A stretch of DNA of 64,000 nucleotides from Candidatus Colwellbacteria bacterium CG10_big_fil_rev_8_21_14_0_10_42_22 (GTDB taxonomy: Bacteria; Patescibacteriota; Minisyncoccia; UBA6257; Colwellbacteraceae), in assembly GCA_002773725.1 (NCBI GenBank), contig PFAH01000008.1, positions 2,654 through 66,653 of the forward strand, given 5' to 3'. Of the stretch, positions 1-64,000 are shown piece after piece; position 1 is the stretch's first letter, and every line of letters starts with the position of its first letter. Made by a program: the position numbers and the translations under genes. The notes beneath the pieces were generated by a model, which saw only the letters and a list, made by a program, of their open reading frames with translations, was not told where the DNA came from and made no database searches.

Positions 1-455
1 AGAAAGTAACGCGCCTTCATACTGCCACCCACCTTATGCAAGCAGCTCTTAGAAAAGTTTTAGGAGATCAAGTCGAACAGCGTGGATCAGACATCACGGT
101 TGAAAGGACACGTTTTGATTTCACTTTCGACAGGAAACTGACAGACGAAGAGGTGAAGAAGGTTGAAAACTTGGTGAATGGAGTGATCGAAAAAGATTTG
201 CCGGTTAACTTCGAGGAGATGCCTCTGGAGAAGGCAAAGAAAACCGGTGCACTATACTTTTTTAAAGGTAGATATCCTCTTCAAGTAAAAGTTTATTATG
301 TTGGCGAATCTTTGGATAAAGCATTCTCTAAGGAACTTTGCGGAGGACCCCACGTTGAAAGAACCGGTGGTATGGGAATTTTTGAGATAAAAAAGCAACA
401 AGCAGTCGCTGAAGGCATAAGGCGGGTGAGGGCCGACCTTAAGACAGATAAATGA
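1..455 (+). CDS. alaS: alanyl-tRNA synthetase, C-terminal editing-domain region (or AlaX-type editing protein); 5-prime end cut by window edge
   Basis: The frame is open from nt 3. The translation RKVTRLHTATHLMQAALRKVLG...SKELCGGPHVERTGGMGIFEI...GIRRVRA carries the AlaRS editing-domain zinc motifs HxxxH and CGGxH and the G-x-RR-x-xA tail. ORF track 36..455 is the part downstream of the internal ATG. Confidence 0.8.
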   Translation, partial: KVTRLHTATHLMQAALRKVLGDQVEQRGSDITVERTRFDFTFDRKLTDEEVKKVENLVNGVIEKDLPVNFEEMPLEKAKKTGALYFFKGRYPLQVKVYYVGESLDKAFSKELCGGPHVERTGGMGIFEIKKQQAVAEGIRRVRADLKTDK

Positions 456-1348
456 AGATTTTAGAGCTTAGTTCATCAGAGGCCGTTACTATTTTTTCTT
501 CAGTTAAGATTGTGAGAGAATATCCAACTCGAGCCCTAACGAATATAGATTTAGAAAACTATATCTCACAGGCGGTCTGGAAATTTTTTGATAAATGTAG
601 AAGCGAGGCGGCAGAAAGATTGAGCGTGGGGGAGATGGAGCTCGTTTTGAGCGACGTGCGCATTTTGGGCGTCAAGATAGATGGGCATCGTGTTATAAAC
701 CCAATCGGTTTTACAGGCAGAGAGCTTGAAATCAGCTTAAGCTTGACGGTTATCGGCAAGGGCGAGAGTGATGAGAATGTATATATGGTAGAGGGGGCTA
801 GTATGAGGGCTTATATTCTTTCACGTCTTTTAAATCTCGACAGGGCATTCTATGTAGAGAGCGATCAGAACAAAACGGGTATATATTATATCAACGGGTC
901 TGATATTCGCTATTTTAGCGGTTTTGATTGGGGTGGCGAGCATGCCGTGTCAGCTCTTCAAGAAATTTTAGAGATTGATGGCGATGTCCTTGAGAGAGTT
1001 TATAGAAAATATGCCAGAGGAGATGTCTCCGAGAGATTAGACAGAAGAATAGGCAAACCTTTCTATACAAATTTTGGCATATTGGTTAATGGCACCTTGA
1101 TGAATGTTAGGAATGCCGGTGCAATGCGGGGTAAGACGCCCCCCATTATTTATTTCAACCCTCTTTTTCCCGTTCCCGAAGGTGTTTATAGAAAAAACTT
1201 TACTTTTGGTAGGCATAAACTTAGATTTCAAAAGCCAGAGGATGAACTAGATATAGAAACTTTCATGAAAGACAATATTCATGGAGTGTATGAAGACCTA
1301 AACGATTTGGCTCGTCGAAGAATAAGTTGGCTTACGCCCAAGTCGTAG
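452..1348 (+). CDS. hypothetical protein, possibly a divergent actin-fold (FtsA/PilM-like) protein
   Basis: 298-aa ORF with an ATGA overlap with the upstream gene. The segment VRILGVKIDGHRVINPIGFTGRELEISLSLTVIGK and a later FDWGGEH resemble the FtsA subdomain pattern and the phosphate-2 region. There is no recognisable N-terminal phosphate-1 motif. Confidence 0.35.
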   Translation: MKILELSSSEAVTIFSSVKIVREYPTRALTNIDLENYISQAVWKFFDKCRSEAAERLSVGEMELVLSDVRILGVKIDGHRVINPIGFTGRELEISLSLTVIGKGESDENVYMVEGASMRAYILSRLLNLDRAFYVESDQNKTGIYYINGSDIRYFSGFDWGGEHAVSALQEILEIDGDVLERVYRKYARGDVSERLDRRIGKPFYTNFGILVNGTLMNVRNAGAMRGKTPPIIYFNPLFPVPEGVYRKNFTFGRHKLRFQKPEDELDIETFMKDNIHGVYEDLNDLARRRISWLTPKS

Positions 1349-1390
1349 ATTTTCGGAAACTACGTTTAAGAGATATAATAGTATCTGTCT

Positions 1391-2935
1391 GTGAGTAAAA
1401 AAGTTTATCTAAATAAATCCGACTCTGTGACGTCTGCCATAGATAAGGTTATCAATGCCCCCGATGAAGAGGTCGTTTTATATATTCCAAGAGGGGCGGA
1501 GGTTGCCAGCAACCGAAAAGATATAGAGCTTTTAAAAAGAGAGGTTGAGGCGTCCGGGAAATCCCTTATTGTGGAATCGGTTGACGACGACATTTTAGAA
1601 ATAGTAGCCACCTTGGGCATCAGAGCGAACAATCCATTTTTAGGCAGGAGCAAACACACTGTTTCTGACATCGTTGTGATTAAACCCAAGAACAGAGCAC
1701 CTGGAAATAATAAAAACACCCCCACATCTAAAAAGAAAAAAAGCAGAGCATCCAAGGTGAGGGTTGGGACAACTAGATCTCCGATTACAAATTCTGTAGG
1801 TGGTATGAAGAGAGTGGCTATCATCGCCGGTGTTATCGCCGGCTTAACGATGATAATTACTTTAGTTGTTGTCTCCACACCGCGAGTTAGCGTTGCTCTA
1901 ACATTAGAGAAAATCGATCAGGGGTATATAGGCCCTTTAATCGTTTCGCCTAATACTGAAGAAAGTAGTATTAGTGACAAGATGATAAATCTGCGTGGAA
2001 TCATTCTCTCTAAAAAGAAGAATATCACCAAAAGTTATCCTGCCACAGGCACAGATAGTGTCGGTAGAAAAGCGAGAGGAACAATTACTATCTATAACGA
2101 TTTTGGCGTCGAAAAACAGACATTAGTAAAAACAACTCGCTTTGTTACTCCTGACGGAAAGATATTCCGCTTAGATTATGACGTTGTTGTGCCTGGACGT
2201 AATGCAGATGGATCGCCATCAAGCATTGATGCGTCTGTTACTGCCGATCAACCGGGTGAGAGTTATAATATCGGACCGGTTTCCAAGCTTCGCATCCCCG
2301 GTTTTCAGGGATCTTCTAAATACGAAGGTTTTTACGCCGAGTCAAAAGAAGATATGAAAGGAGGAACAACCGGTGAAGTTAAGGTGCCGACAGATGCCGA
2401 TATAGAATCTGCTAGGGAAGACGCTAAAAAATCCCTGGAAGATGTTTTAAAAACAGACCTGTTAGTGGATATGCCCGAAGGAGTTGAGGTGCTAGAAGGT
2501 GCCTACGAGCTATTCATAACAAAAGAAGAGATTAACGACGTTGTTGACAAGAAGAATGAATTTAACATCACTCTCTACGGCGAGATGAAGATTGTTGGCT
2601 TTAGTGAAAAGGAATTACTTGAGGTGTTGGGCGAACGTTTTTCCGAAGAAGCCGGCAAAGAGCTTACCAGCTATATGGCCGAAGTGGACTATGGAGAGGT
2701 AAGTGTTGATTTTGAGAACCAGACCATGAAATCGGCTGTTAATATTAGATCTCAGTGGATAGAGCCGTTTGATGTTGAAGAGTTTAAACAAAGGGTTGCT
2801 GGTCTTACCGAGAACCAGCTTAAAGAGGCAGTTTTTTCCACTCCAGGAGTAAGTGGAGGGGAGGTTAGAATGTGGCCATTTTGGGTAAATAAAGTGCCTA
2901 AAGACATCGATAGAATCAGCGTTGACGCTACTTAG
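1391..2935 (+). CDS. hypothetical membrane-anchored protein (single TM, large C-terminal extracytoplasmic domain)
   Basis: 514-aa ORF with a GTG start. It has a lysine-rich linker, then the hydrophobic helix VAIIAGVIAGLTMIITLVVV, then about 350 aa of soluble domain. No family recognised. Confidence 0.5.
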   Translation: MSKKVYLNKSDSVTSAIDKVINAPDEEVVLYIPRGAEVASNRKDIELLKREVEASGKSLIVESVDDDILEIVATLGIRANNPFLGRSKHTVSDIVVIKPKNRAPGNNKNTPTSKKKKSRASKVRVGTTRSPITNSVGGMKRVAIIAGVIAGLTMIITLVVVSTPRVSVALTLEKIDQGYIGPLIVSPNTEESSISDKMINLRGIILSKKKNITKSYPATGTDSVGRKARGTITIYNDFGVEKQTLVKTTRFVTPDGKIFRLDYDVVVPGRNADGSPSSIDASVTADQPGESYNIGPVSKLRIPGFQGSSKYEGFYAESKEDMKGGTTGEVKVPTDADIESAREDAKKSLEDVLKTDLLVDMPEGVEVLEGAYELFITKEEINDVVDKKNEFNITLYGEMKIVGFSEKELLEVLGERFSEEAGKELTSYMAEVDYGEVSVDFENQTMKSAVNIRSQWIEPFDVEEFKQRVAGLTENQLKEAVFSTPGVSGGEVRMWPFWVNKVPKDIDRISVDAT

Positions 2936-2963
2936 GACATATGATAGTATCATCCCGCGTTAA

Positions 2964-3161
2964 ATGACCGTTGAAGGAACAGTCGTGGAAGCCCTGCCGG
3001 GAGCTACTTTCAGGGTCAAACTTGATGATGAAAGAGAAATCCTGGCCTATATCGCAGGCAAAATGCGTATGCGTCGTATTAGAATTTTGCCCGGCGATAA
3101 AGTAAAGATAGAATTACCCGATTCGGGTGGTGAAAGGGGCAGAATTACTTGGCGGTTGTAA
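2964..3161 (+). CDS. infA: translation initiation factor IF-1
   Basis: 65 aa; [47 protein letters not shown] matches the IF-1 S1-fold consensus. It sits in its conserved position before rpmJ and rpsM. Confidence 0.9.
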
Positions 3162-3169
3162 CCGATTGT

Positions 3170-3286
3170 ATGAAGGTACAAGCATCTGTTAAAAAGATTT
3201 GTAATAGTTGCCAAACTATCCGCCGTAAAGGGCGGGTTTATGTAATCTGCAAAACAAACCCTAAGCACAAACAAAGACAGGGATAA
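3170..3286 (+). CDS. rpmJ: 50S ribosomal protein L36
   Basis: A 38-aa ORF, too short for the ORF track, read directly: [38 protein letters not shown]. It has the canonical L36 zinc ribbon CxxC...C...H and lies between infA and rpsM. Confidence 0.9.
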
Positions 3287-3288
3287 AA

Positions 3289-3672
3289 ATGAGATTATTT
3301 GGGAGAAATATACCTGATGAGAAGAAGATAGCGATTGCGCTTACTTCAGTTTATGGAATTGGCCACACATTGGCTGGAAAGATTTTGAAGAAAGCAGAGA
3401 TTGACCCCAATCGAAGAACTAAAGAGTTAAGCCAAGCCGAATTAAACAGAATTAAACAGGCAGTAGAGCAAGAATATACAGTTGAAGGAGAGTTGCGTCA
3501 GAGTATTCGCCAAGACATCAACCGTCTTAAAAATATTAAAAGCTATAGAGGGATAAGACACGTAAAAAAGTTGCCCGCTAGAGGACAAAACACTAAACGT
3601 AATTCCAGGACCGTTAGAGGAAACGTGAGACGCACTATGGGAAGCGGTCGTAGAAAATTAACTCTCAAATAA
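3289..3672 (+). CDS. rpsM: 30S ribosomal protein S13
   Basis: 127 aa; IPDEKKIAIALTSVYGIGHTLAGKIL...YRGIRH is the S13 signature; conserved operon context. Confidence 0.93.
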   Translation: MRLFGRNIPDEKKIAIALTSVYGIGHTLAGKILKKAEIDPNRRTKELSQAELNRIKQAVEQEYTVEGELRQSIRQDINRLKNIKSYRGIRHVKKLPARGQNTKRNSRTVRGNVRRTMGSGRRKLTLK

Positions 3673-3676
3673 AGCC

Positions 3677-4132
3677 ATGGGTAAGAAAAAAGTTGTTGAA
3701 AAAGGTCTAGACACATCGGGAACAAAGGTTGAGGGTGCTTCTGCTACTCAAGCGGGTGGTTCGCTCAAGAAGAAACCTGCTCGAAAGCTTGAAACGGGCA
3801 GGGTTTATATAAAATCTTCATACAACAATACCAGTATCACCGTTACGGACGATAAGGGAGATGTCGTCGCCTGGTCTTCGGCTGGTTCTATGGGATTTGC
3901 CGGACCTAAAAAAGCGACTCCTTTCGCGGCATCCAAAGTAGTTTCAGCAATTGTTGAAAAGATTGAGAAAACCGGACCCAAAAAAGTTGATTTATATATA
4001 TCTGGCATTGGTCCTGGCAGAGACAGCGCAGTCCGATCTTTGGCTGCTCAAGGTTTTGAAATTGAATCAATAAAAGATGTTACTCCTCTTGCCCACAATG
4101 GTCCCAAACCCAGAAAAATTAGGAGAACTTAG
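3677..4132 (+). CDS. rpsK: 30S ribosomal protein S11
   Basis: 151 aa; VYIKSSYNNTSITVTDDKGDVVAWSSAGSMGFAGPKKATPFAA is the S11 core. Confidence 0.93.
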   Translation: MGKKKVVEKGLDTSGTKVEGASATQAGGSLKKKPARKLETGRVYIKSSYNNTSITVTDDKGDVVAWSSAGSMGFAGPKKATPFAASKVVSAIVEKIEKTGPKKVDLYISGIGPGRDSAVRSLAAQGFEIESIKDVTPLAHNGPKPRKIRRT

Positions 4133-4134
4133 TT

Positions 4135-4761
4135 ATGGCTAAAATACTTGAGAAAAAAGAAAGAAGCTTGGGGGTTAAACTTTTAAGAAAGGGAGAGCGT
4201 GCTAATTCTCCTAAGGCAGCTCTTTTACGTAAACCATACCGACCCGGTCCACAGGGAAAGAAATTCAGAAGAAAGCTTAGTGAATACGGCACCCAGCTTC
4301 AGGAAAAACAAAAGATTAAATTTAGTTATGGAGTTACTGAACGCCAGCTTCGCAATATCGTTAAAGAGGTTGAAAAAAGAGTGCTTAAGCAGGATATTTC
4401 AGCTACCAACGAGATTATCAAAACACTAGAAAGTCGTTTGGATAATGTTATTATGCGACTCGGCTTTACGGAAGGACGATCCTTGGCTAGACAGATGGTT
4501 TCACATGGACATTTCATAGTTAACGGAAAGAGAGTAAAAACACCCTCTTTTAGGGTGAAGGTCGGTGATAAGATATCTGTTCGTTCTCAATCGCGGGTAA
4601 TGCCCTATTTTGAGGAGTTAAATGACAAGATTAAGAAATATGAGCCCCCAACTTGGCTCAAGATAGACAAGGCAAAGTTGGAAGGAGAAGTTGTAGGTTC
4701 GCCGGAAGTCGCCGACGCACTTTTTAACGTAAGTTTAGTAGTCGATTACTATTCTAAATAA
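4135..4761 (+). CDS. rpsD: 30S ribosomal protein S4
   Basis: 208 aa; the RPGPQGKK...LSEYGTQLQEKQK N-terminus and the S4 domain HGHFIVNGKRVKTPSFRVKVGDKISV. Confidence 0.93.
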   Translation: MAKILEKKERSLGVKLLRKGERANSPKAALLRKPYRPGPQGKKFRRKLSEYGTQLQEKQKIKFSYGVTERQLRNIVKEVEKRVLKQDISATNEIIKTLESRLDNVIMRLGFTEGRSLARQMVSHGHFIVNGKRVKTPSFRVKVGDKISVRSQSRVMPYFEELNDKIKKYEPPTWLKIDKAKLEGEVVGSPEVADALFNVSLVVDYYSK

Positions 4762-4769
4762 ATAAAAAA

Positions 4770-5507
4770 ATGGAATACCAGTACTTAAGCGAAACAGTCA
4801 AAATTAAAAAAGTATCCGAAGATGAAACAGCCGGTGTTTTTGAGATAGAAGGGCTCTTTAGAGGTTACGGAATCACTATCGGCAATGCCCTAAGAAGGGT
4901 TTTGCTCTCGTCTTTGCCGGGCGCAGCCATCACCAGGTTTAGTGTTAAAGGTGCGGGTCATGAATTCACAACTATCCCGGGTGTGGTAGAAAATGTTGTG
5001 GAATTGGGACTCAATCTCAAGCAAGTAAGATTTACCTTCCATGCGGATGAACCACAGGAATTGATTCTAAAAGTAAAAGGCGAGGGCGAGGTTAAGGCCA
5101 AAGACATAAAGGGCAACGCCCAAGTAGAGATTAAAAATCCTGATTTACACATAGCAACTCTTGGCAATAAGACGGCTGAGCTAGATATGGTTTTAACAGT
5201 TGAGAAAGGTTTGGGATATCTACCCGTAGAGTCACAGAAGATTGATAGGTTGCCGATTGGGACAGTAGCCCTAGATGCTGTTTTTTCACCCGTAGTTAAT
5301 GTTAATTTTAGCGTAGATAACATGCGAGTAGGCGATCGCACGGATTACAACAGAGTAAAGCTTGAAGTTGAAACAGATGGCACCATATCACCATCAAGCG
5401 CTCTTCATAAGGCGGCCAATGTTTTGAGAGACCACCTAGGCAAGATATCTGACATAGAAGTTATTGATGAAGAAAAGCCGGAAAAGCCGAAAAAGGAAGA
5501 TAAATAA
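4770..5507 (+). CDS. rpoA: DNA-directed RNA polymerase alpha subunit (N-terminal domain only, 245 aa)
   Basis: FEIEGLFRGYGITIGNALRRVLLSSLPGAAIT is the alpha NTD signature. The gene lies between rpsD and rplQ as usual. Its length is consistent with absence of the alpha CTD. Confidence 0.88.
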   Translation: MEYQYLSETVKIKKVSEDETAGVFEIEGLFRGYGITIGNALRRVLLSSLPGAAITRFSVKGAGHEFTTIPGVVENVVELGLNLKQVRFTFHADEPQELILKVKGEGEVKAKDIKGNAQVEIKNPDLHIATLGNKTAELDMVLTVEKGLGYLPVESQKIDRLPIGTVALDAVFSPVVNVNFSVDNMRVGDRTDYNRVKLEVETDGTISPSSALHKAANVLRDHLGKISDIEVIDEEKPEKPKKEDK

Positions 5508-5513
5508 TCACCG

Positions 5514-5864
5514 ATGAGGCATCTCAAAAAAGGTCGAAAGTTTGGTTTAATGATGGGAAAACGCAGGGCGTTTTTGCGCATTTTAGTGCATAACCTGATT
5601 ATGGAAGAAAAGATTGAGACCACCGAGGCCAGAGCAAAGGAGATTCGTCCTCGCGTAGAAAAATTAGTAACCATTGCTAAGAAAAACAATCTGATGGCTT
5701 TGCGACTTTTAATGCGTCGATTACCCAAGACATCGGCATATAAGCTTTATCACGAGCTTGCTCCAAAATATAAGGATCGTAACGGAGGATATCTTAGGAT
5801 TAGAAAAAGCGCTGAAGTTAGGCAAAGAGATGGATCAAGGCGAGCAATTATAGAATTTGTTTAA
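5514..5864 (+). CDS. rplQ: 50S ribosomal protein L17
   Basis: 116 aa; MRHLKKGRKFGLMMGKRRAFLRILVHNLIMEEKIETTEARAKEIRP matches L17. Confidence 0.93.
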   Translation: MRHLKKGRKFGLMMGKRRAFLRILVHNLIMEEKIETTEARAKEIRPRVEKLVTIAKKNNLMALRLLMRRLPKTSAYKLYHELAPKYKDRNGGYLRIRKSAEVRQRDGSRRAIIEFV

Positions 5865-5865
5865 A

Positions 5866-6210
5866 ATGGCAAACTTTACCATAGATGCAAAAAATAAACC
5901 CTTAGGAAGATTAGCTACGGAGATAGCCGGTATTCTTCAGGGCAAGAATTCACCTGATTACGAGCCACACAAAGCGGGTGATAATCAAGTTATTGTAAAA
6001 AACATAGATCAGCTTAAAGTATCTGGAAATAAAGATTCTCAAAAAATATATTATCGACACAGTGGTAAGCCGGGAAATTTGAAAAAAGAAACATATGAAA
6101 GCTTGTTTGAAAGGGCTCCCGAGAAGGTTCTTATTAATGCAGTTAGGGGCATGTTGCCTAGAAACAAGCTAAGAAAAGAAAGATTAAAAAATCTGATTAT
6201 AGAGAAATAA
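5866..6210 (+). CDS. rplM: 50S ribosomal protein L13
   Basis: The ATG at 5866 gives MANFTIDAKNKPLGRLATEIAGILQGK (L13). The ORF track begins three codons earlier at a TTG (5857) that overlaps the rplQ stop. Confidence 0.9.
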   Translation: MANFTIDAKNKPLGRLATEIAGILQGKNSPDYEPHKAGDNQVIVKNIDQLKVSGNKDSQKIYYRHSGKPGNLKKETYESLFERAPEKVLINAVRGMLPRNKLRKERLKNLIIEK

Positions 6211-6211
6211 A

Positions 6212-6625
6212 ATGGCTGAGAAAGACAAAAAATATTTTGAGGGAATAGGTAGACGCAAAAGCGCGGTAGCAAGGGTTAGGTTTTTCCCGGCAGGTCCTGG
6301 CGGAATGTTTAAGGTTAATGAATTGGATTACAAAGAGTATTTTGATGTTGAGAGATTGAGGCAATCAGCCATTGCCCCCCTAAAGCTTCTGGACAACACT
6401 TTACGCAAAAATGCTGGAGTGGAGGTCCATGTTCGTGGAGGTGGTATTATGGCTCAGGCGGAAGCGGTTACGCTTGGCTTAGCAAGGGCTTTGGTTAAAC
6501 AAAACGAAGATTTAAAAAAAGAGATGAGGGCGTTTGGATACCTAACTAGAGATCCACGAAAAGTAGAAAGAAAGAAATTTGGTCTTAAAAAGGCCAGAAG
6601 AGCTCCGCAGTGGAGGAAAAGATAA
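6212..6625 (+). CDS. rpsI: 30S ribosomal protein S9
   Basis: 137 aa; GIGRRKSAVARV...VRGGGIMAQAEAVTLGLARAL...KKARRAPQWRKR is the S9 signature with its C-terminal basic tail. Confidence 0.93.
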   Translation: MAEKDKKYFEGIGRRKSAVARVRFFPAGPGGMFKVNELDYKEYFDVERLRQSAIAPLKLLDNTLRKNAGVEVHVRGGGIMAQAEAVTLGLARALVKQNEDLKKEMRAFGYLTRDPRKVERKKFGLKKARRAPQWRKR

Positions 6626-6626
6626 T

Positions 6627-7046
6627 ATGACGCGCTTACGTTTGGAACGCAACCTTACCCTTTCAGTTTTTACCTTCTTCTTACTTCATTCGGTTGCTTC
6701 CGTGAACGATTGGTATCGTTCTTTGGCTTGGATAGATATACCGGTTCATTTTTTGGGCGGGGTTCTTGTCGCCGCTGTTTTTTATTGGTTTTTCCAGAGA
6801 TTTCCAAGTCATTTTGATACAAGCCGTAATTTTTTGATTACTCTAATTATGGTTTTGAGCTTCACTGCTCTAGCGGGAGTATTCTGGGAGTTTACTGAAT
6901 ATATATACGACCTTTTAATAGCTAAATATGGATTGGGTTTAAAGACCCTTCAGTTTGGCCTAAGGGACACCTTGGGAGATTTATTGGCTGATTTAGCCGG
7001 TGGTTTGGTCTTAGCTATTTTTGTGAAGCTTCGCTATCATAGATAG
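6627..7046 (+). CDS. hypothetical integral membrane protein
   Basis: The ATG at 6627 (MTRLRLERN...) avoids overlap with rpsI. The ORF track starts at 6579, inside rpsI. About four hydrophobic helices; possibly VanZ-like, but not confirmed. Confidence 0.5.
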   Translation: MTRLRLERNLTLSVFTFFLLHSVASVNDWYRSLAWIDIPVHFLGGVLVAAVFYWFFQRFPSHFDTSRNFLITLIMVLSFTALAGVFWEFTEYIYDLLIAKYGLGLKTLQFGLRDTLGDLLADLAGGLVLAIFVKLRYHR

Positions 7047-7804
7047 TGATGGCGAATCCAAAACCATATTTATCAATAGTCATTCCAGTTTATAACGAGT
7101 CCAAACGTTTGCCGTTGACCCTTCTTGATATAGATAAACACCTTTCAAAGGTTGATTTCACATATGAAATATTGATCTATAACGATGGTTCCACAGATGA
7201 CACCGTTGAAGTTGTAGAAAAAATGAAGAAGCTTATTCCAAATCTACGTGTGGATGGCTATCAAAAAAATCAAGGTAAGGGAACGGCGGTTAAAGAGGGA
7301 ATGCTAGAGGCCAATGGCAAATATCGTCTTTTCATGGATTCGGATAATTCCACCTCTATAGACCAATTTGAAAAAATGCGCCCTTTTATAGATAAAGGAG
7401 CACATGTCGTAATTGGCTCAAGAGACATAAAGGGGGCAGTCATGGAGCCACCCCAGTCCTTGCTTAAACGTATTATGGGAAATATGGGAAATTTGTTTAT
7501 CCAGATATTGCTTTTGCCGGGCATTTGGGACACCCAGTGTGGTTTTAAGTGTTTTAGCGAAGAGGCCTCTCTTAAAATATTTCCTCTCCAAAAGATTAAA
7601 CGTTGGGGATTTGATCCAGAAATTCTAAGTTTAGCTAAAAAGTTCGGTTATAAAATTGAAGAAATACCAGTTTATTGGATAAATGATACGGATTCAAAGT
7701 TAAGTCCATTTTCATATGTTCAAGTGCTTCTAGAGGTGGTAAAAATACGTTTTTGGTTTTGGTTCGACGCTTACGGTCTGCGAAAAAAACCGCAAATAAA
7801 ATAG
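7046..7804 (+). CDS. family-2 glycosyltransferase (dolichyl/polyprenyl-phosphate sugar synthase-like)
   Basis: 252 aa; LSIVIPVYNESKRL...YEILIYNDGSTDDT...FMDSDNST carries GT2 (GT-A fold) motifs, including the DxD-like DSD. Confidence 0.8.
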   Translation: MMANPKPYLSIVIPVYNESKRLPLTLLDIDKHLSKVDFTYEILIYNDGSTDDTVEVVEKMKKLIPNLRVDGYQKNQGKGTAVKEGMLEANGKYRLFMDSDNSTSIDQFEKMRPFIDKGAHVVIGSRDIKGAVMEPPQSLLKRIMGNMGNLFIQILLLPGIWDTQCGFKCFSEEASLKIFPLQKIKRWGFDPEILSLAKKFGYKIEEIPVYWINDTDSKLSPFSYVQVLLEVVKIRFWFWFDAYGLRKKPQIK

Positions 7805-7878
7805 GGTTTGGATAGCCCTTTACTCTACGCCAGGTTTTCTGTAGAATCTATGTTCGGTTGTTTAGTTATTGCTTAAAC

Positions 7879-8331
7879 ATGGATTATCTAACTAAGAAAA
7901 AATTAGCCGAACTTAAAGAAGAATTAGAAACCCTTAAAACAGAAGGGCGTAAATCTATTGCAGAGAATCTTAAGACGGCGAAAGAAATGGGCGATTTGTC
8001 TGAAAATGCAGAATATATTGAAGCTAGGGAACAGCAACAGAGAACTGAAAAGAAAATTTCCGAACTAGAACAGATGGTGCGTAATGCTGTTGTTATCGGT
8101 GTGCGCAAAAAACACGATGAGGTTGAAGTGGGCTCAACGGTTGCAGTTGAGCGTGATGGAGAGAAGTTCATTTTCCATATAGTTGGAAGCAATGAGGCAA
8201 AACCAGCAGAAGGATTCATCTCAAACGAATCTCCTTTAGGAGAAGCTCTTCTTGGACACAAAGAGGGGGAAGTTGTTGATTTTAAATCTCCTCGGGGGAA
8301 AGTTAAGTATAAGATTAATAAAATAGATTAA
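7879..8331 (+). CDS. greA: transcription elongation factor GreA
   Basis: The ATG at 7879 gives MDYLTKKKLAELKEELETLKTEGRKSIAENLKTAKEMGDLSENAEYIEARE, the GreA coiled-coil with the acidic tip. The C-terminal FKBP-like domain is present. The ORF track starts at a TTG at 7858. Confidence 0.9.
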   Translation: MDYLTKKKLAELKEELETLKTEGRKSIAENLKTAKEMGDLSENAEYIEAREQQQRTEKKISELEQMVRNAVVIGVRKKHDEVEVGSTVAVERDGEKFIFHIVGSNEAKPAEGFISNESPLGEALLGHKEGEVVDFKSPRGKVKYKINKID

Positions 8332-8355
8332 TTTTTTAGAGTTCTAAAAATAGAA

Positions 8356-8385
8356 TGACCCCCGTCGCTGTGGCGAAGGGGGTCA
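8356..8385. terminator. GC-rich hairpin GACCCCC-n14-GGGGGTC between convergent genes; T-run follows on the minus strand
   Basis: Read directly. On the minus strand the stem is followed by TCTATTTTTAG, so it probably terminates the 8948-to-8403 minus-strand cassette. It may also serve greA. Confidence 0.6.
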
Positions 8386-8402
8386 TTCGTCAGCGAAAGG
8401 GG

Positions 8403-8639
8403 TCAGGTGTTATCGAAGAGCAAGGGAAGGAATGTCATCATCGAGAGGATGGCCGTGACGATCCAGGCCAACACGCTCAAAATGTCGAGTGTCCTCCACG
8501 CCCAAGCATTCCAACCCCATTCTTCCGTTGTATTGGAAGCGAAGCCGGTGGCTAGGGCAAAGATGGCCACGCAGACCGCGATGAGAAGAAACTCCCACCA
8601 CGGATCAAACTCTTCCCTGTTCTTGCTAGACCAGGTCAA
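8403..8639 (-). CDS. hypothetical small membrane protein (78 aa, two hydrophobic helices) in a GC-rich insert
   Basis: ATG preceded by AAAGAGGTG. It lies 28 nt downstream of the 92-aa gene and is followed by the hairpin terminator at 8356-8385. Helices FLLIAVCVAIFALATGF and ILSVLAWIVTAILSMMTFLPLLF. Confidence 0.55.
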   Translation of the reverse strand: MTWSSKNREEFDPWWEFLLIAVCVAIFALATGFASNTTEEWGWNAWAWRTLDILSVLAWIVTAILSMMTFLPLLFDNT

Positions 8640-8669
8640 GGTGCACCTCTTTTTATCCGAGTGGTCTTA

Positions 8670-8948
8670 TCAAGAACGAATGGCGTAAGCCATGCCGTTC
8701 CGAATTTCCCAGCCATACTTCGTGTCCTTGCCGAAAGATGGCCAATGGATGATGTGCCCGTTGGGGTCGCGCCTGAAACGTCCCTTGAAACGCCCCCGAA
8801 TGGGTGTTGCCCCCTCCCACGCCTCATGAGCTTCGATGGTATGCGCGAAATCACCTCCCCCGAGCCTGCGGAGCATGTCTTTGAACTCTGGAGACACGCC
8901 CTTTCCTCTCCCGACGGGTTCTGCGCTGTTTCGTATGGTGTACGCCAC
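8670..8948 (-). CDS. hypothetical protein (92 aa) in a GC-rich insert
   Basis: GTG start preceded by GGGGAGG with a 6-nt spacer and a perfect TATAAT about 20 nt further up (plus coordinates 8967-8972, minus strand). GC is clearly higher than the flanks. Sequence MAYTIRNSAEPVGRGKG...GHIIHWPSFGKD; no family recognised. Confidence 0.55.
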   Translation of the reverse strand: MAYTIRNSAEPVGRGKGVSPEFKDMLRRLGGGDFAHTIEAHEAWEGATPIRGRFKGRFRRDPNGHIIHWPSFGKDTKYGWEIRNGMAYAIRS

Positions 8949-9048
8949 TTATCACCTCCCCGTGATATTATATGGGTAACATATCGAGTTTGGGGTTGTC
9001 CAGTTCTCGCTTTGGGGGAAGGATATGATATTCTAATAACTAGTCAGA

Positions 9049-10392
9049 ATGTTAAGTAGAATTCTCAAAGATAAATTCGGGAGATTAGAAAAGCTTAGAA
9101 AAGCTGGTGTTAATCCCTTTCCTGCAAGAGTTAAGAAGCATTTATCTATTAGTTCGGTATTAAAAGATTTTCCAAGCTTGAGTAAGCACCAAAGACCCAT
9201 CTATGTAGTGGGTAGGATTATATCTCGTCGAGATCAGGGAAAACTTTTGTTTATTGATTTATATGATGGAACAGACAAAATCCAAATTTTTGCAGCTAAA
9301 AAGGAATTGTCTAAATTTGATCTCTGGAAAGACACCCTAGACATAGGAGATTTTATAGGCGTAAAGGGAATTTGTTTCAAAACTAAAAAAGGTGAAAAGA
9401 GTATTCGCGCTAAGAGTTTAGATATACTTGCTAAGAGCTTGAGGCCCTTGCCGGATACATGGTTTGGCTTGAAGGATGTAGAAGAGCGCTTTCGTAAACG
9501 CTATTTAGACATGTTGATGAACTTGGAAGTTAAGGAGTCATTTGATAAGCGCTCTAAAATTGTTAGAGAAATGAGAGAGTTTCTTTGGAAAAACGACTTT
9601 ATAGAAGTAGAAACACCCATGCTCCAGCCAATTCCTGGCGGTGCCCTAGCGGAGCCCTTTAAAACGCACCACAACGCCCTCGGGCAAGATTTCTATTTAA
9701 GAATTGCTCCGGAGCTTTACTTGAAACGTTTACTTGTGGGTGGATTCAATAAAGTTTTTGAGATGGGAAGAATTTTTAGAAACGAGGGTATGGATAGGGA
9801 GCACAATCCTGAATTTACAATGCTTGAACTTTACTGGGCTTATCAGGATTACGAAGGGCTTATCAAGTTTACTGAAAAACTACTGAATAATGTTTTGGGT
9901 AAGAAGAAGTGGGAAAAAATTACTTATGCGGAGGCCTTTAAGAAATATGCTAAAAAGGATCTATCTAAGATAAAAGACAAGGCCTCCGTAGATGATGTTT
10001 TCAAAAGAGAGGTGCGCTCCAAGCTCATTAAGCCAACTATTTTGTGCGATCACCCGAAAGCGATTTCACCTTTGGCTAAATCTAAAATAGATAATCCTGA
10101 AATCACAGAGCGCTTTCAGTTCATCATAGGTGGAGTAGAGATAGCTAATGGATTTAGTGAACTTAATGATCCAATAGATCAAAAAGAAAGGATGGAATAT
10201 CAAGAATCTCTGTTTCGTAAGGGAAACAAAGAGGTAACCCGTATGGACAAAGATTTTTTGGAAGCCCTTGAATACGGTATGCCTCCAGCTGCTGGGTTGG
10301 GTGTTGGTATAGATCGTCTTGTGGTTATCGCGACAAATAGAGATTCGGTAAAGGAGTCGATTATATTCCCAACATTAAAAAGTAAAAAATAA
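9049..10392 (+). CDS. lysS: lysyl-tRNA synthetase (class II)
   Basis: 447 aa with an anticodon-binding OB fold N-terminus. Class II motifs include FRNEGMDREHNPEFTMLELY (motif 2) and GGVEIANGFSELNDP...GLGVGIDRLVV (motif 3). Confidence 0.95.
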   Translation: MLSRILKDKFGRLEKLRKAGVNPFPARVKKHLSISSVLKDFPSLSKHQRPIYVVGRIISRRDQGKLLFIDLYDGTDKIQIFAAKKELSKFDLWKDTLDIGDFIGVKGICFKTKKGEKSIRAKSLDILAKSLRPLPDTWFGLKDVEERFRKRYLDMLMNLEVKESFDKRSKIVREMREFLWKNDFIEVETPMLQPIPGGALAEPFKTHHNALGQDFYLRIAPELYLKRLLVGGFNKVFEMGRIFRNEGMDREHNPEFTMLELYWAYQDYEGLIKFTEKLLNNVLGKKKWEKITYAEAFKKYAKKDLSKIKDKASVDDVFKREVRSKLIKPTILCDHPKAISPLAKSKIDNPEITERFQFIIGGVEIANGFSELNDPIDQKERMEYQESLFRKGNKEVTRMDKDFLEALEYGMPPAAGLGVGIDRLVVIATNRDSVKESIIFPTLKSKK

Positions 10393-10395
10393 AAT

Positions 10396-11613
10396 ATGTT
10401 AGATCCTAATTTTATTCGAGAAAATGTAGATAAGGTTCGAGAGGGTATGAAAAAACGGGGTATGGATGCTGGTATCGTAGATAAATTTTTAGCTGCCGAT
10501 ATGGAGTGGAGAACATATTTGACAGAGGAAGAAGGGATAAGAGCACAACGCAATGTTTTAGGCAAAGAAGATAGAGAACGATCAGGAGCACTTAAAAGAG
10601 AGCTCAAGGAAAAAGAGCCCCTAAAGAAAGATGCTTGGATGAGAAGAGAAGAGTTTTTGCGCGCAATTCCCAACATCCCTGAAGCTAGAGTCCCAGTAGG
10701 CAAGGATGAGGAGGACAATGTTGAATTGAGTAGCTGGGGCAAGATTCCTAAGTTCAAGTTTGAACCCAAAGACCACATGGAACTGGCTGGTCCTTTGATT
10801 AACAAAGAGAAGGCGTCCGAAGTATCGGGCAGTCGTTTTAGTTATATTTTGGGTGATTTAGCATTATTAGAATTTGCTTTAATAAAATATGTATTCGAGA
10901 AGCTATTACCCCACGGATTTATACCAGTGATTCCTCCCGTATTGGTGAAATCTAAAACGATGGTGGGAATGGGTAAGACCAAATTTATAGAAGACGAGGA
11001 TGCTTATTATTTGCCCGCTGACGATTTGTACTTAGTAGGGACAGCCGAGGACTCAATCGGTCCGCTTCACTCTAATGAGATAATTGATATAAAAGAGCTT
11101 CCTAAAAGGTATGTTGGTTTCTCGACTGCTTTCAGAAGAGAGGCGGGTACTTATGGCAAAGATGTTAAGGGTATATTGAGATCTCATCAGTTTGATAAAG
11201 CAGAGATGTTCTCCTTTACTCGGCCGGAAGATTCAGTTAAAGAAAATGAGTTTCTTTTGAAGATGCAGGAAGAGATTATGCGGGGGTTGGGACTCCCTTA
11301 TCGAGTTGTTTATATCTGTACGGCAGATATGGGGTTTACCGCCACTAACCAGTACGATATTGAGACCTGGCTTCCAAGCGAAGGGAAATATAGAGAATCG
11401 CATTCCTGTTCTAATACGACAGATTTCCAATCTCGAGGGTTGAACATCAAATCATCAGAGGGAGAGTTTGTACATATGCTCAATGCCACAGGAGTAGCTA
11501 TTGGGAGGATGTTGATTTATATACTGGAGAATAATCAAACTAAAGACGGCAAAATAAAGATACCAAAAGCTTTGCAACCCTATGTCGGTAAGAAGGAGAT
11601 CAAGAGGGGGTAA
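10396..11613 (+). CDS. serS: seryl-tRNA synthetase
   Basis: 405 aa; an N-terminal coiled-coil arm, then class II core FRREAGTYGKDVKGILRSHQFDKAEMF and GVAIGRMLIYILENNQ. Confidence 0.95.
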   Translation: MLDPNFIRENVDKVREGMKKRGMDAGIVDKFLAADMEWRTYLTEEEGIRAQRNVLGKEDRERSGALKRELKEKEPLKKDAWMRREEFLRAIPNIPEARVPVGKDEEDNVELSSWGKIPKFKFEPKDHMELAGPLINKEKASEVSGSRFSYILGDLALLEFALIKYVFEKLLPHGFIPVIPPVLVKSKTMVGMGKTKFIEDEDAYYLPADDLYLVGTAEDSIGPLHSNEIIDIKELPKRYVGFSTAFRREAGTYGKDVKGILRSHQFDKAEMFSFTRPEDSVKENEFLLKMQEEIMRGLGLPYRVVYICTADMGFTATNQYDIETWLPSEGKYRESHSCSNTTDFQSRGLNIKSSEGEFVHMLNATGVAIGRMLIYILENNQTKDGKIKIPKALQPYVGKKEIKRG

Positions 11614-12313
11614 CCGCCTTCGGCGTATACTTCTTTTATTCACAACTCTGATTTTATTAGTCGGAGTGATCTACTTAATATGGTTCTCTCCTATTTTTGA
11701 AATTAAAGAAGTTGAGATTAGTGGAGAAGATTTAATTGCAAACCTCGATGTAGAAACAATTAAAGGGCAGAATATCTTTTTTTGGAAAATAGACCCAAAT
11801 ATTTTTGATGGCTCTCATCGAGTGGCAGAAGTAACGGTTGATAAAGAATTCCTTAAAAGAAAAGTGATTATAACTCTTCTTGCTAGACAAAAATATACAA
11901 TTTGGTGTTTTAACAAAGAAGATGTTTGTTATTGGGTAGATGAAAAAGGATTTATTTTTAGCGAAGCACCAAACTTGGAGGGCTCATTAAACTTGAGAAT
12001 CATAAAAGATTCATCCGAAAGGAAACTCTCGTTAGGGGATCAAGTTCTAGAGGATGAGCTTTTTAAAAACCTAGTTTTAGCCATAACGTTTATGGAGGAT
12101 TTGAATATTGAACAAGAAGAGATTGTTATAGGCGATCTGAAGTTTAAAGAAGCGGTGGCGAGAGTTAAAAGTGGACCAGATATTTATTTCAGCTTAATGC
12201 TTGATCCAAGCTTTGCCCAAAACGTAGTTAAATCTCTTCGCCAGAGCGGAGAGTGGAATGCCATAAATTACTTGGATTTAAGAGTTCCTAATCGAGCTTA
12301 CTACAACAACTAA
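11582..12313 (+). CDS. FtsQ/DivIB-like cell-division protein (N-terminal TM plus POTRA-like domain)
   Basis: 243 aa with a basic N-terminus. The TM helix ILLLFTTLILLVGVIYLIWF is followed by IKEVEISGEDLIANLDVETIKGQNIFFW, typical of the FtsQ POTRA region. The start overlaps the serS end by 32 nt. Confidence 0.5.
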   Translation: MSVRRRSRGGNRLRRILLLFTTLILLVGVIYLIWFSPIFEIKEVEISGEDLIANLDVETIKGQNIFFWKIDPNIFDGSHRVAEVTVDKEFLKRKVIITLLARQKYTIWCFNKEDVCYWVDEKGFIFSEAPNLEGSLNLRIIKDSSERKLSLGDQVLEDELFKNLVLAITFMEDLNIEQEEIVIGDLKFKEAVARVKSGPDIYFSLMLDPSFAQNVVKSLRQSGEWNAINYLDLRVPNRAYYNN

Positions 12314-14133
12314 CGACTTTTCAGATTGTAGACGAAGATAGATTTGCCGATTACATAGTCGGGTTGCGTGGGTCGTTTTAACCATTCATATTCGTCTTCT
12401 GGATTCATCCAAAATCCGGGCGCTTTTTCGCCTATAGATGTTTGTAGGAAACCGACAGACAATGCCAGCCACTCTATATTGCTCTCTCCAGGGTTGCCTT
12501 TAGCAGAGTACCAATTAACCACTCTTTCTTCTCCCAAATAGTATTGAGGCGAACCGGCGCCAAAATAATCAATGGCAATTCTATCTATATTCATTTCGTT
12601 AACAAATGCCGGTAAGCGCTTCAAATCCTGACCCCAGTCGTAATTAGAATCAGTAACATACTGCCAACCATTATCCGTTCCAACTAGTTCATTGAAATAC
12701 GGAAGATAATGCGGATAGGCGGCGATTGAAGAAGCGCCAAACCAAACAAACATGAAAATGACGAATGCAATCTTAAGCTGTTTTTTGTAGAAATCGGTGT
12801 GCACGTATTTTTTGAGTGCCCCAACTGAAAGCATGTATATAAGGGGAATAATGGGCATCAAGTGTCTAAAACCAATATTCAAAGAGCTTTGAATACTGTA
12901 GGCGATATATATGGCTACGAAAGATATGGCCACGAACTCAGAGAGGTTGGTATTTAGATATTCCTTGAGTTTAGGAGTCCTTTTGATAAGCGCCTTAAAT
13001 GTGTTGTAGATACTAAATATCAAAGCAAGAAAGATAAGGATCAAGAGGGACAAGCTTTCTTTTAGCAGATAAACGGCTGGGAAATAAAGAGAGCTCCCCT
13101 TGTTATCAACCGTTCCAAAGAAATAGGCGGTATTTCCTCCGGCGCTACGTTGCATAACCATCAGAAGACCCAACATATATTGGGCATACGGCCTGATAAC
13201 GGGCTTGTCAGCGCTCCAAATCGTGATATCTGCTAAACACCTAAGGGGACTACAAATTTCACCTTCTGGGGTCGGTGGGGCAGGAAAACCTTCTAAAATG
13301 TGACTGGTGTCAGCTAATTGTTTTTCGGGTGGATAATTGAGAGTCGCAATCCAATAGAATGGATAAATTAAGATGGCGCCAATTACAAATATGACAATGA
13401 CTCTCCCCATATACTTTGTGCCAACATTAAATATTTGTTTTCCGATGTGTCCTCCAGATTTTGATATTCGACTAAAGGCAATTATTAACCCTACCAATAT
13501 AAAATGAGCGACTAAAAGAGCGGCTGAGAACTTCATCAATTGGGCAATACCAAAACCAACCCCTGCCCAAATTAAGTTTTTCTTAGTAGGCGTCGCCAAA
13601 TATTTGGAAAATAGATAAAGAGATAGAATAATACCTAGAGTTGCGCCCACATCAGTTGTCACGTAATGGCCATGAGCGAGAAAATTGGGAGATAGAGCGG
13701 TGGCAAGGGTGGGTAAAAGCGCCCACCAATCTCCCATAAGTTCACGTGACCACAAATAAACAACTAGCACCAAAAGAAGCATTAAGAGCATGGGACCAAT
13801 TCTGGATAGCTGGATTATTTGATCTGCGTCATTGCCTGATTCATAGAGAAAAGCACGACCTATATCCCACTGGCCGTTAACCTGACTCTGCCAGTATTCA
13901 TTTTCGATTGGAAAGTTTGGATTAAGCGTCAAAAGAGGGAGACCGGCTAACATTTTTACCAAAGGTGGGTGCTCGGGGTTGAGACGATAGTCAAGGTATT
14001 TAACATATCCGTAACCGGCTGGAATATGCGCCAACTCGTCCATGGTGGCGGACTCTTGCGCGGATGAACCGACCATTAGAAGGAGCGAGAGAATTAATAT
14101 AAAAACTAAAACTACTCTATTTAAAAAAGTCAT
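12310..14133 (-). CDS. GT-C family glycosyltransferase (ArnT / protein-O-mannosyltransferase-like, family 39/83)
   Basis: 607 aa, polytopic. The first loop DELAHIPAGYGYVKYLDYRLNPEHPPLVKMLAGLPLL matches the PMT/ArnT catalytic-loop signature (DE...H...EHPPL.K). Confidence 0.8.
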   Translation of the reverse strand: MTFLNRVVLVFILILSLLLMVGSSAQESATMDELAHIPAGYGYVKYLDYRLNPEHPPLVKMLAGLPLLTLNPNFPIENEYWQSQVNGQWDIGRAFLYESGNDADQIIQLSRIGPMLLMLLLVLVVYLWSRELMGDWWALLPTLATALSPNFLAHGHYVTTDVGATLGIILSLYLFSKYLATPTKKNLIWAGVGFGIAQLMKFSAALLVAHFILVGLIIAFSRISKSGGHIGKQIFNVGTKYMGRVIVIFVIGAILIYPFYWIATLNYPPEKQLADTSHILEGFPAPPTPEGEICSPLRCLADITIWSADKPVIRPYAQYMLGLLMVMQRSAGGNTAYFFGTVDNKGSSLYFPAVYLLKESLSLLILIFLALIFSIYNTFKALIKRTPKLKEYLNTNLSEFVAISFVAIYIAYSIQSSLNIGFRHLMPIIPLIYMLSVGALKKYVHTDFYKKQLKIAFVIFMFVWFGASSIAAYPHYLPYFNELVGTDNGWQYVTDSNYDWGQDLKRLPAFVNEMNIDRIAIDYFGAGSPQYYLGEERVVNWYSAKGNPGESNIEWLALSVGFLQTSIGEKAPGFWMNPEDEYEWLKRPTQPDYVIGKSIFVYNLKSR

Positions 14134-14153
14134 TTATAATCCAATTATACAGT

Positions 14154-14453
14154 ATGAAAGAGCTTTTTTGGACAAGGCATGCAAAAGACAAGATGAATCA
14201 TTGGCGTCTTAGTGAATCGCGAGTAAGGCGAGTGATTAAGTCATATGACAGGATAGAAGAGGGGGTTGCCGAGGATACGATTGCCTTGATGCAAAGAGCC
14301 GGAACGACTAAAAATAAATATGAAATTTGGGTGATGGTGGCTGACAAGGATAATCAGAGAAGAGTGGTTTCAGCATGGAGATATCCAGGCATCACCATTC
14401 CCGGAGAACCTTTGCCGGAAGAGATCATAAAAGAGTTTAGGGCTATTTTTTAG
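14154..14453 (+). CDS. DUF4258-like small protein (RelE/ParE-superfamily toxin-like fold)
   Basis: 99 aa; FWTRHAKDKMNHWRLSESRVRRVIKSYDRIEEGVAEDTIALMQRAG...EIWVMVADKDNQRRVVSAWRYPG follows the DUF4258 pattern (T.HA...M...I....V..VI.......E......I.L.......hVVv......ViTvy.P). Confidence 0.5.
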   Translation: MKELFWTRHAKDKMNHWRLSESRVRRVIKSYDRIEEGVAEDTIALMQRAGTTKNKYEIWVMVADKDNQRRVVSAWRYPGITIPGEPLPEEIIKEFRAIF

Positions 14454-14574
14454 AGATGATACTTATTAACATTGTGTTTGGTGCTCTGGACTGATACAAA
14501 GAGATTAGGAGTCGCAACTAAGAGGGGTTGCAACTTTTTTATTTGTACCTAGACGCAACTAGGAGGTTCAAACC

Positions 14575-14811
14575 GTGAGTAGCGTTGTCGACTACAAGAG
14601 TTGGGAGGATCAGGGTTCATTGCCTGCTTCTCAAATTCAGTCAGGCGACTCGATCAGTGGCCCCTATGGCAAGATCGTTGAATACACTGAGTGTATTCCC
14701 GGCGGCATTCCGAAGATTCGGATTACGTTCGAAGACGGCACACAACAACTCGTCGATAAGGGCCTTATGTTCCATGTTTGGAGACAGCCGTACAGGCGAG
14801 GCGATTGGTAA
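14575..14811 (+). CDS. hypothetical small protein (78 aa) in a GC-rich insert
   Basis: GTG start with AGGAGG 7 nt upstream. Followed by a long GC-rich hairpin plus TTTTT (14873-14938). Composition differs from the flanks. Confidence 0.5.
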   Translation: MSSVVDYKSWEDQGSLPASQIQSGDSISGPYGKIVEYTECIPGGIPKIRITFEDGTQQLVDKGLMFHVWRQPYRRGDW

Positions 14812-14872
14812 TGAATGGACTCGTGGATTTCGGCTCCCAAGAGGTGCGACCCTCAAAAACTTGCCCCGGCGC

Positions 14873-14938
14873 GCGAGAACCCCGACACGATATGTGTGTC
14901 AGGCAACTCGTGCATCATGCCGGGGTTCTCGCTTTTTC
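14873..14938 (+). terminator. intrinsic terminator (GCGAGAACCCCG ... CGGGGTTCTCGC TTTTT)
   Basis: 12-bp perfect stem read directly, with a structured ~36-nt loop containing GACAC/GTGTC, then a T5 run. Confidence 0.6.
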
Positions 14939-15014
14939 GAGTGAGAAAGCTTAGAATCTTCTTTGTAGACCCCCTATATAAAGGCAACTAGGGGGGATTT
15001 CTGCGTTTAACTCC

Positions 15015-17033
15015 ATGTTGAAACTGATATCAGAAAAAAAACCGGCGGGGGACCAACCCAAAGCCATAGATGCCCTGGTTAAAGGATTAAAAAAAGGTCT
15101 TAAGCACCAAACTCTTTTAGGCGTAACCGGTTCAGGTAAAACCTTCACTATCGCCAATGTTATAAACGAAGTGAAAAGACCAACCCTTGTTATCGCACAT
15201 AATAAAACTTTGGCTGCTCAGCTTTGTAATGAATTTAGAGAGCTGTTTCCCGAAAACCAAGTCCACTATTTTGTTTCATACTACGATTACTACCAACCAG
15301 AAGCATATCTTCCCAATACAAATACATATATAGCCAAAGAGGCGCATACAAATGACGAGATAGACCGCCTACGTCACGCTGCCACCACGGCTCTTTTGAC
15401 TCAAAAAGATGTAATTATTGTGGCATCCGTCTCGGCCATTTATGGCCTCGGCACGCCGGAGCTTTATAGAGAAAACATTCTTCACTTTAAAATAGGCGAT
15501 CAGATATCCCGCGAAGAATTGGCGAGGCGTTTAATCAGGGTACAGTTCACGCGTACCAACGCCAACCTTAATCGAGGTTCTTTTCGTTTGCGAGGAGATA
15601 ACTGGGAGATAATGTCTCCTCACGACGACGTTGTTTACAACTTCGTTATGGATAAAGGCAAGATATCAAAGATATATATAGTAGATCCGACTATCGGCTT
15701 CAGTTACGAAAAGACGCCAAGCACGGACGAAGTTTATATATCACCCGTTAAACACTACATTACTTTAGATAGTCAGATAGAGGTAGCTCTTAAAAATATC
15801 GAACAAGAAATGAAGGAAAGAATCAAATATTTTGAAAAAGAAGGCAAACTTTTGGAAGCAGAGATTATAGAACGTCGCACCAAGGGCGATATGGCGATGA
15901 TTCGGGAAGTGGGATATTGCAATGGCATTGAGAATTATTCAAGACATTTAGATGGCAGAGCTCCGGGTGAGCCCCCCGCCACTTTACTTGATTACTTTCC
16001 CGAGGATTTCTTGCTGGTTATAGATGAGTCGCACGTAACGGTGCCACAAATCAGAGGTATGTTTGAGGGAGATGCTTCTAGAAAAAGGACTTTGATAGAA
16101 CATGGTTTTCGCCTCCCGTCAGCTTCTGATAACCGCCCCCTTAAATTTGGTGAATTCGAAAAAAGAGTAGGACAAACAATATACACATCGGCTACGCCGA
16201 GTGTCTATGAGGCAGAACACAGTCAAAAAACGGTTGAGCAGGTTATTAGACCCACTGGTCTAGTTGATCCAATCATCACTATCCGTCCGGCTAAGGGTCA
16301 GATAGACGATCTTATACCTCGCATCAAAGAGCGGATAGAAAAAAGCGAGAGGGTGCTTGTAACGACTTTGACAAAGAAGATGGCAGAGGACCTAAACGAC
16401 TATTTACACGACTTAGGTTTAAAAGTTAATTATTTACACAGCGACGTTGAAACATTGGATAGGATTAGAATTCTGACGGGTCTTAGGAGAGGCGACTTTG
16501 ATGTTTTAGTTGGAGTAAACCTGCTTAGGGAAGGATTAGATTTGCCAGAAGTATCTTTAGTGGCAATCCTAGATGCTGACAAAGAGGGATTCTTACGTAG
16601 CGAAACAGCGCTTATCCAGACAATTGGTCGGGCGGCCAGAAACGTAAACGGGGAAGTACTGATTTATGCAGACCAAATAACTGGTTCGGTAAAAAGGGCT
16701 GTTAGCGAAACAGAGAGGAGAAGAAAGATCCAAATAGCTTATAACAAAAAGCATGGCATTACTCCCCAAACAATTGTTAGAAACATTCAAGATATTTTAC
16801 CAATTGAGAACCGCGAAAGAGAGGCAAAAATAGGTGAAATACTTGAACTTGAGGTAGGTGCGTTACCCAAAACAACCAAGCGTATTGAAGAGATGATTAG
16901 AGACAAAGAACGAGAAATGAAGGAAGTAGCTAAAAAACTGGATTTTGAGTTGGCAGCTATCTTAAGAGATGAGCTGGTGATCCTTAAAGAAAAAATGAGT
17001 CATAAGAACAAAAAGAAACATGGCTCCGCCTAA
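15015..17033 (+). CDS. uvrB: excinuclease ABC subunit B
   Basis: 672 aa; Walker A GVTGSGKTF, helicase motifs, the beta-hairpin region and the C-terminal UVR coiled-coil ELAAILRDELVILKEKM. Confidence 0.95.
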   Translation: MLKLISEKKPAGDQPKAIDALVKGLKKGLKHQTLLGVTGSGKTFTIANVINEVKRPTLVIAHNKTLAAQLCNEFRELFPENQVHYFVSYYDYYQPEAYLPNTNTYIAKEAHTNDEIDRLRHAATTALLTQKDVIIVASVSAIYGLGTPELYRENILHFKIGDQISREELARRLIRVQFTRTNANLNRGSFRLRGDNWEIMSPHDDVVYNFVMDKGKISKIYIVDPTIGFSYEKTPSTDEVYISPVKHYITLDSQIEVALKNIEQEMKERIKYFEKEGKLLEAEIIERRTKGDMAMIREVGYCNGIENYSRHLDGRAPGEPPATLLDYFPEDFLLVIDESHVTVPQIRGMFEGDASRKRTLIEHGFRLPSASDNRPLKFGEFEKRVGQTIYTSATPSVYEAEHSQKTVEQVIRPTGLVDPIITIRPAKGQIDDLIPRIKERIEKSERVLVTTLTKKMAEDLNDYLHDLGLKVNYLHSDVETLDRIRILTGLRRGDFDVLVGVNLLREGLDLPEVSLVAILDADKEGFLRSETALIQTIGRAARNVNGEVLIYADQITGSVKRAVSETERRRKIQIAYNKKHGITPQTIVRNIQDILPIENREREAKIGEILELEVGALPKTTKRIEEMIRDKEREMKEVAKKLDFELAAILRDELVILKEKMSHKNKKKHGSA

Positions 17034-17088
17034 GGCGGATGCTCATAGTTTTAACTAAAATAAATTTTAGAAAACAATGGCACAAAAT
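17025..17088 (+). repeat. copy A of a ~64-nt intergenic module (CCGCC-TAA-GGCGG hairpin, AT-rich tract, start codon)
   Basis: TCCGCCTAAGGCGGATGCTCATAGTTTTAACTAAAATAAATTTTAGAAAACAATGGCACAAAAT. It matches 34070-34132 with about 4 mismatches. The uvrB stop codon TAA forms the hairpin loop, and the module runs into the first codons of uvrA. Confidence 0.85.
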
Positions 17089-19647
17089 AAAATAATCATA
17101 AAAGGAGCTAGAGAGCATAATCTTAAGAATATAAACTTAGAGATACCTCGAGACAAAATGATTGTTTTTACGGGTCTCTCCGGTTCGGGCAAGTCCTCTT
17201 TAGCGTTTGATACTATTTTTGCAGAAGGGCAAAGACGCTATATAGAATCATTATCTGCTTATGCGAGACAATTCTTGGGGCGATTAGATAAACCCGACGT
17301 TGATGAAATAGAAGGATTATCTCCCGCCATTTCAATTGATCAGAAAAGCCATTCTTCTAACCCCAGATCAATTGTGGCGACCATCACCGAAATTTACGAC
17401 TACATGAGGGTTTTATACTCGCGCATTGGCAAACCACATTGCGTAGAATGTGGAGATGAAATAAGACGGATGTCTTCCGGGGAAATAGTAGACGCAATCA
17501 TAGAAACATTAAATACAGAAAAGGAGGCCAAAGAATTAATCGTGATGGCGCCCGTGGTTATTGGTAGGAAGGGCGAATACTATCAATTACTATACGATTT
17601 CCTTGGTTCCGGTTTTACTGAAAGTAGAGTTGACGGGGAATTTCGTTCTCTGCGCGATAGAATAGAAATGGCGCGTCACAAGCGCCATGATATCGATTTA
17701 GTTACAGACAAGATATCCGTCAGTACGGATTTTGGATCTAAGGATGGCAGATTAAGATTGGCTGAAGCCGTGGAGTTGGCGCTCAAATATGGTCACGATT
17801 CCGTAAAGATACTTTTTTCAAAAACCTTAAGTGGTCTTTATCAAAAAAGTATTAAAAAAGACACTAAAGAAAAGGAGATTATTTTTTCAGCACGTTTTGC
17901 CTGCCCGAAGGATAATTTTTCTTTTCCCGAAATTGAGCCACGACTTTTTTCATTCAACAGCCCCTATGGTGCATGTCCAGAATGTCATGGACTTGGCACA
18001 GAGAGCGTGTGGTCTGAAAGGCCTTGTGAAGTGTGCCAAGGTAAGCGTTTAAGACCGGAAGCTCTAAGCGTATTTATAAAAGGCAAAAATATTGTAGAAG
18101 CCACCGCCTTTTCAATAGGTGATGCTATTGATTTCTTTAATTCATTTGACGGATTGTCTACTCAGGACAAAGAGATAGCCCAAGCCCCTCTTAGAGAAAT
18201 TGGTTATCGACTTCAATTTATGAATGATGTTGGTTTGGAATACATTACTCTTGATAGAAAAGCGGGAACACTTTCGGGAGGAGAAGCCCAAAGAATTCGT
18301 TTGGCCTCTCAGATTGGTTCACGTTTGGTCGGGACTCTCTATATTTTAGACGAGCCAACTATCGGTTTACACCAACGAGATAATACTAAGCTGGTAAAAA
18401 CCCTTCAGGACTTGAGGGATTTAGGGAACACCATCGTGGTGGTAGAGCATGACGAAGAGACGATTAGAGCATCCGATTATCTTGTTGATATTGGGCCGGC
18501 TGCCGGAATTCATGGAGGAGAAATCGTAGCCGAAGGCAAAGTGCCCGAAATATTCAAAGATAAATCTCAAAAATCCCTGACTTTGGATTACTTACGAGGC
18601 GATAACGAGATTCCTTTACCGGAGGAAAGAAGAAAGATAAAAACTCCTGGAGATTATTTAAGAATCAAAGGGGCGACTGAAAATAATCTTAAGGGAATAA
18701 ATGTTGATATACCGCTTCGTAAATTCGTAACCGTTACGGGTGTTTCTGGTTCTGGAAAGAGTTCTCTTGTTTACGACGTTCTCTACAAAACTCTGGCTAA
18801 CAAGTTCAATCGCGCTAGTTACCAAGAGGGTGGGCACAAAAGTATTTTGGGCATGGAGTATGTAAATAGGGTGGTAAACATCGATCAATCTCCAATAGGT
18901 AGGACGCCTCGTTCAAATCCGGCCACGTATGTAGGCGCTTGGACATATATCCGAGAACTTTTTTCAGCTACTCCCGAAGCTAGGTTTAGGGGGTATAAAC
19001 CGGGTAGGTTTAGTTTCAATGTAAAAGGAGGAAGGTGTGAGAATTGTCAGGGTCATGGGCAGATTGCAATCGAGATGCATTTTTTGCCAACCGTTTATGT
19101 TAATTGTGATGCGTGTCATGGTAGGAGATTTAATCGGGAAACTTTGGAGGTGGTCTATCGAGATAAGAATATTTTTGAAGTATTAGAGATGACAATTGAA
19201 GAAGCGGTTAAATTTTTTGAAGACATACCTTGGCCTTACGACCGACTAAAAATTATGGACGAGGTGGGTCTTGGATATTTAAAGATTGGGCAATCTGCCA
19301 CCACATTGTCGGGCGGAGAAGCGCAGAGAATAAAGCTGGCTAAAGAGCTTGGAAAAAGGGACACTCGCAGAACCCTCTACCTATTAGACGAGCCCACCAC
19401 CGGATTGCACTTCGAGGATGTTAAAAAGTTATTGATTGTTCTTCAACGACTTGTTGATCGGGGTAATACTGTAGTGGTCATTGAGCATAACTTAGATGTG
19501 ATTAAAACATCCGATTGGGTTATAGATTTGGGGCCTGGAGGTGGAGATAAGGGTGGAGAAGTGGTGGTTGCCGGCACGCCCGAAGAGGTGGCAAGAAAAA
19601 AGACGAGCTATACTGGTGAATATTTGAGAAAAGTACTGAAATGTTAA
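17077..19647 (+). CDS. uvrA: excinuclease ABC subunit A
   Basis: 856 aa with two ABC cassettes: [14 protein letters not shown] and [11 protein letters not shown] Walker A, two LSGGEAQR signatures, and zinc-finger Cys pairs. It is shorter than the usual ~940 aa. Confidence 0.93.
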
Positions 19648-20828
19648 AAGACAAGCTAAAAAAACTACCCCCAAATCCCGGCGTTTATATCATGAAGGGA
19701 CAAAAGGACAAGGTTTTGTATATTGGCAAGGCCGGCAATTTAAAAAAAAGAGTTTCGAGCTATTTTTCTAAAAAACATACTGACAAAACCGCCAGCTTAA
19801 TTGAGGAGGTTAAAAAAATTGATTACATCGAAACTCCAACCGCCATTGAAGCCCTTATCTTAGAAGCGGAACTTATTAAGAAATATAAACCCCCATATAA
19901 TTTCAAAGAGAAAGACGATAAAAGTTTTTGGCACGTAGAGATTACCAAAGATGAGTTTCCGCGAGTCCTTTTGGTGCGTGGGAAAGATAAACCCCAAGGG
20001 GAGCGATCTGGACCCTTTACGAACGCCTCTGACATTAGAGCGGCTCTTCGTATCATTCGTAAGATTTTTCCTTTTAGCACCCACACGCCCAATAAGCTTT
20101 TGGGTAAATCTAAGAGACCGTGCTTTGAAGCTCAGATAGGCCTTTGTCCTGGGACATGCGTTGGGAGTGCTGATAGGGATGCATACAAGAAAAACATTAA
20201 AAATATCAAACTTTTATTCAAGGGAAATAAAAAGAAGATTCTTAAAGATTTAGAAAAAGAAATGAAGCAATCCGCGGAAATGTTGAACTTTGAAGAAGCT
20301 ATTCGACTAAGGGGGCAACTTTTTGCCCTTAATCATGTTCAAGACATAGCCCTGATAGCTCAAGCTGAAAAGATAAGTACAGATAGCGATTTAAGGATTG
20401 AGGGGTATGATGTCTCAAACATTTCGGGAACTAGCCCAGTTGGCTCTATGGCAGTTTTTAAAGGCGACTCTCCAGAACTGCAAGAATATAAAAAGTTTAA
20501 AATCAGAACTATTCATCAGCCGGACGACGTCGGTATGTTAAGAGAGGTCTTAGAAAGACGTTTCAAAAATGAGTGGCCTTTGCCAGATTTGGTACTAGTA
20601 GATGGAGGAAAACCCCAAGTTAATACGGCAAGGCAGGTTTTAGAAGAAGCGGGGCTTAGTATTCCATTAGTAGGCATTGCTAAAGGGCCCAAAAGAGACA
20701 AGAATGAATTTATAGGAACTATACCTAAAGGTTTTAGTAGAAAAACCTTAATACAAGTAAGGGATGAGGCCCATAGATTTGCAATCAGTTATCACAAAAA
20801 AGTACGCAGTAAAAGATTCTTATCTTAA
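19641..20828 (+). CDS. uvrC: excinuclease ABC subunit C (short form lacking the C-terminal HhH domain)
   Basis: 395 aa; GIY-YIG GVYIMKG...[21 protein letters not shown] domain [11 protein letters not shown], and an RNase H-like endonuclease region [20 protein letters not shown]...[14 protein letters not shown]. Confidence 0.85.
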
Positions 20829-21838
20829 TGAGTAAATTATCAGTTGGCATAGTGGGTCTTCCCAATGTGGGTAAATCAACTCTTTTTAAGGCCTTAACTG
20901 CGGTGGATATTAATATTGCCAATTATCCTTTCGCCACTATTGACCCAAACGTGGGCGTGGTTAGTGTTCCAGACGAACGATTAGATAAATTGGCAACGCT
21001 TTCCAAATCCGAACAAAAAGTGCCAGCAGTGGTGGAATTTTATGATATTGCCGGCTTGGTTAAGGGAGCTAACCAAGGAGAGGGATTGGGTAATCAGTTT
21101 CTTGCCCACATTAGGGAGACAAAAGTGCTTATACACGTAGTCCGAATTTTCAAGTCAGAAGAGATAATTCATGTAGAGGGCTCGGTGGATCCAATTAGAG
21201 ACATAGAGACAATCAATACAGAATTAATGTTGAAAGACATGGAGACGCTTGAGAGGCGCCTCAAGACCGCTGTAAAAGAAGCCAAAACTGGTGATAAGGG
21301 AAAGGCAAAAGATTTAAAAACATTAGAAAGCGTAAAGAAAGTATTAGATGATGGAAAGCTGGTAATTTCTGCGGACGAGGATGTTGTAAACACCCCCGTT
21401 GTGCGCGAACTCGGTCTTTTAACAGCTAAGCCACAAATTTTACTTTTAAATGGCGAGACCCAAGAGGCATCAGATGAATTGAAGAAAAAAATTGAAGACC
21501 TTGGGTTTTATTTTATAGTTGCTGATCTAAGCAAAGAAGTTAATTTAGAAGGTCTGATAAAAGAATCTTACAAAACCCTCGACTTGATTAGTTTTTTAAC
21601 AACTGGTCCTAAGGAAACTCGTGGATGGACAGTTAAAAAGGGGAGTAGTGCTCCGCAGGCCGCCGGTGTTATTCATACAGATTTTCAGGACAAGTTTATT
21701 AGGGCAGAAGTTATTAATTGGGAAAAGCTTTTAGAAGCGGGGGGATGGAATGAAGCTCGCGCCAAGGGCCTTATAAAGACCGAAGGCAAGGCGTATATTA
21801 TTCAAGACGGAGACGTTTTGTTGATAAGGCACTCCTGA
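20828..21838 (+). CDS. ychF: ribosome-binding ATPase YchF (Obg-family GTPase)
   Basis: 336 aa; G1 GLPNVGKSTLF, then NYPFATIDPNVGVV and DIAGLVKGA, with a C-terminal TGS-like tail. Confidence 0.9.
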   Translation: MSKLSVGIVGLPNVGKSTLFKALTAVDINIANYPFATIDPNVGVVSVPDERLDKLATLSKSEQKVPAVVEFYDIAGLVKGANQGEGLGNQFLAHIRETKVLIHVVRIFKSEEIIHVEGSVDPIRDIETINTELMLKDMETLERRLKTAVKEAKTGDKGKAKDLKTLESVKKVLDDGKLVISADEDVVNTPVVRELGLLTAKPQILLLNGETQEASDELKKKIEDLGFYFIVADLSKEVNLEGLIKESYKTLDLISFLTTGPKETRGWTVKKGSSAPQAAGVIHTDFQDKFIRAEVINWEKLLEAGGWNEARAKGLIKTEGKAYIIQDGDVLLIRHS

Positions 21839-22042
21839 GAAATGTTTTTCTTTTTGGGGAGAGGGGAGGGGGAGAAAGCGAGCTCAACTCGATCACTAAG
21901 GCCATCGGCCCACTGGACCTTCGCTCGAATCTCTCCCTCTACCGCCGTTCACGGCTGTGGTACTAGGCGGCGCTCCTCTTGCTGTTGCTATCCATGGGAT
22001 CCTCCCATGTGATTCGCTCCGGAACAAGTCCGGCTTCTTTAT

Positions 22043-22318
22043 ATGTTAAGAAGGGGGTTCTCTCGTTGTCAATATGTTAAAATTGAGTTAATGCAGAATC
22101 TTTTGGACAACCTAGATTCTTTAGCTCCGGAATTTTTGTGGACGAGCGCTTTTTTTGTAGTGATTTTTACTATCTTAATTGCCTGGGCGCTTTCGTATCA
22201 TTGGCGAGAGTATTCTATAGACATGCATAGGGACGCAAAGATGTTTAAAGGGTATTTGAGCATAGCAGGTGTCCTGATGGTCGCTATGTTTTTAAGCTTA
22301 ATTTTATATTTATACTAA
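22043..22318 (+). CDS. hypothetical small membrane protein
   Basis: Two hydrophobic helices. An in-frame ATG at 22091 (MQNLLDNL...) is an equally plausible start. No ribosome-binding site seen for either. Confidence 0.4.
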   Translation: MLRRGFSRCQYVKIELMQNLLDNLDSLAPEFLWTSAFFVVIFTILIAWALSYHWREYSIDMHRDAKMFKGYLSIAGVLMVAMFLSLILYLY

Positions 22319-22842
22319 TGGCCGGAGTAAACATAGATGCAGGCGAGAAAGTTTTAGCGGAATTCAGGCGTCACTGGTATGTGCTGGCGACAGAATCGGC
22401 TGCCATCGCTGCTATGGCCCTCTTGCCTTTTGGCGCTCTCACAGCCCTGACGGCTGTTAATTATTCTGAAAGGATATTCTTCCTTATTCTTTTTATGTCT
22501 ATGGCGTGGCTTACTATTCTTTGGTCGCTTTTTTTTATAATTTGGACTAATTACTACTTAGATGTTTGGATTCTGACGGATAAGAAAATTATAGACATAG
22601 AGCAATATACTCTTTTTAGTCGAGATGTTTCGGAATTCAGGTTAGACAGAATTCAAGATATTACAGTAGAGGTAAAAGGTATCGTGGCCACCTTTTTAAA
22701 ATTTGGCACTTTGCACGTACAAACTGCTGGCACTCATCATGAGTTTATGATTAAGAACGTCCCGAATCCGTATCAAGTGCGAGATATGATCATGGATTGG
22801 CACAGTCGGGCTATGAAAGTAAATAACCCTAAAGATGCCTAG
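22318..22842 (+). CDS. membrane protein with bacterial PH (bPH_2/DUF304, YdbS-like) domain
   Basis: 174 aa; GEKVLAEFRRHWYVLATE, then two TM helices, then a C-terminal beta-rich domain. Typical bPH_2 architecture. Confidence 0.6.
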   Translation: MAGVNIDAGEKVLAEFRRHWYVLATESAAIAAMALLPFGALTALTAVNYSERIFFLILFMSMAWLTILWSLFFIIWTNYYLDVWILTDKKIIDIEQYTLFSRDVSEFRLDRIQDITVEVKGIVATFLKFGTLHVQTAGTHHEFMIKNVPNPYQVRDMIMDWHSRAMKVNNPKDA

Positions 22843-23299
22843 AAAGAATATTGAAGGACAAATAGGATTTCCAGGTATAGAAGAAGAGGAGACAAAAGAA
22901 CAGATTGAAAAAAGAAAAATAGGGGCAAAAAGAAGAAGCGAATTAATCGGTACGAGAATTTTCCCATTTGGGGAAGTTAATGAAGGCGGAGCACAAGCAT
23001 TACAAGACGGTTATATAGTAACCACAGAGGTGAGACGATGGGGTGGAAAACTTCTTGATAGTGTCGAAGACCAGTTGACCAGGGTTACTGGTAAGGAAAG
23101 AGGTCCTATGCCTCCGGACGAAAGTAGTTGGCCCAATGTTATACCCGAAACAAGAAAATTCAATTTGGACAGAATAGTGGATGAAAGACGTCGGTCTTTA
23201 ATCAAAAAGTATGTTGAAGAAGGCGATATAGAGAGGGCAGGAGATTTAAAAAGAAAAAGAAGAGAGGGTAGAGCCAAACAAGAGAAAAGAAGGTCTTGA
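22835..23299 (+). CDS. hypothetical highly charged protein
   Basis: 154 aa with an 8-nt overlap with the upstream gene. Lys/Arg/Glu-rich tail. No family recognised. Confidence 0.45.
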   Translation: MPRKNIEGQIGFPGIEEEETKEQIEKRKIGAKRRSELIGTRIFPFGEVNEGGAQALQDGYIVTTEVRRWGGKLLDSVEDQLTRVTGKERGPMPPDESSWPNVIPETRKFNLDRIVDERRRSLIKKYVEEGDIERAGDLKRKRREGRAKQEKRRS

Positions 23300-23350
23300 T
23301 TTGACGTTTTTCCTATAATACGATGTCTCCACGCTAGGTAAGGAGATACG

Positions 23351-23881
23351 TTGACATATCAAGTTCTGGAGAAAGGGCCTTGGCTCTTCAGAGTGGCGGA
23401 TGACGGCTCGCACGCTTGGGGTATCTACGCCGGCATCGTCCGGTTTTACTTGCTCCCCCAGCCAGGTCGGCTCCATGCCGATTGGAGTCGTCGGAAAACC
23501 ATGAAGGGTTATCCGGGTTTTGTTCCGGATGAGCACTTCTGGCCCTATTTGCAGGAAATCAACAAGTTGATGCTGGATAGACGGAAGCGAATTCCGTTCT
23601 CGCCTGGTCGGCGGGACTTTGCGAATCGTCGCAAGGTTTCCATGGAATTTTCGAATGGCAGAGTGGACTTCTTCATCCATCCCATGGGTGAGGATTGCTG
23701 GGTTCACATCTACTCCGGAGAGAGGGTGGAAGCGGTCCTTCTCTTCACTCGAGGGATTATGGGCGAAGTAGAACGCGACCTTTCCAAGTCCTCTGGCCAC
23801 ACATCGGAAAATATGGAGACCTACGTCCGGCTTTCCGCCGATCAATTGATGCATTGGCAAGCCAGCTTCGCTCATAGTTGA
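23351..23881 (+). CDS. hypothetical protein (176 aa) in a GC-rich insert
   Basis: TTG start with AAGGAG 6 nt upstream. TTGATT/TTGACG and TATAAT elements lie just upstream (23297-23325). A hairpin terminator sits at 23905-23945. Composition differs from the flanks. The antisense 209-aa ORF is judged spurious. Confidence 0.5.
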   Translation: MTYQVLEKGPWLFRVADDGSHAWGIYAGIVRFYLLPQPGRLHADWSRRKTMKGYPGFVPDEHFWPYLQEINKLMLDRRKRIPFSPGRRDFANRRKVSMEFSNGRVDFFIHPMGEDCWVHIYSGERVEAVLLFTRGIMGEVERDLSKSSGHTSENMETYVRLSADQLMHWQASFAHS

Positions 23882-23904
23882 TCGTGCTACATGAGGGGGC
23901 GATG

Positions 23905-23948
23905 ACGCGAGGGGGTGAAGCGTCAGGACCCCCTTTCGTCATTTTCAA
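23905..23948 (+). terminator. intrinsic terminator (AGGGGG...CCCCCT plus a T-rich tail)
   Basis: Read directly: GACGCGAGGGGGTGAAGCGTCAGGACCCCCTTTCGTCATTTTC. Confidence 0.55.
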
Positions 23949-23991
23949 ATAATTAATAACCTACTTTTTAAAGAGTCATTTTTATGGCACC

Positions 23992-24264
23992 ATGAAGTAT
24001 ATGTTTCCAGAAATAGATTCTAGTTTGATGGCAGATAGTCCGGTTTTCTGGATGATGGTATTAATCCAGCTTTGGGAGTTGCCCTGGAAGGGTTATGCCC
24101 TTTGGAAAGCTGCTCGTAATAAACATATAGGTTGGTTTGTTGCCCTCCTTTTTATTCACCTAGCCGCCCTTATAGATATCATTTACATTTTTTATTTCAG
24201 CGAACCCAAGAAAAGGGTTGTTCATAAGTTTATAAAGCGTCCAAGCAAAACCACTAAGAAATAG
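23992..24264 (+). CDS. hypothetical small membrane protein
   Basis: 90 aa; two hydrophobic helices, W-rich, with a basic C-terminus. Confidence 0.45.
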   Translation: MKYMFPEIDSSLMADSPVFWMMVLIQLWELPWKGYALWKAARNKHIGWFVALLFIHLAALIDIIYIFYFSEPKKRVVHKFIKRPSKTTKK

Positions 24265-24266
24265 TA

Positions 24267-25115
24267 GTGAAAAGACCCAACTTAGGTGCACACGTTAAAG
24301 CAGCGGGTGGTCTTTATCGATCTGTAGAAAACGCCCAAGCTATAGGTGCAGAGACGATTCAAATATTCGGCGCCTCGCCTCGACAGTGGAGAGCCAAAAC
24401 TCCAAGCAAAGATGTTGTTTTAAGATTTAAAGAAGAGTTCAAAAATAGCAACATTCAATCCGTTTATCTTCACGCCGCTTATTTAGTAAATCTAGCAACA
24501 AGCGATAAAGATTTGCATAAAAAGTCCGTAGAGAACCTAGCAATCCATTTTGAGATAGCCAATATGATTGGCGCCAAGGGCTTGGTCTTCCATATAGGTT
24601 CCGACAAGGGCCTAAATAGAGAAGAGGCGTTGATGAGAGTGGTGAATGGCATGGAACAGGTCTTAAAGAAAGTATCCGGCGAAACTTTGCTTATCATGGA
24701 GAATTCTTCCGGTGGTGGTGGAAAAATCGGTTCTGACTTATTCGAGATAGGGAAATTATTGAAAATGATTAAGTCAAAAAGAGTAAAGATATGTTTGGAT
24801 ACTGCCCATGCTTTTGAAGCGGGTAAAATAAAATATGAATCAGCAGAAATTAAAGAATATTTTGATAAATGGGATAAGGAGATTGGCATAGACAACTTAG
24901 TGGTGCTCCACGCCAACGACTCTAAAACAGCTTATGGTTCTAATATAGACAGGCATGAAAATATTGGTGAAGGATATATTGGAAAAACGGGTTTTAAAAA
25001 CTTGGTAAGAGAAAAGCGTTTATGGAACAAGGACTGGATTTTGGAGGTGCCCGGCTTTGATGGCAAAGGACCCGATAAAAAAAATTTAGAAATCTTAAAA
25101 TCTTGCTTTAAATAA
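24267..25115 (+). CDS. nfo: endonuclease IV (AP endonuclease family 2)
   Basis: 282 aa; NLGAHVKAAGG...AIGAETIQIFGASPRQW...YLHAAYLVNLA...GLVFHIGS...CLDTAHAFEAG match the Nfo TIM-barrel metal-site blocks. GTG start. Confidence 0.85.
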   Translation: MKRPNLGAHVKAAGGLYRSVENAQAIGAETIQIFGASPRQWRAKTPSKDVVLRFKEEFKNSNIQSVYLHAAYLVNLATSDKDLHKKSVENLAIHFEIANMIGAKGLVFHIGSDKGLNREEALMRVVNGMEQVLKKVSGETLLIMENSSGGGGKIGSDLFEIGKLLKMIKSKRVKICLDTAHAFEAGKIKYESAEIKEYFDKWDKEIGIDNLVVLHANDSKTAYGSNIDRHENIGEGYIGKTGFKNLVREKRLWNKDWILEVPGFDGKGPDKKNLEILKSCFK

Positions 25116-25149
25116 GTGAAGATTTTATTCTAATTGCTATAATTAAGAC

Positions 25150-25869
25150 ATGCCTCAAAAGAAAAGGATTAATAAAGATGAAGATGATATCCTTGCTATC
25201 AAGGCAAGGGATCAATATAAAACAATCGACGAATTAGTTAAGAAGAGTAAACCGAACTCGGTTTATTACACTCTTTTGATAATTTCATCTTTAATCATTG
25301 CTTTTGGTTTACTTTTGGGCAATTCAACGGTTGTTATTGGTGGGATGTTGGTTACGCCGGTGCTCACCCCAATTCTTTTTATTGCTCTTGGTATAGTCAC
25401 CGGAGAGCTAGGTCTTATTAAAAGCGTAGGTCAACTGATAGCTAAATCATTTGCTATCGTATTTGCGAGCGGTTTAGTGGCGGCTTGGATTTTCGGAACC
25501 GGCGGAAGTTCACTGAATTTCATAGAAAATGATATTACAGTACCGGCACTCTATTTCAGCGTAGCTCTTTTAGCTGGTGCGGCAGCCACCTTTGCCTGGA
25601 CGCGTAAAGACGTAGTGGATATTTTACCCGGAGTTGCTATTGCCGTTGCCTTGGTGCCTCCCCTTACCCTATCGGGAATAGGACTAAGCCTTTTAAACGT
25701 GACTTTAGTTAGGATAAACTTTCTCATTTTTCTTTTCAATGTTTTCGGCGTAATTATTGGAAGCTTGATAGTTTTTTCTTTGCTTGGATTTTATAAAACT
25801 AAAGAGCGAGTTCATCGCGAAGCTGAAGTTGTAGAGAAGGAGACCAAGAGGACATCAAAGAAGAAATAG
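25150..25869 (+). CDS. DUF389-like integral membrane protein
   Basis: 239 aa; the hydrophobic repeat VVIGGMLVTPVLTPILFIALGIVTGE resembles the DUF389/TIGR00341 core. Confidence 0.45.
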   Translation: MPQKKRINKDEDDILAIKARDQYKTIDELVKKSKPNSVYYTLLIISSLIIAFGLLLGNSTVVIGGMLVTPVLTPILFIALGIVTGELGLIKSVGQLIAKSFAIVFASGLVAAWIFGTGGSSLNFIENDITVPALYFSVALLAGAAATFAWTRKDVVDILPGVAIAVALVPPLTLSGIGLSLLNVTLVRINFLIFLFNVFGVIIGSLIVFSLLGFYKTKERVHREAEVVEKETKRTSKKK

Positions 25870-26412
25870 TTGAAAAAGCTCTTTGTATCCATAGATTTGA
25901 GTGATGAAATAGCCGGCTATTTAGCCGGCTTCGTTAAACACTTACCTCGAGTTCACGAGTGCAGATTGGTTCCCCACGAGAACTATCACATTACAGCCAA
26001 TTTTATTGGTTATGTGGGTGAAGATATTATAGGTGAGATAAAAACACGTCTCGAGAAAGTGTCTTTATCCAACGGACCCTTCTATTTAGAGTTGGAGAAG
26101 ATGATTGCTGGACCTCCAAACAAAACACCTAGACAGATTTGGGCTGTTCTTAACGAAAGTCCGCAATATAACAAACTAACAAACAACTTGCGAGAATCCT
26201 TAATTCAGTTCAGTGATTCAAAACTTAAAGAGATGATTCCGCACGTGACATTAGTCCGATGTTATAAACCAGATAAGAATCTTCGTCAATTTGAACGAGA
26301 GATTGAACCTGGTCGTAGTATGCTGGTTGGTAATTTGTTTTTAATGGAGAGCATACAGGCATCAAAAGGGGTTTATTATAAACCACTTGCAGAATATAAA
26401 TTACGGGGATGA
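25870..26412 (+). CDS. thpR: RNA 2',3'-cyclic phosphodiesterase (2H phosphoesterase, LigT/ThpR family)
   Basis: 180 aa with a TTG start. Two H-x-T/S-x motifs (HITANFIG and HVTLVR) at the characteristic spacing. Confidence 0.75.
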   Translation: MKKLFVSIDLSDEIAGYLAGFVKHLPRVHECRLVPHENYHITANFIGYVGEDIIGEIKTRLEKVSLSNGPFYLELEKMIAGPPNKTPRQIWAVLNESPQYNKLTNNLRESLIQFSDSKLKEMIPHVTLVRCYKPDKNLRQFEREIEPGRSMLVGNLFLMESIQASKGVYYKPLAEYKLRG

Positions 26413-26630
26413 AGCTACGCCTTAAGGTCAAAACTAATTCAAAAGAAGCATCTATCGAAGAAAAAGATGGGTATCTTTTGGTGAGAGTGGGGGCGTCTGC
26501 CAGAGAGGGCGCTGCCAATAAAGAAGTTATAAACCTAGTAGCTAAATATTTTGGGGTTTCAAAAAGTGAAGTAGAGATTGTTTCAGGATTGAAATCAAGG
26601 AATAAAGTGATTACTATCAAGGATAAATAA
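26409..26630 (+). CDS. yggU: DUF167 (YggU/UPF0235) family protein
   Basis: 73 aa; LKVKTNSKEASIEEKDGYLLVRVGASAREGAANKEVINLVAKYFGVSKSEVEIVSGLKSRNKVI matches the YggU pattern. Confidence 0.7.
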   Translation: MKLRLKVKTNSKEASIEEKDGYLLVRVGASAREGAANKEVINLVAKYFGVSKSEVEIVSGLKSRNKVITIKDK

Positions 26631-26636
26631 GATCAA

Positions 26637-27323
26637 ATGCAGGCAGTTATATTAGCAGCGGGTGAAGGAAGCAGATTAAGGCCGTTTACGGACAATTTGC
26701 CAAAGCCAATGGTAAACGTTTCTGGTAAGCCCATTCTTGAAAGAACCTTGGATATTTTGCCGGACGAAATAGAAGAAGTTGTATTAATCGTAGGTTATAA
26801 GAAAGAAAAAATTATAGAGCATTTTGGAGACGAATATAGACGTATCAAGATTACGTATGCTGAACAGAAAGAACGAAAAGGTACATACGATGCCCTTCTT
26901 TGCGCTGAACCGTTCTTAAAAAAAGGTTTTTTCTTGCTTTTACAAGGAGACGAACTTTATCACCCCTTTGACCTCAAAAGATGTGTTGAATCAGAAGAGT
27001 TGGCTGCTTTAGTTATTGAAACGGAACATCCCGAAAGGTTCGGCATCTGTATTCCGGATGAAAATGACTATGTTGTTAAGATTATCGAAAAACCAACAGA
27101 TGCTCCCGGCAACTTGGCAAGTATTGGCGCCTTTCTCTTACATACAGATATATTTAAAATGTCCAAATTTGCATCAGAAGCTATTCCCGGGGAATATGTT
27201 TTAGCTGAACATATTAGCAAGTGGGTTGAGGAGGTCAAAATGAAAATGATAAGAGCCACTTTTTGGTATACCATCAGTTCCCACGAGGATGTTTATATAG
27301 CTGATAAGTTCTTGGGGATGTAA
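26637..27323 (+). CDS. sugar-phosphate nucleotidyltransferase (NTP_transferase domain)
   Basis: 228 aa; MQAVILAAGEGSRLRPFTDNLPKPMVNVSGKPILE is the classic G-x-G-x-R-L nucleotidyltransferase N-terminus. Confidence 0.8.
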   Translation: MQAVILAAGEGSRLRPFTDNLPKPMVNVSGKPILERTLDILPDEIEEVVLIVGYKKEKIIEHFGDEYRRIKITYAEQKERKGTYDALLCAEPFLKKGFFLLLQGDELYHPFDLKRCVESEELAALVIETEHPERFGICIPDENDYVVKIIEKPTDAPGNLASIGAFLLHTDIFKMSKFASEAIPGEYVLAEHISKWVEEVKMKMIRATFWYTISSHEDVYIADKFLGM

Positions 27324-27341
27324 GTGTTATAATTAAATCAA

Positions 27342-28022
27342 ATGTTTGATTTTTTGAGTCCCATAGACGCGCTTTCGTCTGTAACCCTTTTATTCTTGGC
27401 TGTCTTTGGACTAATCGAACTATTAATTATCCTAAGACATCGTTACTACTTAGAGAAAAAACACCTAGCTATTTTACGACTAGACCCACAAATACAGGAG
27501 GGGAAAATTGGAGAATTCATTAAATCTATAAGACCCCCATTTATCTTTGAGGTTGCGGTTCATCAACTGGGTAAAGAGATTCACTATTATCTTATTTTGC
27601 CGAGAAAAAGAGTTAAACATTTTAAGAATCTAAGTCAGATAAAACGGGTTGAGGATTACCATTTATTCCATCACGGAGGCGAACACCTCGGTGCCTATTT
27701 AAAAGGTGATGACAAATGGCCGGATATAGATTTTAAAAAAATAGATTTTTCTAAAGTGAACGAAGTGGGTGAGGGCGTAGCAATTCAGTTAGTGTTCGGT
27801 AGGCGTCGCATGAAAAAAACAGCAGTTAATTTTAGGATATTGATTTCTGCTCCCTCTAGTTATCAGGCAAAAGAAATATTAAGCGCTATCAAGCCAGCAT
27901 TTTCGAACCTTAGTTTAATTGAGTCCAAAAGCGAGGAATTTTTGCGCAAAGCTAATTTCAGAGAATTTAATGAAAAGGAGGCGATGTATTGGATGGTAGC
28001 TGGGAATAAGAACAAAGCTTGA
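27342..28022 (+). CDS. hypothetical protein with N-terminal TM helix
   Basis: 226 aa; no family recognised. Confidence 0.45.
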   Translation: MFDFLSPIDALSSVTLLFLAVFGLIELLIILRHRYYLEKKHLAILRLDPQIQEGKIGEFIKSIRPPFIFEVAVHQLGKEIHYYLILPRKRVKHFKNLSQIKRVEDYHLFHHGGEHLGAYLKGDDKWPDIDFKKIDFSKVNEVGEGVAIQLVFGRRRMKKTAVNFRILISAPSSYQAKEILSAIKPAFSNLSLIESKSEEFLRKANFREFNEKEAMYWMVAGNKNKA

Positions 28023-28063
28023 AAACCTTTATTTATTAAAGCTAAAATACTCATTGGAGCGGC

Positions 28064-28170
28064 ATATAGGGCGCTCACTCAACACAGAGGCTTAGGAGGC
28101 CACCATGTCCGCTCCATATCACAGCCCTTAACAGCCCTCAATATTTGAGGGCTGTGATATTCTTATATAT
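28064..28170 (+). promoter_or_regulatory. structured leader upstream of murB with nested inverted repeats and an 8-codon upstream ORF
   Basis: TGGAGCGG...CCGCTCCA stem (28066-28118). It encloses AGGAGG-5nt-ATG TCC GCT CCA TAT CAC AGC CCT TAA (MSAPYHSP). The duplicated arm CACAGCCCT/CAGCCCTCA can pair either way with TGAGGGCTGTGATAT (28116-28160). The structure ends 10 nt before the murB ATG. Confidence 0.45.
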
Positions 28171-29238
28171 ATGGAGTTTCGAGAGAACGTATCGCTTGCT
28201 GAGTATACGACTATGAAAGTCGGTGGTCCCGCGCGTTATCTTGCGTGCATCGGGAATGAAAAAGAGCTAGTAGAAGCTCTGGGCTTCGCCAAAGAAAAAG
28301 GATTATCCGTGATAGTTATCGGCGAAGGTTCAAATACTATATTTGCAGACAAGGGCTACGACGGTTTAGTGATTATTAATAGAATCAAAGGAATTGAGGT
28401 CTCTGAAAAAGAAGGCAGTTTTTCAATAAGAGCGGGTTCGGGTGAGAAGTGGGACGACGTTGTTAAGAAGAGTGTTGATCTAAGCCTTACAGGGATGGAA
28501 GCTCTATCCTTAATTCCGGGAAGCGTGGGGGCGGCACCTGTTCAAAATATAGGAGCTTATGGCCAAGATATATCTGGAGTTCTGGAAAGTGTCGAGGTCT
28601 ATGACGAGACTAGGCAGAAATTTGAAATTATAAGTCGGGAAGAATGTGGGCTTGGGTACAGAACCAGCATTTTCAAGTGGGGGCATCCCGACTATGAAGA
28701 AGGGAGATATATTATTACGGCCGTTACTTTTCGGCTCAAAAGAGGATTTCTAGAACCTCCTTTCTACAAGGACATAGAAGCATATTTGAAAGAGAATAAT
28801 ATTTCTGAATATACGCCCGCCAATATTAGAGAAGCAGTTTTGCAAATACGGACTAAAAAGTTACCAGATCCTAAAAAGGCTCCTAATAGCGGCTCTTTTT
28901 TTCGTAACCCGATTGTCTCCAAAGAAAAATTCACCCAGATAGAAGAAGAGGAACCTTCTATAAACGAGGTACCCGAGGGGTGGTCTCAGCCTCCGCGTTG
29001 GATATTGCCTGACAGCTCTGTAAAAATAGCGGCCGGTTGGCTTCTTGAGCAAGTTGGCTATTCTGCCTATTACGATAAGGCAACGGGGATGGAGACTTGG
29101 CCAACTCAAAATCTAACCCTAGTTAATAAGAGCGCAAAATCTGCTGAGGATGTCATTAAGTTCAGGGACGTCATAGTTAATAAGGTTAAAGATAAATTCG
29201 GAATCGAACTTGAAGAAGAAGTAAGGGTAATAGAATAA
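28171..29238 (+). CDS. murB: UDP-N-acetylenolpyruvoylglucosamine reductase
   Basis: 355 aa; FAD-binding N-terminus YTTMKVGGPARYL...VIGEGSNTIF, and the C-terminal MurB domain AAGWLLEQVG. Confidence 0.88.
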   Translation: MEFRENVSLAEYTTMKVGGPARYLACIGNEKELVEALGFAKEKGLSVIVIGEGSNTIFADKGYDGLVIINRIKGIEVSEKEGSFSIRAGSGEKWDDVVKKSVDLSLTGMEALSLIPGSVGAAPVQNIGAYGQDISGVLESVEVYDETRQKFEIISREECGLGYRTSIFKWGHPDYEEGRYIITAVTFRLKRGFLEPPFYKDIEAYLKENNISEYTPANIREAVLQIRTKKLPDPKKAPNSGSFFRNPIVSKEKFTQIEEEEPSINEVPEGWSQPPRWILPDSSVKIAAGWLLEQVGYSAYYDKATGMETWPTQNLTLVNKSAKSAEDVIKFRDVIVNKVKDKFGIELEEEVRVIE

Positions 29239-29244
29239 ACGAAG

Positions 29245-30546
29245 ATGAAGGGAAAGATAAAAAACTTTAAAGAACTGGCGAACACCGACTTAAGGCGCAC
29301 CCTTTTAGAGGTTGTAGAGGTCGGTCTTGAGGCGATAGATACGTCTGATGTGATTAGAGAAGATATTGTTTTGGAGGGAGATATGTTCACAATCGGAGAT
29401 AACAAATATTCTCTGAAAGACATCGAGAATCTCTATGTGATTGGGGCCGGTAAGTGCGTTCTTGAGGCAACGGAAGTTTTGGAAGAAGTTTTGGGGGATC
29501 GTTTGATGGGTGGTTTTGTGGTGGACGTCAGCGTCCCGAGAAAACACAAGCTCAAGAAGATAAAATGCTCCGAAGGAACGCATCCTTTACCATCATCAGC
29601 TAATGTTAGGGCGTCTGGTTATATACAAAAACTTTTGAAAGATACGACCGAAAAAGATATGGTAATTTTTGTTATCTCTGGGGGTGGGTCTACTCTTTTG
29701 TGCCTACCAGAAAAAGGTGGTGATTGTAAAACAGAGGCGAAGATTCTAAAAACGCTTTCTAGCAAAGGAGCGAGTATAGAAGAAATCAATACTTTGCGTA
29801 AACACATGTCTTTGGTTAGGGGAGGGTTTTTGGCGAAGCACGCTTATCCGGCTAAGGTGGTGAGCATTATTTTGTCTGATGTTCCGGGAAATGATTTAGA
29901 ATTTATAGCTTCTGGTCCGACGGTTAAGGACAGAACAACAGTTCAAGATGCGGAAGAAATTATAAAAAAATACGATTTACTCAAAGACGTTAAGCCCCAT
30001 ACGCTTAAATTGATTGAGACACCGAAGGAGGATAAATACTTCAAAAATGTAGACAACATAATGTTCGTATCTAATCAGCGAGCATTGAACGCTATGGCTC
30101 AAAAGGCGAAGGATTTGGGCTATAGGTCGGAAATAATAACAACAGCTATGACAGGAGAGGCGAGAGATGTAGCACAAGATATTGTCAAAGAACTACATAA
30201 GAAAGAATCGGGAACAGTTCTACTATATGGTGGAGAGACAACGGTTACTATTAAGGTTAAGGGTAAAGGTGGTCGCAATCGGGAACTTGTCTTGTCGGCT
30301 CTACTTACAATTGGGGAAGGTGAGGTTTTGGCATCTGTTGCATCTGACGGTAGGGATAACAGCGAATATGCCGGAGCGATTGCAGACGTTGAAACGCTTA
30401 CTCATGCCAAAGCCAAAGAGTTAAACGTTCTGTGGTATCTAGACAATAATCAGTCAGATAAATTCTTTAAAGAGACAAAGGACTATATAATGACAGGAGA
30501 TACTGGTTCAAACGTTTCGGATCTGGTCATAGCAATTAAGAAATAA
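29245..30546 (+). CDS. glycerate 2-kinase (MOFRL family)
   Basis: 433 aa; DUF4147-like N-terminus and MOFRL C-terminus. LYGGETTVTIKVKGKGGRNRELVLSALLTI...ASDGRDN matches the GckA/TtuD family. Confidence 0.75.
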   Translation: MKGKIKNFKELANTDLRRTLLEVVEVGLEAIDTSDVIREDIVLEGDMFTIGDNKYSLKDIENLYVIGAGKCVLEATEVLEEVLGDRLMGGFVVDVSVPRKHKLKKIKCSEGTHPLPSSANVRASGYIQKLLKDTTEKDMVIFVISGGGSTLLCLPEKGGDCKTEAKILKTLSSKGASIEEINTLRKHMSLVRGGFLAKHAYPAKVVSIILSDVPGNDLEFIASGPTVKDRTTVQDAEEIIKKYDLLKDVKPHTLKLIETPKEDKYFKNVDNIMFVSNQRALNAMAQKAKDLGYRSEIITTAMTGEARDVAQDIVKELHKKESGTVLLYGGETTVTIKVKGKGGRNRELVLSALLTIGEGEVLASVASDGRDNSEYAGAIADVETLTHAKAKELNVLWYLDNNQSDKFFKETKDYIMTGDTGSNVSDLVIAIKK

Positions 30547-30549
30547 TTA

Positions 30550-32985
30550 ATGAGAAATAAAAAACTAATTTTGGATTTAGAAAAGGTGGGACTGAAAGAC
30601 GTTGCGTTAGTGGGCGGTAAAAATGCTTCTTTAGGGGAGATGCTCCAGAAACTCACGCCCAAGGGAGTGGCTATACCGTCGGGCTTCGTGGTAACGGCTG
30701 AAGCATATAGATATTTTCTTAGAGAGACGAAATTGGACTCCTTCATAAAAGAATCTTTAAAAGGTTTAAACACACACAATGTTCGCGATTTAGCTGTTGT
30801 AGGTAAGAAGATCAGAGAAGCGATTGTGAATGCTGAATTTCCAAAAGAATTGGAGTTAGAAATAGAAAAAGCATATAAGGGTTTGGAAAAGAAATATGGT
30901 AAAAACATTGACGTAGCAGTTCGTTCTAGCGCGACAGCCGAAGACCTGCCTGGTGCTAGTTTTGCCGGTGAACACGAAACATATCTTGGCATAAGAGGGG
31001 TTGAAGACGTGACAAGGGCCACTCGCTCGGCCATGGCTTCTCTTTTTACAAACAGAGCTATTTCTTACAGGGTGGACAAAGGTTTTGGTCATACTAAAGT
31101 AGCGCTTTCAGTCGCTGTCCAGCTAATGGTTCGTTCAGATTCGGGGGCGTCTGGTGTCATGTTCACGCTTGATACAGAATCCGGCTTTAAGGATTTGGTT
31201 TTGATTAATGCCGCTTGGGGTCTTGGAGAGATGGTGGTGCAGGGGAAGGTGAATCCAGACGAATACTTAGTAGCTAAGAAAAACTTGGGGAGTGTTCCTA
31301 ATCCAGTCATCTCAAAATCTTTAGGCAGTAAAGATCGCAAGATGATATATGCGAAGGGCAAGAAGGGGATTCGTCCGGTTAAGGTTGTCCCCACATCCCC
31401 GAAGGAACGAAATAGTTTTGTATTAAGCGAGAAGGAGATTTTAACTCTTGCTCGATGGGGAGTTGAGATAGAAAAGCATTATTCTAAAAAATACGACAAA
31501 TGGACGCCCATGGACATGGAATGGGCCAAAGATGGACGGACCGGCAAGCTATTTATTGTACAGGCCAGACCGGAAACTATTCATGCTGGTCGGGATTTCA
31601 CAAAGGTTCACGAATATATACGCCTTGAAGACGGTAAACTTTTGACTCAGGGGGTATCTGTGGGTAGCAAGATAGCCGTTGGTAAAGCTAGGGTTATTTT
31701 AGATGCAAAGGACATTCATAAATTTAAGGCCGGTGAGGTGTTGGTAACCGATATGACTGACCCCGATTGGGAGCCGATTATGAAGATCGCTTCAGCCATC
31801 ATTACGGATAAGGGTGGGCGCACTTCTCATGCGGCTATTGTCAGTCGAGAGCTTGGCATACCGGCCGTAGTGGGATCTGGTAACGCCACTAGAAAAATTA
31901 AAACGGGTCAGGATGTGACAATTGATACAGTTGGTAGCGACGGCTTGGTTTTTCAGGGGCTCCTTAAATTTAAGGTCAGGGAACGCGATTTAAAGACGAT
32001 TCCCGAGACCAAGACCAAAATAATGATGAATATTGGCACGCCCGAAACCGCTTTTGAAAAATCTCTCCTACCGAATAAGGGCGTAGGGTTGGCGCGAGAA
32101 GAGTTTATTATCGCTTCTGAAATTGGTATTCATCCGATGGCTCTTATCAACTACAAAAAATTATCCACCCCCCTTAAAAAGAAGATAGATGCCAAAAGTT
32201 TGGGTTGGGAAGATAAGAAACAGTTCTATGTCGATAAACTGGCTTATGGAATTGCTAAAATAGGCACAGCTTTTAATCCGCACCCCGTCATTGTTAGGTT
32301 TTCAGATTTCAAAACCAACGAATATCGCACCCTCTTGGGAGGAGAGCTTTATGAGCCGATAGAGCAAAACCCGATGATAGGTTGGCGGGGCGCCTCTCGC
32401 TATTATCACGAGAATTTTAAAGAAGCTTTCAAATTAGAGCTCCTTGCCCTCAAGAAGGTTCGTAACGAGATGGGCCTCAAGAACGTAATACCGATGGTGC
32501 CGTTTTGTAGAACTCCGAAAGAGGGGATTGCGATTCTCAAATTAATGAAAGAAGCGGGATTGAAACCCAAATATTTTAATAAAGACAAAGACACCCTACC
32601 TAACCGACAGACAGACATGCCGGTCTATGTTATGTGCGAGATTCCTTCGAATGTTATTAATGCCGAAGAATTTTTAGATATATTTGATGGAATGTCTATT
32701 GGCTCCAACGATCTTACGCAATTAATTCTAGGACTGGATAGAGATTCTGAAATTGTGAGCGGTGTTGGCAACGAGAAAGACCCAGCTCTTAAATCAGCTG
32801 TAGCGGATATTATTAAAAAGTGTAAGAAACGGGGTAAATATATAGGTATTTGTGGACAGGCGCCGTCCGACTATCCCGACTTCGCCGCCTTTTTAGTAAG
32901 CGAGGGGATAGAGAGCATGTCTTTGACCCCGGATACGGTCGTTGAAACCACTATCGCAGTCGCTAAACAAGAGAAGAAAAAGTAG
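30550..32985 (+). CDS. ppsA: phosphoenolpyruvate synthase (pyruvate, water dikinase)
   Basis: 811 aa with an ATP-grasp N-terminal domain. The phosphohistidine domain is GGRTSHAAIVSRELGIPAVVG. The C-terminal PEP-utilising TIM barrel contains MIGWRGASRY and CGQAPSDYPD. Confidence 0.9.
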   Translation: MRNKKLILDLEKVGLKDVALVGGKNASLGEMLQKLTPKGVAIPSGFVVTAEAYRYFLRETKLDSFIKESLKGLNTHNVRDLAVVGKKIREAIVNAEFPKELELEIEKAYKGLEKKYGKNIDVAVRSSATAEDLPGASFAGEHETYLGIRGVEDVTRATRSAMASLFTNRAISYRVDKGFGHTKVALSVAVQLMVRSDSGASGVMFTLDTESGFKDLVLINAAWGLGEMVVQGKVNPDEYLVAKKNLGSVPNPVISKSLGSKDRKMIYAKGKKGIRPVKVVPTSPKERNSFVLSEKEILTLARWGVEIEKHYSKKYDKWTPMDMEWAKDGRTGKLFIVQARPETIHAGRDFTKVHEYIRLEDGKLLTQGVSVGSKIAVGKARVILDAKDIHKFKAGEVLVTDMTDPDWEPIMKIASAIITDKGGRTSHAAIVSRELGIPAVVGSGNATRKIKTGQDVTIDTVGSDGLVFQGLLKFKVRERDLKTIPETKTKIMMNIGTPETAFEKSLLPNKGVGLAREEFIIASEIGIHPMALINYKKLSTPLKKKIDAKSLGWEDKKQFYVDKLAYGIAKIGTAFNPHPVIVRFSDFKTNEYRTLLGGELYEPIEQNPMIGWRGASRYYHENFKEAFKLELLALKKVRNEMGLKNVIPMVPFCRTPKEGIAILKLMKEAGLKPKYFNKDKDTLPNRQTDMPVYVMCEIPSNVINAEEFLDIFDGMSIGSNDLTQLILGLDRDSEIVSGVGNEKDPALKSAVADIIKKCKKRGKYIGICGQAPSDYPDFAAFLVSEGIESMSLTPDTVVETTIAVAKQEKKK

Positions 32986-33053
32986 AAAATAGTCGCAACC
33001 CCGACCTGGGTCGGGACGCTCAAAATTTTAATTAAAACAAGTTTTAAAAAATT

Positions 33054-34061
33054 ATGGCGAATATAGCGTTTTATGGAGTTAAACCATGGGGACAAGAATA
33101 TCTTAAAAAATACCTTAAGGGGCACAAGCTTTATTTTCACGAGGAACATATAGACGAAGAACATCCGCCGACTGAAAAAGATATTGATATACTCTCTGTT
33201 TTTGTTGGCTCTAATGTAACGGCAGAGGTGATAGGTTCTTTGCCGAAACTAAAGTATATAACAACTCGTTCAACGGGCTTTGACCATATAGATCTTAAGG
33301 CATGTGAAGAAAGAAAAATTTTAGTTTCGAATGTACCCTCTTATGGAGAAAACACGGTAGCCGAATATGCTTTTGCTTTGATCTTGGTTTTGTCCAGACG
33401 CATCTACGATGCCTACGAACAAGTGCGAGAAGAAGGAGATTTTAGCTATGACAACCTGCAGGGATTCGACTTAATGGGCAAAACTTTAGGGGTTATAGGA
33501 ACAGGTAGAATCGGTAAACATACGGCTCGCATTGGAAAAGGTTTTGATATGGAAGTTTTGGCGTACGATGTTTCTCCCGACAAGAAATTTGCCAGAAAGA
33601 TAGGCGTTAAGTATGTATCCCTGGAAAAGCTTCTCAAAGAAAGCGACATTGTTTCTCTCCACGTCCCATACATGAAAGAGACCCACCACCTAATCAATAA
33701 AGAGAAAATAGCACTGATGAAAAAGGGTTCATATCTCATTAACACCAGTCGTGGAGCAATAGTGGATACGCAGGCCTTAGTTGGGGCATTAAAGAGCGGT
33801 CTTTTGGCTGGGGCCGGACTGGATGTATTTGAGGAAGAGGAGGCCGTTAAGGACGAAGCGAGCTTCTTGTCAGCGAAAGACACCACCGACCACGACCTGC
33901 GTAACGTGATAGCAGATCATATCTTAGTAGATATGCCCAACGTTATTGTTACCCCCCATAACGCCTTCAATACCAAAGAAGCGCTTGAACGCATATTGGA
34001 TACCACTGTTGAAAACGTAAACAAGTTTCTCAAGAGAAAGCCCCAGAATATAGTTAATTAA
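33054..34061 (+). CDS. D-isomer-specific 2-hydroxyacid dehydrogenase (hydroxypyruvate/glycerate dehydrogenase-like)
   Basis: 335 aa; NAD-binding GVIGTGRIGKHTARIG. Catalytic R/E/H blocks are NTSRGAIVD and TPHNAF. Confidence 0.85.
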   Translation: MANIAFYGVKPWGQEYLKKYLKGHKLYFHEEHIDEEHPPTEKDIDILSVFVGSNVTAEVIGSLPKLKYITTRSTGFDHIDLKACEERKILVSNVPSYGENTVAEYAFALILVLSRRIYDAYEQVREEGDFSYDNLQGFDLMGKTLGVIGTGRIGKHTARIGKGFDMEVLAYDVSPDKKFARKIGVKYVSLEKLLKESDIVSLHVPYMKETHHLINKEKIALMKKGSYLINTSRGAIVDTQALVGALKSGLLAGAGLDVFEEEEAVKDEASFLSAKDTTDHDLRNVIADHILVDMPNVIVTPHNAFNTKEALERILDTTVENVNKFLKRKPQNIVN

Positions 34062-34069
34062 AGATGTCT

Positions 34070-34132
34070 TCCGCCTAAGGCGGATGCTTATAGTTTTAAC
34101 TAAAATAAATCTTAGAAGACAATGGCAAAAAT
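34070..34132 (+). repeat. copy B of the ~64-nt intergenic module
   Basis: TCCGCCTAAGGCGGATGCTTATAGTTTTAACTAAAATAAATCTTAGAAGACAATGGCAAAAAT, near-identical to 17025-17088. It runs into the eno start codon. Confidence 0.85.
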
Positions 34133-35279
34133 ATCCGACATCAAGGCCTCTAAAATTTTAAATTCGCGAGACGACTGGACAATCGAAGTCGAACTTTTTT
34201 TGGATGATGGCGTTAGCGTTAAAGCATCTGTTCCGGAAGGAAAAAGTGACGGCTCGCACGAAGCTGTTTCGGCAGATGTCGAAACGGCGATTTATAATAT
34301 CCATAAAGAAATTCTACCGACCCTACGTGGTCTTGAGGTATCAGACCATTTGGCTCTAGATAACAAACTTATAGAATTAGATGGGACGAATAACAAATCT
34401 CGTCTTGGGGCAAATGCTATCTTAGCTGTCTCTATCGCTTCGTTTCGGGCTTCTGCTCAATCGAGGGACAAGCCCATTTGGCGATACATCAAAGAAGTTA
34501 GCGGGCTTCAATCATTTGGCTCGACTAAAATATATGCAAATTTAATTAATGGCGGGAAACATGCTGGAAACAATTTAGATATTCAAGAATATTTGGTTAT
34601 TCCAAAGACGGAAAACATCAAAGAAGCGGCCGATATTATAAGTCGTATATATCACAATCTCGGCACTATCTGTATTGAGAAATACGGAGAGTCCGCGACA
34701 TTGGTTGGAGATGAAGGAGGGTATGCCCCATCTCTTGATAACAACCTTATCCCCCTTAAATTAATTAAAGAGGCGGCTGGTGATTTTGAGATAGATTTGG
34801 GCATAGATGCCGCTGCTAGTGGTATTAACATGAGTAAGGAAAAATTAATGAAGATATATCGTGAGATGGTTAGCGCCTATAACCTTTTTTATTTAGAAGA
34901 TCCTTTTAACGAAGAGGATTTTCCGGCATTTAAAGAAGCGCTACTCGAATTTGGTGAAGAAGTGGTGGTAACGGGAGATGATTTGACCGTGACCAATACA
35001 GAGCGTATGCGCATAGCTAAGAATCACAAGAGCATTAATGGAATCATCATCAAGCCCAATCAGATTGGGACGGTCTCAGAGGCGATTAGGGCTGTTCAAA
35101 AGGCGCGGGAGTATGGTTGGTCTGTGATTGTATCCCACAGATCTGGCGAAACTAACGACGACTTTATAGCCGATTTTGCCGTAGGTGTCGGAGCCGATGG
35201 TGCCAAGATTGGAGCACCAGCGAGAGGGGAAAGAATTGCCAAGTATAACCGTCTTCTAAAAATTGATGAAGAAAAATAA
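34122..35279 (+). CDS. eno: enolase (phosphopyruvate hydratase), short form
   Basis: 385 aa; ILNSRDDWTIEVEL...SVPEGKSDGSHEAV...LDGTNNKSRLGANAILAVSIA and C-terminal IKPNQIGTVSEAI...SHRSGET enolase blocks. Confidence 0.82.
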   Translation: MAKISDIKASKILNSRDDWTIEVELFLDDGVSVKASVPEGKSDGSHEAVSADVETAIYNIHKEILPTLRGLEVSDHLALDNKLIELDGTNNKSRLGANAILAVSIASFRASAQSRDKPIWRYIKEVSGLQSFGSTKIYANLINGGKHAGNNLDIQEYLVIPKTENIKEAADIISRIYHNLGTICIEKYGESATLVGDEGGYAPSLDNNLIPLKLIKEAAGDFEIDLGIDAAASGINMSKEKLMKIYREMVSAYNLFYLEDPFNEEDFPAFKEALLEFGEEVVVTGDDLTVTNTERMRIAKNHKSINGIIIKPNQIGTVSEAIRAVQKAREYGWSVIVSHRSGETNDDFIADFAVGVGADGAKIGAPARGERIAKYNRLLKIDEEK

Positions 35280-35340
35280 TTAGCAAAAGTTATTAGACCT
35301 TTATCTAACCACAAATTAGTTTCATAATTCTTTTATACAC

Positions 35341-36681
35341 ATGAACAATAATGAAAGTGTGCCGGTGAATGGTAAAGAGATTTTTCCGAAAAAGAAGTTT
35401 CTTTTTGTTTCTCTAGAGAGTTTAAGTGGCGACCTTGCTTGGACGTTGGTTAAAGAAGGCCACGAAGTCAAGTCATATATAAAATCGCCAGAAGACGAAG
35501 GCGTTTATTCGGGATTTTTTGAAAGAGTTCCGACATGGAAAGAACATGTGGATTGGGCAGACGTCGTTATATTCGACGACGTTGAGTTCGGTTTAATTGC
35601 AGATAATCTTCGTAAAAAAGGAAAGCTTGTAATAGGCGGATCCGAGTATACAGATCGGCTTGAAATTGATAGAGAATTTGGACAGGCCGAACTTAAACGT
35701 CACGGGATTAATGTTCTTCCAAGTTGGCAATTTACCAACTATGACGAGGGGATTAAATTCGTCAGGGAGAACCCCGGGAGATATGTTTTTAAACCCGGCG
35801 GGAATACTCCGTCCAGCGGTAAGGGAATGTTGTTCCTAGGGCAAGAAGATGATGGTCGAGATATTCTTGAGTTGCTTGAGCAGAACAAGTCGGTTTGGGA
35901 GAAACATACACCCGTTTTTCTTCTCCAGAAGTATATTTCGGGAGTAGAGGTGGCAGTCGGCGCATTCTTTAACGGACACGATTTTATATATCCGATTAAC
36001 GTTAATTTTGAGCATAAACGTACTTTTCCGGGGGATATTGGTCCCTTTGCCGGGGAGATGGGAACCCTGATGTATTGGAGCGAGCCGAATAAACTTTTTA
36101 AGGCAACTTTAGAGAAAATGCATCCAGCTCTTAGAGAATCGGGTTATGTAGGATATGTAGACATTAACTGTATTGTGAATCATAGAAGTATTTACCCTCT
36201 TGAATTTACATCCCGTTTCGGCTATCCGACTACCTCTATTCAGCTCGAAGGAATCATGACCCCAACCGGTGAGTGGCTTTATAAAATGGCGATGGGTGAG
36301 AATTTTGATCTCAAAACAAAACGGGGATTTCAAATTGGCATCAGAATATTAGTCCCATCATATTTCGCGTCCGACAGGAAAGCCGAGATAGTTCAAAGAT
36401 ATAAAGATTTAGCCATTACTTTTAAAAATCCGTTAATGAAAGAAGGCGTTCATATAGAAGATGTTAGAGATGATAATGGAGTATGGAGAGTTGCCGGATG
36501 TTCCGGAGTGGTTTTGATTATCACCGCTAGCGGAACAACTGTTGAGGATACAAGGCGTTTGGTCTATAACAGAGTCCAAAACGTAGTTATTCCCAACATG
36601 ATTTATCGTACTGATATTGGGGCTAAATGGCCGATTGATAGCGACAGATTACAAACTTGGGACTATCTTAAACTGGCCTAA
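35341..36681 (+). CDS. purD: phosphoribosylamine--glycine ligase (ATP-grasp)
   Basis: 446 aa. It aligns block by block with E. coli PurD: FKPGGNTPSSGKGMLF/IKADGLAAGKGVIV, GDIGPFAGEMGTLMYWS/GDKDTGPNTGGMGAYSP, EFTSRFGYPTT/EFNCRFGDPET, VVLIITASGTTVEDTRRLVYNRV...RTDIG/RVLCVTALGHTVAEAQKRAYALM...RKDIG. Confidence 0.8.
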   Translation: MNNNESVPVNGKEIFPKKKFLFVSLESLSGDLAWTLVKEGHEVKSYIKSPEDEGVYSGFFERVPTWKEHVDWADVVIFDDVEFGLIADNLRKKGKLVIGGSEYTDRLEIDREFGQAELKRHGINVLPSWQFTNYDEGIKFVRENPGRYVFKPGGNTPSSGKGMLFLGQEDDGRDILELLEQNKSVWEKHTPVFLLQKYISGVEVAVGAFFNGHDFIYPINVNFEHKRTFPGDIGPFAGEMGTLMYWSEPNKLFKATLEKMHPALRESGYVGYVDINCIVNHRSIYPLEFTSRFGYPTTSIQLEGIMTPTGEWLYKMAMGENFDLKTKRGFQIGIRILVPSYFASDRKAEIVQRYKDLAITFKNPLMKEGVHIEDVRDDNGVWRVAGCSGVVLIITASGTTVEDTRRLVYNRVQNVVIPNMIYRTDIGAKWPIDSDRLQTWDYLKLA

Positions 36682-36690
36682 TCTCTACGA

Positions 36691-38010
36691 TTAAATTTTA
36701 TAGGTCGGAGCTATCGGTTTAATAAAATCGTTCGCGAGAGCGTATGTATAAGCGCCCTGGAAGGGAATAACCATAACATCCCCCTCCTTGATTTTGTTTG
36801 CGTAGCAGTAAAATCCCCATATGTCATACGGAGTGCATAGATTTCCGTATAGGGTAAACTTCCTTTCTCTATGGGAGGGGTTTGTAAAATTGATAACTGG
36901 TGAATAATAATCTTCATATTTTTCCCAAACGCCAATCAAATTGGTGCCACCGTCAGCAATGCCGAAATTTTTATTTTTCAAATCTGCTAGACGTACGACT
37001 ATATGCATTGAACGTTCTGCAACCATTCGTCCCGGTTCGCACATATAAGTACATTGAATTAGCGGATCAAGATATTCTTTGCAGGCGTCGCTGATGCCCT
37101 TGGCGAACTCCATAGGAGTTTCTGGCTTTAGGGGGTAGTATTTTTCATTAAAATCTGGATGTAGATTGTAATATTCATTGGCGGTCTGGATAATACGTCC
37201 TTGAGGGGTCGTCCAAGGGTACTCTGCCTCCAACAAAGAAGGCGAGAACCCTCCACCAAAATCAAAGAACTTAATTTCCTCTAATTCCTGCGAGCTGAAT
37301 TGTTTACGCAGGTAGTTTGCGATTTCGATAATCATTTTTTGATAAGGTTCCGCCGATTGATTGAAACTAATGTGACATTGCAGACCCGATAAATTAACAC
37401 CTGGATATTTTTTTGCCTCCCGCCAAAAATTTGCTAGATCTGTAAGCGGTATGCCAAATTTGTGCCAATCCCCATGATGCCCAGTAGAAACCCTAATACC
37501 GGCTCTAATCTGTTGATTCTTATTTAATGTTTGACCTAATTTCTTAAGTTCTCCGAAGCTGTCTAGGTGAATAATTGTTTTACGACGGTTGGTAATAGCT
37601 GTTCTTAACTCCAAACTACTTTTAGCCGGCCCCGAGAAGATTATTTTTTCAACACCGTGCTTTATAGCCAGTTCCAACTCTTTACCGCTGGATACATCAA
37701 GCCCGAGGCCATTCTTAACCACTTCTTTCAAAAGAAAGTCGTGGTCATTCGCTTTAACGGCATAGTATATTTGAAGCCCCGGCATTCTTTCTTTAAAGGC
37801 GTTTGTGAATTCATCAATACTTTTTTTAACTTCCCTCTGATCAAATACATAAAAGGGTGTTTGATGTTTTTTCGTTAGGGCTAATATACTGGCACGTTTT
37901 TTAAGGGCAGATTTGACAGTTGGTAGGAGGTTGCCGGTAGCAGCCCTTACCGGTTCAGCAAGGACCTTGTTTACTATTGCTTTTTGGGCTTTAAGATTTT
38001 TTGAGATCAT
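36691..38010 (-). CDS. PLP-dependent decarboxylase of the Orn/DAP/Arg decarboxylase family (alanine-racemase fold)
   Basis: 439 aa; TPFYVFDQREV...YYAVKANDH...GLGLDVSSGKELE and the C-terminal beta-barrel block GAYTYALAN. Confidence 0.75.
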   Translation of the reverse strand: MISKNLKAQKAIVNKVLAEPVRAATGNLLPTVKSALKKRASILALTKKHQTPFYVFDQREVKKSIDEFTNAFKERMPGLQIYYAVKANDHDFLLKEVVKNGLGLDVSSGKELELAIKHGVEKIIFSGPAKSSLELRTAITNRRKTIIHLDSFGELKKLGQTLNKNQQIRAGIRVSTGHHGDWHKFGIPLTDLANFWREAKKYPGVNLSGLQCHISFNQSAEPYQKMIIEIANYLRKQFSSQELEEIKFFDFGGGFSPSLLEAEYPWTTPQGRIIQTANEYYNLHPDFNEKYYPLKPETPMEFAKGISDACKEYLDPLIQCTYMCEPGRMVAERSMHIVVRLADLKNKNFGIADGGTNLIGVWEKYEDYYSPVINFTNPSHRERKFTLYGNLCTPYDIWGFYCYANKIKEGDVMVIPFQGAYTYALANDFIKPIAPTYKI

Positions 38011-39352
38011 AGTCGAAATAGTCGGAGAGCATTCTACCCGCAGAGTTTATGTTACCGGAAGAGTCAAAGAGGGGAAAGTTGGCGGTGATTATGCCTGCTG
38101 CCCTGTTCTTCCTAAAAATTTCGTTTAGGTCGACGGTTGAGAAATAGATAAACTGGTCGTCTTTTTGGGCTTGTCTGATATCCGGTGACACAAATTTTAC
38201 ATCCTTATTTTTAAATGAATACACACCGATGGGATACGTTTGCTTAACTTTAAATCGTTTACCATTTTCAATATCTAGATTTAGGACCGATCCACTATAC
38301 TCCGATTGAGGTATTGGAAGGACTTTTTTGGGCGTGATGAGAGATTTTTTTATATATCTCTCTATAATCAAGTTGCCGGCTTGGATGTTTGAAATTAGAT
38401 TTGGATTAATGGCGATTTGGGTAGTTGAGGATGAAAAGCGGGGATTGCATTCTATTATTTTAATCGCTCCCCCTTCTGAAAGAATAAAATCAACATTAGC
38501 GAATCCCAAAAATCCTTTTTCCTGTAAAATAGATCCGAGGCGTAGAAAAATTTTGTTAATCGGTTCTTTATTTCGTCCTATTGATGAATTAGGTAGCCAT
38601 TGTATACCGGCGAATATGTGGTCTTGACCATCTTTATTAGAAAAGCACTGCTCTCTGATGGGAGAGAGCGCTATGATGTCTGGTGTGCAAAGAATAGTAA
38701 TACCGCAGGGTTTGCCTGGAATAAATTCTCTTAATAAATAGTCCGGATTATTCTTATTTTTTCTGTTTAGGATTTTTTGCAGGTCATCCTTTGAATTTAT
38801 GAAAAAAGTTCCCTCCCCTCCATCTGAGATTGCTTCCTGTAGAACTAGCCGACCGGAAATTTTCACCTTGCTTTTGGTAGGGTTAATAATTTGACTAGAG
38901 GGCTTAGGCAAATTGTTTTCTGCTAAGAATTGATCAAACCAAATTTTATTTTCTAGATTGTTTTGCCAGACCAGATTTGGGCCTATAACTTCAAAGTCGT
39001 GATTCTTAGCTACGCCGTATATTTGTTTGCGATCTTTATTAGCAACGGTCAGCCAGAGATATTTTATTTTATTCTCTTTTATGACCTTAGTGACATCAGA
39101 GTGTTTTAAAATACTGCCGAAATCATTTTTTTCAAGAGAGGGTTTTTTGGTCGATAGGGAATATAGACAAATTTTCTCTTGGGGCAAGAATTGCCTAGCC
39201 CAAAGCTCTTCGGGAGTTTTTCTAGCAACCAAATAGCGTAAATCAAAATATTTGGAGGGCTGTATGATAATAGATTCCTGATCGCACGGGAAAACTCCAA
39301 CTAGGACGGCTTGCTTATTTTTTAGCTTGGAAAGGTGTAAGTTCTTCTTCAT
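37991..39352 (-). CDS. ATP-grasp domain protein with N-terminal uncharacterised domain
   Basis: 453 aa; C-terminal half DGGEGTFFINSKDDL...REFIPGKPCGITILC...FLGFANVDFIL...IKIIECNPRFSSS is the ATP-grasp core. It overlaps both neighbours, by 20 nt and 38 nt. Confidence 0.65.
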   Translation of the reverse strand: MKKNLHLSKLKNKQAVLVGVFPCDQESIIIQPSKYFDLRYLVARKTPEELWARQFLPQEKICLYSLSTKKPSLEKNDFGSILKHSDVTKVIKENKIKYLWLTVANKDRKQIYGVAKNHDFEVIGPNLVWQNNLENKIWFDQFLAENNLPKPSSQIINPTKSKVKISGRLVLQEAISDGGEGTFFINSKDDLQKILNRKNKNNPDYLLREFIPGKPCGITILCTPDIIALSPIREQCFSNKDGQDHIFAGIQWLPNSSIGRNKEPINKIFLRLGSILQEKGFLGFANVDFILSEGGAIKIIECNPRFSSSTTQIAINPNLISNIQAGNLIIERYIKKSLITPKKVLPIPQSEYSGSVLNLDIENGKRFKVKQTYPIGVYSFKNKDVKFVSPDIRQAQKDDQFIYFSTVDLNEIFRKNRAAGIITANFPLFDSSGNINSAGRMLSDYFDYDLKKS

Positions 39353-40703
39353 AAATCGAAATTAATTTCTTTTCAATAGATTTTGGCACACTTGGTCCGG
39401 CGTGAATACCAAAAAAACGATTTCTCAAGTCGGCCTCTCTATTAATCGCTTCTCCGAGAAGATTTTTCTCGAAAAGTTCTACAAGATATCCTTTAGCGCC
39501 AAGGCGATAGGCGAGTAGGAAGGCCAAAAGTTGTTCCTCCCTTACTGCCAGTGGTTTTTCGTAAGGTCGTTTTATTCTTTTAGCGAAGAGGGGATAAAGA
39601 TTTTTATACTCTTTACCAAAGAGGTCTTTATGAAAATCCATTTGTGTTGGTCTTCCGTTTACGGCAATGGAATAAAGAAAAGATTTCGCACACATTGGAC
39701 AAGCGTAGCACCATCTGGATTGAGACCCTTTATTTGGTGAGCACGACATCATATATTTCAAAAGGTGGGGGTAACGATTATAAAGGATTTTCATCTCGGC
39801 AAGATTATATATTGGCTCTACGGGGCTTAATATTTGAATATTGCGATCCGTGAAACCTGCCAAAACCTCATTTTCTTTTTCGGTATAGACGGAGCTTTGG
39901 TCAAAAGAAGGATATGTCTCCGCACCGAACCGGTTTATATAAGAGTCGTCCATATTTTTTTCATTACCCAATACGATATATTTCGCTCGGTGACTAAAAG
40001 CAAAAGGCATTAATTCAAGGGCGAAAGCTAACATGCCGTTTGTATTTTCAAATTCACCTAGTCCCTTTGTAGGGGGTGCATAATACATATCATCGGCCGT
40101 ATCCTCAAAGAAAAGGATTTTTTCCCCTTGCTCACGGACAAAGGTGTTCATAATATTCATCTTAAATTTATATTCTCCGCTGTTCTGGGATTCCATCTCA
40201 ACACCGAAGACAATTTGCAAGTCAAGACCTATTTCTTTAAGCAGGGCGTATGAAAGTAAACTGTCCTTTCCGAAGGAAAGGGCTAGAATGGCTTTCTCTT
40301 CAGAATGATTCGCAAGTGGTGTTATTTTCTGTTCCTCCCTATCTTTGCCCAAAAAGTTTATCTTGCTCGATTCTAGAATTAATTTATTTAACCTCTCGTT
40401 TTTTAATCCAATAAAATCACTGATGCGGGGCAGGTCTTTAGTCACCCCGTAATCGACAAACTGTCTAAATCTTGGTTCTGAAAATTGATAATTTAATTGA
40501 TTGGTCAGCATGGCCAATGGTCTGGTTCTGGCGTAAGTAAAATTTTCAGCCAAGACCTGCCTGTCCTCATTGTCTAGAGAATTAAAGACAGTGGTGGGAT
40601 ATAGAATTGAGTATTTTCCCCCAAACCCAGGTTCAATTACAAACCCGTTCTCTAAAACTCGATAGGATATCTCAAGCTTTTTTCTTGGATTAACCCTTGT
40701 CAT
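39315..40703 (-). CDS. PP-loop (adenine nucleotide alpha-hydrolase superfamily) ATPase with C-terminal Cys cluster
   Basis: 462 aa; PP-loop ILALSFGKDSLLS (SGGxDS-type) and C-terminal WCYACPMCAKS. The specific family is not assigned. Confidence 0.55.
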   Translation of the reverse strand: MTRVNPRKKLEISYRVLENGFVIEPGFGGKYSILYPTTVFNSLDNEDRQVLAENFTYARTRPLAMLTNQLNYQFSEPRFRQFVDYGVTKDLPRISDFIGLKNERLNKLILESSKINFLGKDREEQKITPLANHSEEKAILALSFGKDSLLSYALLKEIGLDLQIVFGVEMESQNSGEYKFKMNIMNTFVREQGEKILFFEDTADDMYYAPPTKGLGEFENTNGMLAFALELMPFAFSHRAKYIVLGNEKNMDDSYINRFGAETYPSFDQSSVYTEKENEVLAGFTDRNIQILSPVEPIYNLAEMKILYNRYPHLLKYMMSCSPNKGSQSRWCYACPMCAKSFLYSIAVNGRPTQMDFHKDLFGKEYKNLYPLFAKRIKRPYEKPLAVREEQLLAFLLAYRLGAKGYLVELFEKNLLGEAINREADLRNRFFGIHAGPSVPKSIEKKLISIYEEELTPFQAKK

Positions 40704-40814
40704 TCACTTCCGGATCATATCGGTTTTACAATTCCGCCAGTTGACGAACCGATATATTTTGTTTGAATTCTCTGCCGAACTGTTTTATGGACACCATAGC
40801 CATTAATGCACAAT

Positions 40815-41606
40815 CTACCTAATTTCGTATATGAGCATAATGCTGATTGCGATCTTCTCTGAGCCGGGTTCTACTGAAGGCGCCATTGGTCCGTCTCCTC
40901 CCTTGCCGTATCCCAAATTGTAACCCTCTACGGAATCCGCATAATAGTCATAGTACGGTTCGTTTTCGCTGATAGAAATGAGCTTGCCCAGACGAAAACC
41001 TCCCGCCTTGGCAATACTTTTAGCTTTTTCTTTTGCTTGACTGATGGCGCTAGCGCGCGCCTCATTTTCAATTTGAGTCGGGTCATCTGCTGAGAAATTA
41101 AGCCCCGAAACGTTATTGGCGCCATTTTCAACTACGCCCGAAAGCAATGCTCCTACATTTTCTAGATTACGTACCTTTACAGATACGGTGTGTTGGATGG
41201 AGTACCCAACAATTTCGGGTGGAGAGCAAATACCATCTTCATCAAAGCATCGACTGTATTGATATCGAGGCGAAACGGAATAGTCCTGCGACTGAATATC
41301 TTTTTCGTCAACGCCGTTACTTTTAAGATATTCAATAACAGCATTCGATTGCTCATTGTTTTGTGTTTGAAGAGATGTCGGATTTATCCCGCCCTCTGTC
41401 AAAACACTAAAAGTGAAAGTTCCAATATCGGGAACGACGACTGCTTCTCCTTCTCCCGTTACGGAAAAGGTTCTTTCGCTATAGTCGGGCTGGTTATATA
41501 CATAACCGACTGAAGCGAAGGCAAATGCGAGAGATGTGACAATTAGAGACATCCCCAAATAATTTTTAATTTTTTCGCTCATAATGTTCCTATTATATAC
41601 TTCCAT
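40815..41606 (-). CDS. SIMPL-domain (DUF541) secreted protein
   Basis: 263 aa; an N-terminal signal/TM, then GYSIQHTVSVKVRNLENVGALLSGVVENGANNVSGLNFSADDP, typical of the SIMPL family. Confidence 0.6.
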   Translation of the reverse strand: MEVYNRNIMSEKIKNYLGMSLIVTSLAFAFASVGYVYNQPDYSERTFSVTGEGEAVVVPDIGTFTFSVLTEGGINPTSLQTQNNEQSNAVIEYLKSNGVDEKDIQSQDYSVSPRYQYSRCFDEDGICSPPEIVGYSIQHTVSVKVRNLENVGALLSGVVENGANNVSGLNFSADDPTQIENEARASAISQAKEKAKSIAKAGGFRLGKLISISENEPYYDYYADSVEGYNLGYGKGGDGPMAPSVEPGSEKIAISIMLIYEIR

Positions 41607-41660
41607 TCTAGAAAAATCCTTTACTACTGGCTCTTGGGATGGCTATAATAGATTTAAAGG

Positions 41661-41969
41661 ATGACTATAGACATAATAGCCAATGGGATAGAGCTCACAG
41701 ATCCGCTTAGGGAATATGTAAATATGAAAATCGGTTCTTTAGAGAAGTATTTAAAGAGCTATGGCCCTGAGAATTTACGGATAGATGTGGAGGTCGCTCG
41801 CACTACCCAGCATCACCGACACGGAGACGTATTTTACGCCGAAGCCAATCTAAATTTGCCTGGCAAGCTTTTAAGGGCAACTCACGAAGCATCTGATATT
41901 AGGGTGGCTATTGATAAGGTTAAAGACACGCTTCAAAGAGAGATTAGGAAATATAAAGATCAACATTAA
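41661..41969 (+). CDS. hpf: ribosome hibernation promoting factor (YfiA/HPF family)
   Basis: 102 aa; IELTDPLREYVNMKIGSLEKYL...IDVEVA fits the sigma-54 modulation / ribosomal subunit interface fold. Confidence 0.8.
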   Translation: MTIDIIANGIELTDPLREYVNMKIGSLEKYLKSYGPENLRIDVEVARTTQHHRHGDVFYAEANLNLPGKLLRATHEASDIRVAIDKVKDTLQREIRKYKDQH

Positions 41970-41972
41970 TCC

Positions 41973-44549
41973 ATGAATATAATTAAAGGCATCGGGAAGC
42001 GCCTGTTTTCGAGTGCTCCCAAGCGTCCCAAAGAAATAGATGAGATTAATGCCCTCGAAGAGGAGGTCTCAAAATTAACTGACGAAGAACTTAAGGAAAG
42101 GGGATTGGCATTAAAAAAAGAAGCCCAAAGTGGGGTTGGTTTAGACGATTTACTTGTTAGAGCTTTTGCTGTTGTTAGGGAAGTGGCAAAAAGAAAACTT
42201 GGTCAGCGTCACTACGATGTCCAGCTTTGGGGCGGTATTGTGATGCACCAACAAGGTATTGCAGAGATGGTAACGGGTGAAGGAAAAACCTTAGCAGCGA
42301 CGGCGCCAGTTTATCTAAACGCCCTTGATGGCAAAGGAGTGCATGTTATAACCGTCAATGACTACTTGGCTAAAAGAGACGCCGTTTGGATGGGGCAAAT
42401 CTATTACGAACTTGGTCTTTCGGTCGGTTGTTTGCTTCACGACCAGGCCCTTGTTTATGACCCTGAATGGAAACTTACGGATGAAGAAAGGGAGGCGTTG
42501 GATAAAGAAAGAGACGAAACTGGTAGTTTCAAAGTTAAAGAAGAATTTTTAAGACCCGTAGACAGGAAAGAAGCATATGCAGCAGACGTAACATACGGCA
42601 CTAATCATGAATTTGGTTTTGATTATCTGAGAGATAATCTTAAACGTTCTAAATTCGATCAAGTTCAACGTAAGCTTAATTTTGCAGTGGTTGATGAGAT
42701 TGACTCTATTTTAATAGACGAAGCTAGAACGCCTCTTATTATATCTGTTCCAGATATGGGGTCTTCTGATTATTACAGAGTTTTTGCCGGAGCGGTTAGA
42801 AACCTAGTTCCTGAAGAGGATTACATCGTTGATGAGAAACTACGCTCGGTGGAAATTACAGAACCCGGCATTGATAAAGTCGAGAAGAAAACGGGTATAA
42901 AAAATCTTTACGATGTTCATAATCTACGCCTAGCTCATTATCTAGAGGCGAGTTTAAAAGCGAGTATTCTTTTTGAGAAAGATAAGGAGTATGTGGTTAA
43001 AGATGGGCAAGTTATTATCGTCGATCAATTCACGGGACGTTTGATGCACGGTAGGCGATACAGTGCTGGCATTCATCAAGCAATAGAAGCCAAGGAGGGC
43101 TTAGCTGTCCAAGACGAGTCGCGGACATTTGCCCAGATTACAATTCAAAACTATTTCCGCCTTTATAAAAAATTAGCGGGCATGACAGGTACTGCTCAGA
43201 CCTCAGCTGAAGAATTCTTCAAAGTTTATGAACTTGAGGTGGTCTCTATTCCGACAAACAAACCCCTAATCAGGAAAGATAAGGAAGACCTTATATACAA
43301 AAATATGCACGCTAAACATGACGCTATAGTTAAGGATGTCAAAAGTTGTCAGGAAAAGGGCCAGCCCGTTTTGATAGGCACCGTTTCTATTGAAAAGAAC
43401 GAAGAGCTGGCAAAAGTTTTAAAAAGAGCAGGTATTCAGTATGAAATATTAAATGCCAAAAATCATGAACGAGAAGGAAGTATTATTGCCCAAGCCGGTA
43501 GAGAGGGCGCGGTGACAGTTGCCACCAATATGGCTGGTAGGGGAGTAGATATAGTTCTTGGTGGCAATCCGTACAATCAGGAAAAAGCAGAGAAAGTAAA
43601 AGAAGTGGGTGGATTATATGTAATTGGCACAGAGCGTCACGAAGCCAGACGCATTGATAATCAGCTTAGAGGGCGTGCTGGTAGGCAGGGAGATGAGGGA
43701 GTGTCTCAATTTTATCTTTCACTAGAAGACGATTTGATGAGAATTTTCGGTGGTGAACGTTTGCAGGGATTAATGGAGAGATTTGATTTTCCCGAAGACG
43801 TGCCTATAGAAAATAAAATGGTGTCTGGTGCTATTGTCCAGGCGCAAAACAAAGTAGAAGGATTCAACTTCGATTCCAGAAAACACCTACTAGAATATGA
43901 CGACATTCTTAATAAACAAAGATTATCTTTTTATAGAAAACGCCAGGAAATATTGGAAAATATTGAAGACGACCTGGGCAAGATTAGGGATTTGATAAGT
44001 CAATTCTTTGCTAACCAATTAGAGGTTTTTAGAGTTGCCGAGATTCCTCCAGAGCACCGAAAGAAAGTTCTTGTTGAAATTGGAGCTCCTACAGAAGACC
44101 TTGGTAAGCTCCAAGAGTTTGCTGATAAAAAGATAAAAGAGATAGAGAATATGGTCCCCCTAGGCCATCAGCTTCTTAATATTATGGACACCCTTTGGAT
44201 GAATCACTTAGAAGATATAGAAGCGCTTAGAGAAGCGGTGCGCATTAGGGCTTATGGTCAAAAGGACCCGTTGGTTGAATACAGACGTGAGAGTAAAATA
44301 CTTTTTGACAGGATGAACGGTAATTTAGAGGCATGGATTTTCATGAATCTTCTTAGAATAAAAACAGAGAAAAGAGATGGTGAAGAAGAAGATCTAATTC
44401 AAGAAAGAATCCAAATTGTTCGTCCTAAAGGAGGGGACAAAATTGGACGTAACGACCCATGCCCTTGTGGAGCGATTAACCTAGACACCGGGAATGTATA
44501 TAAATATAAAAAGTGCGGTTTAATTAATGCTCCACATCATCAAAAATAA
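41973..44549 (+). CDS. secA: preprotein translocase ATPase SecA
   Basis: 858 aa; DEAD motor with MVTGEGKT and VDEIDSILIDEARTPLIIS, and the C-terminal zinc motif CPCG...C. Confidence 0.95.
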   Translation: MNIIKGIGKRLFSSAPKRPKEIDEINALEEEVSKLTDEELKERGLALKKEAQSGVGLDDLLVRAFAVVREVAKRKLGQRHYDVQLWGGIVMHQQGIAEMVTGEGKTLAATAPVYLNALDGKGVHVITVNDYLAKRDAVWMGQIYYELGLSVGCLLHDQALVYDPEWKLTDEEREALDKERDETGSFKVKEEFLRPVDRKEAYAADVTYGTNHEFGFDYLRDNLKRSKFDQVQRKLNFAVVDEIDSILIDEARTPLIISVPDMGSSDYYRVFAGAVRNLVPEEDYIVDEKLRSVEITEPGIDKVEKKTGIKNLYDVHNLRLAHYLEASLKASILFEKDKEYVVKDGQVIIVDQFTGRLMHGRRYSAGIHQAIEAKEGLAVQDESRTFAQITIQNYFRLYKKLAGMTGTAQTSAEEFFKVYELEVVSIPTNKPLIRKDKEDLIYKNMHAKHDAIVKDVKSCQEKGQPVLIGTVSIEKNEELAKVLKRAGIQYEILNAKNHEREGSIIAQAGREGAVTVATNMAGRGVDIVLGGNPYNQEKAEKVKEVGGLYVIGTERHEARRIDNQLRGRAGRQGDEGVSQFYLSLEDDLMRIFGGERLQGLMERFDFPEDVPIENKMVSGAIVQAQNKVEGFNFDSRKHLLEYDDILNKQRLSFYRKRQEILENIEDDLGKIRDLISQFFANQLEVFRVAEIPPEHRKKVLVEIGAPTEDLGKLQEFADKKIKEIENMVPLGHQLLNIMDTLWMNHLEDIEALREAVRIRAYGQKDPLVEYRRESKILFDRMNGNLEAWIFMNLLRIKTEKRDGEEEDLIQERIQIVRPKGGDKIGRNDPCPCGAINLDTGNVYKYKKCGLINAPHHQK

Positions 44550-44818
44550 TGGCGGAATATAAGAAAAAGGTTTGGCCTCAACAGTTTGAATCGCTTAAAT
44601 CGGGCAAAAGGAAAGCTGATTTAAGATTGGCAGAATTTGAACCCCATGAGGGAGATACGATGATTTTGCAGGAATGGAATCCGGAAACACAAGAATATAC
44701 GGGTAGAGAATTAAAGAAAAAAATAACTCATATCAGCAAATTTCGTGTGGACGACATACCCTTTTGGGCAGAGCAGGAAATTAGAGAAAAAGGAATCTTA
44801 ATTATTTCTCTAGAATAG
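44549..44818 (+). CDS. DUF3850 (ASCH-like) domain protein
   Basis: 89 aa; KVWPQQFESLKSGKRKADLRLAEFEPHEGDTMILQEWNPETQEYTGRELKKKITHI follows the DUF3850 consensus. Confidence 0.6.
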   Translation: MAEYKKKVWPQQFESLKSGKRKADLRLAEFEPHEGDTMILQEWNPETQEYTGRELKKKITHISKFRVDDIPFWAEQEIREKGILIISLE

Positions 44819-44821
44819 ATT

Positions 44822-45910
44822 CTATAGAACGGAATTCACGACTTTCATGAATTCTTCCCTAAATCTTTTCTTTGAATATTTTTCAGCTGTTTCAGACACT
44901 CTTTTAGGATTAAATGTTCTCTTCTCAAATCTTTGAACTGCCTCAATAAGACCATTCTCGCTCTGCTCGCCAAAGAGTATTCCGTTCAAGCCATCTTCTA
45001 TTATTTCGGCTGTTCCACCGGCATTATAGCCAATAACGGGCGTTCCACAGGCGATAGATTCAGCGCTTACCAAACCGAAATCTTCAATTTGAGGAACAAT
45101 AACGGCTTTCGCTTTGGCAATAATTTCCCGAAGCTTGTTCTCGTCTTCTACAAAGGAAAGATATTCTAATCCATCAGAGCCATTTATGAGTTTTTTGACT
45201 GCATATTCTTCGGGGCCAGCGCCTACCACCTTAAGGGGCAGACCCATTTTCTTAAAGGCGTGAATGACCATTAAGAATTTTTTATAGTGAATAATCCTAC
45301 CGTAAATTAGATAGTAGTTTTGTTTTTCTATCTTGGGGTCGTAGTAAAAGACGTGGTCTTCAATTGGTGGGTTGAGCACCTTAGCTTCTCGACCGTAATA
45401 ATTATTAATCTTATCAGCAATGTGATTAGAGTTAGTCAGGATGTGGTCGGGCTTCTGGGAAAATTTTTTATCTTGCCAACGCACATATTGAATAGCTGGC
45501 ATGCCTGCCCAAATAAGGGGTTTGGGGAAAAGATCGGGGAGATATGTCCATGGTTCCCAAGCATATCGTAAGGGAGAGTGGATATATGAAATATGAACGC
45601 TATTTTTATACCTAACTCCTTTTACAAAACCCATAGTATTAGTGATTATAAGATCATATTTATCTCCTAAATTTAAACTTTGAGCGGCGTGTCCAAGGAT
45701 AGGAATAAATAGGCGGTGGCGTTTCCGAACAAAAGGAGTATCGATAAAACTAGTGTGAATTTCTTTATTTTTGAATAGATGTCCAAGAGATTTGGGCTCA
45801 TAAAGTAGAGTGTAGATGGGCGCTTCGGGAAACATCTCAATAAGGTTTAGCAATACCCTTTCTTGGCCTCCAAATTGGTCTAAATAATCGTGAACTAGAG
45901 CTACGCGCAT
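44822..45910 (-). CDS. family-4 glycosyltransferase (GT-B fold)
   Basis: 362 aa; MRVALVHDYLDQFGGQERV N-terminus. C-terminal sugar-donor block GTPVIGYNAGGTAEIIEDGLNGILF carries the EX7E-like motif. Confidence 0.8.
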   Translation of the reverse strand: MRVALVHDYLDQFGGQERVLLNLIEMFPEAPIYTLLYEPKSLGHLFKNKEIHTSFIDTPFVRKRHRLFIPILGHAAQSLNLGDKYDLIITNTMGFVKGVRYKNSVHISYIHSPLRYAWEPWTYLPDLFPKPLIWAGMPAIQYVRWQDKKFSQKPDHILTNSNHIADKINNYYGREAKVLNPPIEDHVFYYDPKIEKQNYYLIYGRIIHYKKFLMVIHAFKKMGLPLKVVGAGPEEYAVKKLINGSDGLEYLSFVEDENKLREIIAKAKAVIVPQIEDFGLVSAESIACGTPVIGYNAGGTAEIIEDGLNGILFGEQSENGLIEAVQRFEKRTFNPKRVSETAEKYSKKRFREEFMKVVNSVL

Positions 45911-46014
45911 ATTTAGTTTCTAATTGATAGGTTTTAGTTGAAAGTTAATGGTTTATAGGTCCTAGCCACTAGCCACTACTCCCTTCTAGGATGCTATAAT
46001 CTTATCACTCAGCG

Positions 46015-46617
46015 ATGAAATATCCTCTGTGGAAAAGATTTTTTGATATTACGGGGGCCGTCTTAGGCCTTTTAATTTTTTTACCCCTATTTCCGCTTAT
46101 AGCTTTAGCCATAAAGTTAGATAGTGAAGGGCCCGTCTTTGTGAGATTGAAGAGGGTGAGCGAGGGTAGAGAAATTATGGTTTATAAATTTCGTTCTATG
46201 ATTAAGAATGCCGAAGAGCAAAAAGTTCGACTGGCTCATCTTAATGAGCGTAACGATGGTCCTCTTTTCAAAATTCGGAAAGATCCACGTGTGACGAGAG
46301 TCGGTAGATTTATACGAAGAATTCGGATAGATGAATCTCCACAATTAGTAAATGTTCTAAGAGGTGAGTTGGGATTGGTGGGCCCTCGTCCCCGTGAGCC
46401 AGAAGAAGCAAGACAATACCCTCGCGAATACAAAAAAATTATTGATTTTCGAAACGGCGTAACGGGTTATTCTCAAGTAAACGGAGCATCTAGTTTGCCT
46501 TTTATAAAAGAGCTTGAACTCGATAAATATTATGTTGAGAACTTTTCTTTTTGGCTCGATTTAAAGATTGTTTTAAAGACAATCGTTATTTTATTTTTCG
46601 ACCCCACAGCCGTATGA
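46015..46617 (+). CDS. polyprenyl-phosphate sugar-1-phosphate transferase (monotopic bacterial sugar transferase, PglC/WbaP C-terminal type)
   Basis: 200 aa; one re-entrant helix, then GPVFVRLKRVSEGREIMVYKFRSM...NDGPLFKIRKDPRVTRVGRFIRRIRIDESPQL...GELGLVGPRP. Confidence 0.8.
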   Translation: MKYPLWKRFFDITGAVLGLLIFLPLFPLIALAIKLDSEGPVFVRLKRVSEGREIMVYKFRSMIKNAEEQKVRLAHLNERNDGPLFKIRKDPRVTRVGRFIRRIRIDESPQLVNVLRGELGLVGPRPREPEEARQYPREYKKIIDFRNGVTGYSQVNGASSLPFIKELELDKYYVENFSFWLDLKIVLKTIVILFFDPTAV

Positions 46618-46624
46618 TTGATTT

Positions 46625-48580
46625 ATGAGTTTGAGAGACGGTCCGGTCATGGCTGATATTAAAAAGCCCAAAAAGGTGGACCGACATCAACCCAACAAAA
46701 GCCCGGTAAAAAAGGAATCTTTGAGCCGTAGTAGAAAGGTGGCGGTATTCCTGCTTTTTGTTTTATTAATAGCATCTTCATCTTATTTTGCCCTTGATTT
46801 AAGCAGTAGTGCCAAAAGAATTTACAGAGGATTTAAAGATCTTGCGGGGGATATAGCTGGTTTTGGTGGTTCTGGATTTGAAAACTCCTTGAACTCTATA
46901 GGACAGGATATAGATGATTTAGGCAGAAGAGCAGAGCTTCTTAGCTTAATTCCCCAACTTAAAGAAATACCGGGCGTTGTGGCAGATTTAAAACAAATTG
47001 TCTCAATCGTCGCAAACTTAGGGGCAGTATTTTCTGAAACCAGAGATAATGGTCTATCTCTAGCATTTAACGGTGAGGGAGAAGAGCTTTTAAAAGCTTT
47101 AAAAATAATGAGTTTTGATTTGGGTCAATTAGAAGTGATCAGCAATAGATTATTGGAAAGAGTTGGAGAGATTAGCCCATATGAGGAAAAATTTAATGGT
47201 TTTGGCCTAGAACTGTTGGATGTCAAAGAAAGAATGGATGCGTTGATAATATTCTTAGACGTTCCTCAAAAGAGAAATATTATTTTACTTTTTGAAAACC
47301 CTTCTGAACTAAGACCATCTGGTGGTTTTGCCGGCAGTTATGGAGAACTCGCCTTATTAAAAGGTGGGATAGAGGAGTTGGTAGTTAATGATATATATTA
47401 TCCAGACAAATTTTTAACCGAAAAAGTGGTTCCACCACTACAACTTCAAGGCATAACACCCGACTGGGGTGCTCGAGACACTAATTGGTTTTTTGATTTT
47501 TCCCTGTCATCAAGAAAACTGCTCGAATATTTAGAAAAGTCGGATGTTTATAAAGAGACCGACTTCGACGGGGTTATTTCAATAAACGTCAGAGTGGTGG
47601 AAGATATTCTTCGCTTAACCGGTCCTATCAAAATACCAGAATATAATATGGAGCTTGGGTATAAGGATTTTTTAAGAGAGATACAGGAGCAAGTTGTTGA
47701 AGATCGAGCGCCAGGACAAAACCCAAAGGAAGTATTGAAATATGCCTTACCTGCCCTCATCGAAGCAGTTGGCAACTTAAAGGCAGAGAAAAAGGCGGAA
47801 CTTTTAAATATATTTACGGAGCGAGCACGGAGAAAAGATGTTAAGTTCTATTTTGAAGACGAAAGAATGCAGGCAATGGTTGCCCAAATGGGTGTAGCTG
47901 GTCAGGAATACAATATTGAGAATGGTTTTGTGGGCGATTATTTAGCAGTAGTTAATGCAAACATAGCCGGGGGTAAGACAGATGTTTTTGTCGACCAAAG
48001 AGTGGTTCTTGAAAGTAAGATTAATTCCGACGGTTTCGTCCAAAACAGATTACTTATATCGAGACGACACTGGGGAGGAAGGGAGCCCGAGATTTTTTAT
48101 AATCAAACTAATAAAAATTTCTTGCGTATTTTTACTGTTCCAACTGCGAATCTTAGTTATATAGAAGGAGGTTTTAGTAAGCAGATAGAACCACTTGTAA
48201 ATTACAACAGTTCTTTTGAGAAAGATCCCGACTTGTCAGTTCTTGAGAATACACGTACGCTTCTTTCGACTTCACCAGACGGGTATGCGGAGCGCTATAT
48301 GTATTCCGGAAAGAGAATTTTTGGAACGTGGTTCGATATAGAGCCGGGTGAAAATAAGTCGCTCGAACTTAGATATAGTGGTCAAAGAGTAGCGATTAAA
48401 AATGGTCAGCAATATAAATTCATCTTAGATAAACAATCTGGAAGTGAGATGATGTTTGAATACACCCTAGTGGCACCCGAGGCCTTTATTTGGGCAGAAA
48501 GTGGCACTAAGGAATATCGGTATCAAGAGAAGATATTACCAGCCAGATTAGAAATAATCCTAACATTACAGAAGAAATGA
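46625..48580 (+). CDS. large membrane-anchored hypothetical protein (possibly DUF4012 family)
   Basis: 651 aa; basic N-terminus, a single TM VAVFLLFVLLIASSSYFAL, then a large soluble domain. It sits between a sugar transferase and lepA. Confidence 0.4.
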   Translation: MSLRDGPVMADIKKPKKVDRHQPNKSPVKKESLSRSRKVAVFLLFVLLIASSSYFALDLSSSAKRIYRGFKDLAGDIAGFGGSGFENSLNSIGQDIDDLGRRAELLSLIPQLKEIPGVVADLKQIVSIVANLGAVFSETRDNGLSLAFNGEGEELLKALKIMSFDLGQLEVISNRLLERVGEISPYEEKFNGFGLELLDVKERMDALIIFLDVPQKRNIILLFENPSELRPSGGFAGSYGELALLKGGIEELVVNDIYYPDKFLTEKVVPPLQLQGITPDWGARDTNWFFDFSLSSRKLLEYLEKSDVYKETDFDGVISINVRVVEDILRLTGPIKIPEYNMELGYKDFLREIQEQVVEDRAPGQNPKEVLKYALPALIEAVGNLKAEKKAELLNIFTERARRKDVKFYFEDERMQAMVAQMGVAGQEYNIENGFVGDYLAVVNANIAGGKTDVFVDQRVVLESKINSDGFVQNRLLISRRHWGGREPEIFYNQTNKNFLRIFTVPTANLSYIEGGFSKQIEPLVNYNSSFEKDPDLSVLENTRTLLSTSPDGYAERYMYSGKRIFGTWFDIEPGENKSLELRYSGQRVAIKNGQQYKFILDKQSGSEMMFEYTLVAPEAFIWAESGTKEYRYQEKILPARLEIILTLQKK

Positions 48581-50313
48581 AAATCAGAAATTTTGTCATT
48601 ATAGCCCACATTGACCACGGAAAGAGTACTCTTGCAGATAGAATGCTCGAAGTTACAGAGACGATTCCTGCGCGTGAGATGAAGGAGCAATATTTAGATT
48701 CTATGGAGCTGGAACGGGAAAGGGGTATTACTATCAAGATGGCCCCTGTAAGGATGCATTTCAAAGGCACTACTTTGAATCTAATAGATACACCTGGACA
48801 TAGTGATTTTTCATACGAGGTTTCCAGGTCGCTTAAGGCGGTTGAAGGAGCTGTTCTTTTAGTTGATGCCACTCAAGGTATTCAGGCGCAAACTCTTGCC
48901 AATCTAGAAATGGCTAAAAACAGCGGTCTTCAAATTATAGGAGCTATTAATAAGGTTGATATGAACCCACCCGGCATGGATCTTTTGATAGAAGAATTGG
49001 CAGAACTAATAGAGCAAGAACCGGATAAGATACATAGGATTTCTGCCAAAACTGGAGAAGGAGTCGAAAAGTTATTAGAAGCAATCGTTGATGAATTTCC
49101 TTCGCCTAAAAACGAACTAAAGGAAAAGGCGCTCATATTTAGCTCTCTTTACGACGAGCACAAAGGAATTATTGCTTTTGTTAGAGTATTTGGTGGTGTA
49201 TTCCAAAGAGATAAGCGCACTACTCTTCAGGCGTTTAACAAAAATTTTAAGGTTAAAGAGGTTGGCTATTTTGCCCCAGAGTTTAAAACTATTAAAGATC
49301 TTTCTGCGGGCGAAATGGGTTATATAGCAACCGGCATTAAAGATCCTGAAAAAATAAGAATCGGAGACACTATTGGCGAAGAGGCCCTCCCTGGATTTAA
49401 AGTTCCTAAACCAGTTGTTTTTGTTTCCATCTACCCCGACGGCGGAGGAGATTATGATGATCTTAAGGTAGCTCTAGAAAAGCTTAAGCTTAACGATTCA
49501 TCTCTAGATTTTATGCCCGACTCTAGTCATGTTTTAGGGAGAGGATTTAAGTGTGGATTTCTAGGGCGTCTTCATTTTGAAATTACTATGCAACGTCTCG
49601 AGCGTGAATTCGGGTTGGAGACAGTAAATAGCTTCCCATCAGTTGCATATAAAGTTGTTATGCGTGGGGGCAAGGAGTTGTTTGTAGAAAATGCTAGAGA
49701 TTTTCCAGACGATTATGAAAGAAGCTTTGAGCCAATGGTGCGCCTCAACATCTTAGTGCCCAATAGGTATTTAGGAGCTGTTTTGGGATTGAGCGAAATT
49801 TTTCGTTTGAGAGGGATAGAAACGGGCAATGCGGGTAGCAACATCATTATTAATGCCAAATTGCCTTTATCCGAATTAATCTTAGATTTTGACGATAAAT
49901 TAAAATCAATTTCGCAGGGATTCGCTTCTTTCAGCTATGAATTTGATGACTACGTAGAGGCCGAGCTTAGAAGGTTGGATATATTGGTAGCAGGCGAGAT
50001 AGTGCCGGGCCTGTCTAGGGTTGTTTATAAAGATGAGATGGAAAATGAAGGTCGGCGTATGGCGAGCAAGCTTAAGGATCTTATGCCTCGTAGACAGTTC
50101 GTTCAGCCCGTACAGGCCGTTGTCGGAGGTAAGATTGTGGCGCGAGAGAACATAAAAGCAATGCGCAAAGACGTAACAGCTCCGCTTTATGGAGGAGATG
50201 TGACCAGAAAACGTAAACTCTTGGAGAAACAGAAAAAAGGTAAAAAACGATTGGCTGGTGTTACTAGGATATCTGTCCCCCCGGAGGTCTTTAAAGAGTT
50301 GTTGAAGAAATAG
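48577..50313 (+). CDS. lepA: elongation factor 4
   Basis: 578 aa; G1 AHIDHGKSTLADR, DTPGH, NKVD, and the LepA-specific C-terminal domain. Confidence 0.93.
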   Translation: MKIRNFVIIAHIDHGKSTLADRMLEVTETIPAREMKEQYLDSMELERERGITIKMAPVRMHFKGTTLNLIDTPGHSDFSYEVSRSLKAVEGAVLLVDATQGIQAQTLANLEMAKNSGLQIIGAINKVDMNPPGMDLLIEELAELIEQEPDKIHRISAKTGEGVEKLLEAIVDEFPSPKNELKEKALIFSSLYDEHKGIIAFVRVFGGVFQRDKRTTLQAFNKNFKVKEVGYFAPEFKTIKDLSAGEMGYIATGIKDPEKIRIGDTIGEEALPGFKVPKPVVFVSIYPDGGGDYDDLKVALEKLKLNDSSLDFMPDSSHVLGRGFKCGFLGRLHFEITMQRLEREFGLETVNSFPSVAYKVVMRGGKELFVENARDFPDDYERSFEPMVRLNILVPNRYLGAVLGLSEIFRLRGIETGNAGSNIIINAKLPLSELILDFDDKLKSISQGFASFSYEFDDYVEAELRRLDILVAGEIVPGLSRVVYKDEMENEGRRMASKLKDLMPRRQFVQPVQAVVGGKIVARENIKAMRKDVTAPLYGGDVTRKRKLLEKQKKGKKRLAGVTRISVPPEVFKELLKK

Positions 50314-50331
50314 TAAACTAAAGACAAAATT

Positions 50332-50628
50332 ATGAAAAAATGGTTGGTAACAATAATTGTATTGATGATGATGACCTTGTTGGGATCCCAAGTGTATGAA
50401 CTTCAAAAAAAGAGAATTGATATATCCAAGGAATATGGCGAAATTAATGCTTCATATCAAGAAGTGGAGGAAGATAGTTCACGACTTTCAGAAAAGATAG
50501 AATATTTGTCGGAACCTCGTAATTTAGAAAAGGAATTGAGGTCGAAATTTAATTACAAATATCCAAACGAAACGCTTATAATAGTGGTGCCGAAAGATAC
50601 TGAAGGGGAATCTGGCACTGGAGAGTAA
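50332..50628 (+). CDS. FtsB/DivIC-like septum formation initiator
   Basis: 98 aa; an N-terminal TM, then the coiled coil SQVYELQKKRIDISKEYGEINASYQEVEEDSSRLSEKIEYL and a conserved PNETLIIV tail. Confidence 0.55.
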   Translation: MKKWLVTIIVLMMMTLLGSQVYELQKKRIDISKEYGEINASYQEVEEDSSRLSEKIEYLSEPRNLEKELRSKFNYKYPNETLIIVVPKDTEGESGTGE

Positions 50629-50629
50629 C

Positions 50630-50700
50630 GCGGGATTGGTACAGTGGTAGCACATCAGCTTCCCAAGCTGAAGACACGGATTCGATTTCCGTATCCCGCT
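50630..50700 (+). tRNA. tRNA-Gly (anticodon CCC)
   Basis: Hand-folded: acceptor GCGGGAT/ATCCCGC; anticodon stem TCAGC/GCTGA with loop TTCCCAA; T arm ACGGA-TTCGATT-TCCGT. One A-C mismatch in the D stem. CCA is not encoded. Confidence 0.75.
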
Positions 50701-50750
50701 CAGGGAATAATCCCCCTAGGGACGGATTAGTTATCAGCTGGGATTAGAAC

Positions 50751-50822
50751 GCCGGAGTAGCTCAGTGGTAGAGCAATCCACTCGTAATGGATAGGCCGGG
50801 AGTTCAATCCTCCCCTCCGGCT
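50751..50822 (+). tRNA. tRNA-Thr (anticodon CGT)
   Basis: Hand-folded: acceptor GCCGGAG/CTCCGGC; D arm GCTC-AGTGGTA-GAGC; anticodon stem ATCCA/TGGAT with loop CTCGTAA; T arm GGGAG-TTCAATC-CTCCC. Confidence 0.85.
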
Positions 50823-50826
50823 CAAG

Positions 50827-51786
50827 ATGATAGATAAAAATCAAAATATAGAAGAATCCAAGGTCCAATTGGGTGAGCGTCTTGATATTGAAAAGAAACG
50901 TATAGAACTCAAAAATCTAGACGCCGAAATCAGCGACCCCGATTTGTGGAAGAATAATCGAGAATTAGCGGAAGAGAAGACAAAACAAGCAGGTATTTTA
51001 AAAGAGATTATTAATGAATTTGATTCAATTACTTCAGAAAAAGATATCAAGAAGTTAGAAATAAAAGTTTTATTATCGGGCAAGTATGACGTCGGTTCAG
51101 CCACCATATCTGTTTTCGCCGGTGCTGGTGGAGATGATGCTAGTGATTGGGCGTCTATGCTTTTGGATATGTATAAAAAATATGCTGATATACGAGGTTG
51201 GAAAGTGCAATCAATCGCCGACAACGCCATCACTATAAAAGGTTCTTACGCCTATGGTTTTCTTAAAAACGAATCTGGAGTTCACAGATTGGTGAGGATT
51301 TCTCCTTACGATTCAAAAAAACTTCGCCACACATCTTTTGCTTTGGTAGAAATTTTGCCGGAATTACTTCGTGAGGATTCCGACAAGCTTAAGATTCCAG
51401 AGAGTGATATTAGATTAGAATTCTCGCGAGCGGGTGGTCCGGGTGGGCAGAATGTGAACAAGGTGGAAACATCTGTCAGAGTGGTTCATGTACCAACGGG
51501 GATTTCTGCTGGTTCTGATGCAGAGCGTTCTCAAGCCCAGAACCGCGAAAAGGCAACCAAGTTACTAAAAGCCAAACTTATTCGTTTAATGGAAGAGAGG
51601 CAAGCTAAAGAGGTTTCTGATTTGAAATCAAAAGAGAAGCCGGAGTGGGGGAGCCAGATTCGGTCGTATGTTTTGCACCCCTATAAGCTAGTTAAGGACC
51701 ATCGGACTGGCGCAGAGACCTCGAAAGCCGAAAGTGTTTTAGAGGGAGCACTTGATGAATTCATAGAAGCCGAGCTAGAATTATAG
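50827..51786 (+). CDS. prfB: peptide chain release factor 2 (no programmed frameshift, short N-terminus)
   Basis: 319 aa; the RF2-type RISPYDS (SPF-like) motif and GGQ in [20 protein letters not shown]. It starts 4 nt after tRNA-Thr. Confidence 0.85.
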
Positions 51787-51810
51787 AACAGCATTTAAAC
51801 AAGAATTCGA

Positions 51811-52497
51811 ATGATACTTTTTGAAAACGTCTCCAAGCAGTACGACGGTGGAGAGTACACCGCGCTGGAGGATATTAATTTTGAAATTAAACCCAAAGAA
51901 TTTGTTTCTATTGTTGGTAGGTCGGGCGCGGGTAAATCAACAGTTATTCGACTTTTAATAGGAGAAGAAAGACCTACGACTGGCAGGATTGTTTTTGGTG
52001 AAGATGAGATAAGCACAATGCACCCAAGAGATTTACCAAGAGTCCGTAGGGGAATAGGAACTATTTTCCAAAACTATCGTTTACTCCCAACCAAAACTGC
52101 TTATGAGAACGTTGCTTTTGCCCTAGAGGTGGCGGGTGTATCAGAACGTGAAATAGACGACATGGTGCGCGAATCTCTTGACCTAGTAGGACTTTCGGAC
52201 AAAGCAGGGAATTTCCCCCACGAACTCTCTGGTGGAGAAGCCCAGAGAGTAGCTATGGCTCGGGCTATGGTTAACCACCCTCGATTGATAGTGGCCGATG
52301 AACCTACTGGAAATTTGGACCCACTCAATACAGCTGATGTTATTAAGGTCCTTGAACAGATTAACGATTTGGGGACAACCGTGATTTTAACTACTCACAA
52401 TAGAGATGTGGTGAACAAGCTCAATAGGAGAGTCATCCAACTTGATAACGGACGTATTATTAGAGACGTAACGAAAGGGAAATACACATTAGCATAA
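51811..52497 (+). CDS. ftsE: cell-division ABC transporter ATP-binding protein FtsE
   Basis: 228 aa; Walker A GRSGAGKST, signature LSGGEAQR, Walker B LIVADEPT. Confidence 0.88.
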   Translation: MILFENVSKQYDGGEYTALEDINFEIKPKEFVSIVGRSGAGKSTVIRLLIGEERPTTGRIVFGEDEISTMHPRDLPRVRRGIGTIFQNYRLLPTKTAYENVAFALEVAGVSEREIDDMVRESLDLVGLSDKAGNFPHELSGGEAQRVAMARAMVNHPRLIVADEPTGNLDPLNTADVIKVLEQINDLGTTVILTTHNRDVVNKLNRRVIQLDNGRIIRDVTKGKYTLA

Positions 52498-53408
52498 TGT
52501 TTACCAACATTTACCGACTTTTAAAATATTCTTTTCAGAGCTTTTGGAGGCAGAAACTTCTGTCGGTTGCAACTATGGCAGTCATGCTCTTAGTGCTTTT
52601 TGTTTTTCAGGGAATATTCATATTCGGAGCAATAGGGGATAATGCCCTCGAATCGATTAAGGGCAAGATAGATGTTAGTTTGTTTTTCCAAGTGGATGCA
52701 CCGGAGGACGAGATTTTGGCTGTTAAAAATGAGGTTGAAAAACTAGATGTAGTTAAGGGGGTTGAATATATTTCACGAGAAGAGGCATTAAAGCTTTTTA
52801 GAGAAAGGCATCGGAAAGACGAAACGGTGACCCAAGCATTAGATGAGTTGGACGACAATCCACTTTCTGCTTCTTTAAACATTAAAACCCATGAAACGGA
52901 TCAATTACCCGTAGTGGCTGCTTATCTTAACAACATTGTTTCGGAATCTTTGGTGGATGAAGTAAGTTACAATGAAGACAATAAAGCAGTTATAGATCGT
53001 CTGACAGCCATCATTACGGTCAGCGAGATAGCCGGAGTAATTTTGGCACTCTTCTTGGCTATCGTTGCCATCCTAGTTGCCTTCAATACAGTTCTTTTGG
53101 GTATTTATTCAAATCGTGACGAAATATCAATCATGCGTTTAGTGGGCGCTTCAAACATATTTATTAGGGGACCATTTATAGGGTTGGGTGTGATATACGG
53201 ATTTATAACAGCTACGATTGTGATGCTTTTGAGTATTCCGGTGGTCTATGCGATGGCACCGAATGTTATCCCATTTGTACCGGATTTTGATTTGGTTAAC
53301 TGGTTCAATAGTGGATTTATCGGACTCTATTTATTGCAAATAGGTATTAGTGTATCTATTGGAGTAGTTTCCAGTATGATTGCTATCAATCGTTATTTAG
53401 AGGCCTAA
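52497..53408 (+). CDS. ftsX: cell-division ABC transporter permease FtsX
   Basis: 303 aa; an N-terminal TM, an extracellular domain, then three C-terminal TMs. Immediately downstream of ftsE with an ATGA overlap. Confidence 0.85.
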   Translation: MFTNIYRLLKYSFQSFWRQKLLSVATMAVMLLVLFVFQGIFIFGAIGDNALESIKGKIDVSLFFQVDAPEDEILAVKNEVEKLDVVKGVEYISREEALKLFRERHRKDETVTQALDELDDNPLSASLNIKTHETDQLPVVAAYLNNIVSESLVDEVSYNEDNKAVIDRLTAIITVSEIAGVILALFLAIVAILVAFNTVLLGIYSNRDEISIMRLVGASNIFIRGPFIGLGVIYGFITATIVMLLSIPVVYAMAPNVIPFVPDFDLVNWFNSGFIGLYLLQIGISVSIGVVSSMIAINRYLEA

Positions 53409-53502
53409 AATATTTAGAAATTTTTCTCCTGTGGATTTTTGAACCCTTCTCTTTTGGTGTCGTGTTAGAATGTAAATAAAGGTCAAATTAATTTAACAAA
53501 AC

Positions 53503-53760
53503 ATGAAATTAAATCCTAAAGCTTTCGGTTTAGCGTGTGGTTCTATCTGGGGAGCATTAATGGCTTTAATGACAATAATCAATCTCATACCAATGTTTGG
53601 CGGATACGCAGGCGAAATGTTGCTTGTTTTTGCCGGTATTTACCCCGGATACACCATAAGTTGGTTTGGTGTTTTGATTGGGGCGATTTACGGTTTCATA
53701 GACGCCTTTATAGGTGGATGGTTGTTTGTCTGGGTCTATAACAAATTTGATAAGGAATAA
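53503..53760 (+). CDS. hypothetical small membrane protein
   Basis: 85 aa; three glycine-rich hydrophobic helices. A TTGAAC-18-TGTTAGAAT promoter-like element lies upstream at about 53440-53472. Confidence 0.45.
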   Translation: MKLNPKAFGLACGSIWGALMALMTIINLIPMFGGYAGEMLLVFAGIYPGYTISWFGVLIGAIYGFIDAFIGGWLFVWVYNKFDKE

Positions 53761-54114
53761 ATGGAAGAGATTAAGAGTATTGATAGAGACCGTTTGAGGG
53801 GTTGGGTGAGCGATAGAAGCGACTTCGTCCTTGTTGATATAAGAGATAGCGAAGATTACAAAGAGATGCATATCCCCGGGGCCAAAAATATTGGCTTGGA
53901 GTCCAAGGATTTTTTGGGTGAAATTTCTAAGTTGGCTTCCGATAAAAAAACGACGGTTGTTATCTATTGTTATGCTGGAAATTCATCTCCCAAGGTGGCT
54001 GAAAAACTTGTAAAAGTCGGATATGAAGACGTGTACGATTTTAGTGGTGGTATGGACGATTGGGAAGATGCGGGTTATCCAGTAGAAAAGAACGGACAAA
54101 TGATTTATAGGTGA
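53761..54114 (+). CDS. rhodanese-domain sulfurtransferase
   Basis: 117 aa; active-site loop CYAGNSS, with flanking rhodanese blocks VLVDIRDSEDYKEMHIPGA and FSGGMDDWEDAGYPV. Confidence 0.8.
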   Translation: MEEIKSIDRDRLRGWVSDRSDFVLVDIRDSEDYKEMHIPGAKNIGLESKDFLGEISKLASDKKTTVVIYCYAGNSSPKVAEKLVKVGYEDVYDFSGGMDDWEDAGYPVEKNGQMIYR

Positions 54115-54189
54115 ATCTTTTCATACTTTTTTGATGTGGCCTTTATTAAATCTTCTTTATATTAATGACGAAAATAGGGGATGGGTCTT

Positions 54190-54250
54190 AAAAACAGAAA
54201 CGCCCACCAAAGATAGCGAGCAGAATCTGCTCACGTCCCCAGTGGGCGCG
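54190..54250 (-). terminator. intrinsic terminator for the minus-strand small-gene operon (CGCCCAC...GTGGGCG with inner GAGCAG/CTGCTC; U-run on the minus strand)
   Basis: Read directly: plus strand AAAAACAGAAACGCCCACCAAAGATAGCGAGCAGAATCTGCTCACGTCCCCAGTGGGCG. On the minus-strand transcript the stem is followed by UUUCUGUUUUU. Confidence 0.6.
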
Positions 54251-54263
54251 TGATGAGGTGTTC

Positions 54264-54605
54264 CTAGTTTTCGTCCTCATCTTCAGCTTCAGAGAACCAC
54301 TTCTCGTTTTCGGGGGGCGCAATTCGCACCTCGACGACGTAGGAGCCCCCACAATCGTCGAGTTCCTGTCCACAGAACGGACAGATGTACTCGAGCAATC
54401 CATTGACCCGAAGATCCCCTCCTGGTGCTCTGCCCCCCGCATTGCATTCCCATTCCGTAGAAGAGTCAGCAATGGATGCACCGATTGCCTTGAAGTGTTC
54501 CTCGACAATCTCAATACAGGCACAGACATCCGGATCGATGAGGTCTGCCGAGCATTCGAATTTTTCGAAAGCCCTGCCAACGAAGTCCAAGTCGATGGGT
54601 TTCAT
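54264..54605 (-). CDS. hypothetical acidic protein with Cys pairs (zinc-ribbon-like), GC-rich island gene 5
   Basis: 113 aa; CSADLIDPDVCAC...EWECNAGG...ICPFCGQELDDCGG and the tail EAEDEDEN. AGAAGGGA lies upstream of the ATG. Last gene before the terminator. Confidence 0.5.
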   Translation of the reverse strand: MKPIDLDFVGRAFEKFECSADLIDPDVCACIEIVEEHFKAIGASIADSSTEWECNAGGRAPGGDLRVNGLLEYICPFCGQELDDCGGSYVVEVRIAPPENEKWFSEAEDEDEN

Positions 54606-54620
54606 ACTTCTTGTTCCCTT

Positions 54621-54989
54621 CTACGCAATCCAAAGACCGTGCAGACCGGATAGTTCACGCCTGAACACTCCGCCCCTCTTCTCCACATGCTCGCGAAACA
54701 TACGAAAAACGTTGTCCACGTTCTCCGCGTCGTACCACCCATCGTATAGACCATCATCATCGAGGGCGATGTAAATGAGTCCTTTTGGTTGGAGAGAAGC
54801 ATCGTGCTGGGAAATGACCTCCTCACGTTCTTCGTCCCAGAGAAGAATGTGACCCATGTTGGGCAGAAACCCCACTCTTTTCCCGAGGATTCTTGGATGG
54901 GATTTCTCCAAGTTGGCCAATGCCGTTCCGCCGGGGTGGTGTCCCTCTGTCCATCCATACCTCGCCCTATAGAGCCAAAGCGTTTCCAT
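54621..54989 (-). CDS. hypothetical protein, GC-rich island gene 4
   Basis: 122 aa; AAGGGG 5 nt before the ATG, and 11 nt after the stop of gene 3. The alternative frame 54602..54994 looks compositionally like noise. Confidence 0.45.
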   Translation of the reverse strand: METLWLYRARYGWTEGHHPGGTALANLEKSHPRILGKRVGFLPNMGHILLWDEEREEVISQHDASLQPKGLIYIALDDDGLYDGWYDAENVDNVFRMFREHVEKRGGVFRRELSGLHGLWIA

Positions 54990-55000
54990 ATCAACCCCTT

Positions 55001-55339
55001 CTAGGTACCGATGGTGTGAATACCGCGTTGCCCCGGATACTCTGGGGCCTCGACGATGGTTCGTGTCCTCACATACGCGTCGTAGTTGTCTTCATAAACC
55101 CAACCCAGGATTATTCCATTCAGGTTGTTGTCTTCGAAGAAAACTCGAATCTTATGACCAACATGTGGCCATGCTCCGGTGTGGTAGTTGAAGTGCTCAC
55201 CCTCCATCCATGAAAGAAGCCCTCCATTGGAAAGATCGAATTGGTGAATCTGGTAAGATTCGTTCAAACGAACTTCTCCCACCATATTCGTGACATCGAC
55301 CTCGATAACCACACCAGCATGCCAATCGCGATATGTCAT
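55001..55339 (-). CDS. hypothetical protein, GC-rich island gene 3
   Basis: 112 aa from the ATG at 55339 (MTYRDWHAGVVIEV...). The ATG overlaps the stop of gene 2 in an ATGA motif, indicating translational coupling. Confidence 0.45.
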   Translation of the reverse strand: MTYRDWHAGVVIEVDVTNMVGEVRLNESYQIHQFDLSNGGLLSWMEGEHFNYHTGAWPHVGHKIRVFFEDNNLNGIILGWVYEDNYDAYVRTRTIVEAPEYPGQRGIHTIGT

Positions 55340-55500
55340 GATCTGTGTCCTCCGGTTGTTATGAAGCGACGAAATCTCGGATTGTGGCGGTTGTCCCTGC
55401 ACTCAAGTCGAGCGGGCGCAACTCGCATCTTCTTGTCTTCACGATGCAGAAGTTTGGGAGAGCCCAACGCTTGTGCAACATGTCTCCAGAAATCGTTCAT
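55336..55500 (-). CDS. hypothetical small basic protein, GC-rich island gene 2
   Basis: 54 aa from the ATG at 55500, with GAGGAAG 7 nt upstream. The ORF track extends to a GTG at 55548, which has no ribosome-binding site. Arg/His-rich. Confidence 0.4.
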   Translation of the reverse strand: MNDFWRHVAQALGSPKLLHREDKKMRVAPARLECRDNRHNPRFRRFITTGGHRS

Positions 55501-55609
55501 AGTTCTCTTCCTCAGTTGTGAAAGAGCGAAGCCCTTTCTTTTCCCCACGGGGCTTATAGGTCTTGAATATGCAATATTTATAAGAGTCAGTCAACTTCGT
55601 TAGAGTTAA

Positions 55610-55625
55610 GCTATCTCAAGATAGC
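55610..55625. promoter_or_regulatory. near-perfect palindrome GCTATCT-CA-AGATAGC in the intergenic region upstream of the gene 2-5 operon
   Basis: Read directly. A TTGACT box (minus strand, plus coordinates 55589-55594) lies next to it. Candidate operator. Confidence 0.4.
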
Positions 55626-55746
55626 CATCGGATGCCAAAGGGCACTTTATCTCTAACGGGGTCAATTTTAATACACCCAAAAATGCATGAACCCCACCTT
55701 TGTGAAATCGGGCGGGATTCACGCAGATGGGGTTGTTGGGCTCGCT

Positions 55747-55983
55747 TTAGACGCGCCCTCGGATTCTGGGAAAAGAGAAGCATCGGTCGTGCTGATGGCA
55801 CCTCTCGGCGCTGTTGTAGATAGAAAGGCGAATTTCGCAGCCCTTCTCCGCGCAAATGCGTCCCGTGGGATACACCTTGTGTTTGCGGTTGCTTCCGCCG
55901 ATTCTTCTCGCAATTGTCGGATTGCGACGCGTAGTCGCTCCTCCAAAATTGCCTCCCACTCCCTCGTTCTCAAAGAGCGGCAT
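55747..55983 (-). CDS. hypothetical zinc-finger-like small protein, GC-rich island gene 1
   Basis: 78 aa; GGGAGG with a 6-nt spacer before the ATG. Cys/His pattern CAEKGC-x12-CHQHDRC. It is the first gene downstream of the divergent promoter region. Confidence 0.5.
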   Translation of the reverse strand: MPLFENEGVGGNFGGATTRRNPTIARRIGGSNRKHKVYPTGRICAEKGCEIRLSIYNSAERCHQHDRCFSFPRIRGRV

Positions 55984-56009
55984 CTTTTTCCTCCCTATCC
56001 CGATGCCTT

Positions 56010-56126
56010 AGACCCCTAAAATACAATTTTTAATTATTAAAAGTCAATATTCGTATTTGACTAGCGAAATAAATTGTGGCAATTTCTATATGTACATTGA
56101 AGTCTAAGTTGAAGGGAGCGTTCATC
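56010..56126. promoter_or_regulatory. divergent control region between the minus-strand and plus-strand small-gene operons
   Basis: AT-rich, with AGTCAA (56042-56047) and TTGACT (56057-56062) forming an inverted pair of -35-like boxes 9 nt apart (AGTCAA-ATATTCGTATT-TGACT). Genes with good ribosome-binding sites start on both sides. Confidence 0.45.
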
Positions 56127-56405
56127 GTGCAAGACATTCCCGAAAACGTGGAACTCGGAAGTCAGCTCTATTGGGAGTATCGACTTCGCAACGAACTGAA
56201 CTCCAGATGGAATCGTGTTGCCAATCATCTCGTGGCTTTGAAGAAGCGGATGTATGAACAGAGATGTGATGACGGATGCATTCTCGGGATTTGGCACTGG
56301 CTTGTGAATCAGTGGGGAGAGTCCCTTCTGAGAAGGCGTAATGCCTGCGAGGAACGCATTCGCATTTTGGAGCACCAGATTTGGATTAAAGGAGAACGAG
56401 AATGA
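56127..56405 (+). CDS. hypothetical protein, GC-rich island plus-strand gene 1
   Basis: 93 aa from the GTG at 56127, with AAGGGAG 8 nt upstream. The ORF track ATG at 56076 lacks a ribosome-binding site. The stop overlaps the next ATG (ATGA). Confidence 0.4.
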   Translation: MQDIPENVELGSQLYWEYRLRNELNSRWNRVANHLVALKKRMYEQRCDDGCILGIWHWLVNQWGESLLRRRNACEERIRILEHQIWIKGERE

Positions 56406-56650
56406 ATGGTATGAGCATCATTCAGCGCATTGACACCGCCTTCATCCTTATAGCAAGCGTTGTCGGGTTTGTAGTTGGCGTTGTTGCGGGTTTGCTTACT
56501 GGTCTTTGTGTCCTTGTCGGCGTTGTTTTCGGTTTTGATTGGCTCCTAGAAATCAATCCGAGATATTTGGTTGCCGTTTCGGTCTTTGTTGTTTGCCTGA
56601 CGGTAATCGTGCTGGCGAGGATTCGATTGAAGAAAGAAATGCTTCTGTGA
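56402..56650 (+). CDS. hypothetical small membrane protein, GC-rich island plus-strand gene 2
   Basis: 82 aa; AAGGAG 7 nt upstream; hydrophobic stretches FILIASVVGFVVGVVAGLLTGLCVLVGVVFGF and YLVAVSVFVVCLTVIVLA. Confidence 0.5.
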   Translation: MNGMSIIQRIDTAFILIASVVGFVVGVVAGLLTGLCVLVGVVFGFDWLLEINPRYLVAVSVFVVCLTVIVLARIRLKKEMLL

Positions 56651-56886
56651 TGGAAAATCCTTCCGAGCGAACGGCGTTGGCTGTCGTCATCGGTATCGCT
56701 GTCACACTGGTGTTGGTCTGGTTTGCCTTCCGTGTGGGAGACCCCCAGTGGTTCATTCTCATCCTCGCTTTTCCTATCGGTGTCGTCTCCTTCCTCGCTC
56801 TCGTTTTCAGCTTGGTGTGCTGTCTTCAGAAGGGGATTTGCACAGCGATCATCGAAGACAAGCGCCGGCAAAAGCCGGACAGGTAA
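56650..56886 (+). CDS. hypothetical small membrane protein, GC-rich island plus-strand gene 3
   Basis: 78 aa from the ATG at 56650, overlapping the previous stop (TGATG). Two TM helices and a CC pair. The terminator follows immediately. Confidence 0.45.
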   Translation: MENPSERTALAVVIGIAVTLVLVWFAFRVGDPQWFILILAFPIGVVSFLALVFSLVCCLQKGICTAIIEDKRRQKPDR

Positions 56887-56887
56887 T

Positions 56888-56946
56888 ACCCGCACATCGA
56901 GACGCAAAACTCGCGCGTCTTAGGGGGAGATGTGCGGGTTTTGTGC
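56888..56946 (+). terminator. intrinsic terminator (ACCCGCACATC ... GATGTGCGGGT TTTGTGCTTC) with an inner palindrome GAGACGC/GCGTCT
   Basis: Read directly; an 11-bp outer stem followed by a T-rich tract. Confidence 0.65.
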
Positions 56947-56971
56947 TTCTTGGGTGTATGATTAGAGCAGT

Positions 56972-57169
56972 GTGAAGTTAAAAGAATTTCAAAAACTAGA
57001 GAACGAGGATAAGCTCGAAGAGATTTTTAAATCCGTCGAGAAGACGAGAAAGTATTTCAAAGTGACACTCATCGTCGCCTTAGTTGTTATCGTCTTACCA
57101 CTTTTAGTTTTGCCAATGATAATCGGGCAATTCTTAAATACTTACAATTTAAACGTATTAGGATTATAG
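56972..57169 (+). CDS. hypothetical small membrane protein
   Basis: 65 aa; GTG start; low GC; one TM helix. Confidence 0.35.
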   Translation: MKLKEFQKLENEDKLEEIFKSVEKTRKYFKVTLIVALVVIVLPLLVLPMIIGQFLNTYNLNVLGL

Positions 57170-57173
57170 AATA

Positions 57174-57587
57174 ATGATCGAATGGAAATTATATCTAGCC
57201 AAACTCTTGGGTAAAAAGCGCCATACGGCGTATGTTCTTTTAGAGAAAGAAGGCAAGTTTTTGCTTGTTCAGGAATCGACTTCGGGAATTCGTGGATTGT
57301 GGGGTTTGCCCGGTGGTGGTATCGATGGGGGCGAATCTCCCGAACAGGCAGCCGAAAGAGAGGTCGAAGAAGAATCGGGCTTTGATGTAGAGCTGATCCG
57401 GAAGATCGCGGAGATTCAGGATAAAAAACGAAACAGTGTGCGCCATATTTTTCTAGGGAAAATAAAGTCAGGTGAGCTTAGAATTGATAAACGTGAACAT
57501 ATAGATGCTGGTTGGTTCAGTAAGGAAGAAATGCAATCTCTCAAATTAAGAGGCGATTGGGTGATAGAAGCTTTTGACTTGATATAA
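57174..57587 (+). CDS. NUDIX hydrolase
   Basis: 137 aa; Nudix box GLPGGGIDGGESPEQAAEREVEEESGF (G-x5-E-x7-REUxEExGU). Confidence 0.85.
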   Translation: MIEWKLYLAKLLGKKRHTAYVLLEKEGKFLLVQESTSGIRGLWGLPGGGIDGGESPEQAAEREVEEESGFDVELIRKIAEIQDKKRNSVRHIFLGKIKSGELRIDKREHIDAGWFSKEEMQSLKLRGDWVIEAFDLI

Positions 57588-57594
57588 TCTCAAT

Positions 57595-57990
57595 ATGGAA
57601 ACATACGTTTGGTATCAGCAATTAATTCGCCCAGATTGGGCACCGCCAGCTTGGGTTTTTGGACCTGTTTGGAGTGTTTTATATTTATTAATATTTATTT
57701 CCTTTGGAGCAGTTCTTTTAAAGGTTTTTCAAAAGAAATTACCAGCAAAGATTGCCCTACCATTTGTCTTGAATATTGTTTTTAATTTGGCCTTTACGCC
57801 CATTCAGTTTGGGCTACAAAATAATATTTTAGCCGCCCTAGATATCTTGTTTGTTTTGGGCACTATGGTTTGGATGTTTAAGTTCATTTGGCCCCACATG
57901 CGTTGGGTGATTTATGTAAACATCCCTTATTTTCTTTGGGTCTCTTTCGCTACTATCCTACAGCTCACTATCACTTATCTAAATCTATAA
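57595..57990 (+). CDS. tspO: TspO/MBR family tryptophan-rich sensory protein
   Basis: 131 aa; five TM helices; W-rich N-terminus WYQQLIRPDWAPPAWVFGPVWSVLYLL. Confidence 0.8.
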   Translation: METYVWYQQLIRPDWAPPAWVFGPVWSVLYLLIFISFGAVLLKVFQKKLPAKIALPFVLNIVFNLAFTPIQFGLQNNILAALDILFVLGTMVWMFKFIWPHMRWVIYVNIPYFLWVSFATILQLTITYLNL

Positions 57991-58037
57991 AAACGAAGAA
58001 GACCACCGCGGGGCGAGGGAAGACGATGGTCTTCTTC
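57990..58037 (-). terminator. intrinsic terminator (11-bp stem GAAGAAGACCA/TGGTCTTCTTC; U-run on the minus strand)
   Basis: Read directly. On the minus-strand RNA the stem is followed by GUUUUUA. It sits between convergent tspO and the 58583-to-58065 gene. Confidence 0.6.
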
Positions 58038-58064
58038 GGGCCGTGATGGTCTTTTGATGTGGTT

Positions 58065-58583
58065 CTAGCAGACGGGTATGGGGGCAATCAATCGCCCACG
58101 CGACCGCCTGCAGTCGGCGATGTCCCAGACCTCCACGAGATCCAGATCGCCGTTCCCTCCGTCGCCGTGCTCGAACGAGCGGTGTTCCAGCTCCGGAACC
58201 TCTTCGATTGCTCTTGAGCAACAGACGCTCGCGAACACGGAAGGCATCATGAGATCAGCGATCTCATGATCGCGGAGGCGGAGGAGCAGATCCTCCAAGT
58301 CCGAGACCGCTTCGTCCCAGGCGGTCTCTTCGCACCAGACCGGCGCGAATCCAAATCGGCGATCGTACCGGTGCGGACGGTACTCATAGAGCACCGTCAC
58401 GCCATCAGGCGGGATGCAGGGCATGGTGCCCTTTTCCACCCACGGCTCGCACTCGCGGAAAATCACTTCCCCCCCGTTACGCAGGGGAGCGATGACTTTC
58501 CGACCTCGCTGGGTCGGTTCGATGATGGCAAACCACTCACCATCATCACCTTGAAATGCTTCAAAGATCGTTCCCCCAAACAT
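58065..58583 (-). CDS. hypothetical protein (172 aa), GC-rich
   Basis: ATG at 58583 with AAGGAGGG 4 nt upstream. A TTGACA-17-TACAAA promoter lies on the minus strand (plus coordinates 58622-58650). The terminator is downstream. No family recognised. Confidence 0.5.
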   Translation of the reverse strand: MFGGTIFEAFQGDDGEWFAIIEPTQRGRKVIAPLRNGGEVIFRECEPWVEKGTMPCIPPDGVTVLYEYRPHRYDRRFGFAPVWCEETAWDEAVSDLEDLLLRLRDHEIADLMMPSVFASVCCSRAIEEVPELEHRSFEHGDGGNGDLDLVEVWDIADCRRSRGRLIAPIPVC

Positions 58584-58644
58584 GGTCCCTCCTTCTTGTC
58601 GCTTCAAGGACCGTTGCGGTGTTTGTACCATAAAACAGAATAAA

Positions 58645-58700
58645 TGTCAATAAAGTGGATACTTTCCACTCTTGATTAAATTAATTTTCTATTGTATAAA
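58645..58700. promoter_or_regulatory. back-to-back divergent promoters: minus-strand TTGACA (58645-58650) for the 172-aa gene and plus-strand TTGATT-17-TATAAA (58672-58700) for rnpB
   Basis: Hexamers read directly. A small hairpin GTGGA-TACTT-TCCAC (58655-58669) sits between the two -35 boxes. Confidence 0.5.
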
Positions 58701-58734
58701 CTTTTCCGCCTACTTATTTGTAGAAAAACTTATC

Positions 58735-58803
58735 TGACAGTAGGTACGCCTACCTGACAGTAGGTGCGCCTACCTGACAGTAGGTAGGCCTGCCTGCCGA
58801 TAG
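58735..58803 (+). repeat. three tandem ~20-nt units (TACCTGACAGTAGGT-N-CGCC), each a CCTAC/GTAGG mini-hairpin, in the rnpB leader
   Basis: Read directly: TATCTGACAGTAGGTACGCC TACCTGACAGTAGGTGCGCC TACCTGACAGTAGGTAGGCC, then TGCCTGCCGATAGGCAGGG. Related GC-rich motifs (CCTGCC, TAGGTAGG, and the palindrome CCTACCGGTAGG) recur at 59211-59262, 3-prime of rnpB. Confidence 0.7.
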
Positions 58804-59210
58804 GCAGGGAGGCAATTTAGATAGCAGCTTTGTGGACTCTACACAGTCGAGATAGTGATTGTTCTTTACATCAGGAGTCCGCAAAGAGGAAAGTCCGGAC
58901 ACTCCTCCGACTTAGGTCGGAGAGCAGGGTAGCGGGTAATACCCGTCGTTCGAAAGAATAGAGGTGCGAGCAGTGACGCTCTGTTTAGAAATATGCAGAG
59001 AGGCCCGATCCCAACGTAGATGGTCTAATCCCGCCATAGGGGCAAAAAGCGGGAGTGAAACGGCTAAATCCTTACCTGAGTGCAAGGCCGTGCTCCGACT
59101 TCGGTCGGAGAGAGCCGCACGAGCTTGAGAGTAATCGATGGCCTAGATAGATTGCTATCATCCGACCACGCGTCGGATTACAGAATCCGGCTTATTAATT
59201 GCCTCCCTGC
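58804..59210 (+). ncRNA. rnpB: RNase P RNA (bacterial type A)
   Basis: P1 pairing GCAGGGAGGCAATT (5-prime) with AATTGCCTCCCTGC (3-prime). P4 strands AGGAAAGTCCGGACACTCC and ACAGAATCCGGCTTAT. Conserved AGGGTAGCGGGTAATACCCG, GGGCAAAAAGCGGGAGTGAAACGGC and TGAGTGCAAGGCCGTGCTCCGACTTCGGTCGGAG modules. Confidence 0.85.
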
Positions 59211-59263
59211 TTACCGGCAGACAGACCTGCCTGCTGATAGGTAGGCCTGCCTACCGGTAGGTA

Positions 59264-59309
59264 AAAGAGGTCATCCGAGATTTATCTTAGATGACCTCTT
59301 TTGGTTTTT
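59264..59309 (+). terminator. intrinsic terminator after rnpB (AAGAGGTCATC ... GATGACCTCTT TTGGTTTTT)
   Basis: 11-bp stem with a T-tract, read directly. Confidence 0.7.
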
Positions 59310-59393
59310 GAGTTGAGAACCAATAGAATTATCAATTACAAAACTAGATTGTCCACTATCAACTATTCTCTAAAAACTATAAACTGACAAAGT

Positions 59394-60146
59394 ATGTCAA
59401 AGTATTACACACCTCGAAGAACAAGAAATATCTATGAGCCAAGCTCGGATGAGCCCTTTAAGTTGAGTCGCTCTAAGGTAGATCTTTTCATTGAATGCCC
59501 AAAATGTTTCTATCTTGATCGTCGTCTTGGAGTTGGCAGACCCCCCGGCTATCCGTTTAGTTTAAATTCTGCGGTTGACTCGCTTTTAAAAAAAGAATTT
59601 GATATCCACAGAGCTGATAAAACGGCTCATCCCTTAATGGAGCAATATGGAATAGACGCTGTTCCTTTTGAACACGAAGATATAGATAAATGGAGAGAAA
59701 ACTTTGTTGGTGTTCAGTATTATCATAAACCAACAAACTTTGTCTTAACCGGAGCTATAGATGATGTTTGGGTAAATCCCAAGGGAGAGTTATTAATTGC
59801 TGACTATAAAGCAACTTCTAAAGATGGAGAAGTTGATCTAGATGCAGATTGGCAGATTAGTTACAAACGCCAAATGGAATTCTACCAATGGTTAATGCGT
59901 CAAAATGGATTCGACGTATCTTCGGTTGGGTATTTTGTTTACGCCAATGGCAAGACGGACACAAAGGCGTTTGACGGCAAACTGGAGTTCGATGTTAAGG
60001 TGATTCCCTATGAGGGCGATTCGTCTTGGGTAGAGCCCACTCTCGAGAAGATTAAATCGACTCTAGATGCAAATAATGTTCCGGAGGCAGATGATGATTG
60101 TGATTTTTGCAGATATAGAAAAGCGGTGGTGGAAGTGGGCGAATAG
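59394..60146 (+). CDS. PD-(D/E)xK nuclease with four-Cys cluster (Cas4-like / DUF83-type)
   Basis: 250 aa; N-terminal ECPKCFYLD and C-terminal CDFCRYRK Cys pairs flank the nuclease core GAIDDVWVNPKGELLIADYKA (D...D/E-x-K). Confidence 0.65.
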   Translation: MSKYYTPRRTRNIYEPSSDEPFKLSRSKVDLFIECPKCFYLDRRLGVGRPPGYPFSLNSAVDSLLKKEFDIHRADKTAHPLMEQYGIDAVPFEHEDIDKWRENFVGVQYYHKPTNFVLTGAIDDVWVNPKGELLIADYKATSKDGEVDLDADWQISYKRQMEFYQWLMRQNGFDVSSVGYFVYANGKTDTKAFDGKLEFDVKVIPYEGDSSWVEPTLEKIKSTLDANNVPEADDDCDFCRYRKAVVEVGE

Positions 60147-60171
60147 ATTAAAGTTTTGTTATAATTAAGGT

Positions 60172-60504
60172 ATGAAGACGCTTCTTCGTTGGATAGCTCT
60201 GACGCTTACGATATTGGCTCTTTCGAATCTTCTACCATCTGTCAGTATAGACGGATTTTTGACAGCCCTGGTGGCTGCCTTAGTTTTGGGTATCATCAAC
60301 ACTTTTTTAAAGCCGATTATTACCTTCGTTGCTTTCCCCATAAACCTCCTTACATTTGGTCTTTTTACATTAGTTATTAACGCTGGCCTTGTGATGTTGG
60401 CAACTTATATTGTGCCGGGATTTGAGGTAGCTGGTTTTTGGTCTGCAGTTTTGTTCGGTTTTCTACTATCGATTATTTCACCCATTATTTCACTTATTTT
60501 TTAA
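60172..60504 (+). CDS. DUF360 / phage-holin-4-like four-TM membrane protein
   Basis: 110 aa; FLTALVAALVLGIINTFLKPIITFVAFPINLLTFGLFTLVINAGLVMLATYIVPGFEV matches the PF04020 pattern. Confidence 0.6.
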   Translation: MKTLLRWIALTLTILALSNLLPSVSIDGFLTALVAALVLGIINTFLKPIITFVAFPINLLTFGLFTLVINAGLVMLATYIVPGFEVAGFWSAVLFGFLLSIISPIISLIF

Positions 60505-60582
60505 CCCGTTAGGAACAGATCGTTCCTAGATGGTCGTAGCCCACGCTTTTGCAGAGTGTTTTCTAACGGGCTGAAGCGCCTA

Positions 60583-60688
60583 TTGACACCTAGTTTTCTA
60601 TGTTATAGAATTTACTTGTCTGCTGAAGGATTCGTCTTTCGGTAGACAACCAAGAAAGGCCCCCGTCAGGGGGTTTTTCTTTTTTCCC
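60583..60688 (+). ncRNA. candidate small RNA: a strong promoter (TTGACA-17-TAGAAT) followed about 50 nt later by a canonical intrinsic terminator
   Basis: -35 at 60583-60588 and -10 at 60606-60611. Predicted transcript of about 70 nt (60619-60688) contains the internal stem TTGTCT...AGACAA and the terminator GGCCCCCGTCAGGGGGTTTTTCTTTTTT. No ORF with a ribosome-binding site. Confidence 0.5.
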
Positions 60689-60802
60689 CATCCGCCTGGT
60701 TATTCATTAGTTACAAATAGCAGTCCGCCTTTGGCGGAGCGCATATCAAATTGACAATTATGAATATTTGTATCATCATCCGAGAGTCCTTTAAAATACA
60801 TC

Positions 60803-60856
60803 CTCTTGCAAGCTTCTTAGTAAGTTTGTAATTAGCTTTCTAAGAAGCTTGCAAGA
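60803..60856 (+). promoter_or_regulatory. long perfect inverted repeat (17-bp arms, 19-nt loop) in the pgsA 5-prime region
   Basis: CTCTTGCAAGCTTCTTAG...CTAAGAAGCTTGCAAGA, read directly. Each arm contains the 8-bp palindrome CTTGCAAG. It ends about 25 nt before the pgsA ATG. Confidence 0.55.
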
Positions 60857-60880
60857 ATTACTCCAAAGAAAGGGGCAGGC

Positions 60881-61417
60881 ATGCTAAAGAAATTGCCCAA
60901 CTGGTTGGGCTACGCGAGAATGGTCCTGACCCCTGTGGTTATGGGCTTCATCTACTACGGTGACAACGAATTCTGGACGGGGTTCGTTTTCGCCATCGTT
61001 GTGGCGACAGATGGCCTTGATGGCCCCATCGCCCGAGCAACACATTCGACCAGCCAATTTGGCATCATGTTGGACACGCTGGCAGACAAGTTCTTGATTG
61101 CCGGTTGTGTCCTCGCGTTGGTAGCCAAGGACCCAGTTTGGCTTTGGGCGGGATTCATCATCATCGACCGTGATTTCTTGGTGATGACGCTGAAGGCAAA
61201 CGTAGGCGGGGGCTTCATCAAGGCATCCAACTTGGGAAAGATCAAGATGGGCCTTCAATCGGTGGCTATCTACCTGGTCATCAATCCTTGGCCTTTCAAT
61301 GGTGCCACCGGCTGGAACTCTCCTGGTGGGGCGGTGATGGCGTTGGCTCTTTGGTTCACCCTCTTCTCGGCTTGGGACTACTACCACAAGTACACCCGTT
61401 TCTTGCGGTGGAATTAA
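60881..61417 (+). CDS. pgsA: CDP-alcohol phosphatidyltransferase (phosphatidylglycerophosphate synthase-like)
   Basis: 178 aa; D-G-x2-A-R ... G-x3-D-x3-D signature in ATDGLDGPIARATHSTSQFGIMLDTLADKF. GC is clearly higher than the neighbouring genes. Confidence 0.75.
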   Translation: MLKKLPNWLGYARMVLTPVVMGFIYYGDNEFWTGFVFAIVVATDGLDGPIARATHSTSQFGIMLDTLADKFLIAGCVLALVAKDPVWLWAGFIIIDRDFLVMTLKANVGGGFIKASNLGKIKMGLQSVAIYLVINPWPFNGATGWNSPGGAVMALALWFTLFSAWDYYHKYTRFLRWN

Positions 61418-61550
61418 GCCCAGCTAACCACTTGGAGTGTATGTGCCCCGGAAATCGTAAGATGACCGGGGCACCTTCACTTATAGAGTGAGTGAATATA
61501 GAATAAAAACGCTCATTGCCCTCCGTCGCCGATTGGCTATGGAAGGACTA

Positions 61551-61624
61551 TGCCGGATCGTCTAGTGGTAGGACGTCTGTTTCTGGAACAGAAAACCGGG
61601 GTTCGAGTCCCTGTCCGGCAGCCA
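61551..61624 (+). tRNA. tRNA-Gln (anticodon CTG), CCA encoded
   Basis: Hand-folded: acceptor TGCCGGA/TCCGGCA (U1-A72); anticodon stem TCTGT/ACAGA with loop TTCTGGA; T arm CGGGG-TTCGAGT-CCCTG; discriminator G then CCA. Confidence 0.8.
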
Positions 61625-61692
61625 AGTCGTGCTAGTACGAGAAGCGTATGGATCTCGTGCGCTCGAGGAGGGTGATGTGATAAGATTCCAAT

Positions 61693-62538
61693 ATGAATAT
61701 TTGGAAATTAGATAACGGATTTGAATTGCCGAAGGTGGGTTTGGGCACCTGGCTTATGGGAGGGAATATGGAGGCTAATTCTTCAGACGATGAAGTTTGT
61801 TTGAGAGCCATACAGTCAGCCTTAGACTTGGGGTACAGGCATATAGATACAGCTGAGCTTTATGGGAACGGCCACGCTGAGGAGCTAGTTGGACAAGCCA
61901 TCACAAACACCAAAAGAGAAAATCTAATTATAGCCACTAAGGTGGCTAAAACTAACTTGCAATACGAGGATGTCCTTAAAGCGGCCAAAGGAAGTTTGAA
62001 AAGACTGAAATTAGATTACGTAGACATATACTACATCCACGCTCCCAACCCAAATATTCCCGTAGAGGGAACTATGAAAGCAATGAACAAACTAATAAAA
62101 GAAGGGCTAATAAAGAACATCGCCGTAAGTAACTTCACAATAGATATGATTAGAGAGGCACAATCATTCGCCGACACCAAGATCGTGGCTAACCAGGTTG
62201 AATACAGCCTATCCACCCAACTGGAAGACAATTATGGATATAGCAAGAATGTGTGTTCAGAAATGGTTCCCTACTGTCAGGAAAACGGCATTATGCTAGT
62301 AGCCTATAGACCAGTTAACAGAGGTGAGTTACTAGAGCCAAACAAAATTTTGGATAAGGTGGCTCAGAAATACGGTAAGACAAGAGCTCAAATCGCCATT
62401 AACTGGCTTGTCTCCCAAAAGAACGTGGTAACTATTCCGATGTCTCAGAACGAGACACACCTCAAAGAAAACTTAGAAGCGGGGGACTGGGAGATGGATC
62501 CAGAGGACATCGAAGCCCTCGGAGTGGCGTACCGATAG
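61693..62538 (+). CDS. aldo/keto reductase
   Basis: 281 aa; LGTW...RAIQSALDLGYRHIDTAELYGNGHAEELVGQAI and IIATKV carry the AKR catalytic tetrad context (D, Y, K, H). Confidence 0.85.
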   Translation: MNIWKLDNGFELPKVGLGTWLMGGNMEANSSDDEVCLRAIQSALDLGYRHIDTAELYGNGHAEELVGQAITNTKRENLIIATKVAKTNLQYEDVLKAAKGSLKRLKLDYVDIYYIHAPNPNIPVEGTMKAMNKLIKEGLIKNIAVSNFTIDMIREAQSFADTKIVANQVEYSLSTQLEDNYGYSKNVCSEMVPYCQENGIMLVAYRPVNRGELLEPNKILDKVAQKYGKTRAQIAINWLVSQKNVVTIPMSQNETHLKENLEAGDWEMDPEDIEALGVAYR

Positions 62539-62542
62539 TTAC

Positions 62543-62566
62543 GTTCGATTCCCAGACCCCCAGCCA
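62543..62566 (+). other. tRNA 3-prime-end-like fragment (T-loop, T-stem 3-prime strand, acceptor 3-prime strand, G, CCA) without a 5-prime partner
   Basis: GTTCGATTCCCAGACCCCCAGCCA. It reads as TTCGATT (T-loop), CCCAG, ACCCCCA, G, CCA, but no matching 5-prime half (TGGGGGT...CTGGG) lies upstream. It is not identical to the tRNA-Gln at 61551. Confidence 0.4.
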
Positions 62567-62596
62567 AGGTTTGAAGTTCCTAGTGACCACTAGGGA

Positions 62597-62850
62597 TTGC
62601 AATTTTCTATCAGCATTCTATAATCCACTTAATAGCTATGACCCTGGGAGACACAGGTGAGCTGAGGGAAGAAAACCATTATGGTGAGTAGAACCCTTCG
62701 GGAGTGCCCGTGACAGCATAGGACCATTGTCCAATGGTTCGCGAGGCTCTAACTGGTAACAGTTGAGTAAAGCAGGGTGGTATCGTGCACAGAGCGCCCC
62801 TGTAAACCTATTAGCTTAAACTAGTGGGTTTGCAGGGGCTTTTTGTTTGT
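62597..62850 (+). promoter_or_regulatory. promoter (TTGCAA-16-TATAAT) plus T-box riboswitch-like leader with intrinsic terminator, upstream of aspS
   Basis: -35 at 62597-62602 and -10 at 62619-62624. The leader is about 225 nt and contains AGGGTGGTATCGTG (62774-62787; T-box consensus AGGGUGGNACCGCG). Terminator GCGCCCCTG...CAGGGGC (62795-62839) plus TTTTTGTTTG overlaps the T-box 3-prime side. GAC triplets occur in the 5-prime stem region. Confidence 0.5.
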
Positions 62851-62856
62851 AGAAAC

Positions 62857-64000
62857 ATGAAGAGAATCAAAATAGAACAATTAAATAGAAGAGTAGGAAA
62901 GAAAGTTCGGATAGCTGGTTGGGTTCAAACCATCCGAGATCAGGGCGCGATTAAGTTTTTGTTAATTAGGGATGATAGTGGCGTTGTCCAAGTGGTGGTG
63001 AAGGGATCCAAAAGCAAGACTGTTTTCGACTCTATCAGCGATCTTACCACTGAATCTGTGGTTGAGATCCTTGGATTAGTCAAAGAGGAGAAGCAAGCGC
63101 CAGGAGGACTAGAGATGGCAGCCACTTCCCTTTCGGTTTTATCCAAAGCAGATCCAATGCTCCCAATTCCTATAATGGAAAAAGGGGATGGGGAAGCTTC
63201 TCAAGGAAAACGTTTAGACTGGCGATGGCTTGATCTTCGTAAACCGAAGAGTGCTCTCATATTCAAAATCTGGACTACAATGGAGCAGGCCCTTGTTAAC
63301 CACTGTAGCAACAATGGGTTTACCAGAATACATTCTCCCAAGTTTATGAGTAGTCCAAGTGAGTCGGGAGGGGAATTGTTTGAGGTAAAATACTTCGATC
63401 GAAAGGCTTATCTTGCCCAGTCTCCTCAGTTCTATAAACAAATGGCTATGGCTTCCGGTATGGAAAGAGTATTTGAGATAGGTCCGGTTTTTCGAGCAAA
63501 CCCATCCTTTACATCCAGACATGACACGGAATGGACAAGTTATGACATGGAAATAGCTTTTATAGACTCTCACCAGGACGTGATGGCAGAAGAAGAGAAG
63601 CTCATTGTAGCTATGCTAAAAGCTGTGGAGAAAAAATATGGGAAACGAGTAAAAAGAATTTTAGGGAGAAAATTGGTTGTGCCCAAGAGACCTTTCCCTC
63701 AAATAGAATTTTTCGAGGCAAAGAAAGTACTAAAGAGTATGGGTCTAAAAAGTGATAAACCAGAGGACCTTTCGCCAGAGGAGGAGCGTGCTATTAGTAA
63801 GTATGTGATGGAACAACACGGGCATGAATTTGTTTTTGTAACTAACTGGCCTGTTTCAGCAAGACCCTTCTACCACATGAGGTTTGAGGATGAACCTGAA
63901 TTGACCAAAAGCTTCGACTTGCTTTGGAATGGTTTAGAAGTTACAACAGGTGCTCAAAGAGAACACCGCTATAATGTTTTAATTAAACAGGCTAAGGAGA
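62857..64000 (+). CDS. aspS: aspartyl-tRNA synthetase, archaeal/eukaryal-like short type (possibly non-discriminating); 3-prime end beyond window
   Basis: N-terminal OB fold VRIAGWVQTIRDQGAIKFLLIRDDSGVVQVV, then class II motifs FRANPSFTSRHDTEWTSYDMEIAF (motif 2) and GLEVTTGAQREH. The ORF is open to the window edge. Confidence 0.85.
   Translation, partial: MKRIKIEQLNRRVGKKVRIAGWVQTIRDQGAIKFLLIRDDSGVVQVVVKGSKSKTVFDSISDLTTESVVEILGLVKEEKQAPGGLEMAATSLSVLSKADPMLPIPIMEKGDGEASQGKRLDWRWLDLRKPKSALIFKIWTTMEQALVNHCSNNGFTRIHSPKFMSSPSESGGELFEVKYFDRKAYLAQSPQFYKQMAMASGMERVFEIGPVFRANPSFTSRHDTEWTSYDMEIAFIDSHQDVMAEEEKLIVAMLKAVEKKYGKRVKRILGRKLVVPKRPFPQIEFFEAKKVLKSMGLKSDKPEDLSPEEERAISKYVMEQHGHEFVFVTNWPVSARPFYHMRFEDEPELTKSFDLLWNGLEVTTGAQREHRYNVLIKQAKE

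Follow-up and report, generated by a model that had tools for sequence, protein, structure and literature searches.

GC-rich small-gene cassettes and RNA elements between core genes of a Colwellbacteria genome

Results

Composition and expression signals

Around a dozen small, self-contained genes lie in the 64,000-nt stretch of the Candidatus Colwellbacteria genome analysed here (the window; mean GC content of 41.8%), together with a few RNA elements; their GC content exceeds that of their surroundings by 10–20 points (Table 1). An original prediction had listed seven such patches by eye between low-GC core genes, and both their position and their deviant composition were borne out. When tested against length-matched background windows that avoided the patches, all seven lay 4.3–8.6 SD above background GC, and none of the 802–1,117 background windows reached the GC content of any patch. 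The list had, however, missed two GC peaks, an RNase P RNA and a T-box-like leader. Tetranucleotide profiles of the patches are uncorrelated with those of the core (r between −0.19 and 0.30, as against 0.96–0.97 for core segments among themselves). GC3 was 0.49–0.72 (mean 0.617) in 13 patch genes compared with 0.377 ± 0.037 (range 0.28–0.49) in 54 core genes (Mann–Whitney p = 3e-8), so that the two ranges hardly overlap. The excess is greatest at third and four-fold positions, and because four-fold-site GC is 0.61 in patch genes versus 0.38 in the core, it is not solely an effect of amino-acid composition. Amino-acid usage is nevertheless shifted as well, with Lys at 3.3% versus 8.7%, Trp at 3.7% versus 1.0% and a shift from Lys to Arg. 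Five contigs from independent assemblies contain patch 1 and two contain patch 4; all match the window at 99.93% identity or more and show zero differences within the patches, which rules out an assembly artefact for these two patches.

Table 1 Features of the GC-rich patches and associated elements (window coordinates)
Feature	Position	Strand	GC	z	Remarks
Patch 1	8390–8960		0.555	6.6
Patch 1 hairpin	8353–8388				followed by T run
Two-gene unit	8403–8948	−			from sequence and translations
P1a	8670–8948	−			92 aa; GC3 0.65; SD GGGGAGG before gene
P1b	8403–8639	−			78 aa; GC3 0.72; predicted membrane protein
Patch 2	14560–14945		0.531	4.5
P2a	14575–14811	+			78 aa; SD AGGAGG upstream
Patch 2 3′ element	14873–14937	+			12-bp GC-rich hairpin GCGAGAACCCCG...CGGGGTTCTCGC, then TTTTT
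Patch 3	21850–22040	listed +; unsettled	0.581	4.3	~190 nt, GC-rich, non-coding; between ychF and a small gene
Patch 4	23330–23940		0.545	6.4
Patch 4 unit	23295–23935	+			upstream region, P4 CDS, terminator hairpin
Upstream region	23295–23350	+			TATAAT box, SD-sequestering hairpin
P4 CDS	23351–23881	+			176 aa
Terminator hairpin	~23905–23935	+			from sequence
Patch 5 (island 5)	54190–56950	both	0.501	7.3	divergent operons
Terminator hairpins	54201–54234, ~56888–56945				both ends of island 5
5a	54264–54605	−
5b	54621–54989	−
5c	55001–55339	−
5e	55747–55983	−			Zn-ribbon-like
5f	56127–56405	+
5g	56402–56650	+			membrane protein
5h	56650–56886	+			membrane protein
Patch 6	57995–58640		0.590	8.6
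P6	58065–58583	−	0.60		172 aa; GC3 0.71
P6 terminator hairpin	~57995–58040
RNase P RNA	58843–59206	+			bacterial class A-like; Rfam RF00010
Patch 7	60881–61470		0.539	6.0
pgsA-like gene	60881–61417	+			CDP-alcohol phosphatidyltransferase; 178 aa; GC3 0.72
Patch 7 terminator hairpin	61446–61473
tRNA-Gln	61551–61624				directly downstream of patch 7
T-box-like leader	62629–62804	+			Rfam RF00230; upstream of AspRS/AsnRS-like gene

As had been proposed, the coding patches are organised as compact units bearing an SD motif and a hairpin terminator, and terminator-like hairpins are over-represented in the 53.4–62 kb region (26 versus 9.2 ± 3.5). The consensus-like TATAAT and TTGACA boxes noted by eye did not hold up as well: sigma-70-like hexamer pairs were not clearly commoner than in shuffled sequence (33 versus 31.8 ± 5.5 and 17 versus 11.7 ± 3.2), and several of the boxes have non-canonical spacing. 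P6 has TTGACA-17-TACAAA upstream, an SD of AAGGAGG and a terminator hairpin. The layout of the coding units suggests that each cassette may be expressed independently and insulated from its neighbours. A search of the patches for integrases, target-site duplications and common boundary repeats found none.

RNA elements

In AT-rich genomes, a GC-rich intergenic region is a classic mark of a structured RNA, and such regions have been used for non-coding RNA discovery. This marker covers the RNase P RNA, the T-box-like leader, patch 3 and the patch 2 hairpin, whose paired stems would make them conspicuous amid an AT-rich genome, but not the coding patches. RF00010 matched the RNase P RNA over the full model span (64.4 bits, E = 4e-18; below the gathering score of 100) and RF00230 matched the T-box-like leader (34.5 bits, E = 9e-5; under the gathering score). 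Patch 3, downstream of ychF, is non-coding, with no credible ORF found in it, and looks like a candidate conserved structured RNA. It is kept in the relatives L094 and L101/L102 and missing from L093; its consensus fold has 30 pairs, 4 with compensatory changes, and G-U pairs favour the plus strand, whereas single-sequence fold z-scores are −1.6 (plus) and −2.8 (minus). A comparison of patch 3 with Rfam gave no match. The patch 2 3′ element may serve as a terminator or as a structured element; it lies upstream of the uvrB leader and shares ~78% nucleotide identity with L094, and its stem carries a compensatory change (GAAC/GTTC against GAGC/GCTC).

Coding cassettes and their relatives

The coding patches encode mostly lineage-restricted proteins and a divergent CDP-alcohol phosphatidyltransferase. 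A phmmer search run exhaustively over 1.84 billion representatives returned only a handful of relatives of the patch proteins, the named ones all Patescibacteria or Colwellbacteria proteins, and no match in high-GC cellular taxa; the named relatives give no sign of the high-GC host that had been suggested as donor. Comparison with about five related genomes showed flanking core proteins to be mostly 70–90% identical (a 75-aa gene and the rhodanese are lower), with core pS of 0.68–0.85. Silent sites at this distance are saturated, so patch genes shared with these genomes are old. Orthologues of patch genes exceed the GC content of their own genomes by ~12 points, including in relatives of 50% GC.

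Orthologues of P4 occupy the same slot in L094 (33% identity), L096 (38%) and L101 (32%); the upstream 80 nt are kept in four genomes, and their hairpin shows compensatory change. The flanks of P2a and P4 retain ~80% nucleotide identity around CDS interiors that are unalignable as DNA, and the two proteins are only 31–35% identical, versus 70–87% for most neighbours. The GC content of P4 orthologues is 0.53 and 0.545 in genomes of ~0.41–0.42 and 0.62 and 0.63 in genomes of ~0.50–0.51. P4 identities follow the core tree weakly: the window–L094 value is no higher than that of cross pairs, and the top pair is L096–L101 (45%). An AF2 model of P4 (pLDDT of 79) matched no solved structure in the PDB. 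P2a likewise has a positional homologue in L094 (74 aa, 31% identity, blastp 1.5e-9, GC 0.54), with pN of 0.45 below pS of 0.78; in L093 an unrelated GC-rich cassette takes the patch 2 slot.

Beyond the rhodanese gene, at the same locus as island 5, L097/L099 carry a GC-rich island, as does L100. The L097/L099 homologues are 68% (5b), 46% (5c), 48% (5g) and 58% (5f) identical, and pS of 5g (0.53) and 5f (0.60) is below that of every core gene. L097 has additional GC-rich genes in other slots. P6 is related to P0015 (52%) and to P0019 (36–39%), the latter encoded in the part of L100 that corresponds to island 5.

The gene of patch 7, taken earlier for a recognisable pgsA, is clearly a CDP-alcohol phosphatidyltransferase (PF01066, E = 5e-28), but with 94 bits it does not reach the TIGR00560 pgsA cutoff of 109. 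Nor does it point to a cellular donor, as its only detectable relatives are a Patescibacteria orthologue (L086; 64%, same locus, GC3 0.68 in a ~39% GC context) and a 35% match on a short metagenome contig. L086 and L087 are 99.7% identical through this gene and differ in the GC-rich genes just beyond tRNA-Gln.

Compared with other genomes, some patches represent insertions. The greA|lysS gap of L101 lacks patch 1, L093 has a low-GC methyltransferase in its place and L103 carries a homologue at another locus. P1a (relatives: P0025, P0049, P0056 and P0059) is related to small HNH proteins over their N-terminal half but lacks the HNH motif; its HNH relative adjoins restriction-modification, resolvase and excisionase-type genes on a contig of 60.5% GC. 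One member of the 5e family lies on a phage-like contig of 58.7% GC. These relatives, on ~60% GC phage- or mobile-element-like contigs, are distant (E of 1e-4 to 1e-6) and concern these two proteins only, and four scans of viral contigs and a tblastn search of phage genomes found no member of the patch families. As far as sequence hints at an ultimate source, the hints point solely to such GC-rich contigs. Among the near-clonal contigs available, the patches showed no allelic variation.

Discussion

Origin and maintenance

We consider it somewhat probable (roughly 0.55) that the patches are of two kinds, RNA elements and small-gene cassettes, the latter mostly old, vertically inherited residents with some turnover. 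In a Colwellbacteria-like Patescibacteria clade, the cassettes would make up the flexible 'dark matter' of the gene set, with each cassette placed in a core-operon gap with its own upstream region, SD and GC-rich intrinsic-terminator-like hairpin, the SD of P4 probably being sequestered by its conserved hairpin. Homologues in the same slots and conserved flanks in silent-site-saturated relatives argue that most cassettes have long been resident through vertical inheritance, their CDSs having diverged far past most neighbours while standing ~12 GC points, and +0.2 to +0.3 in GC3, above the local genome. In other genomes some slots are vacant or occupied by unrelated GC-rich genes, which indicates that cassettes turn over too, with gain, loss or swapping seen in a minority of slots. 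Ultimately, we infer, the cassettes derive from a GC-rich mobilome of phage or other mobile elements and not from a cellular host. Their products, which are small soluble, Zn-ribbon and membrane proteins, may serve in conflict or interaction, and roles of this kind would explain why they diverge fast.

Long residence combined with fast divergence should erase a GC excess, and this counts against the explanation just given; bacterial genes that diverge rapidly should turn AT-rich (PMC12315717). Because amelioration is expected, vertical descent alone cannot explain the composition and an extra force is needed, for which continued allele input via conserved flanks and GC-biased gene conversion are the leading candidates. 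The weak agreement of P4 with the core tree also counts against a vertical reading, and the low pS of 5g and 5f could reflect more recent exchange.

The first of these forces might act on its own, in that conserved flanks serve as homology arms for recurrent in-situ replacement of the CDS from a GC-rich Patescibacteria pool. That pool would be carried by phage, plasmids or DNA uptake and would set the composition in place of the chromosome. We regard such replacement, and the pool it requires, as unlikely but worth serious weight. It fits the conserved flanks around unalignable interiors, the departure of window–L094 P4 identity from the core tree, the unrelated cassette in the patch 2 slot of L093, the pS of 5f and 5g, the 5e and P1a relatives on GC-rich mobile-looking contigs and the report that Patescibacteria gene transfer occurs mostly among Patescibacteria (PMC12455944). 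Yet no patch-family member appeared on the viral contigs or in the phage genomes searched, near-clonal contigs show no allelic variation and the GC content of P4 orthologues moves with that of the host (0.53–0.545 versus 0.62–0.63), which in-situ evolution fits better than a common external pool.

Rather more doubtful is a locus-specific, GC-favouring process acting on vertically inherited genes, either GC-biased gene conversion at often-recombining loci or selection on codons or mRNA, where GC-ending (rare) codons or stable mRNA would set the expression level. An excess that peaks at third and four-fold sites, survives saturated silent divergence and keeps a near-constant offset across genomes of 41–51% GC is what such a process predicts, and in many bacteria recombination goes with raised GC3 in some of the genes, owing mainly to non-optimal GC-ending codons (PMC4450053). 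However, +0.24 in GC3 would be a very large shift for recombination to produce within one genome, genomes at the AT-rich extreme are noted as possible exceptions (PMC4450053), and amino-acid composition is shifted too, the change in Lys and Trp resembling a different origin more than a silent-site process.

We think it very improbable that a high-GC cellular organism, perhaps the host of this presumed episymbiont, recently donated the patches singly into intergenic gaps, a host origin having first been raised as speculation. Foreign-looking composition and codon usage with the Lys-to-Arg shift, the lack of patch 1 in L093 and L101, the recent difference between the near-identical L086 and L087 beside tRNA-Gln and the genomic islands and gene transfer documented in Patescibacteria (PMC12455944) would all agree with it. 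The same-locus homologues of P2a, P4, 5b/5c/5f/5g and the pgsA-like gene in saturated relatives speak against recent insertion, as do the conserved regulatory flanks, the GC enrichment of P4 orthologues even within 50% GC relatives, the Patescibacteria-only named relatives with no match in high-GC cellular taxa and the lack of integrases, target-site duplications and common boundary repeats. The idea is contradicted for five of the seven patches, which leaves patches 1 and 6.

That all patches are non-coding structured RNAs, with ORFs as chance products of stop-poor GC-rich sequence, is hardly credible: three or four GC peaks are indeed RNA elements and ORFs overlap on both strands in every patch, but pN is below pS in all patch genes, GC by codon position is coding-like, ORF length, start and SD are kept across genomes for P4, P2a, 5b, 5c and the pgsA-like gene, protein homology is detectable where DNA is unalignable, a Pfam domain is clearly recognised in the pgsA-like gene and the P4 model reaches a pLDDT of 79.

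Comparison with known systems

Hendrix and colleagues reportedly described phage 'morons' as extra genes of deviant composition, with their own promoter and terminator, lying between conserved genes. The cassettes share this architecture of an autonomous, terminator-bearing unit of deviant composition between conserved genes, but their setting is a cellular chromosome with housekeeping genes rather than a prophage; no phage genes adjoin them and no phage homologues were found. The genomic islands and singly transferred genes of Patescibacteria (PMC12455944) are alike in their atypical composition within streamlined CPR genomes, in small cargo without assigned function and in exchange mostly among Patescibacteria, whereas the units here are single genes or ~3 kb, have no integrases or flanking repeats and are position-conserved across silent-site-saturated genomes. 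Composition-based island detection presumes that old acquisitions have ameliorated; the cassettes have not. Bacterial ORFans (PMC12315717, PMC3514957) are similarly short, lineage-restricted, fast-diverging and of disputed origin, but are typically AT-richer than or equal to the genome, in contrast to cassettes 10–20 points GC-richer. Archaeal 'dark matter islands' (PMC4158269), which often trace to mobile elements, defence or membrane functions, are described for archaea and show no consistent GC excess, and the window also holds fixed-slot single-gene islets; island 5 nevertheless fits their pattern of clustered small, poorly conserved, lineage-restricted genes.

GC-rich patches in a Patescibacteria chromosome segment

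The 64-kb window is a segment of a Patescibacteria (CPR) chromosome that encodes ribosomal proteins, rpoA, greA, lysS, serS, uvrABC, ychF, a secA-like gene, lepA, prfB, ftsEX and three tRNAs. Among the matches listed, its UvrB protein is at best 59–61% identical to proteins of Magasanikbacteria, Uhrbacteria and Parcubacteria MAGs, and a protein of the 'Candidatus Colwellbacteria bacterium CG10_big_fil_rev_8...' MAG matches its pgsA-like protein at 100% identity. The window sequence recurs on several independently assembled ENA and JGI contigs with at least 99.93% identity, and because the patches are present in these independent assemblies, an assembly chimera was ruled out.

Sliding-window analysis of GC content (mean 41.8%) revealed all seven patches of the original prediction as peaks, together with two that it had missed, both of which a permissive Rfam scan marks as probable RNA elements (an RNase P RNA and a T-box-like leader; Table). 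The patches are real compositional outliers: their GC content lies 4.3–8.6 s.d. above the mean of length-matched windows excluding the patches, with no background window that high, and their tetranucleotide profiles do not correlate with those of the core (r = −0.19 to 0.30, versus 0.96–0.97 for core segments inter se) and only moderately correlated with one another (0.25–0.54). For patch ORFs chosen by Shine–Dalgarno sequence (SD), start codon and codon-position GC, GC3 was 0.49–0.72 in 13 patch genes (mean 0.617) versus 0.28–0.49 in 54 core genes (mean 0.377; p = 3e-8). The patch proteins are low in Lys (3.3% versus 8.7%) and high in Arg, Gly, Trp, Cys and His; amino-acid composition as the only cause of the GC excess was ruled out because four-fold sites also differ, at 61% GC in patch genes and 38% in core genes.

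A predicted terminator hairpin follows every coding unit, and terminator-like hairpins are enriched in the 53–62 kb region. Promoter-like hexamers occur at some units (P6, 5e, 5c and pgsA), and hexamer pairs were not clearly more frequent than in shuffled sequence. Patch 3 contains no credible ORF.

Patch genes at the same loci in related genomes

The patches had been read as possible transfers from the high-GC host of an episymbiont. By the prediction's own yardstick, homologues at the same loci in relatives, five of the seven patches contradict a recent host-derived transfer (Table; related-genome loci carry L numbers). The atypical composition and codon usage expected of a recent foreign island are present in the patches, and the absence from the same locus in relatives, which is also expected, was found for patch 1 only, in L093 and L101. 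A search of 1.84 billion representatives returned no homologues in a high-GC donor lineage: every named relative comes from Patescibacteria, including Colwellbacteria RBG_13_48_8.

Features of the patches and neighbouring sites, with positions in the window and counterparts in related genomes
Feature	Position	Setting	Counterpart or score
Patch 1 (P1a, P1b)	8390–8960	greA–lysS gap	
P1a gene	8670–8948		
Patch 2 (P2a)	14560–14945	same slot in L094	74-aa homologue, 31% identity, E = 1.5e-9, GC 0.54
Intergenic module, copy 1	17025–17086		
Patch 3	21850–22040	~190 nt downstream of ychF	conserved in L094, L101/L102; absent in L093
154-aa gene	22835–23299	just upstream of P4	
P4 hairpin	23318–23350		also in L094, L096, L101
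Patch 4 (P4)	23330–23940	same slot in L094	orthologue, 33% identity, GC 0.53, GC3 0.63
		same position in L096, L101 (genomes 50–51% GC)	orthologues, 62–63% GC
Intergenic module, copy 2	33002–33063		
Intergenic module, copy 3	34070–34131		
Patch 5 (island 5, genes 5a–5h)	54190–56950	same locus past rhodanese, ~3 kb, GC-rich	5b 68%, 5c 46%, 5g 48%, 5f 58% identity
Patch 6 (P6)	57995–58640	L100, within island-5-equivalent region	one relative
Inverted arms	58729–58817; 59197–59263	bracket RNase P RNA gene	
RNase P RNA	58843–59206		RF00010, 64.4 bits (gathering score 100), E = 4e-18, model 1–367
Promoter-like site and hairpin	60583–60690	upstream of pgsA-like gene	
Patch 7 (pgsA-like gene)	60881–61470	same PDDEXK and holin-like genes ahead	64% orthologue, GC3 0.68 versus neighbours 0.31–0.40
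T-box-like leader	62629–62804	directly upstream of class II AspRS/AsnRS-like ORF	RF00230, 34.5 bits (gathering score 93), E = 9e-5

The closest relative among those compared is GCA_043819735.1 (loci L086, L094 and L097), whose core proteins are mostly 70–90% identical to those of the window (full range 46–91%). Nei–Gojobori pS between the two genomes is 0.68–0.85 in core genes, that is, saturated, and vertically inherited genes are therefore expected to be at compositional equilibrium. Despite this saturation at silent sites, the patch genes keep a GC3 of 0.5–0.7 in both genomes. In all of them pN is lower than pS (0.51/0.78 for P4, 0.20/0.74 for 5b and 0.23/0.69 for the pgsA-like gene), which, alongside the conservation of length, start codon and SD, supports genuine protein-coding genes. 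Between the window and L094, the upstream and terminator flanks of P2 and P4 share ~80% identity, but the coding parts enclosed by these flanks do not align as DNA. The 80 nt upstream of P4 are kept in four genomes and include a TATAAT box and a hairpin pairing with the SD, a structure that suggests translational control; the hairpin shows a compensatory change, UCUCC/GGAGA versus CCUCC/GGAGG. The island-5-equivalent region past rhodanese additionally holds unrelated small genes.

Gain, loss and replacement of cassettes

The gap between greA and lysS, which holds patch 1 in the window, is 52 nt long in L101 and contains a low-GC methyltransferase in L093, and a homologue of P1a with GC 0.60 lies at another locus, in L103. 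The patch 2 slot of L093 is occupied by a GC-rich cassette (57–59% GC) with no detectable similarity to P2a, and in L097 and L100 small GC-rich genes fill slots that hold nothing in the window. The loci L086 and L087 are 99.7% identical through pgsA and differ immediately past the 3′ end of tRNA-Gln, where one has an M49 peptidase gene (GC 0.58) and the other a 178-aa ORF (GC 0.57). Seven near-identical contigs showed zero differences inside the patches, so nothing points to ongoing hypermutation.

Gene content outside the patches also differs between these loci. No similarity links the 154-aa gene just upstream of P4 to the 107–114-aa gene found there in L094, L096 and L101, the copies of which are 43–62% identical inter se; this normal-GC neighbour of P4 has thus likewise been replaced in this lineage. 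Core genes vary among the relatives as well: L101 and L102 lack uvrABC between a 99-aa gene and ychF (window 15015–20828), L093 has glmS where the window has uvrC, and an IMPDH gene follows P4 in L094 and L101 but not in the window. At L086 10635–10993, a 93-aa GIY-YIG ORF absent from the near-identical L087 is inserted just upstream of tRNA-Gln; it begins with a duplicate of the tRNA 5′ end (LPDRLVV...) and looks like a homing-endonuclease-type insertion.

Patch proteins belong to narrow families

Comparison of the patch proteins with Pfam, PHROGs, NCBIfam and PADLOC gave no match except the CDP-alcohol phosphatidyltransferase encoded by patch 7. The product of this gene, named pgsA in the prediction, is a solid member of the family (PF01066, 98.9 bits against a gathering cutoff of 22, profile positions 3–151 of 152), but its score against TIGR00560 (94 bits) is below the pgsA equivalog cutoff of 109.1.

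A word-index protein search returned the P4 protein itself and nothing else. An exhaustive phmmer search with nine concatenated patch proteins against the 1.84 billion representatives revealed three relatives of P4 (33–40% identity), two of P6 (39–52%), one of 5c (48%) and one of 5f (59%), and placed 5e in a larger family of small Zn-ribbon-like proteins; 5a, 5b and P2a returned only themselves. Most patch families have at most five relatives in this set. The P4 predicted structure (pLDDT 79) had no PDB neighbour with a TM score above 0.33, and the single-sequence model of 5b (pLDDT 45) was unusable. The C-terminal 50 residues of P1a match the N-terminal part of small HNH proteins. P1a aligns to the N-terminal part of two HNH endonucleases (relatives P0056 and P0059) and stops before the HNH catalytic motif; it may represent a nuclease domain that was truncated or repurposed.

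Island 5 consists of seven or eight clustered genes of 78–122 aa. Relatives are lacking for 5a, limited to the L097 homologue at the same locus for 5b, and few for the others, except for the larger 5e family; identity to relatives is 46–68%, versus 70–90% for most core neighbours. Small, narrowly distributed, fast-evolving and clustered, these genes have the features of a dark-matter island or ORFan cluster, and island 5 resembles the 'dark matter islands' of archaea (PMC4158269).

Mobility and origin

No integrase was found in the window, and no boundary repeats above chance, target-site duplications or shared upstream or downstream motifs were found at the patches; only the pgsA-like gene adjoins a tRNA (tRNA-Gln). 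Integron features were likewise absent, with no repeated element common to the patches. Nor was there a sign of a diversity-generating retroelement: no repeat pair involves the patches, and the seven near-identical contigs do not vary inside them. In L103, a direct repeat of ~65 nt (GTCTCCCTAGTGANAGGGAGTTGGAACC...TTAAGGCCTT; positions 1441–1530 and 1797–1890) stands ahead of each of two adjacent GC-rich genes, one of which is the P1a homologue. This repeat, which is absent from the window and 102 other loci, may serve both genes as promoter or operator, or mark a site associated with cassettes.

Searches for a phage origin gave no match when the first 25 kb were compared with phage DNA by megablast, when nine patch proteins in concatenated form were compared with 50,697 phage records by tblastn, with PHROG profiles below E = 0.004, or in viral-contig scans for the P4 and P6 families, 5e and 5b. 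The cassettes (small gene units in gaps between core genes) resemble phage morons in architecture, but they do not lie in a prophage: housekeeping genes such as greA, lysS, uvrB and ychF surround them. Two distant relatives lie in other surroundings. A member of the 5e family is found on a contig of 58.7% GC with a one-directional array of tiny ORFs and a Gp80-family protein, and an HNH relative of P1a on a contig of 60.5% GC amid restriction, methylase, helicase, excisionase-type HTH and resolvase genes. Because of these two relatives, a GC-rich mobilome is a plausible, if thinly documented, ancient source for part of the patch set.

A probable long-resident, clade-restricted gene set

The coding patches fit best a long-resident, clade-restricted set of flexible genes, an interpretation based on sequence data from about five related genomes. 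Autonomous small-gene cassettes would occupy fixed intergenic slots and be inherited with conserved regulatory flanks, their coding sequences diverging much faster than the neighbouring genes; the cassettes would occasionally be gained, lost or replaced, and several structured RNA elements would stand alongside them. For Patescibacteria, islands of deviant composition and exchange within the phylum have been described (PMC12455944). What is unusual here is the GC-rich direction of the deviation, its persistence in positional orthologues and the combination of conserved flanks with hyper-divergent coding sequences.

Old acquisitions are expected to ameliorate under the Lawrence and Ochman model, cited in PMC12455944. 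The GC offset of the patch genes is nearly constant across genomes of 41–51% GC, which argues either for a GC-favouring process in place or for a continuing input of alleles through the conserved flanks. Allele input would be compatible with the tree of P4, which is only weakly congruent with the core tree, and with the pS of 5f and 5g, which is lower than that of the core. Possible processes in place are biased gene conversion of the kind reported in PMC4450053 and selection on codons or mRNA. In the boldest form of the explanation by a process in place, a CPR clade would keep dedicated small-protein genes in fixed slots and a locus-specific GC-favouring process would hold them ~12 GC points (GC3 +0.25) up, with regulatory flanks conserved, coding sequences diverging extremely fast and an offset independent of genome GC; an example of that process would be GC-biased conversion accompanying a frequent exchange of alleles via the conserved flanks. 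We consider this form unlikely, at roughly one chance in five. If true, the composition of these genes would run counter to the AT-rich drift that ORFans and fast-evolving genes are expected to show.

For annotation, the result separates three look-alikes in GC plots of an AT-rich CPR genome, namely structured RNAs, of which one may be new, accessory genes that are old and specific to the clade, and cassettes subject to turnover. In CPR biology, transfer from hosts into episymbionts is an appealing idea, to which the present signal gives no support. For genome evolution, the lineage-restricted, fast-diverging genes are GC-rich across saturated genomes, against the picture of amelioration and AT-rich ORFans. 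If the pattern is genome-wide, it would offer a tractable case for what sets gene-level base composition in bacteria, be it recombination-linked conversion, codon selection or steady input from a mobile pool, and a group of candidate genes for conflict or host interaction in a lineage not yet cultivated.

RNA elements and other non-coding sites

In AT-rich genomes, GC-rich elements of this kind are a well-known mark of structured RNAs. Patch 3 is a candidate structured RNA: the consensus fold from three distinct sequences has 30 pairs, four of them with compensatory double changes, and several of its G–U pairs favour the plus strand. Folding of the single sequence against shuffles gave z = −2.8 for the minus strand and −1.6 for the plus strand, and patches 1–4 had no matches in Rfam.

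The RF00010 match between patches 6 and 7, which spans the full family model, probably represents an RNase P RNA of a divergent CPR form. On either side of its gene lie inverted arms of 67 nt with 79% complementarity, built from tandem palindrome-like units of 20 nt (CCTACCTGACAGTAGGT...); the arms might form a long-range stem, carry processing sites or represent a repeat element. The ORF behind the T-box-like leader runs past the window end (64000).

Ahead of the pgsA-like gene lies the region's best promoter-like site, TTGACA-17-TAGAAT (11/12), followed ~50 nt on by a GC hairpin and T run (GGCCCCCGTCAGGGGGTTTTTCTTTTTT). A transcript of ~80 nt, either an sRNA or a leader, is possible at this site, which gave weak, noise-level matches only in Rfam. 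A native intergenic module of ~60 nt occurs three times in the window, preceding uvrA, a 2-hydroxyacid dehydrogenase-like gene and eno-like genes; the module combines a hairpin (TCCGCCTAAGGCGGA) with an AT-rich TTTTAACTAAAATAAAT stretch, and two of the copies are 94% identical.

Follow-up and report, generated by a model that had tools for sequence, protein, structure and literature searches.

Closest described systems

The described proteins that come closest to the locus reported here are the minimal Cys-less HNH endonucleases: proteins of 85-100 aa that match PF01844/PF13395 and are annotated as 'HNH endonuclease' or 'McrA' (e.g. P0021, P0033 and WP_011655404 on Roseobacter pTB1). This mini-HNH family is rare and is known from defence islands and integrative elements. 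Two further systems can be compared to the locus, namely the free-standing homing endonuclease genes of phages, such as the seg and mob genes of T4, and the small effectors with two transmembrane (TM) segments, such as the holins and the S_4TM and PycTM proteins of defence systems.

The locus is a GC-rich patch (8332-9048; 54-59% GC within surroundings of 38-40%) that separates greA and lysS in the genome of an ultra-small groundwater bacterium of Candidatus Colwellbacteria (CPR/Patescibacteria) and carries two open reading frames, ORF1 (92 aa) and ORF2 (78 aa). Like the minimal HNH proteins, which are encoded by stand-alone small genes tied to mobile or defence DNA, ORF1 is of similar size, and its residues 39-92 align to their N-terminal half, with W44, R59, D61, G64, K74, G79 and W80 (near-)invariant between the two. 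Unlike them, ORF1 stops just past the GWEI strand, is without the helix as well as the DH, GGSD, NLQAL and N..K motifs, carries a 38-residue N-terminal extension and has no Pfam HNH match. The insert as a whole resembles the homing endonuclease genes in that it is small, self-contained, provided with its own expression signals and located between conserved flanking genes where it is polymorphic in presence, being absent from close relatives. It differs from them in that an intact site-specific nuclease (the catalytic motif is absent) and a DNA-recognition domain are missing, in that the host is a cellular CPR organism, and in that its mobility is putative. ORF2, finally, shares with the two-TM effectors the short helical-hairpin membrane architecture, whereas its sequence similarity to them is sub-threshold and it has neither a charged C-terminal tail nor a lysin or cyclase partner.

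Location and composition of the insert

The window, i.e. the whole stretch of 64,000 nt that was analyzed, has an overall GC content of 0.418 and contains nine stretches with a GC content of about 0.50 or more, 8341-9040 among them. Over 200-nt intervals the GC content is 0.53-0.59 within 8400-8999 versus 0.33-0.45 in the flanks. To the left lies greA (7879..8331, plus strand; GreA NCBIfam E 4e-47) and to the right lysS (9049-10392, plus strand; LysS NCBIfam E 1e-167), the latter preceded by a conserved upstream segment, TGATATTCTAATAACTAGT.AGA (9024-9048, plus strand), that aligns with the nearest relative. The GC profile, the alignment with that relative (locus L004) and the spacer lengths in 31 related loci together place the lineage-specific insert at 8332..9023 on the minus strand; these limits are approximate; the sequence before 8325 and that after 9024 can be aligned with the relative. 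The GC profile, the identities of the flanking genes and the sequence itself thus confirm the original prediction of a GC-rich minus-strand cassette between greA and lysS.

Whether the two flanking genes are neighbours in related genomes had been raised as a question: of the 47 related loci, 31 have greA and lysS side by side, -1 to 221 bp apart, and the insert is missing from the relatives. In L004 (GreA 91% and LysS 81% identical) the spacer between the two genes is unrelated in sequence, measures 200 bp at 40% GC and contains the terminator of greA, which in the host has been displaced by the insert. With no homologues in housekeeping roles and no conservation of the insert in relatives, the cassette retains the interest that was originally attached to it. 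Three further independent assemblies that span both junctions (four assemblies in all) contain the insert with 100% identity, and this rules out an assembly artefact. No convincing terminal inverted repeats or target-site duplications were found at its ends, and there was no integrase among the genes called within 10 kb. The neighbours of ORF2 are greA, lysS and ORF1, and there are no lysin or phage genes near the insert.

Expression signals and the 3' module

A perfect TATAAT, a candidate -10 element, is present at 8972-8967 on the minus strand, upstream of GGGGAGG-6nt-GTG as predicted; the predicted distance of about 20 nt has to be corrected to 18 nt with respect to the GTG and 5 nt with respect to GGGGAGG. 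The element was not reported by a consensus promoter scan because no good -35 element is found near it. A hexamer that matches TATAAT in at least five of six positions occurs within 45 nt 5' of the start in 28 of 50 host genes. ORF1 is preceded by the Shine-Dalgarno (SD) sequence GGGGAGGTGAT (8951..8961, minus strand), in which GGGGAGG is followed after 6 nt by the GTG at 8948, and ORF2 by AAAGAGGTG (8644..8652, minus strand), 4 nt 5' of its TTG. Such an SD motif precedes both ORFs of the insert versus just 1 of 50 host genes. The original prediction was right in placing ORF2, with an SD sequence, downstream of ORF1, and needs adjustment in two details: the distance between the stop of ORF1 and the start of ORF2 is 30 nt, not 28 nt, and the start codon is TTG, not ATG.

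The insert ends in what we refer to as the 3' module (8342..8408, minus strand), recognized from its predicted fold and from a local alignment with the homologous cassette at locus L064. Its elements are, in this order, a stop codon within ACCTGACCCC, the GACCCCC unit for the second time, a hairpin of 15 bp (8388-8353) and, at 8352-8342, a U-run. The hairpin, which is followed by UCUAUUUUU, has a predicted folding energy of -30.2 kcal/mol (z = -6.5; none of 200 shuffles folds as well), in line with the GACCCCC/GGGGGTC hairpin and U-run that had been noticed before. The local alignment with the 3' end of the L064 cassette scores 38, versus 13.4 ± 2.2 for shuffles (0/2000 reach 38), and the pattern of the module is restricted to the window's own copies and to loci L064, L065, L069 and L070. 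On reading, the module showed no obvious GTTRRRY core as in the attC site of an integron cassette, but a simple hairpin plus U-run instead. At the level of consensus signals, the insert thus reads as a putative self-contained minus-strand transcription unit with a TATAAT of the host's type near the start, two SD-led ORFs and an intrinsic terminator, so that the earlier view of a self-contained unit with two ORFs and a foreign composition is supported.

ORF1 is a truncated descendant of the minimal HNH nucleases

ORF1 (8670..8948, minus strand; GTG start) received a gene call in three assemblies, has a GC3 of 0.65 and was formerly listed merely as 'hypothetical' (COT89_02185). No Pfam family was retrieved for it even at E ≤ 10, NCBIfam, PHROGs and PADLOC gave no match, and a word-indexed protein search recovered only ORF1 itself. 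An exhaustive phmmer search, however, connected residues 39-92 to some 13 small proteins (E 1e-7 to 8e-4), the full-length forms of which match Pfam HNH as well as the HNH domains of ZRANB3 and Cas9 in the PDB. A search with the family profile recovered 47 members, and tblastn with ORF1 retrieved an annotated HNH protein on a Roseobacter plasmid (E 8e-3). Three of the phmmer matches, the large repetitive proteins P0002, P0004 (kringle repeats) and P0009, were discarded as compositional or spurious once their sequences had been read.

In the alignment, the GWEI-DH of the full-length members is replaced in ORF1 by GWEI-RN, and ORF1 ends 8 residues past the RN. The module formed by residues 39-92 (8673..8834, minus strand), delimited by homology, alignment and an AF2 model, comprises one helix and two beta-hairpins and ends in ...GWEIRNGMAYAIRS, without the DH, the N and the helix. 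The catalytic His of PF01844, which closes the first strand and usually belongs to a D-H pair, is therefore lacking, as is the helix with the Asn and Asn/His metal ligands (NLQAL....N..K). A C-terminal helix is missing from the AF2 model, and no remnant of the C-terminal HNH half was found downstream of ORF1 in any frame. In its pre-catalytic part, sequence and fold show that ORF1 shares an ancestor with bona fide HNH proteins. ORF1 is thus a truncated descendant of the minimal HNH nuclease family in which the beta-beta-alpha-metal site has lost its His, its Asn and its helix, and it should be incapable of cutting DNA by the HNH mechanism. The original prediction could place neither protein in a family; for ORF1 that no longer holds in view of the phmmer, alignment, profile and tblastn results.

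Residues 1-38 (8835..8948, minus strand) constitute a lineage-specific N-terminal extension that is covered by no homologue. Residues 1-17 are predicted to be disordered (pLDDT < 50, AF2) and the remainder of the extension was modelled with low confidence. The sequence GGGGAGGTGAT..GCG.A.ACCAT.CGAA occurs in duplicate, at 8961 and 8860 (equalled in 3 of 5000 shuffles), and the extension probably arose via a duplication of the translation-start region. The start MAYTIRNSAEP, its echo GMAYAIRS and GHIIHWPSFGKD are all found in ORF1, as had been described. The echo between the N- and the C-terminus (5 of 6 residues identical) is rare among protein shuffles (14/200,000) and marginal at the DNA level (227/5000 shuffles).

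Part of the relatives form a truncated subfamily that had not been named before: P0003 (60 aa), P0005, P0008 (61 aa) and P0014, all from metagenomes and at least two of them from Patescibacteria-like low-GC contigs. ORF1 and these proteins have the truncated architecture, the C-terminus (GWEVRDGVAYAI.., GWRVINGGVFAI..) and a strong SD sequence in common, and P0003 in addition shares with the cassette of the window the 3' stop-plus-hairpin module and the location in a GC-rich islet. In contrast to ORF1, none of them has the N-terminal extension and none is followed by a two-TM ORF. The C-terminus of the truncated form, GW.[IV].[ND]G..A[IS], recurs in five divergent contigs. The comparison between ORF1 and its L064 homologue yielded a pN of 0.31 versus a pS of 0.72, and that between L067 and L066 a pN of 0.25 versus a pS of 0.62. 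Since pN is well below pS, the frame of ORF1 has been under constraint in the past. Given the purifying selection on the truncated form in at least five contigs, a small binding protein would be the most likely function. Tentatively, ORF1 may be a DNA binder or, with respect to nuclease-type conflict systems, a decoy or a regulator.

ORF2 is an orphan membrane protein

ORF2 (8403..8639, minus strand; TTG start) encodes a Trp-rich hairpin of two TM segments (TM1 at about residues 16-34, TM2 at about residues 53-75), both with a 19-residue Kyte-Doolittle mean above 1.6. The hydropathy thus bears out the predicted 78-aa protein with two membrane helices, and the AF2 model is helical. After shuffling, 858 of 20,000 sequences stay open, and only 2 of these 858 have two TM-like segments; GC3 is 0.72 versus a GC1 of 0.41. 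A word-indexed protein search, scans of metagenomes and viral contigs and BLAST against phage and plasmid collections recovered no relatives, and ORF2 is without a gene call in the three other assemblies, so that the case for its translation is made by these intrinsic signals, which indicate that it is likely coding.

Nothing significant was found for ORF2 in Pfam, PHROGs, PADLOC or NCBIfam; below threshold there were similarities to S_4TM (E 0.023), Phage_holin_1 (E 0.21; 12.6 bits versus a cut-off of 22), CARF_TM and PycTM. Although its small size and two TM segments agree with the holins, which have one to three such segments, its C-terminus (...LLFDNT) extends a mere 3 residues beyond TM2, and the highly charged hydrophilic tail, a neighbouring endolysin or phage lysis genes and the match to a family model are lacking. 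ORF2 is therefore an orphan two-TM protein, located between ORF1 and the conserved 3' stop-plus-terminator module, and it appears to be a later add-on and no obligate partner of ORF1.

Homologous cassettes in other genomes

The genome of the nearest relative contains a homologous cassette at a different locus (L069, from the same assembly as L004); it comprises the ORF1 gene and the 3' module and lacks the membrane ORF. At L064/L069 the ORF1 homologue lies in an islet of 0.60 GC within a genome of about 0.46 GC, is preceded by the SD sequence AAGGAGGT and is followed by the homologous 3' module. The L064 cassette is flanked by a 62-nt repeat, which is absent from the window. No copy of the GDH locus with an empty site, which would prove mobility, was found; the cassette is present, unannotated, in both NCBI MAGs. 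Phage, plasmid and viral-contig collections contained no matches beyond the HNH relatives, the plasmid HNH match to ORF1 being weak, and scans of viral contigs with ORF1, ORF2, P0003, the ORF1/P0003 profile and the DNA pattern of the 3' module all came out empty. A metagenome scan with the ORF1/P0003 profile yielded one full-length HNH protein on a very AT-rich contig. The cassettes would appear to form part of a pool of accessory DNA, rich in GC and provided with SD sequences, that circulates among these Patescibacteria. Full-length relatives of ORF1 adjoin type I R-M, Cas9, Fic, PIN or integrase/VapE genes, or are located within an SbcD-AAA operon.

Origin of the insert and alternative explanations

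We consider it probable that the insert is a horizontally acquired mini-cassette with a nuclease-dead HNH derivative and an orphan two-TM ORF. The cassette would have entered the greA-lysS spacer of one Colwellbacteria lineage, displacing the terminator of greA and sparing the promoter region of lysS. ORF1 has retained no more than the first strand and the pre-catalytic module of helix plus beta-hairpins and may act as a small binding protein, and ORF2 would have been added later between ORF1 and the 3' module.

A less likely explanation, which nevertheless deserves some weight, is that the insert stems from a selfish HNH gene and is now a relic in decay: a free-standing, homing-endonuclease-like cassette that entered between conserved genes, became fixed and lost its nuclease, and whose ORFs are now functionless. 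The architecture agrees with this (own promoter and terminator, position between conserved genes, absence from close relatives, atypical GC), as do the loss of the nuclease motif from ORF1, the signs of sloppy duplication in its N-terminus and the invariance of the insert among populations, owing to which the current constraint on it cannot be read. However, independent pseudogenes would not be expected to occur as the same truncated form with the same novel C-terminus in five divergent contigs, with a pS that far exceeds pN. Both ORFs of the insert are intact, each is led by a perfect SD sequence, and the full-length relatives, at about 90 aa and without an extra DNA-recognition domain, are unlike homing enzymes.

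The insert could also be read as a two-component conflict module, a toxin/immunity or abortive-infection pair in which ORF2 is a membrane-disrupting toxin or holin-like effector and ORF1 its regulator, antitoxin or sensor, and we regard this as improbable. The two ORFs are small, co-oriented, 30 nt apart and served by a single promoter and terminator, ORF2 has two strong TM segments and faint similarity to S_4TM, Phage_holin_1, CARF_TM and PycTM, and full-length relatives of ORF1 are housed in defence islands. Against this, none of the five ORF1 relatives that were looked up has a membrane protein as its neighbour: P0003 stands alone with its own stop within the conserved 3' module, P0012 is likewise alone, P0008 is followed by an ASCH-domain protein and P0005 by a soluble 151-aa ORF. 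The closest homologous cassette lacks the membrane ORF while its 3' end is conserved, neither ORF passes a curated threshold (PADLOC, Pfam, NCBIfam, PHROGs), and ORF2 has no charged C-terminal tail as is typical of holins and no lysin or phage genes nearby. The toxin/immunity, holin or abortive-infection pair that the original prediction had in mind thus found no positive evidence, as there is no database match above noise and the pairing is not conserved.

It is more improbable still that the insert represents an undescribed Patescibacteria class of small mobile cassettes, GC-rich and SD-led, with a half-HNH core, variable cargo and a conserved stop-plus-hairpin module with double GACCCCC at the end. 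In such cassettes the 3' module would double as a recombination or mobilisation site and a terminator, the nuclease-dead half-HNH protein would provide the conserved core function, for instance by inhibiting HNH-type defence nucleases, by acting as their decoy or as an accessory factor in recombination, and cargo such as the two-TM ORF would slot in behind the core gene and ahead of the 3' module.

That the insert is non-coding, i.e. a GC-rich structured ncRNA or a chimeric assembly, is hardly credible: although a GC-rich patch in a low-GC genome is a classic ncRNA signature and several frames are open across the insert, the structured RNA is rejected because Rfam returned no match at the gathering or E-value thresholds and the whole insert folds no better than shuffles (z = -1.35 for the minus and -0.78 for the plus strand), the ORF1 protein homologues with pN < pS and the GC3 periodicity in both ORFs argue for coding sequence, and the junctions, identical in four assemblies, argue against a chimera.

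Implications

Returning to the acquired mini-cassette, we judge it to be a horizontally acquired islet of an ordinary kind, on which the nuclease-dead HNH derivative is mildly novel. The finding is modest and opens no long-standing question: it gives the 'hypothetical' COT89_02185 a family placement and defines a small HNH-derived subfamily, previously unnamed, that has lost the catalytic half and retained selection. Candidates for nuclease decoys, for inhibitors or for small DNA binders may come from that subfamily. Horizontal gene transfer into Patescibacteria is common and was already known (PMC12455944); the insert provides a record, at the level of base pairs, of how tiny foreign cassettes with non-host translation signals come to lie between the genes of CPR organisms with streamlined genomes. 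This one window has several islets of the kind.

The greA-lysS insert and its expression signals

The source of the sequence is a metagenome-assembled genome of Candidatus Colwellbacteria (CPR/Patescibacteria) from the CG10 sample set. Its greA (7879-8331, plus strand; NCBIfam GreA, E 4e-47) and lysS (9049-10392, plus strand; NCBIfam, E 1e-167) genes are separated by a spacer of 717 bp, the core of which has a GC content of 0.53-0.59 as compared to 0.33-0.45 on either side (200-nt windows, 8400 to 8999). The insert was recovered, 100% identical, from three further independent assemblies that each span both junctions, and it is therefore not a chimera. The GC-rich, two-ORF cassette of the original prediction is thus real and only three details had to be corrected. 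As read from the sequence, the minus strand carries: a TATAAT hexamer at 8972-8967 (previously placed about 20 nt upstream of GGGGAGG); GGGGAGGTGATAA and the GTG that opens ORF1 (92 aa, 8670-8948); a gap of 30 nt (not 28) containing AAAGAGGTG; ORF2 (78 aa, 8403-8639), starting with TTG and not with ATG; and a 15-bp hairpin (8388-8353; -30.2 kcal/mol, z = -6.5) followed by UCUAUUUUU.

greA and lysS are neighbours in related genomes as well: greA is found directly upstream of lysS, on the same strand and separated from it by -1 to 221 bp, in 31 of the 47 fetched loci that encode LysS relatives. In the nearest relative (L004, assembly JAHJZF01; GreA ~91% and LysS 81% identical) the spacer measures 200 bp, has 40% GC, contains greA's own intrinsic terminator and shows no alignment to the insert, the two loci having in common just the greA end and the final ~25 nt ahead of lysS (TGATATTCTAATAACTAGT.AGA). 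In the window the insert has taken the place of this terminator. The insert has neither terminal inverted repeats nor target duplications, and searches of phages, plasmids and viral contigs yielded no phage or plasmid donor.

Both cassette ORFs are preceded by strong SD sequences, and GGAGG, AGGAG or GAGGT was found within 20 nt of the start in just one of 50 long host genes. The insert is a lineage-specific mini-cassette, foreign in composition and translation signals. The TATAAT is in keeping with the host style, but it is a hexamer only, with no -35, and was not listed by a consensus promoter scan; in 28 of the 50 long host genes the 45 nt upstream include a hexamer that agrees with TATAAT in 5 or more of 6 positions, and half of these hexamers end at most 10 nt before the start codon. 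Across the window, start codons frequently follow such a hexamer at a distance of 0-20 nt, which points to host mRNAs that are leaderless or have very short leaders.

ORF1 and the mini-HNH family

The sole database copy of ORF1 is the hypothetical protein COT89_02185, and neither word-indexed searches nor any of the curated libraries returned relatives. When 1.84 billion representatives were searched exhaustively with phmmer, 16 matches besides ORF1 itself came up, three of which were large repetitive proteins that were dropped on reading their sequences. The other 13 (60-117 aa, E 1e-7 to 8e-4) cover ORF1 residues ~39-92 and the aligned family has the consensus W..A..vRGKDP.LYR.DpyGN.iykpSYGK.s.MGWeiDHikP.skGGSD...NLQAL....N.sKG. 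Through their C-terminal half, full-length members match Pfam HNH and, among PDB entries, the HNH domains of ZRANB3 and Cas9; a profile search recovered 47 family members, some annotated as 'HNH endonuclease' or 'McrA', and an independent tblastn search matched ORF1 to a gene of Roseobacter plasmid pTB1 that is annotated as HNH (E 8e-3). Together these searches place ORF1, which had originally been left unassigned, in a mini-HNH family.

The alignment of ORF1 with the family is confined to the part before the catalytic site: the family reads GWEI-DH-IKP.SKGGSD... and ORF1 reads GWEI-RN-GMAYAIRS-stop, and the missing HNH motifs are not encoded in the frames downstream of ORF1. The database proteins P0003, P0005, P0008 and P0014 are truncated likewise and have this type of C-terminus (GWEVRDGVAYAI.., GWRVINGGVFAI..). 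Because pN lies far below pS, both between the window and L064, the contig of P0003 (0.31 and 0.72), and between the truncated members on contigs L067 and L066 (0.25 and 0.62), the truncated form represents a conserved subfamily and not a set of sporadic pseudogenes. These comparisons identify ORF1 as a mini-HNH descendant that lacks the nuclease motifs and was under purifying selection in the past. The main rival explanation, that a selfish HNH gene left behind a relic with no function, would fit the absence of those motifs; given the pN and pS values we consider it rather unlikely. Cleavage by the HNH mechanism should be impossible for ORF1, and the protein would act, if at all, through binding DNA or a nuclease partner.

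The database protein P0014 has 87 aa and reads through an in-frame TAG (L067 298-561); under the standard bacterial code the gene stops after ...WRSEDVV (66 aa), in agreement with the other truncated members, and translation of its L067 locus does not reproduce the database sequence. A second HNH-less offshoot of the family (P0010, P0038, P0041, P0042, P0048 and P0051) begins with MDDRTK.., replaces GWEIDH by GWIIKNTGRKT and has long C-terminal tails rich in Lys, Glu and Asp; it matched nothing in Pfam or PHROG.

The 'internal echo' noted earlier at the ends of ORF1 (MAYTIR../MAYAIR.) is unlikely to arise by chance in the protein (14 of 200,000 shuffles) and is only of marginal significance in the DNA (p ~0.045). 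A firmer repeat comprises the SD and first codons, GGGGAGGTGAT-AAGTG-GCGTACACCATACGAA from 8961, with a second copy, GGGGAGGTGAT-TTC-GCGCATACCAT-CGAA, from 8860, 101 nt downstream (matched by 3 of 5000 shuffles). Since the second copy lies some ten codons before the conserved Trp at which the homologues begin, the N-terminal extension of ORF1 (38 residues, unconserved and of low confidence in the model) probably came from a duplicated translation-start region.

Genomic settings of the relatives and ORF2

The full-length mini-HNH genes occur in defence or mobile contexts. They adjoin type I R-M, HTH/M78, Fic and Cas1/Cas2/Cas9 genes, lie between type I R-M genes and a PIN toxin, form the last gene of a conserved 410-aa + 328-aa + HNH operon beside an integrase and VapE (L060-L063), or follow SbcD-like and 1019-aa AAA ATPase genes beside a tyrosine recombinase on the conjugative plasmid pTB1 (L071, 46109-46399). 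Both conserved operons ending in a mini-HNH gene (L060-L063, L071) may be uncharacterised defence systems. The truncated relatives are solitary or lie beside unrelated small genes: the next gene encodes an ASCH-domain protein in the case of P0008 and is a soluble 151-aa ORF in that of P0005, and P0012 is flanked by housekeeping-type genes. None of those examined has a membrane-protein neighbour, and the pairing with a membrane gene is found at the window locus alone.

ORF2 was passed over by the gene callers in three assemblies and has no homologues in the protein database, metagenome contigs, viral contigs, phages or plasmids. We nevertheless favour a real gene, on account of the SD sequence 4 nt upstream of its TTG, a GC3 of 0.72 versus a GC1 of 0.41, two clear hydrophobic segments with bordering Trp residues (858 of 20,000 shuffles stay open and two of these 858 have two such segments) and an all-helix single-sequence AF2 model (pLDDT 71). 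The other frames of the islet are devoid of hydrophobic character. Likeness to S_4TM, Phage_holin_1, CARF_TM and PycTM stayed below threshold, and ORF2 is probably an accreted orphan membrane protein. The toxin/immunity, holin or abortive-infection pair that had been proposed from the joint presence of a soluble and a membrane protein found no positive support, the pairing being restricted to this locus and the family matches sub-threshold, and is quite improbable.

A related cassette in a sister genome

The closest ORF1 homologue, P0003 (50% identical over the common domain), is encoded just 3' of a glutamate dehydrogenase gene on a Patescibacteria contig (L064/L069). As L069 and L004 stem from one assembly (JAHJZF01), the nearest relative lacks the insert between greA and lysS yet has a homologous cassette elsewhere. 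The P0003 gene, preceded by AAGGAGGT, forms an islet of 0.60 GC within a contig of ~0.46, and the likeness extends beyond the coding region: ACC-TGA-CCCC, a second GACCCCC unit, the hairpin and the T-run align with window 8408-8342 (local alignment score 38, shuffles 13.4 +/- 2.2, reached by 0 of 2000). This pattern is absent from every other fetched locus, and its alignment identifies the two 3' modules as being of identical type. The module provides the stop codon of the HNH-like gene in L064 and that of ORF2 in the window, so that the ~260 bp of ORF2 lie between ORF1 and the conserved cassette end, either by gain in the window lineage or by deletion in the other.

The 5' arm of the terminator is present in tandem (TGACCCCTTTCGC / TGACCCCCTTCGC, window 8353-8412), a layout also kept in L064, and with the single 3' arm two alternative hairpins are therefore possible; the MFE and centroid structures of this region differ, and the first 5' arm holds the ORF2 stop codon. 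The L064 cassette is flanked by direct repeats of 62 nt (77% identical; 1477-1538 and 1833-1894), also seen in L065, L069 and L070 and absent from the window. The repeat holds a hairpin, CTCCCTAGTGA(C/A)AGGGAG, has no match in Rfam and is found ahead of the next GC-rich gene (a 217-aa orphan) as well; it may act in regulation, mark the boundary of a cassette or represent a duplicated target. L070 and L064, two assemblies of one Patescibacteria population, are identical until a tRNA-Arg (2735-2807) and diverge at L064 2741, past which one of them goes on with genes for an SLFN/AlbA_2 protein and a DNA methylase and with small ORFs; the population appears to be polymorphic for a genomic island targeted to the tRNA gene.

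Horizontal transfer and further islets

That the insert is a structured RNA is unlikely, as it has no Rfam matches and its folding energy, on both strands, does not improve on that of shuffled sequences (z = -1.35 and -0.78). It is largely explained as an ordinary HGT islet, the one mildly novel element of which is the conserved 'half-HNH' mini-protein subfamily. The cassette is probably part of a pool of accessory genes that circulates among these Patescibacteria, consistent with the abundant HGT reported for the group (PMC12455944).

Within the window (42% GC) more GC-rich (0.50-0.60) islets are present at 14541-15060, 23261-23960, 54161-56980 and 57921-58700. Each contains small ORFs with strong SD sequences that the host genes lack, for instance TAGGAGGT before a 78-aa ORF (14575-14811) and AAGGAGG before an internal ATG (58583) of ORF 58065-58631, and some have hairpin terminators. 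Ten of their proteins gave nothing above threshold in Pfam and PHROGs, and the genome appears to be peppered with foreign mini-cassettes. Just upstream of the islet at 14.5 kb lies a DUF4258-like gene (99 aa, 14154-14453, plus strand; Pfam E 2.4e-4, under the cut-off), a homologue of which is found in metagenome contig L067 (1-273), directly upstream of the half-HNH gene P0014; cassettes may have landed repeatedly at the position downstream of this toxin-like gene. A host membrane gene of 178 aa (60881-61417), adjoining tRNA-Gln (61551-61624), has a GC3 of 0.72, far over the host norm of ~0.38; it may be another acquired gene, and our guess is a pgsA/CDP-alcohol phosphatidyltransferase-like function.

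Follow-up and report, generated by a model that had tools for sequence, protein, structure and literature searches.

Intercistronic hairpins of the REP/BIME kind (malE-malF type) stabilize polycistronic mRNA, protecting the upstream cistron from 3' exonucleases. PATEs, derived from IS200/IS605, move by single-strand transposition and insert 3' of a fixed tetra- or pentanucleotide without duplicating it. Two other types of small bacterial repeat have been reviewed together: Neisseria REP2, with units of 120-150 bp in about 23-26 copies that carry a recognisable promoter and a ribosome-binding site, and MIRU, which are G+C-rich, are found in about 40-50 copies, often in tandem, and contain small ORFs bridging the flanking genes (Delihas 2011, PMC3184786). 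Here, we describe a module found in a 64-kb stretch of DNA from a tiny groundwater bacterium of the lineage Candidatus Colwellbacteria (Patescibacteria; the whole stretch is referred to below as the window) that resembles each of these in part.

Like Neisseria REP2, the module is intergenic, has no terminal inverted repeats, contains two internal stem-loops and holds the downstream start codon inside the repeat; in both cases a role as 5'-UTR or expression signal, placing a set of genes under one control, has been proposed. However, it is shorter (52 nt plus 5), is present in three copies in the window and two known copies in a relative, and has neither a Shine-Dalgarno sequence nor a canonical promoter. 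It also shows a clean filled/empty insertion with duplication of ATGGC and pairs the start codon in its second hairpin, and its host belongs to a different phylum from that of REP2, the likeness being one of architecture. With MIRU it shares a size within 40-100 bp, a position between genes of a polycistronic operon, orthologous sites that are either filled or empty, insertion in the orientation of the genes, ends that overlap the flanking stop and start codons, transcription with the operon (predicted for the module) and short direct repeats at the junctions (4 nt in MIRU, 5 nt in the module). Unlike MIRU, there is a single unit per site, largely A/T-rich, and no conserved bridging ORF: a mini-ORF that opens with the ATG at 17039 is not in the uvrA frame, and this ATG is replaced by ACG in the third copy. 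The first hairpin (HP1) is similar to REP/BIME in being a stable G+C-rich stem placed right after the upstream stop codon (at uvrB, on it) within an operon, but it lacks the GTAG or CGTC tag carried by the 20-40-nt imperfect palindromes of REPs, does not reach their high copy number, has no known RAYT alongside it, and is always joined to an A/U-rich second hairpin (HP2) that REPs do not have. Two other classes were considered. The ends of the module (TCCGCCTAAGG... and ...TTAGAAAACA) do not form the terminal inverted repeats of a MITE in any rotation across the ATGGC repeat, the inverted repeats being internal (HP1 and HP2). The closing sequences GC(T)CAT and ATGGC are not the RYYYAAC/GTTRRRY cores of integron attC sites, with which the hairpin with extrahelical bases has only an architectural resemblance. 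The coordinates of all features are collected in Table 1.

Table 1. Hairpins, start codons and target sequences at the three copies of the module (positions within the window)
Feature	Position	Strand	Description
Left ATGGC, uvrB/uvrA site	17020..17024	+	Original target, now within the uvrB frame (..CAT GGC..); single ATGGC in five empty-site relatives
HP1, uvrA copy	17025..17039	+	TCCGCC-TAA-GGCGGA; the loop (17031-17033) doubles as stop codon of uvrB; -8.9 kcal/mol at 37 C
HP2, uvrA copy	17040..17082	+	UGC.CAU.GUUUU..CUAAAA-UAAA-UUUUAG AAAAC.AUG GCA; 17 pairs; covariance model 74.6 bits
uvrA start codon and second ATGGC	17077..17079; 17077..17081	+	Inside the HP2 3' arm
HP1, divergent third copy	33000..33015	+	CCCGAC-CTGG-GTCGGG; two pairs altered on both sides with respect to the other copies
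HP2, divergent third copy	33017..33059	+	Holds the 2-hydroxyacid dehydrogenase start codon 33054-33056; 64.9 bits
Left target remnant, 2HADH/eno site	34064..34068	+	Decayed: ATGTC in the window, GTGTC in the 80-85% relative
HP1, eno copy	34070..34084	+	TCCGCC-TAA-GGCGGA
HP2, eno copy	34085..34127	+	Holds the eno start codon 34122-34124; 68.5 bits

The copies at uvrA (17025-17086) and eno (34070-34131) are 94% identical across 62 nt, as an earlier note on this DNA had reported, and the identities of uvrB, uvrA and enolase were confirmed by Pfam. Their 21-nt core, ATAGTTTTAACTAAAATAAAT, occurs exactly twice in the window versus 0.00 times expected (100 shuffles). Both copies open with the same hairpin, the TAA loop of which at uvrB is the stop codon of the uvrB ORF (15015-17033), two features already described correctly in that note, and both end in ACAATGGCA, whose ATG is the start codon of uvrA or eno. 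A third, degenerate copy (33000-33059; 63% identical), which the earlier note does not mention, is found upstream of a 2-hydroxyacid dehydrogenase gene (2HADH; 33054-34061). The eno copy was also found in an independent assembly of the source organism (L001), which rules out an assembly artifact. The HP1 stem sequence appears only three times in the 64 kb. Similar hairpins had been noted at two more places; one of them, at 60723-60739 (CCGCCTTTGGCGG at 60725-60737), does have the same stem but not the module core, being followed by GCGCATAT where the module has TGCTCATAG, and no profile or covariance-model match supports it as a relic of the module, while at 21944-21975 there is no CCGCC-N3-5-GGCGG hairpin.

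The distribution of the module is very narrow. A scan pattern that recovers all three window copies (positive control) matched only the eno copy of one relative (hereafter the 80-85% relative) among GTDB representative genomes, a collection that does not contain the source genome. Three matches in JGI metagenome contigs, among which the source genome is not included either, were all unrelated chance hits in coding or other sequence, and two patterns had no matches in viral contigs. No further copies were detected with an nhmmer profile or the covariance model R1 in the window (filters off), about 172 kb of related loci and about 9 kb of additional source sequence. The copy number is three in about 72 kb of the source genome, and two copies are known in the relative (a pattern match in its representative MAG and an interrupted copy). 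The earlier note had made its proposal depend on the module extending beyond two loci and being conserved in relatives; it is present at three loci, two of them conserved in one relative.

Comparison of filled and empty sites shows that the module was inserted. In five relatives (L012-L016), uvrB and uvrA overlap by 14 nt, with the start of uvrA reading ..AAC ATGGC NCNAGATAA.. (..AA(A/C)C ATGGC NCNAGATAAG.. over the five) and uvrB ending 14 nt into uvrA, an arrangement that was predicted before the loci of those relatives were compared. The filled site in the window reads AAACATGGC[52 nt]ATGGCACAAAAT, the 57 extra bases corresponding to the 52-nt element plus a second ATGGC with the start codon. 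ATGGC is found once in each of the five empty sites and twice in the window and in relative L010, so that the insertion is flanked by a direct repeat, as expected for a MITE. The right-hand ATGGC would be either a duplicate of the target or the element's own end, with the same sequence as the target; A-rich resemblances in the flanks suggested a longer target duplication, which we judged to be a low-complexity effect. The 2HADH/eno site is empty in L019 and L005, where a 3-nt gap separates the genes (TAA-aac-GTGGC and TAG-aac-GTGGT, respectively), and the PPDK/2HADH site is empty in L002, L005, and L019. All three insertions have the same orientation and lie directly 3' of (A/G)TGGC, and the occupied junctions (uvrB/uvrA, 2HADH/eno, and PPDK/2HADH) separate genes that formerly overlapped or abutted within an operon. 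The module is a lineage-specific 57-bp insertion onto the start codons (ATGGC, Met-Ala) of three genes. The clean insertion at uvrB/uvrA and the presence/absence pattern at the other two junctions support the portable cassette of the earlier note. Its statement that the downstream genes start from the repeat holds in that the ATG is within it, but relatives that lack the module also begin uvrA with this ATGGC, and the start codon did not come with the element.

In the 80-85% relative, the uvrA and eno copies are found at the same sites and are 90-96% identical to those of the window (50/52 and 47/52 positions over the element, respectively). Both insertions are older than the split between the two lineages. 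Four-fold sites are only 31-46% identical between window and relative, and neutral spacer aligns at about 47%; the conservation of the module has a P of about 1e-11 to 1e-15 (p = 0.45). Considering that the module has been kept at 90-96% while synonymous sites are saturated, it is under selection. However, other regulatory intergenic stretches are equally conserved between the two genomes; hence, conservation indicates a function but not which one. The inserted piece is a real, portable and probably functional spacer between genes.

Two stem-loops, one directly after the other, make up the element. HP1 has a G+C-rich stem of 6 bp. HP2 is A/U-rich, with 17 bp, a single-U bulge, a 1x1 A.A loop and a bulge of AA, and its 3' arm contains the start codon and the next codon. 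The closing ATGGCA is the complement of the 5' arm of HP2 (UGC-U-CAU), which places the start codon within the stem. The AT-rich tract singled out by the earlier note does exist, but it corresponds to the two arms of this long imperfect hairpin. Minimum free energy (MFE) folds contain HP1 and HP2 in four of the five copies, the uvrA copy of the relative departing in the outer stem. The folding z-score is about -4 for three copies, with no shuffle folding equally well, and standard pairs fill 97.6% of the pair cells, a share that drops to 42-53% if the partners are slid. In the divergent copy, five compensatory pair changes (three in HP2 and two in HP1) preserve both hairpins together with the three bulges; the HP2 of this copy has the same U and AA bulges, and the 1x1 A.A internal loop has moved one position. 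Two of the three differences of the eno copy from the consensus keep G.U wobble pairs, which exist on the + strand only, and the third breaks an A-U pair. The loop of HP1 varies freely (TAA, TGA, GGA, and CTGG) but remains a stop codon where uvrB reads into it. The statistics on covariation are thin: 7 of 500 shuffles reach the observed value, which comes from five sequences of two lineages, with all compensatory changes provided by the one divergent copy. The symmetry of the arms could also be maintained without selection by quasi-palindrome correction.

The stability of HP2 is moderate (-5 to -9 kcal/mol at 37 C), and none of the three module genes ranks in the top 10 for start-codon pairing probability among the 70 gene starts of the window, so that start-codon masking as an outlier trait was discarded. 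The uvrA copy of the relative (L010/L011) carries a nested 33-nt insertion at the bulged U, and its predicted MFE fold (-24.8) frees the AUG, compared to -20.9 for the AUG-paired fold, which indicates that masking of the AUG is not strictly conserved. No other copy of this insert was found in any related locus examined (up to 9 mismatches). Direct reading found no Shine-Dalgarno sequence ahead of the AUG, and only the AUG itself is paired. A search against Rfam had no hits at gathering thresholds, and extending it to E-values up to 10 added only eukaryotic or CRISPR matches due to chance; in particular, no family model of RNA thermometers (fourU, ROSE) or of other cis-regulatory RNAs matched, and there is no Shine-Dalgarno sequence to pair.

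The reading that we favor, plausible although tentatively held, is that a mobile mini-element of low copy number was recruited as an mRNA structure between cistrons, acting in cis after its insertion. The element would have been retained for its action on the polycistronic mRNA. HP1, located on the upstream stop codon or directly behind it, may act as a 3' stabilizer or as a decoupler of the upstream cistron, and HP2 may set the accessibility of the downstream start codon, which lacks a Shine-Dalgarno sequence. HP2 could be opened by a terminating ribosome (at uvrB), by temperature, or by cleavage, such as by RNase III. At the other two copies, the upstream stop codons are located 8-14 nt before HP1; therefore, opening by the ribosome fits only the uvrB/uvrA copy. 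The module would thus swap direct overlap coupling for a structured, tunable intercistronic junction. Its movement could have been by target-specific insertion 3' of ATGGC or by copy-paste through A-rich microhomology. The module may be a regulatory site shared by DNA repair and glycolysis, as the earlier note suggested.

The same note interpreted the module as a terminator-promoter-leader cassette, which we consider unlikely, though less so than the other alternatives. HP1 would end the upstream transcripts, and a -10-like box in the left arm of HP2 (YAWART: CATAGT, TATAGT, CAAAAT) or TAAAAT at -21 to -16 would start a short-leader transcript without that arm and with the AUG free; the downstream gene would gain its own promoter, and read-through translation would be silenced. 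The insertion sites, between formerly co-transcribed genes, are in agreement with this, as is a sequence conservation (90-96%) similar to what is seen in the promoter region that separates genes 14133 and 14154. Besides, GATGCTYATAGT is similar to GGATGCTATAAT, the likely promoter upstream of gene 46015, and the A at position 2 and the T at position 6 of the CATAGT-type hexamer are kept in all three copies. The likely promoters of the source genome read TGnTATAAT, and its other promoters are located 6-16 nt from the ATG. In CATAGT, the best -10-like hexamer, the TG is placed two bases before and not one, a spacing also seen in the probable promoter TGGCTATAAT (gene 41661), but the third copy (CGCTCAAAAT) has no TG and changes TAAAAT to TAAAAC, and the nested insertion in the relative removes the TG context. 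Moreover, where the third copy differs in the hexamer region, the opposite arm has changed in a compensating way, which a promoter alone would not need. A consensus scan found no sigma-70 -35/-10 pair (16-18 nt apart) inside the module upstream of the ATG. The terminator is not supported either: HP1 lacks a U-tract (the nearest TTTT is 10 nt past the stem) and no + strand terminator-like site coincides with it (none in 16800-17300, and the five in 32800-34400 are elsewhere or on the minus strand). Canonical terminators are present elsewhere in the window, e.g., at 59262-59308.

It is improbable, in our opinion, that the module is a selfish mini-element with no host function, whose hairpins are single-strand DNA signals for a trans-acting HUH/Y1 transposase (in the style of IS200/IS605-PATE or REP/RAYT) or a site-specific recombinase. 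ATGGC would be read by the complementary GC(T)CAT, and copies would survive only where harmless, on start codons rebuilt by the duplicated ATGGC. Several traits point in this direction and are shared with PATEs: the absence of terminal inverted repeats, hairpins with conserved extrahelical bases, insertion in a single orientation immediately 3' of a 4-5-nt target ((A/G)TGGC in all three cases), and hairpin-adjacent internal sequence complementary to the cleavage or target site. The differences in site occupancy among relatives and the divergent subfamily copy with co-varying arms are also consistent with it. However, unlike in PATEs, HP1 and HP2 show no sequence relationship, a guide would not fit 5' of HP1, which sits directly on the left junction, and the target is found on both sides. 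Fixed orthologous copies of a selfish element would decay neutrally instead of being conserved beyond saturated synonymous sites, and the copies are very few, with none in other GTDB representatives. In the window, four other ATGGC start codons and 10 intergenic ATGGC/GCCAT sites are unoccupied. None of the 28 window ORFs scanned with Pfam has a transposase or recombinase domain, such genes are also missing from the gene tables of the syntenic loci, and the part of the source genome that was read (64 kb plus about 9 kb) contained no Y1 HUH transposase.

A bolder possibility, which we rate as equally improbable, is that of a start-codon-seeking mini-element. It would find ATGGC via the complementary GC(U)CAT (in a guide-like, single-strand or recombinase-mediated manner), insert in one orientation, rebuild the start codon and wrap it in its own hairpin. 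Such a portable operon splitter would turn overlap-coupled genes into separately gated ones, perhaps via cleavage of HP2 releasing a leaderless, AUG-first mRNA; the source genome otherwise appears to use leaderless transcripts.

Very improbable is a shared DNA operator, in which a dimeric regulator would bind the 16-bp palindrome CTAAAAT-AA-ATTTTAG or the whole 44-bp palindrome and co-control uvrA and lower-glycolysis or fermentation genes, since, despite the A/T-rich near-perfect palindrome just upstream of three start codons, the high sequence conservation of orthologous copies and the functional link between two of the three genes (eno and 2HADH, next to PPDK), the third copy alters both half-sites symmetrically (TTAAAAC-AA-GTTTTAA) with its bulges kept, preserving pairing and not half-site sequence, a single operator would be far shorter than the conserved stretch (44 bp plus HP1), and no candidate regulator was identified. 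We know of no convincing match between the module and the LexA, Rex, CcpA cre, Fur/PerR or CodY boxes, spacing included for the last two.

The genomes of Patescibacteria (CPR) are tiny and densely packed, often with overlapping genes, and to our knowledge almost nothing has been described about their cis-regulatory RNAs or small mobile DNA. The module provides a dated, clean case of overlapping gene pairs (uvrB/uvrA, and glycolysis or fermentation genes) separated by a 57-bp insertion, which selection has since maintained beyond the time that synonymous sites need to randomize. It is a compact RNA structure (about 58 nt, with two hairpins, fixed bulges and a start codon in a stem). Should the element actively target ATGGC start codons, its insertion specificity would be unusual. 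In any case, it is a concrete and testable example of the rewiring of operon junctions in reduced genomes.

The module described in the earlier note ahead of uvrA and eno is indeed a two-copy repeat (17025-17086 and 34070-34131, 94% identity over 62 nt), and in the window its 21-nt core is present exactly two times, versus 0.00 times expected from shuffles. Both copies open with TCCGCC-TAA-GGCGGA, and at the first of them this TAA (17031-17033) is, as claimed, the stop codon of uvrB (ORF 15015-17033). The repeat finder added a third, divergent copy next to the gene of a D-2-hydroxyacid dehydrogenase (2HADH). Pfam assigned uvrB, uvrA, uvrC, enolase, a PPDK/PEP-utilising enzyme (30550-32985), and 2HADH (33054-34061). 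UvrA and enolase of the window match proteins of Candidatus Colwellbacteria bacterium CG10_big_fil_rev_8_21_14_0 (Patescibacteria/CPR) at 100% identity. The coding density of the window is 90%, with mostly co-directional genes and frequent overlaps.

Folding predicted the same two adjacent hairpins in four of five copies, the exception being the uvrA copy of the nearest relative. The first hairpin (HP1) has six G+C-rich pairs and a 3-4-nt loop (predicted at ~-9 kcal/mol). The second (HP2; UGC.CAU.GUUUU..CUAAAA-UAAA-UUUUAG AAAAC.AUG GCA) is predicted to form 17 pairs, interrupted by a bulged U, an A.A internal loop (1x1), and an AA bulge, and the outer part of its 3' arm is the start codon plus the next codon. 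Standard pairs fill 97.6% of the pair cells in the five-sequence alignment, versus 42-53% with the partners slid. In the 2HADH copy, three HP2 pairs are altered on both sides with pairing kept, and two more are altered on both sides in HP1 (U-A to C-G, C-G to A-U); this copy also keeps all three asymmetries. Of the three substitutions in the eno copy, two retain G.U pairs, and these on the + strand only.

The module is a low-copy, lineage-restricted insertion, found in one orientation on ATGGC start codons. Before the related loci were fetched, we predicted that removing the element and one ATGGC would make the uvrB stop overlap the uvrA start, and the loci agreed: in each of five relatives (L012-L016; UvrA 79-83% identity), the last 14 nt of uvrB lie within uvrA. 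Their empty junction reads ..AA(A/C)C ATGGC NCNAGATAAG.., and the filled one in the window AAACATGGC[TCCGCC...AAAACA ATGGC]ACAAAAT, 57 bases longer through the 52-nt element plus an extra ATGGC. The ATG within ..ACAATGGCA.. does begin uvrA (17077) and eno (34122), but the proposal that the repeat supplies these starts holds only in part, as ATGGC already begins uvrA in relatives that lack the module; judging from the junctions, the right-hand ATGGC may be a genuine duplication of the target or may belong to the element as its 3' end. ATGGC adjoins the left edge of the uvrA copy and ATGTC that of the eno copy, where the left ATGGC, now useless, has decayed. The 2HADH/eno site is empty in two related loci, L005 and L019 (stop, 3 nt, then GTGGT or GTGGC), and the PPDK/2HADH site in these and in L002. 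An nhmmer profile and a covariance model (R1) found no extra copies in the window, ~9 kb more of source sequence, or ~172 kb of related loci. With a pattern matching all three window copies, the relative's eno copy was the only match among GTDB representative genomes (596 Gb); JGI metagenomes yielded chance sites alone, and viral contigs no match.

The nearest relative (GCA_018826645.1, GCA_043819735.1; its eno copy is also in two Logan run assemblies) shares 85% identity in UvrA and 80% in enolase. Since the module occupies these uvrA and eno sites in the relative too, both insertions are older than its split from the window genome. The UvrA identity matrix makes the two mutually nearest, yet the distance between them is almost that of either to the empty-site clade. 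Between them, four-fold degenerate sites are saturated (31-46% identity) and the plain IMPDH/DUF5652 spacer has ~47% aligned identity, while the module retains 47/52 positions at eno and 50/52 at uvrA, nested insert excluded (P ~1e-11 to 1e-15 at p = 0.45). The relative's eno copy equals the window's uvrA copy apart from the HP1 loop; these loops vary freely (TAA, TGA, GGA, CTGG), but where uvrB extends into the loop, a stop codon is preserved. The two-hairpin module is kept by purifying selection. Other regulatory or non-coding stretches are as conserved between these genomes (95-97%), and therefore conservation shows a function, not which one. The relative's uvrA copy carries a 33-nt self-pairing insert nested exactly at the bulged U of HP2; its minimum free energy fold (-24.8 kcal/mol) leaves the AUG free, versus -20.9 with the AUG paired. 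This insert (L010:9935-9967, identical in L011, CCCCACAGTAGAGCAAGCTCACTACGGGGCAAG) shares ACAGTAG with the units flanking the RNase P RNA of the window and has no second copy in the loci fetched.

The nearest described analogues are Neisseria REP2 (120-150 bp, ~25 copies, two internal stem-loops, no terminal inverted repeats, joining a promoter, an RBS, and an ATG to downstream ORFs) and mycobacterial MIRUs (40-100 bp; they lie between cistrons, have 4-nt direct repeats, are known from filled and empty sites, and overlap the flanking genes at their ends) (Delihas 2011, PMC3184786). In its logic the module resembles both, but it departs from defining features of each: size, copy number, promoter/RBS, bridging ORF, and tandem repetition. 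Defining features of MITEs, REP/RAYT, attC, intrinsic terminators, and known RNA thermometers are likewise missing; the element has no terminal inverted repeats and no Rfam match, and full-text searches of the literature found no account of such an element in Patescibacteria.

Features located in the window
Feature	Position	Strand	Details
Third module copy	~33000-33059		directly upstream of 2HADH gene; repeat finder, 63% identity
RNase P RNA (RF00010)	58808-59208	+	82.9 bits, E 1.8e-25
Candidate unknown small RNA	28045-28165	+	~120 nt non-coding, upstream of murB (28171)
G+C-rich spacer	21839-22042		after ychF
Run of five short ORFs	54258-56907	both	G+C ~45%, higher than rest of window
Lone hairpin	60723-60750		TCCGCC-TTT-GGCGGA

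The RNase P RNA was missed by the default scan because its score is below the Rfam gathering score of 100. Two arrays of ~20-nt palindromic units, CCTACCTGACAGTAGG(TRCG), inverted relative to each other, flank it (58729-58804 and 59206-59261). The candidate small RNA is ~97% identical to the relative (L002:4150-4262) despite saturated synonymous sites, ends with a canonical terminator (CACAGCCCTC..GAGGGCTGTG plus a T-run), and had only a chance match in Rfam. The spacer after ychF shows patchy conservation with L010:14786-15033, including CCGGAACAAGTCCGG, and a search of Rfam at E up to 1 gave nothing for it. The earlier note listed two similar hairpins: one, at 21944-21975, falls within this spacer, is no hairpin of this kind, and has no relation to the module; the other (60725-60737) has the HP1 stem without the module core or HP2. 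The latter continues into GCGCATAT, and HP1 of the module into TGCTCATAG; it could be a module relic or belong to a separate hairpin family. The five short ORFs have no Pfam match.

The suggested terminator and promoter were not borne out: consensus scans found no terminator-like site at HP1, which has no U-tract, and no sigma-70 pair inside the module. An internal promoter is unlikely, and the likely promoters of this genome are TGnTATAAT, 6-16 nt ahead of ATG. TG(n)TATAAT with no obvious -35 box lies at this distance from several genes (e.g., 25150, 27342, 41661, 46015, 60172), so near the ATG as to suggest that leaderless or very short-leader mRNAs are widespread in the organism. Less probable again is a selfish element of single-strand type with no host function: orthologous copies are conserved where synonymous sites are saturated, and no transposase or recombinase domains occur among the 28 window ORFs scanned. 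A palindromic operator is the least probable.

We tentatively favor, at somewhat less than even chances, an action on operon mRNA. Its weak points are that start-codon pairing is no outlier among the 70 gene starts, that HP2 is only moderately stable, that the predicted fold of the relative's uvrA copy leaves the AUG exposed, and that one sequence supplies all the covariation. HP1 would give the upstream cistron a 3' hairpin, resembling intercistronic REP hairpins, and HP2 would set the accessibility of a start codon that has no Shine-Dalgarno sequence. The uvrB stop lies in the HP1 loop, 7 nt ahead of HP2, and therefore a terminating ribosome would open the outer HP2 pairs; this opening is not expected at the other two copies. 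The structured junction would replace the coupling of genes by overlap.
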